A stretch of 64,000 nt of DNA from Oikopleura dioica (Eukaryota; Animalia; Chordata), in NCBI GenBank assembly GCA_907165135.1, contig OU015566.1, positions 8,618,001-8,682,000 on the forward strand. The letters are read 5' to 3'. Under the pieces are notes generated by a model. The model was not told the DNA's origin and ran no database searches. It saw only the letters and a program-made list of their open reading frames with translations. Positions within the stretch are counted from its first letter, which is position 1. Each line of letters begins with the position of its first letter. A program made the position numbers and the translations under genes. Below are positions 1 to 64,000 of the stretch, piece by piece.

Positions 1-1286
1 CGATTCGAGTACATGCAAGGAATCTTCCGTCGACTTGCCGGAGATCTCCATGTTGGCTTCAATAACTCAATCTACCTTTCAGAGCGATCCGTTGCTGATA
101 GGGAGGGATCTTTAAAGAACACGCCTATTTCGATGCAACCTATTTTTGATCAATTGAAGCTTTTAGGTCAAGCTCATAAACCTGATTACCCCGTCGATCA
201 CCCGTTTTTATGTCATTCTGAGCCACTTTTTGAGCTCGTAAACTAAATATCTAGCTAATTACTTATTGAAAAATTCATGATTAATATCCCGAACAAGAAA
301 CTTCGCTCTTGGTCACTACATGCACGAGCACGATTGTTTCCCAGCTGGAACCAACCTTGAAAAGGTCCTCGAATTCTACTTCCAGCTCTGCTCCATCGAA
401 GCCAAGTGCGATTCTCACTGTGTCATGGCTGCTACCCTCGCCAACGGAGGAATTTGTCCAATTACAAACGACAAAGTCTACGAGCCACGATCCGTCCAAC
501 AGACACTTTCTCTGATGCTTTCGTGCGGTATGTACGATTACTCTGGACAGTGGGCTTTCCAGGTTGGACTCCCCGCTAAATCTGGTGTTTCTGGTTCTAT
601 CATCGTTGTTGTTCCAAATGTCATGGCGATGTGCCTTTACTCTCCTCCACTCGACAAACTTGGAAACTCAGCCAAGGGTATTGAGTTCATGAACAGATTG
701 CTCCAACGATTCAACTTCCATCATTTCGACAGGTATAATAATTTTATTTGATAACTTGACATTCAACTTAAAATTTAAGTTTAAATCATGCTGTCCAGAA
801 AATCAACCCTCGAAATAACATGATGAAGATTGAGGACAGTAACCGCACCTCATTATTCTTTGCTGTTGGAGCAGGCGAACTTGGACTTGTCAAGAAGTTT
901 TTCGACAGCGAATACGACTTCAACGCCAAGGATTGCAACGGCCGAACAGTTCTTCACGTCGCCAGTGCAGTTGGCGCTGAATCAATTGTCCGATTCTTGC
1001 TTGAAAAGACTGAGGTTGTAATCGTCGTATTCTTACGAAATAAACCTTCATTTCTAGCTGAAAGCTGACGAGCCGGATCTATGGGGCGAAACTCCGATGG
1101 ACATCGCTACCAAATATGGCTTTAATTCTATTACAGATATCCTTCGTTGCCGAGTTATTGCACAAACCATGCCTACTGTGTAAGTAACAGTAATTTTTTC
1201 AAGTTGATTCAAGCTTTTCTAGTGACGATTCTCCAAAATCTCCTGCCATCTCTGAAGGAGATTCGGGCGTCGTTTCTTCTGCCTAG
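1..1286 (+). CDS. GLS: Glutaminase with C-terminal ankyrin repeats (KGA-type), 5' part outside window
   Basis: Spliced translation [34 protein letters not shown]|[15 protein letters not shown]...[25 protein letters not shown]...[13 protein letters not shown] matches the glutaminase catalytic domain. Ankyrin repeats follow ([23 protein letters not shown]). Introns at 102-297 (GG-AG), ~732-779, ~1015-1057 and ~1180-1222; stop TAG 1284-1286. Confidence 0.95.
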
Positions 1287-1458
1287 TGTCTGCGCCTTGA
1301 AATTAATAAATTTTTTGTGTAAATCACATTATTTGAATAATTTGTCTCCTCTACTTTATGTTCGATCTCCAGGGAATTCTAAGCACAAGTGAGCATCAAT
1401 TAAAAATAATTACTTTTTTCCTGCGGTAAGGCGAAAATTCTGCCAAGCAGTTGAACGA

Positions 1459-2287
1459 ATGAAGACAGTAAGAATGATAACAAAGAGAATATCAACCCCA
1501 AAAAGGTCACTTGTACTGGTTTTGCTACAATTTCCTTTATGTCTTCAACTGGTCGGAGTTTGTACAGATCACTGGATCGAGGGCAGAGAAAATTGGTTCG
1601 TGAAAGATGAACATAACCACATTCAAGTGACTTGGATGGTTATTGATAGTACTCAGGTTGGCAAATATTGTATGCTTTTTATCAGTCTGATAGGGGCTCA
1701 AACGATTATGTTGCCGAAGTGAAGAGTGTTATGGGCAATGCCGGCCAATAAACTTCACCGATTTGAGCAACGGAGAGACGAAAGAAATGATGAGCACTTG
1801 GGAACGCTATTTGTTCTCCGCCCGCGAAAGTTCAGTTTTTCTCAAATTTGCAGTCGTTTGTACCACCTTAACGACTGTCATAAAGATTCTCTACCCTCGA
1901 AAGTATATTCTTCACTCACTCATTCTAACAATATCCGCGATGTTTGGTTTCTTCGGTCTTACCGCATTCCTAGCAGTCACAGAAAAGTACCGAGCCGCGG
2001 AATACGAGTTTGGGGTTTCTTTTTACGCTGTTATGCTTGGAGTTTTGCTTGAAGGACTTCTCGCACTAGTGCTACTAGAAGACCGCGAATCAGTGGAACC
2101 TTATGCGCTCTCAGAATACTCAGTGATCACATCGCGTCTCACGACAATCCCTAATAGCTCCTTGGAATCACAGTCTTCTTCTGATTCAACTGCCAGCAAG
2201 GAAGAACTGCACTTATCATCGACAGAATGCTTGCTTTACGACGCAGAGCCGCGCATTTTCGGGAAGAAAAGATCTATCAAAAGGTAA
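1459..2287 (+). CDS. Claudin/PMP22/EMP-family tetraspan membrane protein
   Basis: N-terminal TM, then TDHW, and after a short intron GLKRLCCRSEECYGQC (claudin W-GLW-C-C-like signature). Three further hydrophobic segments, a FGVSFY motif and a Ser-rich tail follow. Confidence 0.7.
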
Positions 2288-2499
2288 GAGCCTAGCAAAT
2301 GGTCCCATAGGAGCTCGTAATCATTATCAGAGTCTAAATCTGCTTTTAAGAATGACACCTATTCCCGAGTTGCCAAGCCCGACCAGCCAGGGAGAATCTT
2401 TAATAAGTTTATAAAACTGCTCAAATCACTGATTGCAAATAAAACAAAAGCGTTAATGGAGGGGTAAGAAATATTTATTCAAATTCAAAAAGCAAAATT

Positions 2500-5400
2500 T
2501 CACGTCCCAACAGTCACTCCAACATTATTTTGAGTAAAGTGATCAAAAAGTGTTTCCTTCTTCTTAACTTTTTCTTTATCCAACTTCGTTTCTTGATACA
2601 GCTTGAAAAGACCAGTTCCGAGTTCGATTGGGACCCCAAGAATCAAAGCAGCACTAGGTCCAGCGAGGGAGTCCCTCTGTCCGTAGTAGGCCGCGTTGTA
2701 AAGAATGTCCGATGTTTTTTCGAAAGAGGACAAGTGAAGCGGCGAGTTCGAAACGTTCGCCAATCCAATTCTTGTACAACCAAATACTGAAAAAGAAAAA
2801 TAGTAGAAAAGGCGATCAGTTCAATTGACAAACCTGGACCAGTGTAAGTCATGTAATCAGCCAACATCATCAAGTGACGCCTATCAACGTGGATTCCGTG
2901 GTGCCCCATCGTATTTTCCATCTCGTTTATAATCGTGCTTCGCGCCGCTTCAATTCCAAGAATCTCAAACACCTTCGGAATGTGATTCGAAGACGTTCTT
3001 TCCAGTCGATTCCTATCACAATTCGTAAGCAATAATGAAAATAAATTCAAATACCTCTTGTGGCCAAAACGCCTCCCAAATCGTTTCCATCAATAATCAT
3101 TTCGAAAAATCCTTCTTTTTTGTCTTGATGACTGATAACAGCACGGTTGATTTCTTTCAGTCCTTGAACAAGAACTGCACAAATTGAGTCCTTCAGATTC
3201 GGCAGGCTCATTTGCCATTCTTATACGAGTTTTTCAACATGTTACATTCGAATAGTCTCAGTGAATATAGAATAAACTTTCCTGCGTCATCGTTAAAAGA
3301 AGAATGAATTGTCAAAATCGACTCTCCGTGAGCAATAATCTGCCCGAGTTTCAGCTTCAAGGATGAAATAGCGATCGAATGCTTGATAGATTCGACGGTC
3401 ACGCGCATTTTCAGCAATCTAACTCGCTTCGTGTCCAATTTGAGGAGCAAAAATGACTCGTCCGCGTTGTGCACTTCTTGAATGTACTCACAAATTTCTC
3501 CTAATGTTGTCTAAATAACGGATTTTTATTAACATATAATAGTTTAAGCAGACCTTTTCAATCTTTGAAGCTACTTCTTGTGCGAATTCTTTCGAGTCTT
3601 CAGTTGTTAATTTAGCCATAATGATGGGTGTCTTGATCTTTTGCGTATTGTTGATAATCTGCTCAATTCGCGGAACACCTTGCGTGATATTCATAGAAGC
3701 AACACCGGCGAAATGGAAAGTCTTCAGCGTCATTTGAGTAGCTGGTTCACCGATGGAAGTGGCACAAATTGCACCAACACAAGTTCCTGGCTCCATTCGG
3801 GCTTTGAAATACTTCAGCGCGCATCGCTCGACGAAGAGTTCGACTAGAAAAAGTTTTTAGATTCTCGCTCCTCTTTTGAGTCGGCGTCCGGTATATATAT
3901 CCTAGCGGTGAGAAATTTAGTTCAGTTTATAACGAGAGATATGAATGGTTTTACTTCCCGGTGATTTTTACGCATTCTGTATTATTGTTATCAAAATAAG
4001 AGATAATTTTATCTTGCTCTTCTGCCAAACTGATTCCGATCTGATAACTAAAGAACGTGGGACCCACTCTTGGCGGGTGATTTCTTGAGTGGCGCCCTCT
4101 TTCGGCAGCTGCATCCCATAAAGATGAATAGTTTTTGAAAGTTTTATTGAAAATATTGAAAGAAAAAGCCTTATTCAGAATAAGTTATTCTAGATTTAAA
4201 AAACACGAGATGGGCTGCTGGCTATTCGACACCGATTCAGAGGAAGAATACGATGATAACAACTGGGAGTATCACTTCAAAGTAATGAAGAATAGAAATG
4301 AGCGAAAGGAATTGAAGCTCATCAAATGGATGGGGGTAAAACTAGTGCTGGAATCCTAAAAAATACGTAAATTACTCTAGGAATTGGCAGAGGAGATCGA
4401 GGAACGAGAGGAACGGGTGAAGAAATTGCAAGATGCTCTGGATCAAACTCTCAAGTCGGTACCAAATTCTGATGTGGATGATGAAATCTTCAAAAAGCGA
4501 ACTCGAAGAGGGGCGTATGCCAATCAAATTGACACGAAAGAACTCGAGAATGCGAAGGCTTTCCTGAATGCTGCAAAAGGGGACTACGAATATATGGAGG
4601 AAAAATTAGGCTCGTTTCATATAAGTTTTTTGATATAAGTGTTACTTGAAGAGTAGGAACAAATATAGTGAAACGAATAAAAAGAAGAAATCAGAAAGGA
4701 TAACGAGTTGTACGATCTGGAAGATAAGCCCGGAAATGAAGAAGAAGAGTGAAGGAGATAAAAAAGAAGAAGAGTGACGAAAGTTATTTTGAATGTTTGG
4801 TTAGAACGAATAAAGATTGTTGAAAAAAACTACCTTGTTTAGCTGTTGTTCGCATGGCCTGATAGTTCGCTCTTTCATCATCAGATTTCGCATAAACTCC
4901 GTAGCTCTCCCAATGGCGCTTGACAATGTCAGCTTGTTTATCAGCAAATTCGATAGTTGTTTTGTCCAAAAAGTTTCTAAAGCCGACTCCAAATCCTTCG
5001 TCATTATATTTGAATCGTTTATCTTGCTTGACTTTCTCGACAGCTTCTCTCACCACATCTCTAATTTCATCGCTACAGATAGTTCGGTCATGCTTCCGAC
5101 CGAATCGGCAGATCGAATCTGTCCAAACTCGATCAAAATCGACCGGACGAGAGTCTCCCTCCATCTCTTGAGGGTCGAGCTGATCTTCTCCGTAGGTAAA
5201 CTGGATCACTCGATCGTCAGTGTTTCTTACTGTTCCGTCATACTGGACACACAAACCTTCCAAAGCCTGATTTGAGGATGAAAATACGTTCTTATTAGAA
5301 GTAAAATTGGGTAAAGAGAAATATAGATCCGTTCCTTGACTAATCGACGCTGCATATAACCCGTTGAAGCAGTTTTAACAGCCGTATCGACGAGACCTTC

Positions 5401-8226
5401 TCTTCCACCCATTGTATGGAAGAAAAACTCAGTCGGAGTCAGTCCAGAAAAGAAAGAGTTCTGGACGAAGCCACGTGATTTCGGATTCTTCGAGTCTCTT
5501 TCAAAATGAGGCAAGGAACGCGCTTCAAAACCGTTTGGAATTCGACTACCAGACAGGACCTGCTGACCGACGCAGGCAACCATTTGGGCAATATTAATGT
5601 TTGAACCTTTGGAACCACAGAGTGCCATGTTGAGAGGCGTATTGAACTTTGACAGCTCGGCAAAACATGCTTTAGCTGCGTCGTCTCGAATTTTCGAGAG
5701 CTCTTTTTGGACCACGTTTTCTAGTGTTTCATCTGCTGTACACCCAGGCTAAACACAGTTAATATTTGAATACAAAGAAGGCCTACTTGTAGTTTCAATT
5801 TATTATGTTTCTTGGCAAGAATATGCTCGTCAACTTTTCTATATTGCTCGTCAATGACCCTCATTTTCTTCTTCAACAAATTCTCCGACGCCCAGACATC
5901 ACCAATACCAATAGAAAAGCCTCTGTTACTCAAGTATCTAGGGCCGATTCTGCACATGCGCCACATTGCCTGTGCAGCTGCTTCTTCTCCGTAATCTCGT
6001 GTCAACATGTAAAAGACCTGTTTCTTCGAGCCCGAGCCAAGCGAGTTTTTGTCCATCGTACCAGCCACGAGCTCAGAATTACGGATCAACACCCACGAAT
6101 CATTGCAAATCATCTCAGGCGAGCCTTTTGAATAACCAACACACTCTCGTCCTCGCCACTCCCATTTTCCAGAAGCGTTCTTCGCTGGAGCTTCAAATCT
6201 TTTTGCCTTCGAGCTCAGGTTGATCAACTCATTCGAGTTGCGATTTGGACGAAGAAGACAGGAAAACACTTGCTTTCCGGACCAAAGAGGGGTCGGCTTC
6301 AAAATGCAGGGCTGTGGGATGCGAAGTCGACCCTTGTTTCTCGCGGTGACTGTTGTGATGAGCCGTAAAAACTCTTAAAATTATGTTTTACTTATTGAAC
6401 TCATAGAGATAAAGCTCACCTGAGTGGGTGAAAAAGACATCTTTCTGAGTTAGCAAGTACATCGAAGTGATGAAATCCTGAATAGAAGCGACGAGGGGCT
6501 CTCCAGACCTACAAGTCAGCGTATTAGACTTTACGCCCATAAGAACCATCGCCTCCGATCGAGCTTCGTTCGTTTGAGGGAGATGGACGTTCATTTCATC
6601 GCCATCGAAATCAGCATTGTAAGGAGCACAGACACATTCGTTGAATCGAAAGGTCTTCCAAGGCATAACTTTGACTTGGTGACTCATCATCGACTGGCGA
6701 TGAAGGGAAGGTTGACGGTTGAAGAGAACAATATCCCCATCATGCAAATGTCTGTGGACGGTATCACCGATTCGGAGCTCTTTAGATTTTTCATCCCTTC
6801 TTCTTTTTTCGCGTAAGAACGTAAGATTACATTTTTCTCCATTTTTATACAGGATTTCATTCGCACCAGGATATTCACCGCCATTTTTGACAAGATTTTT
6901 CATCTGCGCAATATTGTACCGTGTAACTTGCTCTGCAAAGGTCAGCTTTTTTGCGACATCGATAGGAATGCCGACTTGGTCGATGCGCAAGTTTGGATCT
7001 GGCGAAATGACGGATCGAGCGGTAAAGTTCACTCGTTTGCCTTGAAGGTTTTGGCGGAATCGTCCTTGTTTTCCCTTGAGTCGCTGGACAAGAGACTGGC
7101 GCGGCGTATCCTTGATCCGGAATTGCGACGGAAACGCGTTCAAGTTGACGCCAGAATTGATCATCAAGGCATGTAGAGACTGAAGTACGTCCCAGGATGG
7201 GCCTACATGACTCGTTCTTCCTGCAATATCCTTTCCATCAAGAATTGCTCGTTCAAGACCAGAGTTAATCTTGAGAATATGCATCAGACTCGCTGTCAGA
7301 TCATCCTCGTTCGTTCCTTGTCGGATATCAGACGTTACCGAAGGCCTGATAACTGATGGAGATACTGGAATCTGCGTCAGTATCAAATCTGATGGGTGAA
7401 CTGAGTCGACAGCCATACACAACAGCGGGTAATCTTCTTTTGGGATGTTTTCGAAGAGCTCTTGTGCTCTGCAAGCATCGATCGTGTGGCCAACAACTTT
7501 CTTCATGCTTTCCTTTAGGTCCTTTGATGCTGCCGGGTCGGTTAGTGCAAGTTGCATGTCTTTTTTGAACTCGGTTTGGCTCGGGTGATCTTGGATCCGG
7601 CTAGTTTTTGCGCCAGTGTTTTTGAACTTGTATCGCTCGTGGAGAAACTTGTGAAAGCCGACCTTTTTCACTGGTCCGTTGTACTCGGAGCAATGGAAGC
7701 AGGCCTTTGGTACTTTTTTCACCAAAGCCATGATGACTTTTTTCAAGGATGTTTTCTGGTCGTAGGTCATCTTTGCATTGTCCAGCTTTTTGCGAAAATA
7801 TTCACGGGTGTTGATCTTATTCGCGTTCTTGACGACATTTCCTTTCTCGTCGACGTCGTCATCGAGCAACACTCTCGAACAACCCTTGCAGATCATTTGC
7901 AGGAGATTATAAGTATGAGGTAGATAGCCAGTGTGGAAGATAGGCAAGGCGAGTTTGATGTGTCCAAAGTGACCCGGACAAGCTATCCGGTCATTTCCAC
8001 AAGTGGGACACATCGCACCTTTTTCAAATGGACCTAGTTTTGGATCAAACACGCCGTGCTGCGTTGGCTCCTTCTTGTCAGGCTTTTCGGGGTTGTAAGC
8101 GTGGTAGTTGTTGACTTCAACGACCGAGTAGTCCGAAATGATCTGCGGCGGGGGGACGCCGAAGATCATACTCGCGGGGGTGAAGATTTCCCCCGTTTCG
8201 CGGAACTGTTCTTTTTGGGAGGCCAT
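2500..8226 (-). CDS. POLR3A: RNA polymerase III largest subunit RPC1
   Basis: Starts [10 protein letters not shown]. Contains Zn motifs (CPTC..CPGHFGH), [20 protein letters not shown], catalytic [11 protein letters not shown], bridge helix [25 protein letters not shown], trigger loop [20 protein letters not shown], and C-terminal [13 protein letters not shown]. About 9 exons, including a ~1.8 kb first exon and a 990-nt intron (3844-4833). Confidence 0.97.
4210..4780 (+). CDS. Orphan acidic/coiled-coil protein nested antisense in a POLR3A intron
   Basis: ATG 4210 ([16 protein letters not shown]...), in-frame 45-nt GT-AG intron 4336-4380, then exon [20 protein letters not shown]... A probable GC-AG intron follows at ~4610; the 3' end is uncertain. 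Confidence 0.6.
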
Positions 8227-8391
8227 TTCGACTGTCAATCTACATCAGGAAATAAATAAGTAAACGTAAAAACTATTTTTGGATTGATTGATTGGTGTAC
8301 TAGTAGAATTGGGATAGAGTATTCAGTCATGTATTGTATGAATTAATTGTGATGAAAAATTGCAGGGGATTTTTGATAGGAACAACTGTAT

Positions 8392-9488
8392 TTAGCTATA
8401 AGCAAAGTACAGCGTTTTCACTGTTTCGTCAGAGGCAAAAGTATTGCAAATGGGGCAGGATTCTTTCTTCTGGAACCAGCTGTTGATGCACAGGGCTCCG
8501 AAGACATGCCCGCAGGGGAGAGCGACCGGATCATGATTCATGGCCGTGTCAGAACAAATGACACATTCAGGGAGCATGCCCGGCTTGGCAGGAGTGAGGT
8601 TCTTGATTTTGATCTTTTCGGGCTTTTTGGGCTTTCGGGTGTTTTCAAAATTGCTCGAAAAAGAAGCAAAGAATCAAAAAAGAAAACACTTTCCTTTGGC
8701 GGTTTTGTTTTCTGATGATTTTCGAGTTTCTTTTTGAGTTGTTTTATCTCGAATTCCATATTGGTGATCGTTTTCTCCGACTTGCTCAAGTCTTTCGTCA
8801 TTTTTGAATTGGCAAATTTTACGTCATCCATTTTCGATTTCAAGCTTTTGAGTTCTTTGGAGTGTTGCTTTTGATTTGACTCCATTGATTCGATTTTGTT
8901 CTTCTTCTCGTTGATCAGGTTTGTTTTTTCTTTCATCAGGCTCTGCAATTTTGTATTTTCAGTTTTGAGTATTGCTCGTTCGATTTCCAGCGATCCGAGT
9001 TTCTTTCGCATGCATTCGCACTCCTCTGCGTAGATATTTTCTACGTCGACGGAGACTTTGAGGTTTTCAATTTCTTCGTTTTTCTTTTCCAACTGCTTCT
9101 CCATCTTAAAAAGTAATCGAAAATGAGCGTCAAGGAAGCAGAAACTTACGAAGCTCATTTGACTCTTGAGCTCTCGCTGAATTCGATCTTGTTTTCGTTG
9201 ATAGGTTTTCATGAGAGTACTTCTGTAGCATTCCGTATCGTAGTATCGCAAGAATACTTCCTCTGGCGTTTCGTATTCTGAAGCTGATCCCTTAAAACTC
9301 GAACGCGAAAAGACACCCTTACCGTTTTTAACTTCGTTTGGATAATAAACCAAAAAGTTCCAGTTTCGTTTCAGCGATTTCCAAGTGAAAAATTTCAGTA
9401 TTCGAAAGTGCGTGAAAACGAAGTGAACAACAAGCCCTGTGAAAAGAATCCTCCACGAGCCGAAGTACCAGCTGATCAGGATTAGCAA
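8392..9488 (-). CDS. Coiled-coil protein with C-terminal RING finger (RFWD3/TRAIP-like RING)
   Basis: A long K/E-rich coiled-coil ORF is followed by CVICSD...ALPCGHVFGALCINSWF...CPICN...LYF. The start and the junction joining coil to RING frame are not fully resolved. Confidence 0.65.
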
Positions 9489-9564
9489 GCAGAGGATATC
9501 TAACGAAACAGCGCTAGAAAATCATCGTTTGAAAAATATTATAAAAAGAAAGATTTCAGAGGTA

Positions 9565-10311
9565 AAAAATGGAACCGCGCGTCACGCGACCTTTTCTTTG
9601 CTCCAGCTCAAAGCTGCGAGCATCTTCTCAAGTCAATTGAGAAACTTACAGTAAGTAGTTTTTGAAGAGCTTCAATGTTCCAAGAGTAAGCGGCATTTCT
9701 GATATTTGTCGTTCTCTGCAAAAAGGATGAAAATGAGATTCGTTGAGATTTCATAGAAGTGTGAGTTTTCAACCCTTTTTCCTTTCAAGAGCCGCGTTGA
9801 AATCCATTTGGAACTGTTTGTGCTTGTGTTGTTCCATCGCCTCTCTTTGAAGCCTTCGAATTTCGTGGCTTTCCAGATCTTCGTCAAAAAGCATGTTGTA
9901 AATTCTTTCAAGTGCTGTTCCGGGTCCTCCGTGTTTTCTGTAGAACTCCTTGTTGAGGCACTCGCTGGGAATGTACTCCAAATCCGACGATTCGGAATCA
10001 TCTTTCAATCTGGTTAAATTTTGCTCGTGTTTCTGACATTCGAGACAGTAGCAATTTAGAATTTTCCGGGGCAAAGTGTACGGGTAGACGTTCCAGTAAT
10101 ACTTGGCCAAAATAATGGAGAATTTTACGATTAATTGGCCAATGGCGTAGAGAAACGCTGGAATTGCTGTAAAATCGAATTCGTATTCTATCTCTTTTTC
10201 TTTCTTTTTGACGTCTTTCGCTTTATTTATGGGCATTTTTTTCTTTGGCCAAAGTCGCATTACAATTGGAAATCCGCGGGCTCTTGTTTGCTCGAATAAA
10301 ATTTGACCCAA
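9565..10311 (-). CDS. Orphan protein with one predicted TM segment
   Basis: 180-aa ORF with hydrophobic IPAFLYAIGQLIVKFSIILA. It is extendable through a putative GA-AG intron (9716-9781) to ERERQISEMPLTLG. No recognised family. Confidence 0.5.
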
Positions 10312-11120
10312 TGGGGCAATTTCAAGTCGTTTTTACGATTTCATTCTGATTGCATCTGACTGACCGTGACCGACAAAAAGCAATAAAAGAAAATCGACGA
10401 TGATATTAGTAATAAAAAGACGAATGGAAGATCTTGAGATCTCTAGAAAAAGAACTCTTTTCAAAGATTGAAAATTAAATTCTAGAATTAAAATTTAACC
10501 TATCCTGGTGGTCTTAGATCCCGTTTCTTCGGCATTCTCCCTTTTCTTTTAACCAATTTCTTGAGAATATCGCGGAAAAGGAGCGACGAAAAAGGTTCGT
10601 ACACGGGAGAATCTACGAGCGGCGCTGATTGGTCGCCCGAGAAAGCGAGTAACCAACGATTGCTCGAGACATTATCAGAATTCTTCACGAATTAATTTTG
10701 CCTCTCCCTAAAGATCAGGCTCTATCGCGATGTTCTGTTTTATAAGCAGGTGCAGAGAAGGAAATATCATCATTTGAGAGACAGCGGAAACTATTTATAT
10801 TTTTAGAGAACTAATAAAAAAGAAGGGTCAGGAATACACTCTGAAATCGTTATCGAAAATCGTCAAAATAAACAATGAAAGCACATAAAGTCGAGAAGCC
10901 ACTTGCGGCTCCGAGAAAAAAAATGAAGCGCGTCTATTTCATCTCCAGCTCGAAGCCGCGAGCGGCTTTTCGGGTTTATTCAATTTACCTTTTACTACTT
11001 CTTTTTTTCAAATTTTCTTGCCTTATTCAAATATTGTTTATCAATTATTCCTGTTTTCTTTTCCATATTTTTTCACCCAAATTTAAAAGTCCGAATTTTC
11101 AGAACTCGGAACGGGAAAGA

Positions 11121-12863
11121 ATGTCAGATGGCGGTAGCGACGAAGAGTGGGAAGTTGAAGCTCTCCTTGACCACAGAAATGTCGACGAGGATGGCAATAA
11201 ACTGGAAGAAACTGAGTACAGAATTCGCTGGGTCGGATTTCCTCCAGGTAAATAACACAAAGAAAAATATCAGATATTTTCGTCATTCTACTTAGACGAT
11301 GACACCTGGGAGCCGCGAAAAAACCTGGAATCCAGTTTGCACCTGATCGACGAGTATGAAAAGAAGATAAAACGGCGAGCCCAGCGGCGAAAAGAAAAAC
11401 GCCAACGAAGAGCAAAACTCTACAATTACGCAAAAGACGATCTTCCTGGAATGCCGGTGTTGAATTTGGACATGGATCTTGACGAGCGGCCTCTTCAGTT
11501 GCCCCGAGACTTTGATGAAAACAAGTGGGAGCTCGCTGAGCCATTTATGTGCCCTTTCTGTGGGAAACTAACCAGTAAGAGTAGTTCGAGAATCGCTAGA
11601 ATTAATTTGAAAAAATAGGTTCTCACGAAGGCTTGCGAATTCACCAGCAAAAATGCCGACCATTGAAAAAAGTCGTCGAGGAACTGAAAAAGATGCGGCC
11701 ATCTCGACAGCCAGTAGACGACTCTTCTAACGACGAGGAAGAAGCACCAGAAATGGACGAGCTCGCTTCGCCACAGAAAAAGACCGGTCGCGCGGCGCCA
11801 GGAAGCGATGAAGAAATGGAGGCGCAGGAGTTTATCGCGAAAGAAATGGGCATGAACGTCATGCGGGTTGAGGAAGAAAAGAGCGAGGGTCAGCAGATGC
11901 CATCCATGTCAGAGCTGGAAGATCAGGAGATGTCTGTCGATCAAGCGAACATGACTGACGATGAGAAGGCAGCAGAAGAGGAGAACAAAGGGCAGAAGCC
12001 GCCAGTTGGTGACGAAAAAGCGATTGAAACGCCCGCTGGAGAAGAATCAGAAGGTGATAAGATTGAGGAGGAATTGATGCCGAAGCCAACTGAGGATGAG
12101 ATCGCGGAAACCACTGTCGGAAGCTCTGCTGATGAAGAGTACAAACAATTTCTTCACTCGCCTCCGAAAGCCTGCTCGACTCAGCTTGAAGGTAATTAAT
12201 CAAACTTGATAAATTATAACTTGATTTAACGAAAAAGATGACTCCCGCCCATGTCAGACCGGCCAACAGCTTTCTGGTCAAAAACGCCCTTGGAGTGGCT
12301 AGTTTGACTGAAGTCTAAAAAAGGTCAAAAAAGGACATTTATTATCTCTCGTTTATCTACACAATCTGCACCATTTCCGTACAACCAAACCCTTCAAGTT
12401 TCATCAAAAAAGTTTTAACGCTCCAAAAAATACTGCTTCAAACTGAATTCGAAATTGTTTTTGTTCAACAGCCCAAATTGACTGTTTCCCCGAAGGGTAA
12501 ATGTCTGAAAGAAAAACTTACCACATCTTTGTATAACCTGCCCTTATTACCCAAGGCCTCACACATCTCCGGACTTATCTTTCTCTTTTAGATGGCGCTT
12601 CTGGAGTTGGAATATCCATTCAAATTGCTGCAACTGAAGAAGAAGGCTTTCCCCCTGAAGCAGAGCCAACATCGCGGGTGCGACCAGAGAGCCCCCCAGC
12701 GAGTGAGGTGATCGATGAAGGAAACGATGTCTACGAGGAGGTAGTCGAAACAACAGAACCAGAAGAGCCTCCAGCTGAAGAAGCGCCCGTCACTGTCATC
12801 GCCCAGCCAATGGGCCAGCTATTGTATTATATCGTTCCAGTGAACATTCTCAAACGTTCTTAA
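11121..12863 (+). CDS. Chromodomain + zinc-finger protein with long acidic tail
   Basis: EWEVEALLDHR...YRIRWVGFPP|DDDTWEPRKNL is a chromodomain with aromatic cage residues. It is followed by CPFCGK...RIHQQKC and an E/D-rich low-complexity region over about 5 exons. Confidence 0.8.
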
Positions 12864-13156
12864 ATTAGCGACTTCTGACGAGAGCAAAGCGTAAGGAGAG
12901 CCTCTAGTAGATCCCCTCAAACTATATCGTATAGTTCACCACCTGCCTAGCCGAAACTTTCAACTGCCCATCTCAAGAATCGCCATCAACATGTATATAA
13001 AGAACTGTTTCGTTAAATAATTGCACCTGTGGCCTATCTTTTATTTTAACTGCCATCACCGAGTGACAGAAATTGAAACAACCATTGAAACAAAAACTAC
13101 AGTTATCTTATCAAACAAAGTTGGTGTCGATTGTTTGCTTTTAGACTTTTTTCGAC

Positions 13157-13374
13157 ATGGGACACGAAAACATCTGGTTCGCACACAAGGGCAAAAACAC
13201 CAAAGGCCGAGGTATGATAACTCCCAAGAGGTGGTTGTTAAAAGTGCTCTAGGTTTCCGACAGTGCCGAATCACCGGTTGCCGATCCGGTCTCATCCGAA
13301 AGTACGGCCTCAACGTCTCTCGACGAGCTTTCCGAGAAATCGCGCCAATGGTTGGCTTCCAGAAGCTTGATTAA
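13157..13374 (+). CDS. RPS29: 40S ribosomal protein S29 (uS14)
   Basis: Removing the 41-nt GT-AG intron 13212-13252 gives MGHENIWFAHKGKNTKGRGFRQCRITGCRSGLIRKYGLNVSRRAFREIAPMVGFQKLD. Confidence 0.95.
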
Positions 13375-13508
13375 ATAAAACCTTCCTCCCTGATGATTGA
13401 CTGTTCTTCAAGCTCGCTTGTTAAATAAATTCTCATCAGATGAAAAAGTTCCCTTTGATTATTGCATCAAAAACGATATCCATGAAGAGTGTAGTTAAGA
13501 AAGTCGAC

Positions 13509-15085
13509 ATGCCAAAGTTTAAATCTCGTGAAATCCTTTCGAGCGATTCTGACTCATCAGACGATGATGTTCCATCGGAAAAACCAAAGGTCGTCGCCAA
13601 GCCTCCCAAAGCGGAAAAGCTTAAAAAGGAAAAGAAGAAGGAGAGAGGGCGAGGTGTGTGTGGAAATTCCTAATTGACAGTCTTTAATTCAGGGCTGGAT
13701 AATTTGAAATCAACTCAAATCTCAACACCCCAAAACGGCCCAATTGACCAATCAGGATGGCCAAATTCCCGAAATATGGGTGTTGAGATTTGAGTTGATT
13801 TCAAATTATCCAGCCCCTGGGCTCGGCAACCTGAGTACAGGGTCAGGCTCAGGGTCAGGGTTCGAAAATTTTTTCTCGAAATTTACTCAGGAACTCAGGT
13901 CAGGGTTTTTCACTCAGTCAGGTTCTCAGGCAAACAGGTCAGGCCTGTTCAGACTCAGGTACTCAGGTCAGACTCAGGGGCCTGACTCAGGGTAAAACAC
14001 AGGGTTTTTTCGACCAAGTTCACACTTAAAAATTTCATTTTGCCCAGATAACTTTCAACCTGACAGTCCTGCAATCAGAAAATCGCCCTAATGATTGAAA
14101 ATCAGTGTAATTGGACCCCCTGACGTTGCAAATTGAGCCTTTTTAGTACTTTTTTACAGTAACTCAGGCCCTGTGTAAGCAACTCAGGCCTGTCTTTTAA
14201 CTCAGGTCAGGGTCAGGCTCAGGGTTTTTTTTCTCGAGTCTCGATTTTACTCAGGCACACTGTACTGTACTCAGTACTCAGGGGCCTGACTCAGGGCTTT
14301 TCTCAGGTCAGGTTGCCGAGCCCAGTCCAGCCCTGCTTTAATTCCAGTGAAGACATTTGACCAGATGCTAACTAAATTCTTCAGAAGCTGAAAGACCAAA
14401 GAAGGAAAAGCGGAAGATCGAGAAACGTCCGATCTCCCCATGTCTGAACCGGACTCTCCTCCGAGGAAGAAAGAAAAAGCTAGACCGGAAAAGAAGAAAC
14501 CCACGGCGAAGGGTGGCGACGAACCCGATGGAGGAGGCGTTGACTTGTCGCACATGACTCTCATTGGCCCGAAACGATACATAGGCCCGATGGAATTCAA
14601 GGTAAACGATGAAGGTTTTGGCGAAAACTGAACATTGTTTATTAAAAGGGCAAGCACTACTTGAACATCAGGGAGTACTACGAAGACTCGACGGGAATGA
14701 AGCCAACAAAGAAAGGCGTCGCTTTGAATCAAGGCGAGTGGCGAAAACTGAAAGAGTCATTCTACGACGTCGATGAAAAAATCCTCATCGCCGAGGCGGA
14801 AGACTACAATCCACTCGAGATAAGCGACAAGAAACAAATCCGTGTTACCAAATTCAAGGTTCGTTTATTATATTAAACGTTCAGAAGGAGTAAAATTTAT
14901 AGGGAAAATTCCTTCTCATTGACATCCGGGAGTTCTACAATAAAGATGGCGAGAAGAAGCCCGGAAAGAAGGGAATCGCTCTGAAACCTGACCAGTACAA
15001 CAAGATCAAGGTGGAATATCGCCATCAACATTGATTACTTATTATTTTTCAGGACATGCAAGAAGAAATTGACGGCTGGTTCTGA
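13509..15085 (+). CDS. SUB1: PC4/SUB1 transcriptional coactivator with two tandem PC4 ssDNA-binding domains
   Basis: N-terminus MPKFKSREILSSDSDSSDDD. Repeat 1: KRYIGPMEFK|GKHYLNIREYY...MKPTKKGVALNQGEW. Repeat 2: KQIRVTKFK|GKFLLIDIREFY...KKPGKKGIALKPDQY. An apparent 1-nt frameshift in the C-run at ~14436-14439 is likely an assembly error. Confidence 0.88.
13690..14335. mobile_element. hAT-like foldback MITE (~130 bp core) in SUB1 intron 1
   Basis: Inverted repeat of ~41 bp, CAGGGCTGGATAATTTGAAATCAACTCAAATCTCAACACCC. Flanked by an 8-bp direct repeat CTTTAATT at 13682-13689 and 14336-14343. Confidence 0.9.
13817..14325. mobile_element. Second MITE (509 bp) nested in the right TIR of the first
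   Basis: 18-bp TIR CTGGGCTCGGCAACCTGA / TCAGGTTGCCGAGCCCAG. 8-bp TSD TCCAGCCC at 13809-13816 and 14326-14333. Subterminal arrays of CTCAGG/TCAGGG motifs. Confidence 0.9.
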
Positions 15086-15595
15086 TTACAAAGTTCAATC
15101 TCCTGCAAGGATAAAATTAGAGACAATTTTTATCAACTGCCAAACGGTGCTCCGTAAATAACCATTTCTGCAAGAAGTTCGCGTAATTTAAAAATAAAGC
15201 CATAGATGGTCCATCGAAGAGAAATACATGATTGTGCATGTTTATGAAGAACTGTACAATTTATTTTTTGTCTGCTGTTGGAAGAAGGGGCATTATTTAC
15301 ATGTTTGTGTGTACAGAAAACAAAGAAGAAATAGAAAGTCGGATTGTTCGCGTGATAAAGGTTTGTCATTTTTTTAGAAAGTCATTTTTTGTAGGTAGGA
15401 AGAATTGTAAAGGAAAAGAGTTTGCTTGTGTAGCTTAGAATGCTTTACGCGGGTGTTGTTTATAAAATAGGTTTTTGTTTTGAAGAAGCTTCGGCTTGGC
15501 GTTGTTTGGCTCACCAGATGAGAGATTTGCGGCACTTGAGATTTGTTTCATATTCATTCATGTTCGCCATATAATTATATGCTGCGCGCGTGGTC

Positions 15596-17420
15596 TCAGC
15601 TCTTGAAGAAGCTTAGCTTGTCGAGATTTTCGAGAGTGACGCGCTTTGACTCTTCAGGCTCGAGCATCGCGTTGATGGCTTCCAAGGCATCGTAGGAAAG
15701 GTGTTTCTCATATTTGGTCGCGCGTTTGGCCTCGCGGATGTCTTCTTTTTCGAAGGGGATGGCACCGGTGAGGAGGATGTAGAGCAAGCAGCCGAGCTGC
15801 CAGACGCACAATGGTCCGGGAGCGTATCGGCCGTGGCGGTACCACTCGGGTGGGTAGTATTCGGCAGTGCCGCAGAAGGAGTTGTACTCTTCGCGTACCT
15901 CGCAAGCGCAGCCAAAGTCGATCAGGAGTGCCTGAATTCGATTTTTAGATGAAGGTCCGCGACAAAAATCGAAATCGCGTGATTCCCCCTTGATGACATA
16001 ACCCTAATGTTTTCAACTCTCAATCCCGTGCTGGACTACTGATCGAGGAATAAGGCCAATTAGACAATTTTATGATTTGTTTCTCCCGAAAAAGACAGCG
16101 AGCGAGTCCTAATTGCGCACTGTGGTCTGTCTCATCTTTGAAAAATATTTTCAACAATTATATCAAAGTTTTCCGCTTTGCTTACCTCGCCCGTCTTGAG
16201 ATCGACCAAGACGTTTTCATCCTTGATGTCGCGGTGAAGAATGCCGACCTTGAGACAGTGCCTGGCTGCCGCAAGAATTTGCAAAGTGACGACTCGTGCA
16301 AATTTTTCAGGAAAGATTTGGTACTTTTGCGAGGCTTCGAAAAGATCAATCATCTGGCGGTGGCGTTCCATCACCATGATATAAGAGTCGGTTCCTTAAA
16401 AAAATTGTTAAAAACAGGAATTTCATGGATTGATCACGTCTTTGGGAATTTTTGGGCGAACTTTACCCCCTTGAGTCAGATGGATTACAACTGATTTCCA
16501 AAAATAGAAACGAGGCTAAACTTGGTCTGGCTATATTCTTGGCCCGGCCATTATCGCCCCTTCCAAAAATGTTTACCGAACTAAATCCATCACCCACATG
16601 ACATGGAAGCGTGTGTGTGATTTCAACGGGTTAGAATTTAAGACACTTGGCATTAATTATCATTTATCCCCTTTGATATTCCTGCCTGAGCTGGATCCTT
16701 TGGCGAGCAGCCAGACCAAGCCGCTCTTAGGGAAAGAGTGCTTCGACAAATAGCATCGACAGTCAGAGCGAAGAATACTCTGAGCATGATGCCTGGCCGG
16801 GCGCCAGAAATCGCAGCTTTTACTATTGATTAAACTAAGCCGAAATAAATGCGCCGTCAATCACGAAAAAAAGGAAAAAGTTGACCTCGTTTTTGCGAAC
16901 ACGTTCCAACAGATGCGTGCACATCAAGTCACGTGGCCACATTATCGTCCCCGCGGATGACGCCACTGCCCCGTGGCTGTCTCCCGGATTCGATCACTTG
17001 TAAAATTTAAGCCACTTTCGAATTAGATGTTATTTGACTACTTGAGGGGCCCTTCATTCCGTTACCGTTTTTACGCTAGAATTTTGTCATCTAAAAACTC
17101 TTACCTTCGATCCACTCGTGTGGTCTGACGATTGACTTGGCAGCTTTTTCTTTGGCGGAAGCAGTGAAGTGATAAACGAACTCGGCGGGGCATGGTTGCC
17201 CGTGGATAAGGTAGAAGTTGCGAACGGATTTCTTGGCAATTTGCTTGATAACTAACTGGGAGTCATTGGTGCGTCGCTTCGACTCGTAGATAATTCCATT
17301 CTGCGTGTTGGAAATGACCCTGGTGACTTCGAAGGCGCCGAAAATGTCAAAGTCGTACTGGACGACTGACGAAGACTTTTGCGGGCTGACGCAGACATCC
17401 ATCTTGTCCGATGGGCTCAT
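15596..17420 (-). CDS. PIM: PIM-family Ser/Thr kinase
   Basis: Three exons: LVIKQI...HEWIE|GTDSYIMVMERH...ILHRDIKDENVLVDLKTGE|ALLIDFGCA...FCGTAEYYPPEW...VWQLGCLLYILLTGAIPF. These match PIM-type catalytic loop and activation segment. Confidence 0.85.
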
Positions 17421-20400
17421 CTCCAAGGCTGAAGGAATAATTTAGGAAAGAAAGATTGAATGGAAACACATGAAAGGGAATAATTCGTCAAAAAATGTAT
17501 AGCTAGCGGAAGTTGGATTTTTATGATGGGGATGTCTTGCGACGGGAAATGCGGCTAATACCTTTCATCTCTTTATTCCTTACTGTAGTCTCAAAACAGT
17601 AAAATATTTTTTAAGAAGATTAACTAAAGTAGGTTAATCTCGTGGGAATGAAAAAAGTCTCTACCTTATTTGTGTTCTATTCAAAACCGGAAATAAAGTC
17701 CTCTTACATCGACGGTCCTCGTTTCTTCTCGGGCAAATAAAAAACTCGAAATATTAGTTGTATCGAGCAACGAAGACAAACGGAAGCGCTGTCAGTTGGG
17801 GCATTTACTGCCGTAAGGGAATAAAGTGAGAATAGTGAGCCCAAAAGAGGAAAATATCGCGTGCCGCCCGGAGGCGAGTAAGTGAGGCCTCCCGCGTCGA
17901 GTCGGGCACTCGCCAGAGTAAACACGCCTCGAGCTGCCTGTCCATTTCATGGAGTCTTGTCTTTCCTACGAAGCAAAGGGGAAAACAATTGTGTCCTCGA
18001 AAATATTATGATTGATTAGTATCTAACGGATTAGGAGTACCGAGAGTAGGCCGAAGCGTAAAACCGGCAAATTATAATTGTGGGATAAGTCTCTGCGCAA
18101 CAGATGCACCTGCACGCACCTGTTATGTTTTCTCCTAAGCGGGCGATTTGGCCTGTTGACTTGGTGACTACACAATTTTGAATTCCGAAGTCGTTTACGA
18201 CCGATCCATTTCGGTGAACTAAACATTTTTCATCGTCGAAAATCAAGCCGGCTGCTTATTAAAATTAAAACACCATTCTGTTTTCTTGGCCTCGGCTCTC
18301 CAGCCCAGCGGGGTGCAATTCTGAACCTTCTTTTGTGCGACTCGCACAATCAACTCGCCGTCAATTATTTCCACTAAAACCCTCCCCATCTGTAAACAAG
18401 GGGGATCGATTTCTTCGGAGGCAAAAAAAAAATTTAAAGGCCAATTAAATATTAAATGCTCATCAATCTGAGACGGAGGAAGTTGCGCTCCTTCCTCCAG
18501 GCGAATTTACTAGGGGCAAATTTGGGATGCAGTTCCGGGTTGAACCGGGCGGTAAAAGAATTGTTTTTCATTTGGAAACTACTTTTCAGAAGATAGGCAC
18601 TTGACACGATCCAAGCCCGCCTGGGAACTTAACACTCGTGAATCTCAAGGACGCTTTGGATTCATCTTCAAGGAAAAATCCGTAAATGCTTGTCCTAATT
18701 TAACTATCGATAGATTCTGGGCGTGAATTTGAGCACGTCGTGGCTCAAATACTGTAATGACGCGTTGTCGGGAAAAATACATACTGTTACATAATCTTTC
18801 TTCTAAAGAATATTTCGTTTACCTTGGTCTGTCTGTTTCTCAAGAAGTTGGAAGTAAAGGGAGCTCTAGAACGATCGGGTGGAATGGTGAGATTCGGTGC
18901 TGCCTATTTTCTTCAATTTTTCAAAAAGTTTAATTTGCCTCAGCGATTCTGACGTTGGCGGCAGTCCAAGAGTGGCCACACGAGTCTCCGCATCTCAAAG
19001 CGCTCGCGTCGCTCAGTCCCAAACCTCCGTCAAAATCGCGCCTGTCGATCATTGTCGGTAGCGTGTAATAATCCCCCCTCGCACTGTACGATGCCCTGGC
19101 GTACAGTCATTTTACAGTTTCTCGCCGCGCATAATAAAGCTCGGCAAGCGATCAGATCTGCATGCCGGATGCATTTATTGGGCTTCGGACCGAAACTCCA
19201 CGCGCCGTAAAATCGATGAAATTTACAAAAATTTTTCGGGAAAGGAGCCTTTTTACGCCTCATAAAATTGATCTATTTTTTCTACCCGGTGTCTAGGTTC
19301 CTCATAAACAAACCGGAAGTGCCCGTTTCAGTGTCCCAGAATGGCTAAATTTCATCCCTCGTAATAATTTCCTCTATGATATCAATAAGCCCTTTACGAT
19401 CCGTTTTTCACAATTTTCTCACCTCTGAATCCAAGCGGTCTGAAGAGCCGCTAATTGAAGCAGTTTTGAATTAAAAAATAAGAATCTCAAAAACTCGGGA
19501 AAATGGGAAACAAAAACTTCAGACGGATTTTTTCCTCCTCGAGCCAGTCAAGTGTATCCGAGGTGAGAGAGAGAGAGAGTACTACGCGAGGAGGGGAGCC
19601 CGGGGAAGCTTTGGCGAATCGTTGGCCCCTCCCCGAGTACCGCTCTGTGGTTCGATCGGAAAGGACCCCGAATTTACCCTCGCAAGCTGATCCAGACTTT
19701 ATAGCGCATCTTGAGCGTAATAAATTTTCAAGTCTAAATCTGTCCGGATAGAATTACAAGCGAGCTTAAAAAAGGTTAAATACTTTCAAATATTTAACCG
19801 TTTTACGGAGAAACATGAGCGGAGCCGGTTAAATTATTAGGGTTGTGTTAGACCGTGCGGCCGTCGATTATCTAGCACGATTTCGACTACTGCTAGTACT
19901 AGTAGTTGTACCGGAACATATTCGCCGCGAAACATGACCGGAGAATCACGTTTGCGAACGTCTACTTTTTGATATCGCCTATAAAAGCTTCACCGATTCT
20001 GAATCATTAATTGAAATACTAATTTATAAATCAGAGGGCACGTTTATTCGCCTAAAGTTCATCCCTCGCCTGCGTGAAGGTTATAAGTGACATTCAACCC
20101 AGTTGCATAACATGAAATCAGAACCAATAGATCCTCCGCGGTCATTCCCGGCCGGCTCATCCCCTCAAGAAGATTGAACTTTTTCGAAAACGACCAGAAT
20201 GGGGCTTCATTCGGAAGCGAGCTTAAAGTTCATCTTCGATGTCTGGGGCAGGTTTCTTGGCAGAAACTGGAGACGCATTCTGGTGGTGGTGGAAAAGTTC
20301 AACTCGGTGGCTTTGGGATGCGCGAAAATGTCGTAAGGGTATCGCTTTTTCCGGGATTTACCAAATTTGAGAGCATCGAAAGACAGATTCTCCTCGATCA

Positions 20401-23400
20401 GACAAATGCAGAAAGCTTCCAAAAATGGGAGCTTTGAACTTTGGATTAAAGGAAAAACATTCGACGAATGAGAACGCGCCAAGGCTCCCTTTCCCGCAAT
20501 GTTTGCATCTAATCCGATTGTCTGGCGACCAGTTTAGCTACGCTGTTGCATTTCTGACCTTTATCTTTTTCAATTTTCACAAATTGAAAGAAAAATTTCG
20601 ATTAAACATATGCTGCCCAGTATCTTATAAAGTTTTAACAAGTCGGAAATTCAGAGGGGAGCAATTTTTCACAAGCTTGAGGATCGATAATCGATGTCGA
20701 CAAAATACATCGACAAAATACATCGACGCCGAGGCAAATATCAAACAGGATTACTTTTTCGTTTATGACTCGATAATTGAATTTTCAAGTATTTAATGCC
20801 CTTGCGCGGCGCCGCTCAAATTTTTAGACCCCTGGCCTTGGTCTAAAAAATTGTTTCCTTCAACTCCAAAGAAATAAATCTGACACCCGGCGACGCACTG
20901 GTAGTCATCTCAGTGCGTTGAGGAACGCTTATGTAAATGAAGTACGAGCATCGATTTGGGATGAGGGTCGTCTTCGGGGTCATTTTATTTCACGATTTCG
21001 TGGAAACGCCTTTTTACGGTCGTTGAAACAGTCGCTATTTGCGCATGATTTGGTCATCGTCTAACAATTCACATCCGAGAGAACTTGACCGCCAATCTCG
21101 GTCGAGTTCTATCAGACAAGAAAGGGAATTAACCTACGATCGTACGTGAGCTTCAGTGCTCGACCTCGACCTTTGTAGAAAGTTTATTTTTCGAACTTGG
21201 CATGACTTCTTGCTTAACTGAGCAAAACTGGCATGTTTTATTCAAAGGAGAAAGTTTCGACGTCATCATAAAAATCAAATAAAGGGGAGATGGAAATTCG
21301 AAGCCATAAATGACGCCCATTCTCAATGACGTTTCAAACTTCTACGAAAAGATTAATTCCAGATTCTTAAACTAAAATTACAGCTTTCTATTTTGAGGAT
21401 CTCGTGTCGCGAAGACTTTTTGTCTTGCAGACAGCAGGAAAGGGCGGTGCAAAGGTGCAAATTGCGAGGATGCAATTTTGGCAAAGGCGATTTGAATTTT
21501 TTCTATGGCGGAATTGTTCGCCGAAGAACATCTGTCTGGCCATCGCCCTTTTCTTTGCGAGTGTAACATCGCAGAGGCCATAAAATCACGAGCGCGGGGC
21601 TCTGTCGCGCAAATGGACACGGTCGAATAAAAGCTGGGTAAAAAAGGGAGGAGACGACGAAGAAGCAGACAGGCTGGACTCGCAGACGAATGCCAATTAG
21701 GTTAGATGGACCCGAGTCGTCTTACAATGTACACAAATTTAGCGACACTGACATAAACAGACATGTGCGAAAAAATATTTAGGCCGGCTTGGGAGACATC
21801 GATTTTCTGAAAATTCGAAAGTAGAAAAAGATCAATTTATTTTTGAAATACTGCATCGTCTCCGATAATTAAAATGTTGTTTTTGTTCTGCTGGGCAAAT
21901 ATTTATTGAAAACATGAAAATATCCGTCTCCTTCATCAAAATATCCACGCCCGGGGGTTGTTACGTCTGCTCAGACTTTAGACGCGTATAAAAAGGGCTG
22001 TCGAACAGATGTCTATAAACAAATTTTTCCATTAAATTATCAACTTTTATTTAAAAAAAAATCTTGATTCAGGGTTTAATAAGGGTGTTTCTTTGTAAAG
22101 GAACATATATTTATTCTAATTTCAACCCTCTTTTCCTCAATGAAATCTAGGCTGATTTCCCTGTCTTTTCCTTGATCTTATAATAATCCCTTTCTATAGC
22201 GACGTGTTTTAATTCAGAAAATGCTGATTTATGCAGCTGGTGGAAGTGATGACGCGAAGAAAGGGCTGAATTGAGCTCGGAGAATTTCTTCTCTTTTCTA
22301 TCGATTTATTCTAGCGCTAACCCACCCATTTCATTGATAGGATCAAATTTAGACAGTGGGATGCGAAATGCTGCGCTTTTTTTTCGTAAATTCCACCTTC
22401 GAGTGCGAAGCGCCAGGCCCAGTGGGCCAATGACATAACGCTTAGGCGCGCTGGACCGCCCGGTTAACCAGCGCGGATCGTCAATCTGACGCTGTGGCTC
22501 AATTAGAAAGGTCAGTTTAGGGGAGAGTCCTTTTAAATCGACACTGTTCCTTGTCGAAAGTTCAAATGAATCCTCAATTCTTCATTAACAATTTTCATGC
22601 TTTCTTATTATTAAAAAAATCGTCCATTAAAAAGATCCATAGAAAACCCAACTTCCGGTTTAGAAAAAAATCGCTTTTTTCTTGCGAATATTTACCTGTC
22701 TCGGGCATAATGCCGGTTGGTTTCGTTTTTCTTACTAGTTGCGTTTTCCGGAAGTCGATATTTTCTCCGATATTTTCTGCTGGATCTCTTTTTTTTTATT
22801 GTTTTATTTTATGTAAAAAAGATTAATAAAAAATTATCTCCGCGTTTTTTTTTGTTGTTGTCGCTATTTATAATAAAGTTGTGTGCTTTCGCGGAGTGAA
22901 ATTTCAGATAATGGTATTTTAATAATCTGAGTGGCAATTTTGCATTTTTGAGGAAAACGGGCTCTCGGCTGCCGCGCGGCTAAGCTCCCGAGCGCCCGAA
23001 AAAATGGCTAACCCAAAAATGGGAAACGGACAACAACTTCATCAAATTGTTGTCCTCCTTACCGTCACATGCGTTCATTTTTATCAAGAAGCTACTATAA
23101 GAAGACACTAATACATATATGTGTCTCGAATATATTTGTCAGAGGCTCTGACTCAGAGCTCGATTTAGCGACATAAATTCAAAATAAAGCTCCAAATTTT
23201 AGCAATTTAAATCATTCTCGGCTATAGAATACATTCTCGTGCATAATTATTAACAACTAACGAACAAGTCGACCAATTGCATCAAAAAAGACGCCAGTAG
23301 CTTCCATTCTATAGACTATAGTCACCAAAAGGAGATTCTTCATCCCTTCCTTTTTCAATTCAAGTAATAAATAAATTTATACACGTCTCCAGGTCGCCCT

Positions 23401-26400
23401 TATTCCATGACAAGTAGCTTATCACGTGAGCTTAAATTTCAAATTTACATCCTGAAAAGAGGTCTTGCAAGTTCACCCTTCTGAGGTTTTCAGTAAAAAA
23501 ACTCACTAAAGTATGATCACGACGGTCTAAAATGCTACATTCCAGGGTTCCGCTCTTGGTGCTTTTACTGTGTCGCAAATTCTACAAATTCTCTCTTCGA
23601 GTGTCCAAAATGAGCCTTATAAAAAGAGTAACTAACTCACGTGGTTTTAAATCCCAATGAAAACCGAATAAAAATTTTTTTTTTGAGTAAAAATTAAGAT
23701 TAAAAAATATACCTATTTTAGAATACACTAGAAAAAGATGATAAGAAAACTATGCTTTCATCATTTCAGAATCAATAGTTTTATCCTTATTTCTAAATTA
23801 AATGGACACTAACATGAGAAGCATAAGAATGAAGTTCAATCTCATTTCTCTTTTCAGACTTGGGAAAATCGCGTCATCAAGGGAAAGGGCGATTACTGTC
23901 AAACATTATGCAAGTAAACTGAGCATTCTGTTTTATTTATTCATAAAATGGGAAAATGATGTTTGCAGGAAATCTCACGGTTTTGAACAAATAACATTTG
24001 ATTAAGTGCGAACGATAAAGTCGAGATGCTTCCGACACGTTAAAACTGGCCCATTATAAGCAATCAGGAGGGCTAATTAGAGAGCAAGTTAAAAGCTTTC
24101 TTTACATATTATTTCCTTACTTGTTTCGCTCTCGTCAGAGCTGCGTAAGCCGAGAACCGTACCAAGCCAAAACGGATTGAAATTCTTGTTAAACTCAGAC
24201 AATCTACTGCAAGACAAGCTAATCCCTTAAAATCGAGCCGTTACCGCGAAAAACAGTAGTAAGCCATGGAACTCACATTTCTCCAACTCTACTCTCGATC
24301 ACGTGGTCGTTTCTTCTTCTTCGGCTTCCGACGAAGATCACTCGATTTTCCGGGTTCAGGGTGGATTGGACCTCCCGCCGCGCCGATTTTCCCCAAAGTC
24401 CTTCAACGAATAAACAAACAGAAACAACCCAAAATCGGTCAATTCTATGTTGTTCGTGTGTTATGTATACCATGTCCGACAAAATGCGATCATTATCGCC
24501 AAAGGGGTCCATTTCAAAAGCGCGTCCAACTGATCCTGGGGGTAGATAGAAACACAAGAGCGGCGAGAGGGGAATCACGTGGGAATCCTCTCGGCGGCTA
24601 AAGGGGCTCTTTATTAGGGCCAGGAGATTTGGGCCAAGGTAATAAAACCAAACTCTTTTCCCAAAAATCATCATCAAGGCAGTGATCGATGCTCTACTAA
24701 ATAATGAGTTCTAGCGCGGATAACAGTAACTCATTTCAAAAATCATGACCCCCCGGAAAAATCCGCTTCGAATATGAAGATCAAAATCAGAATCTTCTTT
24801 TTTTGTATTTTTTGAATAACGATCATTGTTTCCAAATGACCTCTTGTGGAAATTAGGTGCACATGATATTAGCACTAAGTGTCATCTGAATATCAAACCG
24901 AATATGGCTGATACGCCGATATCACGTAAGTGTGACGTCCCGGTGGAATAGAGTTGCACCCTTTTCTTTTCTCCTGTGACCTGCTAGGCGTCAAGTTCAA
25001 AGATCACCAGTGGGCGAAATCAATTTCAGAAGAATTCAGATCCCGGATGTATGATAATTTTCGTTACGAAGAAGAATGAAATATGTCCGGGAGACTTTCG
25101 CGGATTCTCGAACATTTGCGCAAAATTATTTTCCGCTTTTCTTACGTAAGAGTCAGTTGACTCTATTCTATACAAGCATCAAGTTCAGCTTATGCAATCT
25201 TAATTTATATTGAGCAGTTTATTTGCCGGCATGTTTAGATTAATTATACTAATCATGTCTTCTATCTTGCAAGTACTTTTTTATGTAAGACACTTTGTTC
25301 TTGATCCTTATATCTTTTGAAATTGCTTATTGCCAATATCAATTACCAGTTGAATGAAATACTATCTATTTTAGACTGAAATCGATTTGGTAGGACCCTC
25401 CAATTTCGATATAATCTCGCTGTTCAATAGATCATGACAAGATGCCTGAGCCACGAGCTGGCTGGAACATTTCTACTTGACATTTTCCACGCGATTGAGT
25501 CAGATTTAATGAGCCACTACAGTTTGAGACATTAGGACGGGCATTAGATCTCGCGTAGACGGGTATTTAATACCCTTTTTGGCTGGATATAGAGCTGTTT
25601 CTGGCTCTTCTTTGCGTAGAGCGATGCTAGTCAGGTTTTGTGTTCGACTTGGAAAATAAACAGACTACGATGGATTAGACAGCTAGTCGTCTGCGGGGTC
25701 TGAGGGGTCTGCACAATGCATCTGAGCGGGCAGGGCAGAAAGAAACTCACCCGACACAGCAGCCCACGGAAACAACTCGCGCACTCGGCTGACCCGGAGT
25801 TCTGGGTGCATCTAAGAGTGCTATTGATGCTCAAAAGACGATTGTCTGTCTAATTCGCTTGTCCTCAAAAATATTGTTGATAAATATTTTTCAATGCGCA
25901 GTAATCCGCATACGTACTGTCAAGGAAAATGATAAGCGTCGGAAAAGTAAGACGTAAATAATAAACATCATATTGTGAGACGTATTGGCCCACTTCTCTT
26001 TAGAAAACTGGCAAATCACAATAACAGTTGTTCGCTTGCGAGACTAACGTACCCATGTCGAATTGAAATGATAACCGCTTATCATCTCGGCGACAATGAA
26101 CGGTAATTTATCATTACGCAAGGTTACGGCCAGGAAAGCTGACTGATGATAACCTCGTCTAGGCTCTTTTTATCCCCACCCATAAACATAGATAGGGAAG
26201 TCTTTTCTGAGGACATTACACCCGTTAAAGGAAATTGGTGCTTATCGCTAGTAAACAAGCTGTTCGACTAAAGACAAGGTGATAAACGCGATATTGGCTT
26301 CTCCTTGAACATCGTTGACTTTCCTGAAAAGTTTTGGGTTTAGTGAACACCTTTTGAAGTTCATTGGTTGAACCTGCGTTTGTATATATTAATACTTGGA

Positions 26401-28642
26401 GCTTGCAACTTGCAAGCCCGAAATCTCCACAGATAGATTGGGTTGAAAGAATCAATTATTGAAGATAAAAGTGCCTCGTTTATCGGCCTAATGTGAAGTT
26501 GGAGGGTAGACGCATTCAAAACGGCATTCTTTGCGTCGAGAGAGAATGAGCGCCGCACTTGGAACTTCCACTGCAATCAACTGTAGCGTCGCCGAGACAC
26601 ATTCTTGAATTCAACCGCAGAACGACAAGTTGCCCCCTGTCATGCTGCGATAAGACTTTTAAAAATTCGCTGTAGGATTTCGAACTGGCTGTTCTGCCTT
26701 AACCTTAGTAAGGTGGACTAAGATAGACTTCCTCAAATCCTGCGTAAAAAAATTATCTTTTTGTTATTTACTGATAAGGAATTACGACACTGATATTCCA
26801 AGGTGGTACTGTTCACGAGAAATGCCCCAAAAGAACGCGATAACTAGCTTACCGGTGCGAGTTTTAGGAACGAACAGAGAAAATCTGTGTTCGATCAACG
26901 CAGATTACGCTAGTGGCAATAATAACTTACCCCCAGCTACTCTGGATCATCGTCAAAACAACTTACTACTACTTGATCGTATTTTATAATTATATCGACT
27001 GGATTTTCTTGTTATGGGAATATTTAGACAATTTGAATAAATGCTGACGCGATAGGTTCAGGAAACATTGAATAAATATTTTTAAGAAATTGATGCGCCG
27101 CTCCAAGAAATAACATAAAAAGTTCAGCGGGCTGCGACCAAAATTCAGGCTCCTTCAGGGCGTTTTTTAAATACGTACTAGTCTAATTACGATTTAATTA
27201 TTTTAGGTTAATTGGCTCCTTAGAAAAAGGGAGTCTGATTGTAGATAATAATAAAGGGCGGAAAACAAAAGACCGTGTCGTTATAATTTATTTCCAACGT
27301 TTTTACGGATTTGGTATTGTTTTGAAACAAACTTTTTTGAATAAAACAGCCACGATCTCTTAAATTACCCAACGCATTCGTCTAAGAGACACCTTCTTTA
27401 GGTCACTTTAATTCCTGCTTAAATTTCCTGGCGGTTTGATGACGCGGGAACGCCTTTTGATACCTACCTCTACTCCATTTTCGTCCTTTCCAACATCGTC
27501 TGATCGGCAAACTGTCTACGCGCCAAATACTAAAATTAGGAGGAAAGAGGGACGACTCTGCAAAAAGCTGAGAATTTCGTTATTTCAAACTATTCTTTCC
27601 AATATCGTTAATTTCTTGCCTCCGCCTTGAAAATACACGTTGCCGATTGATCTGATTGTAAAAGATTGTCACGGAAAATTTACCGCTGAAATAAAATTAC
27701 TCAGTTCGAGAAGAACTCTGGCCCAATTCATGTTAGAAATTTGCCCTTTAGAAAAACGTTCCGACTTGATAATAATCTGTTAGATTAGACAAGCCACAAG
27801 CTCACCCCGATTCCTCCCAAAATCTCAAAAAGCCACAGTCTGGATTGTTGAATATTTTTCGGTCGGATGAAAATTTTTAAAGTTCTAAGCTGGTAGATTT
27901 AGGCGTGTTTCGGTTGTTCTAACATCTATATTTTCATTCACGGCCTTTGTACTGAATTTCGCACGTTTTTCCTAAGCACCATTATAAGTGCTTTCAAACA
28001 AAAGATACACGTGCGCAACAGAATGCCACTAAACCAGGATTAGATTGTCGAGGAATTGCTCGAAAACAAATGATCTTTCGAAGATAAAAACATCAAGATA
28101 AAAAAGTAATTGTATCAAATGAGTTTGAATAATATTGAGGCTCATTGATGTTCCGTCTAATTGCTTTCTGCTCAAGACAAGTCAACTGTAACTACTTGTA
28201 GTCGGTTCTTTTGGAATTGATGATCATGTGATTTTTATTAAAAAATATTAAAGATACTGTGAAAAAATGAAATGAACCGATGAAAATCATGCTTTTTTGG
28301 TGTTTTCGCTGATTGCATTTTACTCTTACAAGATTCTTGTAACAAGAAATGACGATGCGAATTAGTAATTATTATTACAAAATTTATTTTGTTCTACATT
28401 GCCATAGCGGACTGTTGGAACAAAATGTTTTCAACGAAAATACTAGCCTCTTTCATTTTTATGAAAAACTTTATTAGATCAGCAACATGAGGAATTGTCA
28501 ACTGTAACTGTAAGAATGTGAAAAAAATGGTGAATTATCTGTTATTTACACTGTAGATTTTACAGGCGTGGAAAACTTGGATTTAAGTGGCAGAAGACGA
28601 TAGCCTATCGATAGGACAAAAGTGAACTAGTTTAGACATGTT

Positions 28643-30900
28643 TTAGTCAAGATAGAGGACATTTTCGGAGATCCGTGATATCAATCCGCGATTGAGCTTT
28701 GTGTCAATTCCTTTTTCTTCCATCCAAGTCTGAAAAAACTAAGTATTTTTGAAATTCAGCGACGCAACTTACAAGTAAGATCTTTTCAGCCTTCGTTGAC
28801 GGAGTTTTTTTATCCTCGAACAGAATAACAATCGTTTTGTTTTTAGCACTTTCAAGTGCGCGTTCATCTGTTATTCTATCCCGGGTTTTTAGATAAATAG
28901 GAAATACTAATTAGACCGCATTTACTAAGTACACCATGCTTGGTAACAGCGAGTATTTGACGCGTAGACTACATGGATCTATTGATAAGGGAGAAGGGAG
29001 GACAGATCGTTCCTGAGTTGTACAAAATACATCGTCATTTAAAGACACGAAAAATAAATCGCCGTGACAAAATGCGGCTCTGATGACATTTCACTCCCGA
29101 AATTAGACGGCTGAAATCGGAGACTGTAATGATCTGCCTCGTCATTAAGCCTTTTCATCCCCTTTTCCGGAAGACAGTTAGGTTTGCTATACGCAATAGG
29201 CTAGCGATTAAGTCGAAAGTCATCCCTTCTTTTAGAAAATTAGCGATTATTAAAGAGATAAACCCTTTGCCCATAAAATGCAAGCGCGGCATCAGATGGC
29301 ATCTCTTCGAAATGTTCAATAATCGCTCCTTTGTCTTCGTGGAAGCTTCGCTCAAGCTCATCCATCAACGAATTCCTTGATCGTACCTGAATGAAACCCT
29401 TTGATAACAATTTGAAACATCTTGAGTTTACCGTTAGCACTTTTTTCAGGATCAAAGTTTCAAAAGCATATGTGCTATCAAAGTTAAAAGGTACAATTGA
29501 CCGTAAAATTACCTTAATCGCCAGTCATTACAGGCGTGTAAAAGCGATAACTTGATTCTACAGTCACGTGCTTACCCTACACTTTTCTCATTATCCTGCA
29601 CGCTCTAAATTTATAGGCGTAACATTACCAAAACTAACATGTTAGATTTCGAAGCCAAGATTTTCCTCACTGAAAATTATAATTTCGATGCCGCCTTAGG
29701 AAGGTAATGTAACGTATACTATACGGTAAACTACTACGGTAGATTTTAGGAATCAAATTCTAGCCCCCTGTTTTTTCTTTGAGAAAAAGTTAGAGAGGCT
29801 GAATTCTTACCTTGTGAGATTGAATTGACTTAACATCCTGACCCCTGGCTAATCGGCCAAGGTCATTTGCGAATTCGAGATTTTGTGGCGTCAGCGCTGG
29901 TGTCATCAGCAGAAAAACAAGCGGCCGCTCTGGCGGGTTGACGATCCTCTAGGAACGTGTAAACAAGGAGCAGAGCAACTTGTGATAATATAAGTGGCAA
30001 ATTTAGAGCAACGTTTATCTTAATAAGCTGGCTGAGTATTAAACAAACCTGTCTGTTGACAACAGCGAAGATAAGATTCTGGTCACGTTGTGAGAGCTTT
30101 TTGCAGGTTTATTTCTGCTTTCGCAAATTAGGGTGTATTTTTGAGCTTTCAAAAAATAAGAACCGAATCCTGGTAGTCCTGCGTGAACGTATTTCGGCGG
30201 AAATTGAATCGCTCAAGCTCCAGTTCTCGGGTGTTGTCTACTTCCTTATCGATGAAATTAAATGAATTTCAAGTTAAAGTCAACTTACGAAAAATGCTTT
30301 CTTAGCGGGCAAGGCAGTGAAAAACGCGACAATTGCGATGAAAATGCAGAGAATCGATGGATCCAAAAGCTTCTTCAGTAGTCCAGTCAAAGATTTTCCA
30401 TCTTCCTTGCTTTTTGAGATGATTTGGCTTTCTGTAGCGATTGTGGCATCGTTTTCTGATGATGGTGATTCGTATTCGGATGATGGTGGCTCCACACTGC
30501 TTGAGGAATATGGTTCATCAGTAGTTCCGTCGTTGATTGACTGATCCCCAGATGGCCCCGGAATTTCGCGAAGAGGTGAGAGTTGTTTCCCTATGGGGGA
30601 TGAACAAGAATTCTTTTTGGCATTTGGCGTTCGAAGATTTTTCTTGGTGGGGCTTTTCTCAGGTGATGATTCATCGGAAGTTCTTTGCTTCTTTTTCCCA
30701 TTTTTCTCCCAGTTTTCTAAAATAGAAGAATCTGTTACTTACTTGATGTAGGTCAGAAAATTTCGAGAAAAGAAAATTATCTTGTAACATTCACATGGGA
30801 GCAACAGAGTTTATACCAGTACTCAGAATGCAAGAGCTCGTGATATTTAATTCCGCAAGATCTCGAGAATTCAGACAATTAGAGGCCTTACGGATCCGCT
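28643..30900 (-). CDS. TOR1AIP1: Torsin-1A-interacting protein (LAP1/LULL1-like)
   Basis: Ser/Lys-rich N-region and a single TM (SILCIFIAIVAFF). Lumenal domain motifs ERPLVFLLM, GAIIEHFEEMPSDAALAFYG|ITDERA and C-terminal RGLISRISENVLYLD (arginine-finger SRIS). 5' end approximate. Confidence 0.75.
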
Positions 30901-31473
30901 TTATTGCTAGAAAACGGAAATTTAACGTGCATTTTAGAAGCATGTCTATATTCTAGCTTTCTTATCGCTAAGCCCACTTGTCATTTATCTGCGGCGCAGA
31001 AACAAGTTTTGAAATCGCGGGCTGCAAACTGTCTTATATCGACTATAATCAGCAACTAGTCCCACGTACTTTGGTTGGCAATTTTCGCAAAAATTGCGAA
31101 TGGTTATCATAAGCCGAGATAGAAACAGAATATCCGTAGAAAGGTGGCTTAAAATTGCTGAGATCGTTTGAATGAGCTGGTCGGTGCCAATTTAAGGTTT
31201 AGGCTGACCGCAATATGTCACTAGATTAATTCATAGAGACCCTTACTATACCTAATATGAGCCCTGTGGATCAACAAATTATTCCGCAATTACGATTCGT
31301 CAAGAAGATACAAATGCTGCTTCTATGCAATAACTGATGCTTCAATCAAATGATGAGTGTCCCAAATTAGCTGTCAGTCTTGATTTAGACATTTTAGACA
31401 TTTAACATTTCTACTGTAATGAGATTGATGAAATGAATTATTAGTTTTCTTGATCATTCGATTTGAAGAAAAG

Positions 31474-34063
31474 TTATTTGGTCTTTATTTCAGTTTGAGA
31501 AGCATCAGAAAACTTTGAGTCCTTTCTCTTGAAGTAGATAGGAAGAACGGAGGCAATAGCGGAGATGACGACGAAAATGATAGATTTGAAGGTGACAGTA
31601 TCAGAAGTCGAGGTCAATGTGTAAAGCGTCTGGCCCGCTTGTACCGCCAGCATCGAAAGTGGCGCCACACCTAGAAAGTTTAATAAGTTTAATCAAATTT
31701 AAACTCGTCCACTGGCAAGTCTAACACGTAATCAAAAGCTGTCTTTTTAGCCCAACTCTATAATTTACAGATTTATGAGTGTTTTTTTACATGTAAAATG
31801 CTCAAGCCGAGCTAATGACCCTCTTAACGCCGGTGCGAATGAAGATGAACATAGTTTTGAATTTCGGGTGTCATAATTGGAGAAATACGAAGGTATAGTT
31901 TAAGAAATTTCAGACTGATAATTCATTTATTTTAGGAATAGATTCTTTGTTAATTTAAGTAATTTGAAAAATTATTGCAAAATAGGGAGTAAGAAGGTAT
32001 TCCGCTAGAATTTGCAAGCGTAGAATGTTATCACATAAATAGCTAGAAGAATGCATACCGATAACAGAGCCCCAGAAGAACGGCTTGAGTGGAACTCCAA
32101 CAAGTGGCCCCGTGAGGTTGATAAACCAATTCGGCAAGAACGGCGTGATACGAAGAAAGAGGATGTAATTGAATAAATCGTCGGAGTGATGCTGGACTTT
32201 TTGACGCCACTCGGCCATCTTTTCCGGCATTAATCGTTTGGCCAACGGTTGCCCGACGACTTTTGACATCAAGAAGCATCTAAAAACGAACTTTTAAAAA
32301 ATCCAAAATTTCGTTGTTTCTCCATCAACAAAATTAGGAATCGAGTGTTTCCGTGACAAAATTCCTCTAAAAAGGGCTTTTGAACGTGTGGATTAAAGAT
32401 GAGCCACCATTTAGACATTGAGTAGCTTCCTCCGAGTATTTTTGTAAAGGAAATTATCTTATCTTTAATTCTCAGAAGAAAAAAACTGAAATAAAAATGG
32501 AAAGAGTGAGACAGCTTTGTTATCAGTTCGTATCAAAAAATCAGGTTTAGCATACTGTTGAGATGCTTGGCCAAATTGCACGGGCAATAATGTCGTACAC
32601 ACGTGCGTCTTATTTTAGCGCAAAATTAGCATAAAAAAGGTGCTTTTAGAAAATGGTAACGTCATTATGCTGAAATTACACGGACCTCGGTGCGCAAGTG
32701 TGTGGAGCTACGAGCTCCTCTGTTTTGGTGCTGACTCAAACGCGCCAGAACTAAGACTGTACGTCTTCAACTGATAAGAATAAGAATTGCACTGTTTGCT
32801 TTTCGTTAAATTTTAGACTGTTATAGAATTCACGTTGCCACTCGAAAAATTGAGATAACCGTGTCATAACAGGTCTGCTTCAATTTTGACCGATAAGGCG
32901 GGCAGACTGAGGATTTGTTCGGCGAATTATGTTTTTGTTTTATTTATCAGGTGCTGTTGTGCTGGGAGATACCGATTGGTTCCAGTGGACTCAAGCATCT
33001 CAATAGCTGCGGTTTAGTTTCTAACGTATATTGCTCAAAGTCAATTCTTGAGTCTCTTTTTAGAATTTTGCGAAAAGTTCAATTGAGGACATTTGTCCTC
33101 AACGCACAATTTAATATCAACAATATTCGATAAAAAAACGACTTTTGGGTCACACAAAATTGTTTGGCATCCACAATTTACACGAAATAAACAGTCGAAT
33201 AATTTAATAGATGTCTAACTAAAAGGACGATTCTAAACTTAAAAACATTCCAAAAGTTTCGGGAACACGTGTTAAAGCCTTAAAATTGATCGCCTCCTGA
33301 TGAAATGCGCACTTGGCGAAATACTGACTGTACAAAAATGATCGATTTTATACAAAAAAGCCACCAAATACGGGATTATGGGTCGCTGGAATCCGTATTA
33401 GCTGGTCGTACAGTCGTAATTGGAAGAGCTCGGGCTACTTACAAGCTGGCACCAGTACCGGAACAAACACAGATCAGTGGTAAAGCAACATACCAAGGCC
33501 ACATGAATCCACCAAGAATAGAACTTTGAGGCAGGGTTTTACTAGGGCAGTAAATACTACTTTTTGCTATACCAAAAACTGAAGTGGAAAATGAGTTTTT
33601 TGACCGGGAAAAGATGCGTGTTCCATCATTTTCCCCAAAATAGTCGATACATTTGTTACGCCAAATAATAGTTAGCCTTCAAACAGAATGAAACCCGTTC
33701 CAGAAAGTAGATCCGGGAATTGAAAAGGTCTGCATAAACACATAGCAGCTGCACCAGGCCGACATCACTGCGTAGAAGTGCTAAAACGATGAATTTAGAA
33801 ATCAATGAAAGGAGTTAAATGCCGATAAGCTCGGTGGGGGATTGATAAGCGATGAATTTCTTAAAGCGGATATGAACACGTAAGCGATAGTTGTCGAGAG
33901 TGCTACTTTGACCGTGGTACTTGATAATACTTACCCATAATACACTATGAAAGGAAAAGAGAATTTGACCAAAAATAAATTCATAAATTACCCACGCCGA
34001 AGTGCGATTTTCCTGGCGCTGTTTTATGAGCTTTTCTGTGACAGCGAACAAACGAACGGCCAT
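31474..34063 (-). CDS. TMEM41B: VTT-domain scramblase TMEM41B
   Basis: Exons YVFMQTFSIPGSTFC|SILGGFMWPWYVALPLICVCSGTGASL|CFLMSKVVG...FLRITPFLPNWFIN...|VAPLSMLAVQAGQTLYTL are colinear with TMEM41B. The N-terminal exon structure is unresolved. Confidence 0.9.
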
Positions 34064-34079
34064 GAAGGCTCTACCGCAT

Positions 34080-35882
34080 TCTTATTAGACGTTCAGAGCA
34101 AGGGTACATGTTTCGATCATAATGCCTTGGAACTGTATTCAATGCGATGTAACAATAAGATACGGAGACATCGGAGAGAATGAATGCGAAATCTTGGGAG
34201 AGTTAGAATGTCTCGAGGGAGACGATGGGGAGAATTTGCAGCTGGAAAATTGGTAAGTGCTAGAATTTATTGATAAATACAGCTTCTATTTTCATTCTAT
34301 GAAATTAAAACTTAAAAAGATACCAAATCTTATGGAATAAATAATAAAAAATGATCCGCATGAACGACAAAATACTAGTAAGATCCGCCCGTGGCAAAAA
34401 TTCCGTCAGAAGTCCAGAGAAACGTGCAAATAAAAATAACTCGATAAGACTCTATCAATCTGGCCAGTTATTTCGATCAATTTCGCCATGCACCTGAAAA
34501 TCTCAACGATAAATCTGCAACATGTTAAACGAAACTTTCAGTTACTACCCATGCCAAACCGAATTCACAAGCTGGCAAATAGATGATATGGTTACGCAAA
34601 GGCTGATTCGCAGTTGCGCTTCTAGCGAAATGAATATTGACCCAGATATATTCAAAATCGAAATTTCAACGTTCAACCAAAATAATTGCAACTACAAGAA
34701 TTCCGAAGACGCGTTCTTTGAAGATACTGTGTGTTATAATGGCTCGGCCGAGACTAGTGTGCTGGAGTGTTATCAGGGTCCGGTTGGTAAATATTATGGG
34801 GAGGTTTCATAAGAACATGCTTCGGTCGGGTTTTCGGTTCACCGAAAGAAACTGTCTGTGTGCCAACGCAGCAGTATTTAATAGTTTCATTTGAAAACAA
34901 CATGAAACCGTTAACAGAAAATGCAAGTACGACACACAGGCGAGTCCCATAGACAAAGACCTACAGACAAAATGTGTAGAATGCAAAGAAAGCGACGAGA
35001 ACAACCCAAGCGATTATAATTATTGTTTGAATGAGCCTGTTGAATCAGAATTTCCAACAAAAATCTGCGACTCATCAGCTGGCTGTTCATTGATACAAAG
35101 AGAGGCCGAGGAACGACGGTGGGAAAATGGAAACGAAAGTTTGATTAAGAAAACAAAGATTGTACAACGGGCGTGCAAAGACACTGTACCGACAGAAGAC
35201 TTGGGCCGGATAAACATCAGAGAGGAGGTGTCACAGTGCCGCGGTGACTTGTGTAACAAGCGGAAGTTCGATCCAATTTGCCTCCCGACGATTACCTCAA
35301 CTACTTCAAGTACCACTACCACTACTTCCACAACGACCACCTCCACTACAACATCAACTACGACAACCTTTACAACAACAACTTATACTACAGCACCCCC
35401 AACGACGGACACAAAAACATTATTGACAACATTTCCAATAACAACATTAACTACAATACATCCTCTCAAAACAACAACAACCCGTTTAATGACAAGTCCA
35501 ACCACGCTAAAACCATCTACAAGCCAAGGTTATTTTCATATTCTTGAACGAGGGACCAGAGAATTGACGCAACTGTCATAATCAACAAATATTCAACAAT
35601 GACGACATAATAGAATAATGTCACTTTTGACTTTCTATTTCAGAAATAACTACGCTGAGATCAACAATTTCTTCGACAGCAAACACAAAAACAACAGTTG
35701 CTGACAGGGGAACCACTTCAACTGTCCTCGATTATTCTACGCAAGCCCCTTTGACAACTGTAATATCTTCTTCAAGCACTACTGATCCCCAGCAACGCAC
35801 AGTGTCACTCGCAATTATTGCTACGTTAGGGGGAACATTCCTAACTATATTTATTATTATGATCGGTCTTCGACGCCGCTGA
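34080..35882 (+). CDS. Membrane mucin-like protein with Cys-rich Ly6/uPAR-like repeats, Thr-rich stalk and C-terminal TM
   Basis: Repeated CxxC...C...CN modules (WNCIQCD, KCVECK, QCRGDLCN), a poly-Thr stalk, and terminal VSLAIIATLGGTFLTIFIIMIGLRRR*. Signal peptide exon unresolved. Confidence 0.7.
35288..35520 (+). repeat. ACN-rich low-complexity coding repeat (Thr stalk)
   Basis: Run of ACA/ACT/ACC/ACG codons encoding TTSSTTTTTSTTTT. Confidence 0.85.
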
Positions 35883-36762
35883 GTTTTTCTAAAATTCAAT
35901 AAATTTCCATTTTTTTATCGACAAAAATCTCTCGTGTGCAATAAATCGCTGCCCAAGCAATTTCATACGCTTGATATTTCTAAGTAAATTTCTGGAGCAG
36001 AAGCTCTTTGTCAAGAAATACTTACAGTGCTCTGATACACAGAAATAACTCGAGCAAGGTTTTTTGCATCGTCCAAATTTCGCGGCAGTTTGATATGAAC
36101 AAGCTCATCGGGGCTGAAGTCGGGTAATTGCAGGTAAACATTGTATAGTCCGAAGGCAGCGCAGATAAATATACACTAGAAGGAATATTGAAGGAAATTT
36201 ACAGTCATTCATAAAATTGAAAATAGAGCCTTAAATTTTAAGGTGCAAATCAAATTTACGGGGAACATGACAAGTCGAGAAATCCCGTATTATCAGCTGG
36301 ATTTTGACTTTCAAAAAAGACTTCGAAAGAGCAACAACTCCGGACAGTTGAAAAAACATACCAGACATAAGGTGGCGGCTTTTTGAAAGCTCAATTCAGC
36401 CATCTTTCTTTCTCTTGTTCTCAATTTTTATATAAAGTGTCAAGATTTCAACTTTTCTTCGAGCTAGCGCATTCTGAACAAGGTGAGCTTTGGGGACGAT
36501 AGGTCACGTGTCTTCTAATAGACGTTTGTCTCAGACAAACTTAAAGTCGGCTATCCAGGAAGGCTCAGCAGGAAGCCACGATTAATCTTTGCCGGAACAT
36601 CGGATTGAACGTTGAAGATTATTGGAAATGAGTAAACAATTTTCCAGAAAAAAAACGGTATTTTCGAAGCAACGGGTTCGAATATGTTTAAATATATTTC
36701 ATGGCAGCTGAATGAATTGAAATGAAGTGAATGAATGATACAGTAGCGTTTAAAATAAGAGT

Positions 36763-39700
36763 CTAGTCGGACAATTCGCCGTCCTCAATTTCACCCTCCT
36801 CCGGATTGACCTGTTTAGAAGCCTTTGGCTCCCGTGGAGGAGTTCTGATGCGCTGGGCTTGCTTTTGGGCAGTTTCGGCTAGCTCGTCTAAAAATGGGCG
36901 TATAATTAGCTCCGGTCATAATACAACGTCAATAGTCCACGTGAGTGGATGAATATTAATTTTTTATCAATTTTCGCTTACATAAAATTGACAGTATTTC
37001 TTGACGTTCAAATTACCTCTGATATCGAAGCTTGGTTTATGGTGACGAATTTGGGCAGCTTGGTGGTGATAAGGGGTGAAGTGGCGAGGTACGGCCCAGC
37101 CTGGACGGCGACTGGAACTTGAGCCGGCGGATGATCTAAATAAGCGAACATAATGACGAAAAGGAGGAAATTTAATAATAAAGGAGGTTGATAAATATAT
37201 TGTATTCCATGCTGGGATAAATGATAATTGTTTGATAAAGGGCCTTCTGCTTGAAAAAGGCAAGCGGTTTACGTGATCTCTTTCTTAGTTTTGCTTTTTT
37301 GAAATGAGTTTGCGATCTGATCGAAAACAGACTCCTCGTCCTCTGGAGGGGCGTCAAGCGTCAGGTGCCGATTATCTGGGCACAGAAGTGTCAAAACATT
37401 ATGTCAACTTTCAAGTTGCTCAAGGAAACGCTGCTTTCGTGAGCACCTGTTATTTCACTTTCACTCCGATTGATCACGAAAGCAGGTACCGAGCTGAAGC
37501 TCTTTCGTGAAAAAGAGGCTGTGAAAAAATCTTACGACGCTTGACAAAATCGGCAAAGATGCGCTCGTGGTACTCTTCGTTCGTCTCGTTGTCCTTCCGC
37601 TTGAGATCCGGATATTTGATGTTCTTAATTTCATAATTAAGATCGCTGAGCCGCCTTGAGCTTGCGCTTATCTACCTTGTGCGGTTCGTAGAGAAGATCA
37701 ATGATGGGCACGTTGTCCGGTAAAAGTTCATGGCCGAATGTGAACTTCCAAGGCTGCTTCTCTTTGAAATCGTTGAATGCATCCATGACTTTTTTTCGCG
37801 CTGCCCTGACCCTTTTTCCAGCTCGTGTTCCGCGAGTTGTTTTTGTTTTCGATTTGTATGGCTTACTAAAGAAAAAGATAAAGTTGAGGATGAGGAGATA
37901 ACCCATACCGTCGGTCATATCGACGGATATTCTTCTTTTTCCGAGATGGTGAAGGGCTGAATTTCGGGCTCGATGAACGACTATACTTCGAGTGATATCG
38001 TTTTCTTGGTCGGTCGGGAGCACGACTTCTTGATCGTCTTCGCGAGTAACTCCAGTCTGATCCACTTTCGGATGATGCGGACCAGGAAGAGCAAGAACAC
38101 GTGCTACAAGATCGTGAAGAACGAGAGGATGAACGACCTCGCGATCGTTGATAGTCAAAATCAGTTTTGACTAGGGGAGTTCCTGGATCACATTTGATTG
38201 TTGGAGAACCAAAGGGTACCCCTTCAGTTAGCGAGTAAGGACTTGGAGAACGAGTTTTGCCGCGACTATGAGTTGCGACGCGGGCATGCTTACCCGATGC
38301 TGCGCGACTTGGACTGCGAGATCTTCTGGTTTCTCGTCTTCGGTGTTTACGTCGTTTTCGTTTCGGAGTGAGACTTCGTGCGCGGCTTGAAGCAGAGCGA
38401 ATGGGGGAGATTGAAGTTGGAGTGCGGCTTCGGGTTTCGACAGTTCGCCGGAAACGCTTGGGAATCGGACTTGATGTTCTTCGACGAAGAGAAGGACTTC
38501 GCTCAATGCTTGAATCTCTTTCTCTCAAGGTTTTCTTGGATCTTTTCTTGGACTTTTGCCGTTCCCATTCTTTGCGAGAAAGATAGCCACGGCTGCTTGC
38601 AGTATTCGATCTATATTCTGCTTTCCTTGCTCGCCTTTCTGCCTCTGTTCTTGGGCGATGAGCTGACGATTTATCCCAGTGCATGAGTTTAACAATTTAT
38701 GATAAAGTATGCAACGTGCAGCTTCAAAGTCAACTCATTTTTTAAATCCTTGTTTTTGAATATACATGTTCACAACCGGCGCAATACAAAAGACATATTC
38801 TGTTGAATCTGCATTAATTTAAAAATGTCTACACAAGTAATGCCCTGACAGTATTTCTGAGAATGTAAAATTACGAAATATAAACTCAGCCTGCGACGAC
38901 GCGACTTGTTCCTAAAATTTTGATGAGTGATCCATTAGATGAATTTAAAAAACTTTTTGCAGGCGAAATTCTGACTTGGTCTGATTTGTAGCCCTATAGA
39001 AAGCTCGGAAAATTTTGAGTCGATTCGACCAAGTCGTTTTTGAAATTTTCTAGAGAATGACGTCACAAATGACGTCAGAAAATTCCAAAAAGCCAAAACT
39101 TTGAGTCTTATTTTTACAGCGTTCCTGATCGAATTTTTCGGTGTTTTATAGCTCAAATGAAAGCTTATTAAAAACTGTACTAAGGTTCTTAAGGATTAGG
39201 AAAAAAAATTTGAAAAATTTGGCTCTAGAATTTTCCGAAAAAAAAATTTCGAGCAAATGAAAATCCAAGAAAAACCTTAGTACAGTTTTTCATAGGGATT
39301 AATTTGAGCTATAAAACATGAGAAAATTACGTCAAAAAGGCCCAGAAAAAGTGACTCAAAGTTTGCCCGAAATGGCTATTTTTGCCAACTTCTAGCGTCA
39401 TTTATGACGTCATCGTCTGACTGTTTTGGTCTGAAATTAGTCCAGTCGACTCAGAATTTTACGGGCTTTCTGATGAATATAAAAACAGGCAAAGTCAGGA
39501 TTTTGCCTGCAAAAAGTTTTTTAAATTCATCTTAATGGAATCATATAAGACTACAAATGTAATTCACATATGAAGCTACTATGTAGTTATTGTCGCTTAT
39601 TGAAGCGTGGGATAAAAAACCTAACTAACCTGGATCGAGACTCAGAAGACGGACGTCCGAAAGAATCGGAGCGTCGGTCGCGATCGGACCTTCCTTCAGC

Positions 39701-42700
39701 ACGCTCCTTCGATTTTCGTCGGCTTCGGCTTCAAAATAAAATAGAGTTCCTAGATTTTCCTCTTCCAATACCTTTGGGAATCGTCATCCGAGCTAGAAGA
39801 CGAAGAGCTCGAAGAAGATGACGAAGAAGATTTTCTCGACCGCCGAGTCGGAGTTCTACGTCTCTCTTTTCGGACATCATCCCTTTCAGAACTATCTCGT
39901 CGTTTTCGATCCCGATCTCGACTATTGTCCCGCGATCTTCCCTTGCTCCGCGATCGAGGACTTTTGGAAGCGTAGTCTTCGTAAGTCTTAAAAAAACATT
40001 GACTCACAATAGAATTGATTCAATTGAATTGAAGAGCTTTTCATTTTGATTCACCAAATTTAGATAACTGTCACCTAAAATCACATTTCTAACCCTCACC
40101 GGAGATCCTCGCGGAGCTCGACCATCCGGTGGACTTCTTCGCGAAGGACGACGACGCATTCTTTCCTTTCTTTCGCGCTCTTCTCGAACCAAACGCGATT
40201 CGCGCATTCGAGGCCGCTTTCGTCGATCATCACTCGATGACGAGCTCGAGCTAGAGTCGGAGTCATCTTCAGACGGATTTTGAAAAAAAATATACAGTTA
40301 GCACCGTTAACTTCTCAATACACGTGGTCGGTTCAACCGACCACGGCGAGTTTGAGCCGCCGTTATTTCTCTTGTGATAATCCGTTTGACCTGATTTTTG
40401 TAATGTGAGCTAAGATGACTAAAACGAACCACTTTCTGAAATTTTGGATGTTTTCTCAAAAGTGGTGGCGTTTTGCATCGGATTCATCTTTCATTCTACA
40501 GCTGCAAATCCAGAAAGTGTTTTTCAAAAGTAATTGTTTATCCTGATAGGTGAGTGTTCAAGCTTTCCAGCGATATGAATTGTTACCTTTTTACCCGCCG
40601 CAAACGAAAGTTAAAGCTAAAAGTTTTGAGCGCTCTTTCTGACAATCCGAATTTTGCGCGCCGCGCGGGGCTGAATAATGCATTGTGGTCCCCTCACCCG
40701 ACCCCGTGTTTTGAGCGCTTAGTTGCGCGCCCGTGTATTGAGAAGTTAAAATTGGCATGTTTATCTTGCGAAAATGATTGTTTTCAGTTTTCTCTAATCC
40801 GGACCTGAGGAGCTGCTACTGTCGCTACTGGAGCTGGAAGTATCAACAACCACACGTTTCTTAACTGCTGATCCACCAGCGATCTCTACTATCTTTGGAA
40901 GGCCCGGAACGGCGTTTTCAACTTCCGGAGCCTGGTCTCCTAAATCTTCATCCATGATCGGTGTTGCTCCACCATCTAAAAATAAAATTAATGAAAAGGC
41001 AAAGTATGGTTCTAGAAGATTCAATAAATCACTAGAAAACCTTCGTACAGTAGATAAGTGATCTTCTGCAAGATTTAGATTTGGTTTAGAAAGCGATCCC
41101 ATCTCCGCCCGGAGTTCCGAGCTACAAGCAATTTTGTCACGCTGCCTGCGCATGCTCACACGTTAGCGAAATGCAAGAAATGGGACGTCCCGTGGCGAAA
41201 ATTAGCAACAATAAAAGAGGAAGAAGCTTCTACCTGACTCCATTGAAACATCGTCAGCCGCGCCGAGATTACCGGCATTTGGATCGCTGGGGAACAAACC
41301 GCTAAGCGCCGAGTTTTGAAGTTTGTTGAGCAGACTAGCAAGGCCGCCGCCGCCCGGTGCCGGTTGCTCGTCGTGTATCGGAGATGCATCCGGAGAATGA
41401 TAATCATCTCCCTTTTAATGGTTCCAGATAAGGGTTTATTTTGATGTGTTCTATTTTCACCGAGGCCAGTTTTAACCGGTTTAAGAAACCGGGATTATTT
41501 TCAGAATAGATAAGGAACCATTCCTCGTGCTCTCGCTGCTGGAGAAACTTGAGTCGTTCGTCTAAAGTCATCGAGTCCAAGTCCACTTCTTCCTGGCTGC
41601 TTTGATTTTCCTGTTTGACATCCGCTAATTTCCGCCCATGCGGAGGCAAGTCAACATCCATTTGGAAGTCGCTGGACAGTTGAGTTGTTGGGACGACACT
41701 TTGAATAGGCGGTATTCGATTTTGACCTGACGATTGAGGCTGCTCATTATTCACGATTGACGAGTTAGAAGTAGAGGGATCTTTTGGTGGAGTTTTCGTA
41801 ACTTCAGAGGTCTTCTTGGGAGATTCTTTTTCTGAAGAACAGTTTTAAAAACTCGCTGTCTATAACAAATATAATTTCAAAATGCATTTTTTCTGGAAAA
41901 TATAATTATAAGAGACTCGATGGCGCTTGCGGTGGTCACCGTCAATGTTTGATCAAAATTAATCTCAAGTTCAAAATCTCAGCAGAAATCGTCCGCTAGG
42001 AAAACCGCATTTAACCCTGATGAATTTCACGCCGGAAGGAAAGAAAGCAGAAGAGAGGAAGTTTGTCTTTTCACGTGGATCGCTGCAAATTAGCAGCAAA
42101 TGTGAACTGTTGAGCGATTAGATATGGCGTCAAACTCGAGCTCAAGAATTAACCATATTTGTTCAATTCGAAGCGATCGAATGCTCACTGCTTGTTACGT
42201 TCGCGCATTTGAAATTCCAAAAGCGGATTTTTCGATGGCTTATTCTTTCTTACTTTTTAAGGCAATCTCTTTTTCTCGCTCCTCCATCATCTGTGTGGCC
42301 GTTCGCTCAACTTCCGGGCGGAGATGCTGATCCTGGTTGGATTTCATCAAGTCGCTTATGATTTTCGGAAGGCGAGCAGAGAAGAGCTCTCCTCCGTGCA
42401 TATGTGTCCGGAGTTGGCGCATCATGTCTTCTTTTCTGATGGAAGGTTTCCATTGCTGGTTCGAGAGGAAACTTATCACGAGATAGAAATTATATGAAGC
42501 TGGTAGTGACTAGGTAATCAATGGTAATCGACAGATGTGTCCCATTCTACATAAACTTTTCTACTCTGACTTGAAACTTGCTTGTCCAAATCACTCCTAA
42601 GCGTCGTATAAACTGGATTTTCCTCGACCATCTGCAAGCATGCCTTTCTAAGGACATCATAGGTGCCATCAGCTTTCAATCTCTTTATCAAAACTTGCTC

Positions 42701-42727
42701 CGAAAAGCCTTCATTTATCGATACCAT
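36763..42727 (-). CDS. BOD1L1: BOD1L-like protein: N-terminal BOD1/Shg1 domain plus long RS/acidic low-complexity region
   Basis: LIKRLKADGTYDVLRKACL...VYTTLRSDL...FLSNQQWKPSIRKEDMMRQLR...HLRPEVER matches the BOD1 domain. Phase-compatible splicing links it to downstream exons, which are RS-rich further on and end EEGEIEDGELSD*. Some internal junctions are unverified. Confidence 0.7.
38938..39531. mobile_element. Long-palindromic MITE (594 bp) in a BOD1L intron
   Basis: Ends GATGAATTTAAAAAACTTTTTGCAGGC / GCCTGCAAAAAGTTTTTTAAATTCATC, with imperfect symmetry along the whole length. Flanked by TTA on both sides. Confidence 0.88.
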
Positions 42728-42797
42728 GTCTACAAAACAGACTGTTACGATAAGAAGTGACTGGCTATCCGTTTTTCTGATGCTGGAAAAAACATGT

Positions 42798-45486
42798 CTA
42801 GAAAATGAATGGAACAAGAGCTTTTCGACCGGCGACTTGAGACGTTCCAAATTTTGAATTGTAAAAGTCTAGGGTCATTCTGGCAGAGATTGATTGATTG
42901 ATTAAAGTGAAGAAGAACGGAAAGAACATGTGAAAGCCACCGATAGGCAGGAGAGCGAGGTAGAAGAGAATTTCAGAAGCAATCGTTGGGGACATAATGT
43001 ACTAAAATAGAATCGAATTAGGGCAGGGGCACCGATTTCTTACTGTAAATAGACCACTTCGCGGAGGACAAGAGTTTTTTTGCGCATTTGGGTCAGATCG
43101 AAGATTTGCCATTGCTCGTATGCTAAATTGATAGAACTTGAAATAAGAAATCAATTTAAATAGACAAATGATGAATTACCATAAAAATTTTTCGGGCAAA
43201 AAAATTTTTTTTGAGATATTGGTATATTCTGAAAGTCCAAGTCAAAATTAGTCGATTCCCAAATTTCTAGGGCTCAATGACGTCATGATGACGTCATTTA
43301 TGATGAATAAATGTCCGAAAAGGCTCCAAATTCATGAAACTTTGGAACGCTTTTTGAGGCTGTTTTTGCTGGAAATAGATTTTTCGATTTCAAAAATTGG
43401 ACCGGTCGGTAATGGTTGATATTCAATGGTTTGATCCCGGGTCCCTACGTAGTTTTTCATGGAAAATCCGAATCCGTCGAGAAAAATAAAATTAAAAAAC
43501 GTTTTCGGCTCGAAAAAGCGTTCCAAAGACAAAATTTTCAAATCAGCCCGATGACGTCATAATGACGTCATCTGACCCTAGAATTTGGTGATTCTGTATA
43601 ACTTTTTACGGGCTTTCAGAATATACCAATATCTCAAAAAAAATTTTTTTGCCCGAAAAATTCTTATGGTAATTCATCAAATAGACATTGATAAATTCCT
43701 GATGATTTGAAATTTATTGGGATGCGTGTTCGGATTAATTCATTTTCAGATTTATTCAAAGGGATTTATTTCGAATACAAACTTGATAGCAGCATCAAAA
43801 ACGCATTTTATAGCATAAACATAAGATGAGAATCATTTTAATGGTTTGTTCTATAGGTCGAATCCTATTATTATATCAATATTATTAAATGCTTCATTTA
43901 ATAATATTTTTCAACTAAAAATAAATCTTCATTTCTGCGAGGAGCTTCTTTCTCATTTTCTTCACTTCATCATCCTTCAAGTTGCTGTTTTTGATCAGAG
44001 CCAGTAGCTCCAACTTCTCTCGTTTGATTCGAGCAGCGAGCTTTGCTTCGGTTTCTGTAACTTCGTTAATGCCTTCGTTGATGGAGAGTTTTCGAACGAT
44101 AAGCTTGAATTCTTCTTTTTCGAGCATTTTGATGAAAACTCTTTTGCTTTGGATAAGTCTTTCATGGTTATCGGCTGTACACAAGAGATGAGATGCGTTC
44201 TTCATTTTGTAAAAATTTAAATAGGATTAAAATTAAAGCTGTGTTTCTGAATTGCCTGAAATCAAATGGTTTTATACAGTAACTCTTTGGAAGATGGCGC
44301 TGCGGGGCTACCAGCTGTTTCCAAGCGGGGAGTCAAGATGGGTTAGGTCTCCCGCGTGAGAGAATAGGTTTAGATCGAGATCTTTCAGAAGATTTCTTGA
44401 TACGGAAATCGATCTTGAATCTTCATCTCTATCGTTTTTCACCTCGGCGGCGAATTAATGCACATAAAAGCAGAAGATTTCACAAATATCCTTACCTCAA
44501 GTGTTGATAGAAGATCGCGGAAAAGACTGCTGTTATCTTGAAAATTGAGCCAGGAGATAGCTCCTTGTCAAAGTCAAGAGCATCGGGCAAAGAAGCCAGC
44601 GTACTTAATGGAACCAGAACGTAAAAAACATGACCAAGCGCATAGTGAGCGATCGACATGACATTTTTAGACTTCGCTATAAATATAGACTCTCAAAATA
44701 GGGCTCGAGTTAACGGAGTTATGCAATGCAATAATATGGGCCAAAATAGCTTTAGCGATTTTCAAAGAAGCTTTCTGGGGCAATTGATATGAGCAAATTG
44801 CAATATTTTGTTACTTAAGATTGCTTTAGCAGATGTTAATTAGTAAATAAGTTGATATGAGCGTCTAATTTTGGTGACAAATAATTCACTGTTTTCTCCA
44901 AAATTGTAATTATATCGAACCCGTTCCTAACAACCGCTGCAGAAGATGAACAAGAACGAGCCATCCAAGTAAGGGAACACGATCTAATGACACCCTTTGA
45001 AAGTCGAAAATGAACGCGCCTTACCATCAAAGTCGTGTATCAAGAGTCGCATTACGCCTTTACGTAATTTTGGGTTGCTTTCGCCAACTGTAAATAGACT
45101 CAGATCCAAAATCGGATGCATCGCAATCGACATGAGTCCTATTTCAGGCAAACTAGGTTGGCCGTCTTTTTTTTAGGTTGAGCAAATGAACCGCGAATAG
45201 ACTGATTTTGGTAGGAAATGAACCATTTTTGTTTGTTTATCCGGATTTCTTCAACCGTTCCCAAGCACCAGCGATAGAGCAGAAGAAGAAAGAACAAACT
45301 TCCTAATAGATAAAAGTGGGTAAACCAGGCTTTCGGAACGTCAAAAGGGTATGTTTTGACTCTTGTCTTCCCGAATGTTGTGAGTTGTTGGAATAACCCG
45401 TTATTGGTGATGATTTTTGGCGAGGTAACGGCGAGTCCGGCAACAGTTAGAACAATCCAAATACAGTCGATAAGGTAGAGTTCCAT
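42798..45486 (-). CDS. SRD5A3: Polyprenol/polyprenal reductase
   Basis: Exons FGKTRVKTYPFDVPKAWFTHFY, LVHLLQRLL|ESIF...HYALGHVFY, MANLRS...PRSGLFT|YIMSPTIASEILFY and NQSISA...FYNSKF...RKALVPFIF* are colinear with SRD5A3. Confidence 0.88.
43170..43678. mobile_element. Palindromic MITE (~510 bp), same family as 38938-39531, in an SRD5A3 intron
   Basis: Ends GATGAATTACCATAAAAATTTTTCGGGCAAAA and its near-reverse complement. Shares AGTCGA, TTTTACGGGCTTTC and paired TGACGTCA with the other copy. AAATAGACA is repeated at 43158-43166 and 43679-43687. Confidence 0.88.
43915..44205 (-). CDS. Possible orphan ORF inside an SRD5A3 intron (same strand)
   Basis: 96-aa K/E/L-rich helical ORF with ATG and stop; no recognised family. 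Confidence 0.35.
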   Translation of the reverse strand: MKNASHLLCTADNHERLIQSKRVFIKMLEKEEFKLIVRKLSINEGINEVTETEAKLAARIKREKLELLALIKNSNLKDDEVKKMRKKLLAEMKIYF

Positions 45487-45576
45487 TCTTAATTCAAACT
45501 GCACTTGAATAATGAAAAAAATGATCAACTAGGCTTGATAACTGGCAGGTCTGATAAAGAAGGAGAACAGTAAAAA

Positions 45577-46455
45577 TCATAGGAACGAAATTGCCTTGTC
45601 GTTGCGATCGAGCAACTTTTGTGAATCTTTGATAATCTTCTTTCTATCCGCGCGATTTTGAATGTCTTTGGGGTCAAGTTCCACAGCATCGCAAGCTTCC
45701 AGCAATTTCATCAATGCTTCATTTATTCCCCTGAAAAAATTGATTAAAATATCAGCAGAAAATATATTCATACTTGTATGATTTGCAAAGTTTCTTCGAG
45801 TTCTTGTCCTCGCGTTTGGTGAATTCTTTGTTGAGTCGGCGACTTTTTTGTTTAAGATCCTGGAATCGCTCTTGAAGATCGTGGATTTGTCGAGAATCCT
45901 CGAGGAAAATGTTGACGCGATTCTTCGGCGGAGATCTTGAAATGTTATCAAACCTTATACTTATCTCCAATGATAAGTACCTTGACCGAGATCTACTTCT
46001 CGAGCGATCTCTGGAGTAATCTCTTTCGCCATCTGAATCTGAGCTCTGAGACGAATCGCTTCCGGAATTTGCCGCGGCCGCTTCTCGAGCCTCTTGTTCA
46101 GCTTCAAGTCGCTCCTCGAGCTTTTCTTGCTCTTTGCGCTTTCTGGCTTCATACATTTCTCTGCTCGGATCTTCAGGCAGCCCATTGACTAAAGAAATCC
46201 CCATGTAAAACAATTCTAGCATGAAACTACAAAATTACCTTTTTGAATCAAAAGATCAAGCCAAACTGCGAAATCCGCAGCTTTTTCTTCTAACAATTCT
46301 TCTAAGTCCTCCCTAATAGCATCAAATCGCTTCTTTCTCGCGAAGATGATCATCACAAAGTCGATCAAGTCATCATCCTCCTCGATCTTCATGGCGGCGA
46401 GTTTCTTTTTGATCGCCAATCGGAATTTCACTGTTATTTCTGCTGTTATGTCCAT
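45577..46455 (-). CDS. PWI-like domain + RS linker + BAG domain protein
   Basis: Four exons joined in frame by three GT-AG introns. N-terminal PWI-like AIKKKLAAMKIEEDDDLIDFVMIIF...LEELLEEKAADFAVWL. C-terminal BAG-like KKLCKSYKGINEALMKLLEACDAVEL...RADRKKIIKDSQKLLD. Confidence 0.75.
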
Positions 46456-46651
46456 TCTGAATTGCATTATTGAGGAGAAAATCTGAACTTTTGAATGTTT
46501 AATATTCAGTTGTTGAACGAAGAATGGGGGTACAGATGCTTTTTTTTTGTGTGTGCCAGTAGTGGTGCTTTTTCTTATTTGATTATGATATGCGATTGTT
46601 GAACTGTGCGAAAACATAAAATGGTTGACAAAAGAAAAAGGGATTTGAATA

Positions 46652-49600
46652 TCAGCCTCTGGAAGCGATGAGAACGGATCGAATGATGCTCAGAAACGTT
46701 GGAAAGTCGGTGTTGAGTGATGGAACTGTGTAACTCTAGGAGAAAAAAATGAGAAATGAATTTCAAGTGCAAGATAATCAGGGCGATAAGGGCCTCCGTT
46801 CATGTAATATCCTAGTCGTGGAAGTAGAGACATCCGTTGGTCTGGGGATTTACTTACGGAGAGATGCTTAGGTAAAGTGTTTGTGAATATGGATTGAAGG
46901 TCGCATATTTTGTTCTCGTAGAACGTGTGGTGAAGCAAAGTTATCAGCTCATCCTCGATAATAAGGTGTTGGCCAGCGAGTAGGGTGCTGGAGACGGCCC
47001 CGACAATTAACGGGTTGATATTTACTCTAAAACAGAAATCGAGTTAGCTGCTCAGGGAACTGAGATTTGATAATTACCGAACAGCATCGTTAGAAAAGAA
47101 TTTACGCTCTTTTTGAAGCTCGAGAAGGAGATTTAGTGCATTTCTGGACAGTGTTAGATCAGTAGAAGTGATAGCTACAGAAAGTTAATTAATGTTTATT
47201 AGAGAAACGTTACCAGTGATAAAGTAACGAATAATTTGCATAAGAGTCTGTTCATTTTGGATTTTTGGATAACTCGAGCCGGGAGAGTTGGATTTGAAGT
47301 GCGAAGAAAGAACGTTGCCCGGGAAAAAGAATCGATATTTGACGGAAATGATCCTCTTCAAAAGCGTCAATCCAGCTGAATAAATTTAAATTCCAGCGAA
47401 AACTCATTTATTGAACCGCCTACCAGCATGGACAGGAGGCGACATTTCAGAAGCAGGAAGAATTATATTCATCGTGAGATTAAGAACGACGGGTAGTATT
47501 TCCGCATCCTTGCAGTACTCGACTACCGCGGAAATGATCTTTGTCATGTTCTCCAGGAATTGAACCCCTTCTTCTTTCAGCAAAAGCTCATTTGCTTTCT
47601 CAACAGAGAATCCCTTCAAATTCACGATAACTTCAAAGAATTTTTCAAAAACAAACCTCATAGCAAGCCTGAACAGTTCTTCTCGTCAGTTCCATATCTT
47701 TCGTCGCTTCTTGCTTCATGCAATTAAAGTAGTCAGTCGTTAGATTCATCGCTGCCTTCGTCTCCTTTATATCCACATTGAAAGTGTTTATATGTGGCAC
47801 GCAGTCGAAGACGATATTTCTTATTCCCGCAGAGCACGATTTCCTGCAGGCGACGGATTCCGAATAAACCAAGAAGCAACAAGAACTGATGAAATCGAAC
47901 CTGGCCGACTGTGATTTTACAAGACTCGTGAAAAGCTCCGTCCTCTCCGGCCATTTTTGATCTGCTTGAGTTGTATTTGGATAAGGGAGCAAGAAAAGAC
48001 TCGCCAGCGCTTTCAGAACAATCGTTTTCGTTTCCTCGGTCAGGGGAATGTTCTTTGGACTGGGGCCAATACCACCAATTGAATAAAGTTCACCTAGCTC
48101 GCTCGCTGAATAATTTTTATAACATAGAGTGGATATGCATTTTAGATCGCGTTTTAGAGGTTTTCAAAGTCAAGCCCTGTTCAACTAAATGCACATAAAC
48201 GCGACTTTTTATCTCCGATGGCCTGAAATTTGAAAATTAAGTCTTCAAAATAAACGCACCTAGGATATCAGCGAAATGGGGCCGCACAATACTCGCCCAA
48301 CACTGTAGCAACTGAGCAGCCACTTTTTGAATCTTTTGCGTTTCTTTGCTCGGCTCTAGAAGTAAAACTGGGATGGAAATGTGCAGAACTTTTCGCGAGA
48401 GATGAACGACCGGTGCTGACTCGAGTTTTTCTTTCGTGTCTATTGAAAGAGTATTTTGGGCTTTTGCGTAAAACTGCGAAAGCCAGTGCTGGTATGGGCG
48501 GAGTGCTGAGAGGACTTGGCAGTGTAGTTCGATTATGGATGCGCTGTGCGATTTGGAATGGACGACCTTTTAGATGATAACAAAGTTGGACTCTTAGAGA
48601 CTCGCAAATCAAATTTATTAACCTCGATTTAGAGAGACTCGCAAATCAAATTTATTAACCTCGATTTAGATTATTCAATTTTATATCATTCCTGGTAAAG
48701 TTTTTCCGCTAGCTCAAGAATCAACTCAAGTATCAATTTCACATCTTCCTCGAATTTTTGAAATTCTTCCCCGAGAAAATGTTCCGTTAATCTTCCAGCG
48801 ACCTGCAAAAGAGTCCCAAGATCGAGAATTTTCGCATCAGTGAAGCTTTGCGGCTCGCTGAGAAATTGAGAAACTGTAGATTTGAGATTTGGAATGAGCG
48901 CGGTGAGAATATCCATCGGCTTGAGGCAGCAAATCCTAGCGATTATTTCGATATTCGCTGTGATGAAACTGCTCCTTTCTGTCTCGCCGGATTCATCCGT
49001 TTCTTCGTTGTCGAGAGTCATCAACAAATCCGCGGAGAATTGAACCTGTGCCTTGTTCAATGACTCGTTGAACAATGAAACAAGAAGCTCTTGATAAGTC
49101 ACCGAGGGTCGCTCGCCAAGGAACTTTGACCATTCAAGAACCATCAGCTGATCCAGGAATTCATCCCAAATTTCCAGACATGCGAGAAAAGCTTCCGTGT
49201 TTTTCTGCGAAAAAGTAAACTTGAATAGAATCGATAGCAAGTCCATAATCGGAAATTCTTTCTGACTCTCAAAGAAAGTGAAATGAGAAGACATGAATAC
49301 GCGGCAAATATGGACTAGACGAGGGACGTAATTGTTTCCAGAGTTCCAGTGAAGAAATGAGCTTTCTACGCAATGCTTCATTTGTGTGAATAAAAGTTAT
49401 TAAAGGACATCAATTGTTTCATAATAAGAATGAACGTCATTTTAAGAAATTACGTCAGAACGAAAAGCGTCAATTCAATTATCAAAAGTGTTATTTACCA
49501 ACTAAATATGATGAAGTCTCTTTATAAGGCGACACTTATGTTTTCTATCTATTATTATTAAACATAGAATTATGAGAAATAAACGAAGCCCCTCTATTGA

Positions 49601-50610
49601 GAAAATTAACTACATTATCAGCCGTTACGAAGATGTTCACAAAGAGGTTTCATCTGTAGAAAAAGCGAAGAAGAAATCGTCAACTTTACAGCAAGAAAAA
49701 CTTCGATTGAGAATTTCAAAACTTATTTCAAAATAAAATTTTCACACAATGCCTCGTTTTCAGTAAGCGTCGCAATGACTTGAAAAATTGACTCCAAAAT
49801 CGAGCTGAAAACAGCCAAACTCGTTGGGTTTGTTCTGTAATCGGCCATCACTGTTGAACATGATTTATTCTTGCCAGAAACAAAGTCAATAATGGTTTCG
49901 AGAATCTGGGCGGAAATTTCGACGTTTTCTTCAGTTGGTTTCACGGCGAAAGAAACCACGTGTTTAAAGCAGTCGCCGAGATTGTCGGTAGAAAGAGAGT
50001 AAATGCTCCCTAGTGAGCCAAGGAGCTTTATAGCCATCATAACTTCGGCTTTATTTTGCTGAAAATCGGAAAGTTTCTGCAGGCTGTCAGTGACAACAGG
50101 AATTATCAACTCTGGCTGGGAAAGGATAACGTCGTGCACTTTCGGTCTCAAGCGTGTCATGTGATCGTTGTTGTCGATTTCTTCAAAGAGTATTTGAAGA
50201 ATCTCCAGATGAATAGGCCTCGGAAAATTGGAACAGACCTGAATCGCATTTCGGCTTTCTTGCATTGAAATAACGACCATCAGAGCGATGCATTTGCAGA
50301 CTTTTGTCTTTATAAATCCTCTCTGTCCAGTGTACTTCGCTAGCGCTTCGAATATTTCTGTTTGTTTTTGGCCGTTTTTAATGAGCGCCATTTGGTTTCT
50401 GGCGATAAACTGCTCCAGAGTGGATAAAACGTAGGTAAATGTGGTTGATTCTGTCTGATTTCGATGGTCATTAACGAGAAGGAGGAGATTGTCGAGGCTT
50501 GTTTGGGTGGTCCACTGATTTAAAATTTGACTTATTTCGCGCAGGCGAAGTACAGGAACGCCTGCAGTATGCAACTCAGCGGTAATTCGATGGAGACTAT
50601 CATAATCCAT
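46652..50610 (-). CDS. XPO6: Exportin-6
   Basis: FESQKEFPIMDLLSILFKFTFSQKNTEAFLACLEIWDEFLD and QVLSALRPYQHWLSQFY match XPO6. About 8 exons, ending TDFPTFLSIIRSVLIASRG*. Confidence 0.85.
48596..48669. repeat. Perfect 37-bp tandem duplication in an XPO6 intron
   Basis: AGAGACTCGCAAATCAAATTTATTAACCTCGATTTAG occurs twice, at 48596-48632 and 48633-48669. Confidence 0.95.
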
Positions 50611-51150
50611 CTTAATTGTTATTCATTTTGCTTTCTGGTGAATTTAATTATCATTTATTAAATATTAAATAAGCGGTGTCAAAAACGGTGTGAAGCGATA
50701 AGGCAGAATTTGGTGGTCATGAATTGTTAGAAAGATTCGGAACGGATTAGCGGAAAGTTCACAATAATAGATAGGTCATGTGGGAGTTGTTAAAGTTGAA
50801 GGAGCGAAGTTGATATTTTTTGAAAAGATGTTTAATTTTTGATTTTCTTTCTCAATTATATTCAATATTCAGAGGCATGCAGTCAAAATTAATTGAACAA
50901 GAACACAGTGCAATACTTGCAAAATAAGAAATTTTAAATAATCACATTTTAAGGTTTATTATATACAGAAGAACGCATTTTATTATATTTTCGGAATCTT
51001 AAAAAGCTGTAGGTTTTTTTTAACAATGGTAACAAATTTGCATATTTCATTCCTTTGCATAGACAGTCTTGCATCAAAAAATATTAAATGAAACATCAGA
51101 TAAAAGTTTTTCGAACAGGGTTATTCGTGATCGAACAGTAAATTGGTTGT

Positions 51151-52094
51151 TTAAATATGCTTTTTGATAACTTCGAGGGATGGGCGATTTGATAGGAAGT
51201 TTCGTTTTGGTGTCGAAGTTGAAGCTGCTGGGAAAGTCTCGTTAGAGGTCGGTTTCTTTTGCACGCGTCGTGCGAGTGCGTGTACCAGTCGCTCGTGCAC
51301 GTTGACGCTCCGCTTTGCGCGCTTCTTTTTGGAGTCTTTCGATTTCCTGAGAAGATTTGTATTTAATTACAAAATTGGAAAGGTAGCTGACTTACCAAAT
51401 CCTTGAGCTCAATCTGCGCTCTTAATTTTTTGTTCTCCATTTCTAAATCGTCGATTCTATCTTCAAGGTCGTAGACTTGTTGTTGAAGGTCTCCCTCGTT
51501 CATATCGTGTAGTGGCAAATCGTCTTCCTCTGAGTCTGAGGAGGGGACAATGCGCGCTGGTGGCTTGGGCTCGGGTTGTTCTGGCGCGCGAGAGATACTC
51601 CTCTTTGGGACGTTCCGCGGGGGCTTCGCGACATGATTACTAAAGAAAGACAACTGTAATTGATGTGTTGGCAAGAGAAGCATTTACTGCGCGAGTACTC
51701 TTTAACTCTAAATTATTCAAAAGGGGCAAGTAGACTTACGTTGTGACTGAAGAAACTGGGTCATTATCGTCAGTGTCATTTGAAGATGGAATCCTGGAGA
51801 GACAATTCATAGTTCATCGAGGTTCGAAGAATGGTATTTACCTTTCATGAAGTCCAGCGGCGGCTTGGTTGTATTCCTCGTTCAAATCTTTATTCGTTAT
51901 CGACTTGTTGATGTTCTCATCCAGTTTGAGATCCCCGTCTGTTTTTATTTTTTCTATCTCCGCCTCGGCCTTGGAAAATAAATAATGCTCTGATGAGAAT
52001 TTCAATAAATTACCTCTCGAAGTTGTTCGAGATTAATTCCCGTCGGATTTCTGGTCTTCGCATCTCTACCTCTGAATTTTCGCGCTTTTGACAT
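51151..52094 (-). CDS. Uncharacterised multi-exon coiled-coil protein
   Basis: ag|aATG start (MSKARKFRGRDAKTRNP) and several short GT-AG introns. Acidic and coiled-coil segment DLQQQVYDLEDRIDDLEMENKKLRAQIELK. Confidence 0.55.
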
Positions 52095-52178
52095 TCTAAA
52101 AAATAGAATTCACTCTATTTCAATCAAGGAGAGTGGCGCGTGCCACGGGCAGTTGCATTTTCAGATACAATGTTTGAG

Positions 52179-53800
52179 CTATTGTTGAACGAGCTCTTGA
52201 AGTTTATCCACGTTCTCTTCACTGATTCTTCCCTCTATGTCTTCAATCAGCAAATACAGCTCTACCGGCTAAAAAATTTTTAAGAAAAAAAAATAAATCT
52301 TCCTTGATTTCCACGAGGAAATGAGCGTAAAGAAAAAAGTTGGAAGAGGTTTTATGGAAATATTCCTCCTTGATTTCAAGGAGAAATCCCATGAGTTAGC
52401 CGAAATTTGCGTCACTTTAAATGCAAGTCATTTTTCTATTTATTCAAAAAGAGGCTTCATCACACGTCACTCGCTGGAATTTGTTCTCGTGATCGATAAG
52501 CTACGATGAAGCTGCGATTATCAATAAGCGTGAGAACTTGCTTCCAAGGAATGCAAATAGAAGGAATGCAAGGATATAAAGAAAATACCGTAGCTTCTTC
52601 CCAAGGAATCAATCAAAATAAGCAACAATCGAGGCCGAAGAAAAATTACCTGTTGAGGGCGTAAATTAACAATTTGCATGAGCTCATTTGGGAGCAATTT
52701 AGCACCATCATCATCTGCCTTAAGCTTCTGGACAAATTCGACTATTCCTTCTTTGGTTTGCTGCGCTGCCGGCAGTTTTGACAAATAATTTGCCGTCTCT
52801 AGCGTTACTGTATTCAATGCCTCATCTGAAAAAAAAACGCATTTACAAATGTGTTCTTCAGAAAATAATCAAAAATCGATGCTGAGATGATTTCTTTTAG
52901 TTTTGTTTAGTTTGGTTAGACATTGTTCCTGATTGTCTGATCGTCAGCACAATCTGTAGAGGACATGGAACATATTTTATTTTTAGTCATAAAAAATTCG
53001 TATTCATAAGGCAAGGAGGAACGGCATGATTATTGAAATGTGAGGTGTCATAAATTTCTCAAAGAAATGTCAAGGTTGTGGTCACTAGCATTTTATATGT
53101 GCGAAAGCGTTACGGTAGCTCAGCTGCGCATACATCATCTATTTAGGAGAATATTACGTTGAATCTTATAAGATCATATGATTTTCGCTAAGTTAAAGAT
53201 GTGGCTAACCATGATTCATGAATCCTCAATTTAAATTATCAATAAGGGCTCTTTAACAGTAGTAAATTAAACTGAAAGTAGTGCAAGTCTTGACATTGAA
53301 CGATGCGAAAAGTCAGACAGACATCCTCTATCCCGACAGAAAACGATGAAAGTAGAGGAGACTAGCGGCCAATTTGGCCCGTCTAAATATGCAAAGGAGG
53401 ACCTTGCAAATTAGTAAATTTGCCAAGTTGTCAATTATCTGAGTCTTGATAGACAACGCCCATAAATTTCATTCATGAATGATTCAGAATCATAAACAAC
53501 AACATAAATGAAAACCGTTGATTTTCTCTTACCTGCCTTGACGGAATGCTTTCTCTTCTTTGCCTTTTCTTTCTGCTCATTCTGATATCTGTTTGTACGA
53601 GTTGACCAGTGGTCTGTTCAGTCTCCATCTCTCAAATATTTGGCTAATTAAAAATTTCTGGAATGTGACTTTTTCGCTAAACCGCTGCTTTTTCGGCCGC
53701 AATCGAAGTGTGGCCAACTCGTTGCCTGTTCACTGCTTCAAGTACTTCGAAATTGGTGAGTAGCTCTTTTCAGAGGACTCCGAATAAGTCCCTCTTTTCC
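52179..53800 (-). CDS. CRCP: RNA polymerase III subunit RPC9 / CGRP-RCP
   Basis: Spliced ELLTNFEVLEAVNR|YQNEQKEKAKKRKHSVKA|DEALNTVTLETANYLSKLP...LMQIVNLRPQQ|PVELYLLIEDIEGRISEENVDKL. The start codon is not resolved. Confidence 0.85.
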
Positions 53801-54520
53801 GCAACAAATCATCAAAACCCGCTTTTCAAAAGTGGTGAATCATAATTTCGATTCTAGCCTTTTTATCTTCCGCGGAGAAAAAATGAAGAACAAGGAAAAA
53901 TGAAAGCGCAAATATCGCGGAGGCCGCAGCCAGACCTCTCTGGACGGGCCCTGAACACACAAGAGCACTGTTAAATTACGCAATGTTTCGTTTCATCTTC
54001 AAAAAGCAAATTCGCAATAAAATGATACACACAGGCGCGGAGGTCCTTTGCGGACGTAAAAAGTGTGACTGTGTGCATTTTTGATGGGTATTTGTACAGG
54101 GAAAGTCTTTTGCAAGAGTCAAGTTACTCTTCTTTGACTTACATGAATATCTGAACTCACAAGTCAAGTCTAATTAGGAGCCTCTTTCCTCGTCTCTCTG
54201 TAGGAATAACCTTCATATCACTTTCTCCTTCCTCAATGAGCCAACAATCTGAAAAGTTGTAAATTAGTGTTATTGCTACTGCCAAGCTGGTACGCTAACT
54301 GTGACAAGGTTAAGAATTAATAAAGTTTTATTTAGCGTCACCTTGCGAAGTAACTGTAAGAGAGTGAATGCGAGGTAAGAATGAAGTTACTGTAACTACT
54401 ATGCGAGTAAGTACTGTGAGGTAGATATGAATGTACAGTTTTTCGAATCATGCAAATATCAAACAATCAGAATCTAAATTAAAGGAGACACAAAAAGAAA
54501 TGAAAGCGTTATAAAGAAAA

Positions 54521-55502
54521 TCAGTTATTCTTCTTATCGACGAATCTGCCAAAGTCCAGCTTTCTTGAAACGTCCAAAATCTTTTTCGGTAGGTTATTCT
54601 CTCCCATATCAATGCCGCATATTGCTCGGCCTTTTATGTAGCTCATTGGCACTAGAAAAAAACCTTTTGGTACTTGGAAAACTTGAAAAGAAAAAAATAC
54701 TTTATGAAGAAAAAGTTTGAAGCGGGATCTTGAGAAATTTCACTCAAGTGCTAACAAGGCCAGATCTAAGTCAGGCGGTGGATCAAAGGAAATTAGCCTC
54801 TTTGTAGGTTAAGTTTTTGCGTGATTTATTGATTTACATGAGACAGATATAAAATGAAATACATCGCTTAATTGCTTATAAATATACCCGTAATTACCTG
54901 GTCCAAACTCGTTCGAATCAATCGAGCAAGCTTCGTTATCGCCTTCCAGCCAGCAGAAGCCTTCTGGAATCTCGATCTCGCGCTGATTCTTCCTGTCTCT
55001 GATTCTGTCGCCGCCGAGCGCAATGACGCGTTTGCAGACATTCTCCTGGGGACTTTGAGGATCGCGAGAAGAGACTATATCTCCATGGCGAGTGGCGTCG
55101 CGATCCAAACTCAGCAGGACGAAGGCATTATTCCCGCCGTTACTAAAACAGCGATCATTAAATGAATTTCCCCCTTTTTCCTAGAAGAACAGATTCTCGC
55201 CCAAACCCACGTACTCCAGCTTGACATTATTAACAGATTTATACGGCCATAATTTCATTTTCTCTGATTCAACAAATGAACAAAAAATAGCTCAAAGAGA
55301 GGGGCCCTTTTTCTCTTAGGAAAGATCGGAAAAATCATATTTTGGATAAAGACACGTACTTGTTTATCGTTGGCTGCATGGAGGGGCCATCAATTATCGT
55401 GAAGGAAAGACCTTTCGGCTTTGGCGGATATTTATATGGAAGCGCAAAAAACGACCCCGTCGACGCTGCGGATTTTTCAAGCACTTGAGTCTTTGATTTC
55501 AT
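54521..55502 (-). CDS. IMMP1L: Mitochondrial inner membrane peptidase (S26, IMP1/IMP2 type)
   Basis: GPSMQPTIN (catalytic Ser), NVCKRVIALGGD (catalytic Lys), CWLEGDN...DSNEFGP|VPMSYIKGR. IMP1 versus IMP2 assignment is uncertain. Confidence 0.85.
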
Positions 55503-55743
55503 CAAATTTCTGAGTCGCCGATTCGACTTTTCTGAAAACAAACATTTGAAAATATAGTTTTAACTAAAGAGATCAGTAGTAGTTAGACAGGTGTTAAGAA
55601 AAGAAGATCAGAAGATAGGAAAGGCGTAAAGTAACGGTCTTATAAAAAAGAAAATCACACGGTCGGATTCAAACGAATACCAAGAAGCGTTGACGCAAAT
55701 TTGCGTCACATTTTCGTCTTTTTTTCGCCCATAAAAATGCTTA

Positions 55744-56738
55744 TCCCGTAGATCGGAAAACAACCTTCTGCTTGAGCCTAAGTTTCTTTCAATCGTATTT
55801 CAGTAGTCTTCGCTCGCAAGTAATTCTTCATTTTATATTTTATTCGATAAGCAATTTTAAACAATTGTTTTTGCTTACCTGTGTTTACGAAAAGAGCCGG
55901 AAGTTTTGAAAGTGGCGCCGCAATCTTCACATTTCTGCATTTCAGCGTGTCTGTACCGCTCGTGCGTTCGAATCGCGCTGGGCGTGTTGAATTTCCGCTT
56001 GCAAATTTCACACTCGAGCGATTGAAGATTGAAATGGCTCATCATGTGATTTTTCATTGATTTCGGATCCGATGTTCGGAACTGGCAGCAAATGCATGCG
56101 ACGAGTCGGTTTTCGTGGATCTTGTAGTGCGAGTCGAGGAGGAAAACGCATTTCGCGGAGAAGTTACAGTTGGAGTAACGGCATTTGAAGTCGAATCGAA
56201 GATTGGAATTTCTACTGCCAGTTCCGTGGAAACGCGATTTGTGCTGGGCAATGGATTTGGGTGAATAAGCCAGGTAAGAACAGTTAGGTTCTTTACATTG
56301 AATATCTCTGTAATTATGAGCCTCGATCATGTGATCATCGAGAGAGTGTCCCTCGAATTCCGCGGAGTATTTGCAATGTTGCTCGGTATAGTGCACTTTC
56401 GGCTTTTCTTTGATGTTCCAGGTGAAGCGTTTTCGATTTTCGTAAAAAAACTCAAGATGCTCCTCATGGATGCCAAAAAGCTTCGCGATTTTTCGAAATT
56501 TCTTCGGGACTAACTCGCCTCTTCTTTCTTTTTTCTTGTTTTTGTTGGTAGTTCTGATATTATTGTTTTGATTCGTGTTTGTTTCTTGTTTTTTCCTCTC
56601 CGGCGGTTTCAAAATTTCAAAACTGAGTTTGGTCATTTTCTTGCTCTCGCTGGAAGTAGTACTTTCAAGAACTTCTAGTGTTTTCAGCCTTTTGGTTTTT
56701 CGCAAGTATTGCTTCACAAAATCAAGCGGTAGACTCAT
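55744..56738 (-). CDS. LisH-like N-terminus + C2H2 zinc-finger array protein
   Basis: MSLPLDFVKQYLRKTKRLKTLEVLE (LisH-like), followed by about 6 C2H2-type fingers (CKEPNC..HKSRFH, CRYSNC..HYKIH, CICC..HMMSH, CEIC..HERYRH, CEDC). Confidence 0.75.
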
Positions 56739-56759
56739 TCTATGGACAAGCATACGAGT

Positions 56760-58400
56760 TTATTTATGAAGAACAAGGATATTGCTAGAGTCATCTTTTG
56801 AATCAAGAGTTTTGACCGACTGATTCCGCGGAATAGACGATTCTTGACTTTGGCCACTGATTTTCAGAAATTTTGCAGTACAGTAAGATTTTGTGATGAT
56901 CATCAGACGCTCCCAAATGCTTATTGTTTCGTAGCGCGGGGTGAGACGGGACGAGAAGGAATCAGAGGATTCGTTTCGGGGTGGAAAAAGGGACAAAGAA
57001 GAGTTGCGAGAGTTTGATCTCATTGCGATATGTTCTGGCACTTGCAGTCGGCTAAATGATATATTGACGACTTAACTGTAGATAGACTGTACCTTCTTCG
57101 GAAGCTGGACCTACGAGATCGAAGAGGTGGCTTAGCAAAGCAACAGAGAATGATGATACAGCACGAAATACCCAGTAAAGAGTAGAAAATTATCCAAGAC
57201 ACCGGCTGGATATCCTCGATATGTCTGCCTTTTTCCTCTGGTAGATCGATTATTTGCTCAAAACAGGGTTGCACGGTGAATAGTCGACGATATTTCAAGC
57301 ACTCGTCTAGCTCAGCTATTCCTTCTTCGTACGGAAGGGTTTCGTTGAGCTCACAGCTGCAGAAATAATGCTCCAACCGCCTTGATCGCTTATTTTGATA
57401 TAAAAAAGAAAGAAACTTACTGTGTTGCTAATAAGCATTCTTCCACGTCTTTCGTTGCAGGATTATGCCAATCTCTATCACAGGTTGTTTTATTATGCTT
57501 TAATCCGTATTAGACAAGATAAAATAAAATATAGTGACATACGTGTAGAAAATCTTCGTGGCATTTGTCCTCGATAGTCTGGATGTCTTTCGCGCATTCT
57601 GGATCTTCAATACAGCTGTAATACGAATAAGTGCATGAATAGAGAGGCGATCGGTCCAGGCAAGCTTTCGGAGAGTAAATCGTCCAGGGTAAGCCGCTGC
57701 ATTTGTGCTCGTACTCACAGCATTTGAAGAACAGTGCTGCTTGCTTGGGGTCGAAATCGTTGAAAATCAAGTCACCGATGGACTGAATGCAGTTATTCTT
57801 GTCGCACTCGCCATTCTTCGGAACTGAGCACTAGAATTTCAGAGTCAACAACCTTACTTTCTTCATATCATTTACATTAGTAGCCAGCTTCAACAAGGAC
57901 TGCCCACAAATAGAGTTGAACGCATTCTCGGAGCACGTGGAATACAACTGCTGACATTGAGTATCATCTGGTGTAGATAATAAGTGGCAATCATAGAAGT
58001 TGTTCTTCAACTTTTGCTTAAGTCGACAGCCTGATGTTGTGTCTTTGATGTTGCAGAAGCAGTCGAGTGCTCGAACTCCTTGATATATTTTTACAACTTG
58101 AAGAAAATGATTGATTTTCTGTACCTTTAGATTTGGAAAGCTGCGCGTTTACATATATGAGGATGGACTCTTGCAAACTGTGGCATTTATGCTTCTCATG
58201 GATGGACGACTCGCAGTTCTTGCACTTGAATATCTCTTTCATATTCTCGCTACATTGTTGATCACTACTGCAGACCGAGTTCAAGATCTCACAATCGAAT
58301 TGAACCATCTCCTTTCTATCTCGCTCTTTCTCTCGATGTTACTTCTGTAGCTTGTAAAATCAATGTGCCGAGGGGTTGAAAGTGAAAACTCCTCAAAGAC
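56760..58400 (-). CDS. GDNF-receptor-alpha/GAS1-like Cys-rich protein with TM and cytoplasmic tail
   Basis: Repeats such as CEILNSVCSSDQQC, CTYSYYSCIEDPEC and FCSCE...ECLKYRRLFTVQPCF fit the GFRalpha/GAS1 Cys pattern. TM WIIFYSLLGISCCIIILCCF is followed by a ~110-aa tail. 5' end approximate. Confidence 0.65.
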
Positions 58401-58860
58401 ACGCTCGATAGGATTAAAATGTCAGTGCATATTAATTCTGACAATTAAATAAGGCGTGTTGGACTGCAAAAATGGAATACTCTAATAAAACGGTTTTGAA
58501 AGCCGCAGCACGCGGGTAAACATACTCAATTACCAACGGGAGTTAACTCTATTAGAATCGGATTTTCTCAAGAATAAAGATGAGCAATGGACCCTTCCTC
58601 AAAATGAGCTTTGACAATGGGATAAAAAATAAGCACACAATAAGGAACAATGCCAGAAATGATGTACACAGGTGCGTGGCCCAAGTCAATTCTAGCAGCA
58701 TATTTACAAAGCTAAGCAATGAAACTGAATGAACTCGGCTTATTTATTCTTATTGCGATCTTTATTTAAATTGAAGTGGTGTGACAGTAACTGTGAGAAA
58801 ATATAACAGAAGAAAATAAAGACTTAAATTATTTCGTAGAGCGTTGAAATAGAATTTAGC

Positions 58861-59858
58861 TTATGCAAGTTTGATGAGCTTGTTGGATTCTCTTTGAACA
58901 TCGGGAACAGAAACGCGACCTTTTTTACTGATCCACTCCGCGACAGATTGTAACTCGTCACTTTAAAGCTCATTAGTGCTAACTATTTTCACGGATGAAA
59001 CTCACAGTGTAATGAAAATGAATTTTCCTCTGTCGTCTAAAACGCCGGTGAGGTCTCCGCTTTCAAGCAGGGATTGAAGCTTCTTTACAGTCTCGGCATT
59101 TCGCATACCGAATTCTGAAGCAATTTGCTCAACGAAGCTGACCTTTTTCTCCTAAAAATAGTCAGTAAACAATCAAAGACGTGGATCAACCTTGATGTAA
59201 CTGATGAAAATCCTCTTTTCTTCGGCCTCTTGTTCCTCTGTTTTAGCGTCTTCTCCTTCTTCCTCGATTTCAAATTCGCATTTCATCGCTTCATATTCTT
59301 CTTGTTCCTTTTTTATCCTCTCTTCTTCGAGTCTGCGTTCTTCTTCCTCTCTTTCTTGCTCCAGTCGGTCTAAAATCGTCAGAAAGCGAAGCAAAGTGAA
59401 GGGTTACCTTCTTCTTCGAGCTTTTTCAAATGTTCAGCTCTTCGTTCCTCTTGGATTTCTTTGTTTTTCTTTCGCTCTTCTTCTTCGAATTTTCTTTGAG
59501 CAGCACGGGCCTCTTTTTCTTCAAGTTTTCGGGCTTTTTTCGTGCCAATTTTTTCAGATGTTTTTGCCTCTGCAACTCCTTCGCCATCGGAGTCATCAAA
59601 AGCGGCCTCATCATTTTCTTGAGCCTGAAGATAGGCATGAATAATTAGATAGTGCAAACGAAATCATACCCGATTTCTTCTGTTGAAATTCCTCCTGCGC
59701 CCTCCTGGGCCAGCCTGAGCAGGACCAGCTGGTCTGACACGAGGAGCTTGTTGAGCTTCTTGTTGGGCATCATCGCCTCCAGATTTCTTTAATAAAAATA
59801 TAAGCGCTCCCACAAGCACCGCTAAAATTGTATACAAATATATCGCGAAGTCTTCCAT
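58861..59858 (-). CDS. DDRGK1: DDRGK domain-containing protein 1 (UFBP1)
   Basis: N-terminal TM, KIGTKKARKLEEKEARAAQR, EEYEAMKCEFEIEEEG, and GDLTGVLDDRGKFIFIT...WISKKGRVSV. Confidence 0.95.
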
Positions 59859-60134
59859 TCTGAAGCAAGATCTATGTAAGCAAAACTGAAGAAGGGTTAA
59901 ATTAAAAGATTTAATCCAGTAACATGGGTATCTGCTTTGTTTGAGCAGTATCAAGACATTTATCCTTCACAGACTGATCAATTTCGACAGCGAAATGGAC
60001 GGCTTCAAGGCGCAAGCAGGCCTCAATAAGGGCTGTGTATCCATTTCTCCAGGCAAATTCAACGGTCTTTTTGGTGGTTTACAAGAAAAAAATTCTTACT
60101 TTGAAATTTTTTATATTTTTAGAACCTTTCCTTA

Positions 60135-62132
60135 TCAATAAGCATATTTTCAATCGGCGGTCGTCCTCGATCAAGCGCCAAAGAAAGAATAAACTCTCGC
60201 ATGGCTTTTTCGTGGTTACACTTCATTAAAATACTAAACGCAGCGGTGACAGTTTGCTGAACCTGGCTTCTTCTCAAATCATCTGGAAAGCAAGAAAGTT
60301 CAAAAGCTTATCTCCTCCAAAAATAATACCTATTCCATCGAGCTTTATGAACTCAATAATATATTCTAGTTCTTTCACAGCAACAACGATCAGCTGGCTC
60401 ACCAGGGCGTTATCAGTGCCTTCCTGATAGGAGCTAAAACAAACGTATGAGTCCAGAGGGTGGACAGAATGAAAGTACCTGATGTCTCCAACTTTGGAAT
60501 GCGCTGTATCAAGTGCATAATCCAGCAAACTTCTAGCCAGCTGTCTCGAATAGACTGAAAGGCCGTGGTAATCGAGCCACTGGTACAATCGCGCTGCCAA
60601 GCTAAAATTCTTATTCTGAATCGCCCAGTTGAGCACCGCAGCTTGCAATTCAGTCGGCTGAATCGGACTCGACGTAAATGCATCCCAAACTTCGGCCGGC
60701 TCAGATGCGAATTTCAACTCGATATCTTTCAAATCAAGAAAGACAGAGTAGAACTCGTCGCGGGGAAGAAATTGAGGATTGGTCATTATTAATTTTTGTA
60801 TGGAGATGGAAGCGTTTCGGAAATTAAGACGATCCAGGGCAGCGGCTTCGGCATCTTTTGTGAGTGAAACTTTTGCGGCCCGTTGCTTCAGATTTTTAAC
60901 TTAAAATTTGCTATTTATCGAAAGCGAGAAAATCAACCAACCTATATTACTAAATGCTTCGTAATCTTTATAGTCCGAGCTTGCTTCCAAAAAGCCCTCC
61001 TTTTCAAAATCCCATTCCATCATTTGCCTTGATAGGTGATTTCGATGAGTCTCATCGATAAGTCTGTAGTACTCAGAAAACGTAGCAGGGCTCATTTTAA
61101 AACCAAGATTTTCAAAGTTCTTCTGTATGTTTCTCGCAAATTTAGTATTGCCGACAACGTTCGTTGTACTCGTTTTCGTTCTCATGAATGCGTTGAGAAG
61201 TCGAACTGTTGGAAGCTTGGCGCTTTTGAAGAGTTTCTCAATCGCCCCATCGTCCATGTCGAATTTGAACTTGTTCGGAAAGCTGCTTCCGATTTTCTCA
61301 AAACTTGCGCGACCCAGTCTGCTTCATCGTCGGCTGATATCGTTGCACCGTTTCTGATAGCGGATAGATTGTCGAATCCGTCGGCGATGATTTCGCTCAA
61401 CTCGGAAAACTGCTCGTTTTGCTTCGCATTCTGAAGTGACCAGTTGATGAGAGACGCACGCAGCTTGAGAGGTGTATCAGCATTGCGAACCAATGCACGG
61501 CATGTTGCAAAGAGTTTTTCTTCGTGATCGGGCGAGTCTGGGGATTCCCAGAGAAGATTGAAAGCAGCAGCGATATCTCGGCCGGATCGATTTGGATTCT
61601 GGTAGCGAATCGACTCCGCGAGTCCATGTCGGTGGGGAATATGAAAGAGCCACTAAGAAAACTGTAAAAACATTCCAGCAAGCTTGAAACTACCTGTGAA
61701 AATCCATCGAAATCAAACTCAACGGCCTCCTCGACTGGGCTTTTAAAATACTGCGGCTGATTAAAATACGAATGATGCGCACCCCACTCTCCTTTGCTAG
61801 CGTCGTAGTCAAACTCTTGCTTCATGTTGCGAATGATATATTCAGCAGCTTTCACTCCGAGGTCTTTCTTTTGAAGATAAGTCGCTCGATCTTCTGGGCG
61901 AATCCATCTAGTTTCGGTGAAGTCCAGTCGCTGATCGTGCTGGACTCCTTGTGCCCAAGGGATGGGATATTCTGGACGAGGGACGGTATCACGAAGCGCA
62001 CGGACTACTTGTTCCTCGGACCAGGTCTTTCTCTAGAAAAGAAATTTGTTCAAGGAAGAAAAATCAACAAAACCAAACCTTTGGAATAGCGACACTAGCA
62101 GCTCTTCTTGATGAAGAACAAATCTTTCGCAT
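60135..62132 (-). CDS. PTCD3: Mitochondrial PPR protein mS39
   Basis: VAIPK|RKTWSEEQVVRALRDTV...ATYLQKKDLGVKAAEYII matches the PTCD3 N-terminus; helical repeats follow. 3' end approximate. Confidence 0.72.
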
Positions 62133-62302
62133 TTCTCTACTTGCGAGTTTGATCTGGCTCATCCCTTTTTTATAAACAATCGCCCTCAAAAAAGAATTAA
62201 TTTCTCGAAATGTAAATCGTCGCGCTACGCGATTGGCCAGATCGGGAAAGCGCGCAGCCAGCTATTTATTGAATTTCTCTTCACAATTTATGGGTCTTGA
62301 AA
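62133..62302. promoter_or_regulatory. Putative bidirectional promoter between PTCD3 and SGF29
   Basis: 170 bp between divergent start codons, containing a CG-rich patch and GATTGG (CCAAT reverse). Confidence 0.5.
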
Positions 62303-63889
62303 ATGTACAAACTAGAGAAGAGAATCAAATTGGAAGAAGGGGATGATATTGAAAGAGCCGATAAGAAGGTAAAATAAAGCCTTACGGAAGTTTGGATGGT
62401 TTTTCAATTACTCATCGAAATAATTCATTTTTCTTCAGATTGACGAGTTACATCGGACTCTTCACACATCAATCTGCCACATAAACTCTTTGCTGAACAT
62501 GTCAAAACTTGGACTGGCAGACCTTGCCGAAGCTCGCGAAGAATTCAAAGTGAATTTCGAAAAAGAAGGAACCGTTACAGCCCAAATGAAAGAAGATGTT
62601 GCGGAGAAAACTCAAATAAGCATTGAAGAAACTGAAGCTGAAATAACCGCAATCAGAAACGCACTCGATGTTATTCAGAACATAAGAGGTAATTTTGGTT
62701 TCTTGTTTGTTTATTTCCGGGCTATTTCTTTTGTTGAGAATATTGTAATTACATCCAAAAAGGTAGGTTCTCTATTTTTTATCAATATTTCTTGTTCTTC
62801 GTCTGCAGTATACGAGGGTTTGGAGTTGTCTTCTGGATAGCTTGATTCTTCATCTTTTCGATGACATCCAAGCCAGCACTCAGACTCGGGCGATAGGTCT
62901 TGTGCCCCTTTACATTTTCAAGTTTTCTTCCTGCTCGACGAGTTGGTCCTTTCATTTTTTCTATCTTGTCTTATTAATAACATGGGAAGGGTTCCGTTTT
63001 TATGCATGATTTTCCCAAAAAGATGGCGCTGTTCGCGTGCCCAGGTGTCCGCCGAAACTCGGTCGCGGCATCACTTTAGTTTGACCAGGTCTCACTGGCA
63101 CCATCTAACATTTTCATGTGATTATCTTTTTAAGCTCTTCAAGAAGAAAGAAAGCTTCTGAGCAACGAGCCAAGAAATACTCGCCGAGGAGTCCTAATGG
63201 CTCAACTTCAAGAAGCCGCTAAATGCACTCCTCTTTGGATCGGCGGACCAAACGATCAAAAACCTCCTCTCTGCGGGGCACTTCCACCTGCGCCCAAGCA
63301 CGAAATCGTTGTTGGATCTAAAGTTGCAGCAAAAGTCGACGGTGCCGGAGAAAACGAGCCGCCAAACTGGATTTTGGCCAAGTTCGTGAGTTACGATTCG
63401 AACAACATGTGTACGGTTGAAGATATTGACGCAGTCGATTTGTCCAAGGCAAAAATCTCATTGCACAAGAAAAAAGTTCTTCCATTGCCTCAATGGAGGG
63501 CGAATCCTGCCGAAGATGGCGACGCTCTTCACGCTGAGGGAAGTACAGTAATGGCTCTCTATCCGCAAACGACTTGTTTCTATAAAGGTAATTCGCATTT
63601 TCGAGAGAAATTTTCATTTCAATTTTCAGGCGTTGTTGCATCAATTCCAGAAGGCCCAAGCGACAACTACATCGTTCTTTTTGAAGACGCAACTTATCCA
63701 AATGGGATGAGTCCACCAATGCAAGTCGCTCAAAAATACATCCTCCCATTCAACGACAGTAAACCAACAGCATCTTCTTCCACCACCAGCAGCTCCAAAA
63801 AAGGAAGCTCGAAAGCAGGATCCAAGGCAGGGTCAAAGGCGAAAAGCAAGAAAGACATTGCCATGTCGAAGGGAAAACGAAAGCGCTAA
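62303..63889 (+). CDS. SGF29: SAGA-associated factor 29 (tandem Tudor)
   Basis: Coiled-coil N-terminus, then RRGVLMAQLQEAAKCTPLWIG...PPLCGALP...WILAKFVSY...LPLPQWRANP...ALYPQTTCFY...VLFEDATY...VAQKYI. Confidence 0.95.
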
Positions 63890-64000
63890 TTTTCACTGCT
63901 GCTCCTTCTCTTTACTGCCGATAGAGTATTTATTTAATAAATAATTATATGAATATTTATTCATTAATGAATAATATTCAAAAAATTTAAAGCATTAAAT

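What the first reader, a model, noticed from the sequence alone, without database searches (positions are those of the whole stretch)
102..53725. Non-canonical (GA/GC/GG-AG) introns carry complementary ends that could clamp donor and acceptor together
Seen: I placed ten non-GT introns, most from conserved protein motifs (GLS 102-297; POLR3A 3220-3281 and 5267-5334; orphan 9716-9781; TOR1AIP 28876-29270; TMEM41B 33524-33700; SRD5A3 44692-44926; XPO6 48567-48691 and 49376-49752; CRCP 53589-53725). In each, a 5' arm starting at +2 to +6 is complementary to a 3' arm ending 4-10 nt before the intron end, with stems of 4-12 bp. All ten have A at +3. Established: Oikopleura is known to use many GA/GC/GG donors and has very short modal introns. 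End-pairing stems are a known feature of euglenid non-conventional introns, and TIR-bearing MITE-derived introns are known in the larvacean Fritillaria. Inference: a fixed-geometry RNA clamp compensates for weak donors or shortens the effective intron length, or the arms are fossil TIRs of small intron-generating elements. I do not know of this being described as a general rule here; the literature should be checked.
Basis: partly seen in the sequence, partly recalled or inferred. Interest (0 to 1): 0.92.

Follow-up and report, generated by a model that had tools for sequence, protein, structure and literature searches.

The report
Stem-closed non-GT introns in Oikopleura
In this stretch of the Oikopleura dioica genome, introns that do not start with the usual GT have ends that base-pair into a short stem a few bases inside both splice sites; ordinary GT introns do not, and related lineages keep the pairing through matching mutations, so the stem probably helps these introns to be recognised.

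Summary
All ten introns are G[ACG]A...AG. Their in-register Watson-Crick stems average 5.9 bp, against 2.4 for random G[ACG]A..AG segments, 2.7 for mismatched 5'/3' ends and 3.0 for 27 GT-AG introns of the window (p about 1e-4). Nine of ten junctions were confirmed independently. Six introns are exactly absent from another Oikopleura lineage, and three fit homologues or the Bergen gene model. The TOR1AIP junction stays unverified.

The class also lacks a pyrimidine tract and is longer than GT introns. The rule is not universal. An eleventh non-GT intron (GC-AG, 46457-46656, GT in a sister lineage) has no stem, the two POLR3A stems are thermodynamically weak, and a distant lineage has a GT-AG intron with a perfect 16-bp stem.

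Orthologous introns in sister lineages keep the pairing through a double substitution (POLR3A_1), a paired indel (SRD5A3) and wobble changes (GLS, XPO6_2), while their interiors diverge. Most likely this is a selected end clamp on young, weak-signal introns, perhaps born from hairpin-ended insertions. I found no target-site duplications and no extra copies.

I found no description of this for O. dioica in the searchable literature. This scan has reported the same pattern in other windows of this genome.

The parts
102..297 (+). GLS intron, GG-AG, 196 nt; arms 105-109 (GGGAT) and 286-290 (ATCCC)
   Evidence: Splicing restores ...SERSVAD|RNFALGHYM. Exon 2 matches Pfam Glutaminase from its first residue. 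Bergen has the orthologous intron, GA-AG 175 nt, with stem GGGATT/AATCTC; one C-to-U change gives a G.U pair.
3220..3281 (-). POLR3A intron 1, GA-AG, 62 nt; arms 3274-3278 (AGTTT) and 3228-3232 (AAACT)
   Evidence: The junction equals the one in the Bergen model CBY33677.1. The Bergen orthologue is GA-AG, 1431 nt, with stem AGGTT/AACCT, so the third pair changes T-A to G-C on both sides. The stem is weak by energy.
5267..5334 (-). POLR3A intron 2, GA-AG, 68 nt; arms 5327-5330 (GGAT) and 5276-5279 (ATCC)
   Evidence: It is the only length-consistent junction against POLR3A homologues. L009, same lineage at 97% identity, keeps both arms while the interior differs strongly. Bergen has a canonical 45-nt GT-AG intron at the same site.
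9716..9781 (-). Intron in an unnamed gene, GA-AG, 66 nt; arms 9774-9780 (AAAAAGG) and 9720-9726 (CCTTTTT), 9 bp with G-U
   Evidence: Bergen reads straight through, collinear: FNACIA|REKMLSDMP against window FNAALE|RERQISEMP. The terminal stem is in the MFE and centroid structures, z=-2.4.
28876..29270 (-).
   Evidence: The frames fit and no in-frame GT-AG alternative exists, but a GG donor at 29264 is equally in frame. There was no Pfam hit on the small exons and no usable orthologous locus. The junction and the gene name are unverified.
33524..33700 (-). TMEM41B (VTT domain) intron, GA-AG, 177 nt; arms 33691-33696 (GGGTTT) and 33534-33539 (AAACCC)
   Evidence: It is exactly absent from the distant lineage D: L001/L003 show ccaccttttg^ttctatttt. 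Pfam VTT_dom matches a neighbouring exon.
44692..44926 (-). SRD5A3-like (Steroid_dh) intron, GA-AG, 235 nt; arms 44915-44922 (GGGTTCGA) and 44701-44708 (TCGAGCCC), 8 bp with one G-U
   Evidence: It is absent in lineage D, where the ORF is collinear. It is present in lineage C (L002) as GC-AG, 172 nt, with stem GGCTCA/TGAGCC: U.G becomes C-G, and one base pair is added or removed on both arms.
48567..48691 (-). XPO6 intron, GA-AG, 125 nt; arms 48684-48689 (ATGATA) and 48574-48579 (TATCAT)
   Evidence: It is exactly absent in lineage C (L002/L006/L007 and ORFs P0001, P0016) and in lineage D, so it is probably a gain in the window lineage. The terminal stem is in the MFE and centroid structures.
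49376..49752 (-). XPO6 intron, GC-AG, 377 nt; arms 49741-49749 (TTGTGTGAA) and 49382-49390 (TTCACACAA), 11 bp with one bulge
   Evidence: It is absent in lineage D (L003 9888/9889 are adjacent). In lineage C it is present at 98-100 nt with an unalignable interior and the core TGTGTGA/TCACACA kept. Pair 12 is A-U (window), A x G (L002, L007) and U.G (L006).
53589..53725 (-). CRCP/RPC9 (Rpb4-like) intron, GC-AG, 137 nt; arms 53715-53722 (ACGAGTTG) and 53597-53604 (CAACTCGT), 12 bp with G-U
   Evidence: It is absent in lineage D (L003 5149/5150 are adjacent). The terminal stem is in the MFE and centroid structures, z=-2.3. Pfam RNA_pol_Rpb4 matches a neighbouring exon.
46457..46656 (-). Counter-example: old XPO6 intron, GC-AG, 200 nt, no terminal stem
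Evidence: The donor is GCTGATATTC in the window, GTTGAAATTC in lineage C and GCTGACATAC in lineage D at the same site. The in-register stem is 2 bp and the MFE has no end-to-end pairs.

Best explanation
These are a distinct class of Oikopleura dioica introns. They start G[ACG] instead of GT and have little or no pyrimidine tract before the AG. They are longer than the 40-50-nt modal intron. A 4-12-bp helix closes them: its 5' strand starts 2-6 nt inside the donor and its 3' strand ends 4-10 nt before the acceptor. I think the helix is kept by selection because it brings a weak 5' splice site and a weak 3' splice site together, so that the single, permissive major spliceosome of this animal can pair them. 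G at +1, A at +3, frequent G at +5 and the terminal AG are retained. Many members are restricted to one lineage, so the class is evolutionarily young or has rapid turnover. The arms may have entered as the ends of hairpin- or inverted-repeat-bearing insertions and been retained where needed.

Shown here: the enrichment, its specificity to non-GT introns, the exact junctions, presence/absence between lineages, and compensatory changes.

Inferred: that the RNA helix forms in vivo, that it acts in splice-site pairing, and the insertion origin.
For: Enrichment against three kinds of control.

Pooled, 13 of 18 non-GT and 6 of 40 GT introns have a stem of 5 bp or more (Fisher p=4e-5).

The terminal stem is part of the whole-intron MFE in 8 of 10 and carries high pair probability in long introns.

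The non-GT class lacks a T-rich tract: T fraction at -9..-3 is 0.30 against 0.60 (p=0.0035). It is also longer, median 157 against 47 nt (p=4e-4).

Pairing is maintained between lineages. POLR3A_1 changes T-A to G-C. SRD5A3 has a paired one-base indel plus U.G to C-G. GLS changes C to U, giving G.U. At XPO6_2 pair 12 is A-U, then A x G, then U.G. Meanwhile the interiors differ by hundreds of bases or cannot be aligned.

The arm sequences are unrelated among several introns (CRCP, XPO6_1, XPO6_2, D-B), which argues for pairing rather than two fixed protein-binding motifs.

Three lineage-restricted short GT-AG introns have no stem, so the stem follows donor type and not only age.
Against: There is no RNA-seq, structure probing or mutational evidence.

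The POLR3A stems (4-5 bp, about -4.5 kcal/mol) are no more stable than shuffles, and TMEM41B and TOR1AIP are not closed in the MFE.

The 5' arm overlaps +3..+8, where U1 and U6 must pair, so a stable helix could hinder splicing rather than help.

One non-GT intron has no stem (46457-46656), and one GT-AG intron in lineage D has a perfect 16-bp stem it should not need.

Compensatory cases are few (3-4 introns, 2-4 sequences each) and rest on short AT-rich arms with small indels.

Several 5' arms share GAACGG(G)TT or GGGAT, with the G-rich strand always 5', which a purely structural clamp does not predict.
Confidence: 0.55

Rival explanations
1. The arms are only fossil terminal inverted repeats of small intron-generating insertions (MITE- or introner-like, as in Fritillaria). 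They decay neutrally and do nothing in splicing. Non-GT donors are common among them simply because the inserted ends supplied poor splice sites.
For: Six of nine testable introns are absent from another lineage. Lineage D has private introns with 10-bp (GA-AG) and perfect 16-bp (GT-AG) inverted repeats. Bergen has a private 2-kb GA-AG intron. The old shared GC-AG intron has no stem. A similar terminal motif, GAACGG(G)TT...AACC(C), recurs in different genes and lineages.
Against: There are no target-site duplications beyond 1-2 nt at five filled/empty site pairs; the only longer repeat is AACAG at CRCP. There are no second copies in 64 kb plus about 76 kb of related loci, and no paired repeat among 11 metagenome hits to the D-B arm. 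Arms persist with compensatory or wobble changes while interiors are saturated. XPO6_1, the one clear recent gain, has only 6 bp. At the POLR3A_2 site Bergen holds a normal GT-AG intron.
Confidence: 0.25
2. Two separate sequence signals, a G-rich 5' element (GAACGGGTT-like) and a C-rich 3' element (AACCC-like), are each read by a protein or an snRNA. Their complementarity is incidental.
For: Six of ten window introns, and several in Bergen and lineage D, share GG(G)[AT]T at +5..+9 and A[AT]CC(C) near -10. The G-rich strand is always on the 5' side.
Against: CRCP, XPO6_1, XPO6_2 and D-B have unrelated arm sequences but the same geometry. Mismatched 5'/3' pairs among the ten pair hardly better than random (2.74 against 2.42 bp). 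The changes in POLR3A_1 and SRD5A3 alter both motifs together.
Confidence: 0.1
3. These introns are removed by a mechanism other than the spliceosome and are defined by the helix, as is suspected for euglenid nonconventional introns.
For: The geometry is almost the same as in euglenids (+4..+6 pairing with -8..-6; review text). There is no pyrimidine tract and complementarity to U1 is poor.
Against: Every case keeps G at +1 and AG at the 3' end; A at +3 is kept in all ten and G at +5 in six of ten. These are spliceosomal hallmarks that euglenid nonconventional introns lack. Published work treats O. dioica G[ACG]-AG introns as substrates of its U2-type spliceosome.
Confidence: 0.05
4. The pattern is an artefact: the junctions are misplaced, or the reader reported only the introns that happened to have stems.
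For: The TOR1AIP donor is ambiguous. My own crude gene finder forced GT donors at several of these sites.
Against: Six junctions are fixed to the base by empty sites in other lineages, and three by homologue or annotated-model collinearity. POLR3A was inventoried completely, with 6 GT and the 2 listed GA introns.
Confidence: 0.03

Closest known systems
Nonconventional and 'intermediate' introns of euglenids (and diplonemids)
   Same: A short helix brings the intron ends together in nearly the same register: typically +4..+6 pairs with -8..-6 (PMC11282704 as read; abstracts of PMC3935182, PMC4770533 and PMC6221363). There is no pyrimidine tract and poor U1 complementarity. The D-lineage GT-AG intron with a stem resembles the 'intermediate' type.
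   Different: Euglenid nonconventional introns have variable, non-canonical borders at both ends and an unknown, possibly non-spliceosomal, removal mechanism. Here G at +1 and the 3' AG are always kept and the host is an animal. The arm sequence is not a fixed CAG/CTG.
MITE-derived non-canonical introns of the larvacean Fritillaria borealis (Henriet et al. 2019, cited in PMC11282704 and PMC13326754)
   Same: The same animal class (larvaceans). Non-canonical introns sit at lineage-specific positions and have inverted-repeat ends, while canonical introns sit at conserved positions.
   Different: Fritillaria introns are mostly AG-AC or AG-AT, show target-site duplications and belong to repeated families. 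Here the ends are G[ACG]-AG, and I found no duplications and no repeated copies. Fritillaria needed duplicated U2AF subunits; nothing of the kind is known for O. dioica.
G[ACG]-AG ('GV/AG') introns of Oikopleura dioica, 11-12% of its introns (Denoeud et al. 2010 as quoted in PMC8008620; PMC13326754)
   Same: These ten are members of that catalogued class: GA, GC and GG donors with AG acceptors in an organism that has only the major spliceosome.
   Different: The searchable papers describe only the terminal dinucleotides and their frequency. I found no mention of end pairing, a missing pyrimidine tract or lineage-specific turnover. Denoeud 2010 and Henriet 2019 themselves could not be read.
Introners / transposon-born introns (Micromonas, Aureococcus, dinoflagellates, fungi)
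   Same: Recent lineage-specific intron gain. Splice sites are supplied by the ends of the insert. Secondary structure has been reported for fungal introner-like elements (abstracts).
   Different: Introners are defined by many near-identical copies, and no second copy was seen here. Most introners are GT-AG.
Ordinary U2-type GC-AG introns
   Same: The window's 46457-46656 intron is of this kind: a one-base variant of a GT-AG intron (GT in lineage C) with no stem.
   Different: The stem-closed GC-AG introns (XPO6_2, CRCP, TOR1AIP) do not have the otherwise strong consensus that normally compensates for a GC donor. They carry a terminal helix instead.

Membership tests
O. dioica spliceosomal G[ACG]-AG introns | The intron interrupts a coding sequence at a position where removal restores the reading frame and homology | tested here: met
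   Nine of ten were confirmed by empty sites in other lineages or by homologue collinearity. TOR1AIP is unverified.
O. dioica spliceosomal G[ACG]-AG introns | G at +1, non-T at +2, AG at the 3' end | tested here: met
   GG x1, GA x6, GC x3, and all end in AG.
O. dioica spliceosomal G[ACG]-AG introns | Actual removal from mRNA, with lariat formation | not testable with these tools
   No transcript data for this lineage were reachable. The contigs recovered were genomic.
Euglenid-type nonconventional introns | A helix near both ends that brings the splice junctions together (about +4..+6 with -8..-6) | tested here: met
   The 5' arm starts at +2..+6 and the 3' arm ends 4-10 nt before the end. 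This is significant against controls.
Euglenid-type nonconventional introns | Variable non-canonical borders at both ends, with no conserved terminal nucleotides | tested here: not met
   G at +1 and the 3' AG are invariant, and A at +3 is present in all ten.
Euglenid-type nonconventional introns | No polypyrimidine tract | tested here: met
   T fraction at -9..-3 is 0.30 against 0.60 in GT introns, p=0.0035.
MITE/introner-derived introns (Fritillaria, Micromonas type) | Terminal inverted repeats | tested here: met
   Stems are 4-12 bp in the window and 10 and 16 bp in lineage D. They lie 1-5 nt and 4-10 nt inside the intron ends, not at the very termini.
MITE/introner-derived introns (Fritillaria, Micromonas type) | Target-site duplication flanking the insert | tested here: not met
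   Filled versus empty sites for CRCP, XPO6_2, TMEM41B, XPO6_1 and the unnamed gene share at most 1-2 nt (AG or G). Only CRCP has a 5-nt repeat, AACAG.
MITE/introner-derived introns (Fritillaria, Micromonas type) | Many related copies in the genome | tested here: inconclusive
   No second copy was found in the window and 9 related loci. An 18-mer of the D-B arm gave 11 single, unpaired hits in JGI metagenomes, compatible with chance. The whole genome was not searchable.
MITE/introner-derived introns (Fritillaria, Micromonas type) | Lineage-specific positions, whereas canonical introns are at conserved positions | tested here: inconclusive
   Six of nine stem introns are absent in another lineage. 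However, three short GT-AG introns are also absent in lineage D, and POLR3A_2 shares its position with a Bergen GT-AG intron.

The most novel reading that the evidence does not exclude
A chordate uses RNA structure as part of its splicing code. In Oikopleura dioica, an intron-internal helix in a fixed register next to both splice sites substitutes for the GT donor and the pyrimidine tract. It is kept by compensatory evolution and defines a large share of the roughly 11-12% non-canonical introns. This would be convergent with euglenid nonconventional introns but would run on the spliceosome.
Probability: 0.45. Interest if true: 0.88.

Novelty: new variant of a known kind. Interest (0 to 1): 0.78.

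Why it matters
How O. dioica, which has only the major spliceosome and a conserved U1, recognises its many GA/GC/GG-AG introns has been open since the genome paper. The latest work from the main larvacean splicing laboratory still looks to snRNA modification and U2AF paralogues.

A terminal helix that travels with these introns gives a concrete mechanism that can be tested directly in an animal that is cultured and injected. It links animal introns to the structure-defined introns of euglenids. It also offers a view of how newly inserted sequences with poor splice signals can be tolerated as introns.

It has a practical use too. Gene predictors that penalise non-GT donors mis-annotate these genes: my own did, and the Bergen model of POLR3A has doubtful in-frame GA 'introns'. 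A stem term could improve annotation.

Tried and rejected
1. A home-made dynamic-programming gene finder for the whole window. It fused genes and forced wrong GT donors; for example it called 48567-48742 where an empty site proves 48567-48691. I used it only as a source of short, consensus GT-AG controls.

2. A search with the 618-aa POLR3A exon. It was swamped by conserved homologues and gave only one short Oikopleura contig. A second search with the 159-aa exon reached Bergen through its cluster.

3. A representative search with the TOR1AIP N-terminal ORF. L022 aligns only over the first exon, so the TOR1AIP intron could not be compared.

4. A metagenome scan for the arm of the D-lineage 16-bp-stem intron. 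It gave single unpaired hits only, so there is no evidence of a MITE family.

5. blastn of the ten introns against the window and all loci found no paralogues.

6. Rfam on the whole window found nothing.

7. Whole-intron pair probabilities for 40-50-nt GT introns are not a fair control, because the two end windows cover the whole intron. I therefore restricted that test to introns over 100 nt.

8. One control row ('C (c)') was mis-extracted by a fuzzy anchor and should be ignored. Removing it does not change the result.

9. Denoeud 2010 and Henriet 2019 are not held in the library.

Full report
WHAT IS THERE

The window is Oikopleura dioica DNA from a lineage other than Bergen. Its POLR3A exons are 78-98% identical in protein to the Bergen model CBY33677.1 (P0151). 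The order GLS, POLR3A, an unnamed gene and a chromodomain gene matches Bergen scaffold FN654436.1 (L008). Nine lie on the minus strand. Removing them joins open frames and restores recognisable protein sequence.

IS THE COMPLEMENTARITY MORE THAN CHANCE?

- The ten give 5,5,4,7,6,6,3,6,9,8 bp, mean 5.9. With G-U allowed, SRD5A3 is 8 and CRCP 12.
- Three thousand random G[ACG]A..AG segments of the same lengths, taken from the window, give a mean of 2.42. Only 3.7% of them reach 5 bp, against 8 of the ten.
- The 90 mismatched combinations of one intron's 5' end with another's 3' end give 2.74.
- No permutation (0 of 5000) and no bootstrap (0 of 20000) reached the observed mean.
- Duplex energy without any register constraint averages -10.1 against -6.0 kcal/mol (p=1.5e-4).
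- Twenty-seven GT-AG introns of the same window average 3.0 bp (Mann-Whitney p=6e-5).
- In whole-intron folding the terminal stem is part of the minimum-energy structure in 8 of 10, including all five introns of 150 nt or less folded with the standard tool.
- For introns longer than 100 nt, the expected number of end-to-end pairs is 1.1-11.8 (non-GT) against 0-2.6 (GT), p=0.004.

The two POLR3A stems are weak by energy; their z-scores are not significant.

ARE THE JUNCTIONS RIGHT?

I recovered orthologous DNA from other lineages through exon-sized protein searches and contig look-ups.
- Lineage C: L002, L006, L007. About 80% nucleotide identity in exons.
- Bergen: L008.
- A near-identical relative of the window: L009, 97%.
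- A very distant lineage D: L001 and L003-L005. About 59% protein identity in XPO6, with the gene order CRCP, XPO6, SRD5A3 and TMEM41B conserved.

Six introns are missing to the base in another lineage:
- TMEM41B, CRCP, XPO6_2 and SRD5A3 in lineage D.
- XPO6_1 in both C and D.
- The intron of the unnamed gene in Bergen.

Three more are supported by collinearity:
- POLR3A_2 is the only length-consistent junction against homologues.
- POLR3A_1 coincides with the Bergen annotated junction.
- GLS exon 2 matches the Glutaminase profile from its first residue, and the orthologous Bergen intron is flanked by conserved exon sequence.

TOR1AIP could not be checked. A GG donor 6 nt downstream is also in frame, and neither Pfam nor an orthologous locus helped.

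IS THE LIST COMPLETE?

POLR3A in the window has eight introns: six GT-AG plus the two GA-AG listed. It is GT in lineage C and GC in lineage D at the same site. It has no stem. So the rule is not 'all non-GT introns'. A plain one-base GC variant of an old GT intron is exempt.

OTHER PROPERTIES OF THE CLASS

- The stem-closed introns have half the T content of GT introns at -9..-3 (0.30 against 0.60, p=0.0035).
- They are longer, median 157 against 47 nt (p=4e-4).
- They therefore have weak signals at both ends.
- G at +1 and A at +3 are kept in all ten, and G at +5 in six of ten.
- The unpaired tail on the 3' side is usually 2-4 nt longer than on the 5' side.

- Bergen POLR3A carries a private 2044-nt GA-AG intron inside what is one exon in the window. 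Its stem is 5 bp.
- Lineage D XPO6 carries a private GA-AG intron (L003 11211-11306) that starts GAACGGTTTAC and has a 10-bp stem.
- Lineage D also has a private GT-AG intron (L003 11697-11804) with a perfect 16-bp stem. Both D junctions are fixed by exact protein collinearity with the window and lineage C.
- Over seven non-GT and thirteen valid GT introns outside the window, stems average 5.9 against 3.8 bp (p=0.004).
- Pooled with the window, 13 of 18 non-GT and 6 of 40 GT introns have 5 bp or more (Fisher p=4e-5; one mis-extracted control row should be ignored).

SELECTION OR FOSSIL?

Four window introns have orthologues in a sister lineage. All four orthologues keep a stem in register while the rest of the intron changes greatly: 377 against 98 nt for XPO6_2, 62 against 1431 nt for POLR3A_1.
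- POLR3A_1: AGTTT/AAACT in the window and AGGTT/AACCT in Bergen, a change on both sides of the third pair.
- SRD5A3: GGGTTCGA/TCGAGCCC in the window and GGCTCA/TGAGCC in lineage C. U.G becomes C-G, and one base pair is inserted or deleted on both arms.
- GLS: a C-to-T change in the 3' arm gives G.U.
- XPO6_2: pair 12 is A-U in the window, A x G in L002 and L007, and U.G in L006.
- POLR3A_2: the window and L009 share both arms and identical exons, but the intron interior differs strongly.

These cases are few and the arms are short, so I take them as suggestive and not conclusive.

In favour of an insertion origin are the presence/absence pattern and the long perfect arms of the private D introns. 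Against a classical transposon:
- Filled and empty sites share only 1-2 nt; the exception is AACAG at CRCP.
- No second copy exists in the DNA I held.
- The metagenome scan gave only unpaired single hits.
- At the POLR3A_2 site Bergen has a textbook 45-nt GT-AG intron.
- Three short GT-AG introns that are also missing in lineage D have no stems. The stem therefore tracks donor type and not merely youth.

MOST LIKELY MECHANISM

My best reading (0.55) is a selected end clamp that lets the permissive major spliceosome pair a weak donor with a weak acceptor. The clamp sits on introns that are evolutionarily young and may have entered as hairpin-ended inserts. The main rival (0.25) is neutral fossil inverted repeats.

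Two features are unexplained:
- The G-rich strand is always the 5' arm.
- GAACGG(G)TT / AACC(C) recurs in unrelated genes and in lineages as far apart as the window and D. This could mean descent from one propagating element or a sequence-specific reader.

COMPARISON WITH WHAT IS KNOWN

The geometry is close to that of euglenid nonconventional introns (+4..+6 pairing with -8..-6). The borders here stay G...AG, so membership in that family fails. The system may work like it but is not one of them.

Fritillaria MITE-derived introns share the host class, the inverted repeats and the lineage-specific positions. They differ in termini, duplications and copy number.

O. dioica's 11-12% non-canonical introns are well known. 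In the papers I could search and read I found nothing on end pairing in this species.

EARLIER FINDINGS OF THIS SCAN

The scan has noted the same pattern in several other windows of this genome, and other follow-up agents reached similar conclusions. I treated those notes as leads only. The present result is an independent replication on different DNA, with exact junction proof from empty sites.

Noticed in passing
window 152-226 (inside the GLS intron 102-297): The interior of this intron is about 93% identical between the window and Bergen, higher than the flanking exons, while its 3' third is unalignable. No Rfam family matches. It could be an unannotated small RNA, a regulatory element or an alternative exon.
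   Followed up: partly
L008 16432-17862 (Bergen orthologue of window 3220-3281): The Bergen intron is 1431 nt instead of 62 nt. It contains a nested element bounded by inverted repeats of about 30 bp (GGTCGAAAGCAGGGCCTCAAATTTTTGGTTC and its complement).
   Followed up: no
window 48567-48691: The XPO6_1 intron, private to the window lineage, contains a direct tandem duplication of a unit of about 41 nt between its two arms.
   Followed up: no
window 5267-5334 versus L009 2976-3042: The two loci are 97% identical and their flanking exons are identical. The interior of this 68-nt intron differs at many positions, while the first 8 and last 20 nt are kept.
   Followed up: partly
L008 9397-9552 and 9674-9769: The Genoscope model CBY33677.1 removes two in-frame GA..AG stretches (156 and 96 nt) that are continuous open reading frame in the window (6391-8244) and align to it. 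They are probably annotation artefacts. Neither has a stem.
   Followed up: partly
L003 9491-9591: Lineage D has a 91-nt intron that the window lacks. The best protein collinearity would need CA..TA ends. A GA-AG alternative (9491-9581) has a 5-bp stem in register. This is unresolved.
   Followed up: partly
L021 678-836: A further lineage (94% protein identity to the window in XPO6) has an extra intron after ...SVTYQ that starts GACTGGCTTCGG. Its 3' end lies off the contig, so the stem could not be tested.
   Followed up: no
L003 5100-20690 versus window 53700-32000: Lineage D holds the same genes (CRCP, XPO6, SRD5A3 and others through TMEM41B) in 15.6 kb instead of 21.7 kb. It lacks at least seven introns present in the window, and its XPO6 protein is only about 59% identical. 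It may be a different species rather than a cryptic O. dioica lineage.
   Followed up: no
window 14602-14648 (+) and 6374-6419 (-): A few short GT-AG introns also show end pairing: AAACGATG/CATTGTTT with G-U pairs, and TGAGC/GCTCA. This may be chance, or the GT-AG fringe of the same phenomenon.
   Followed up: no
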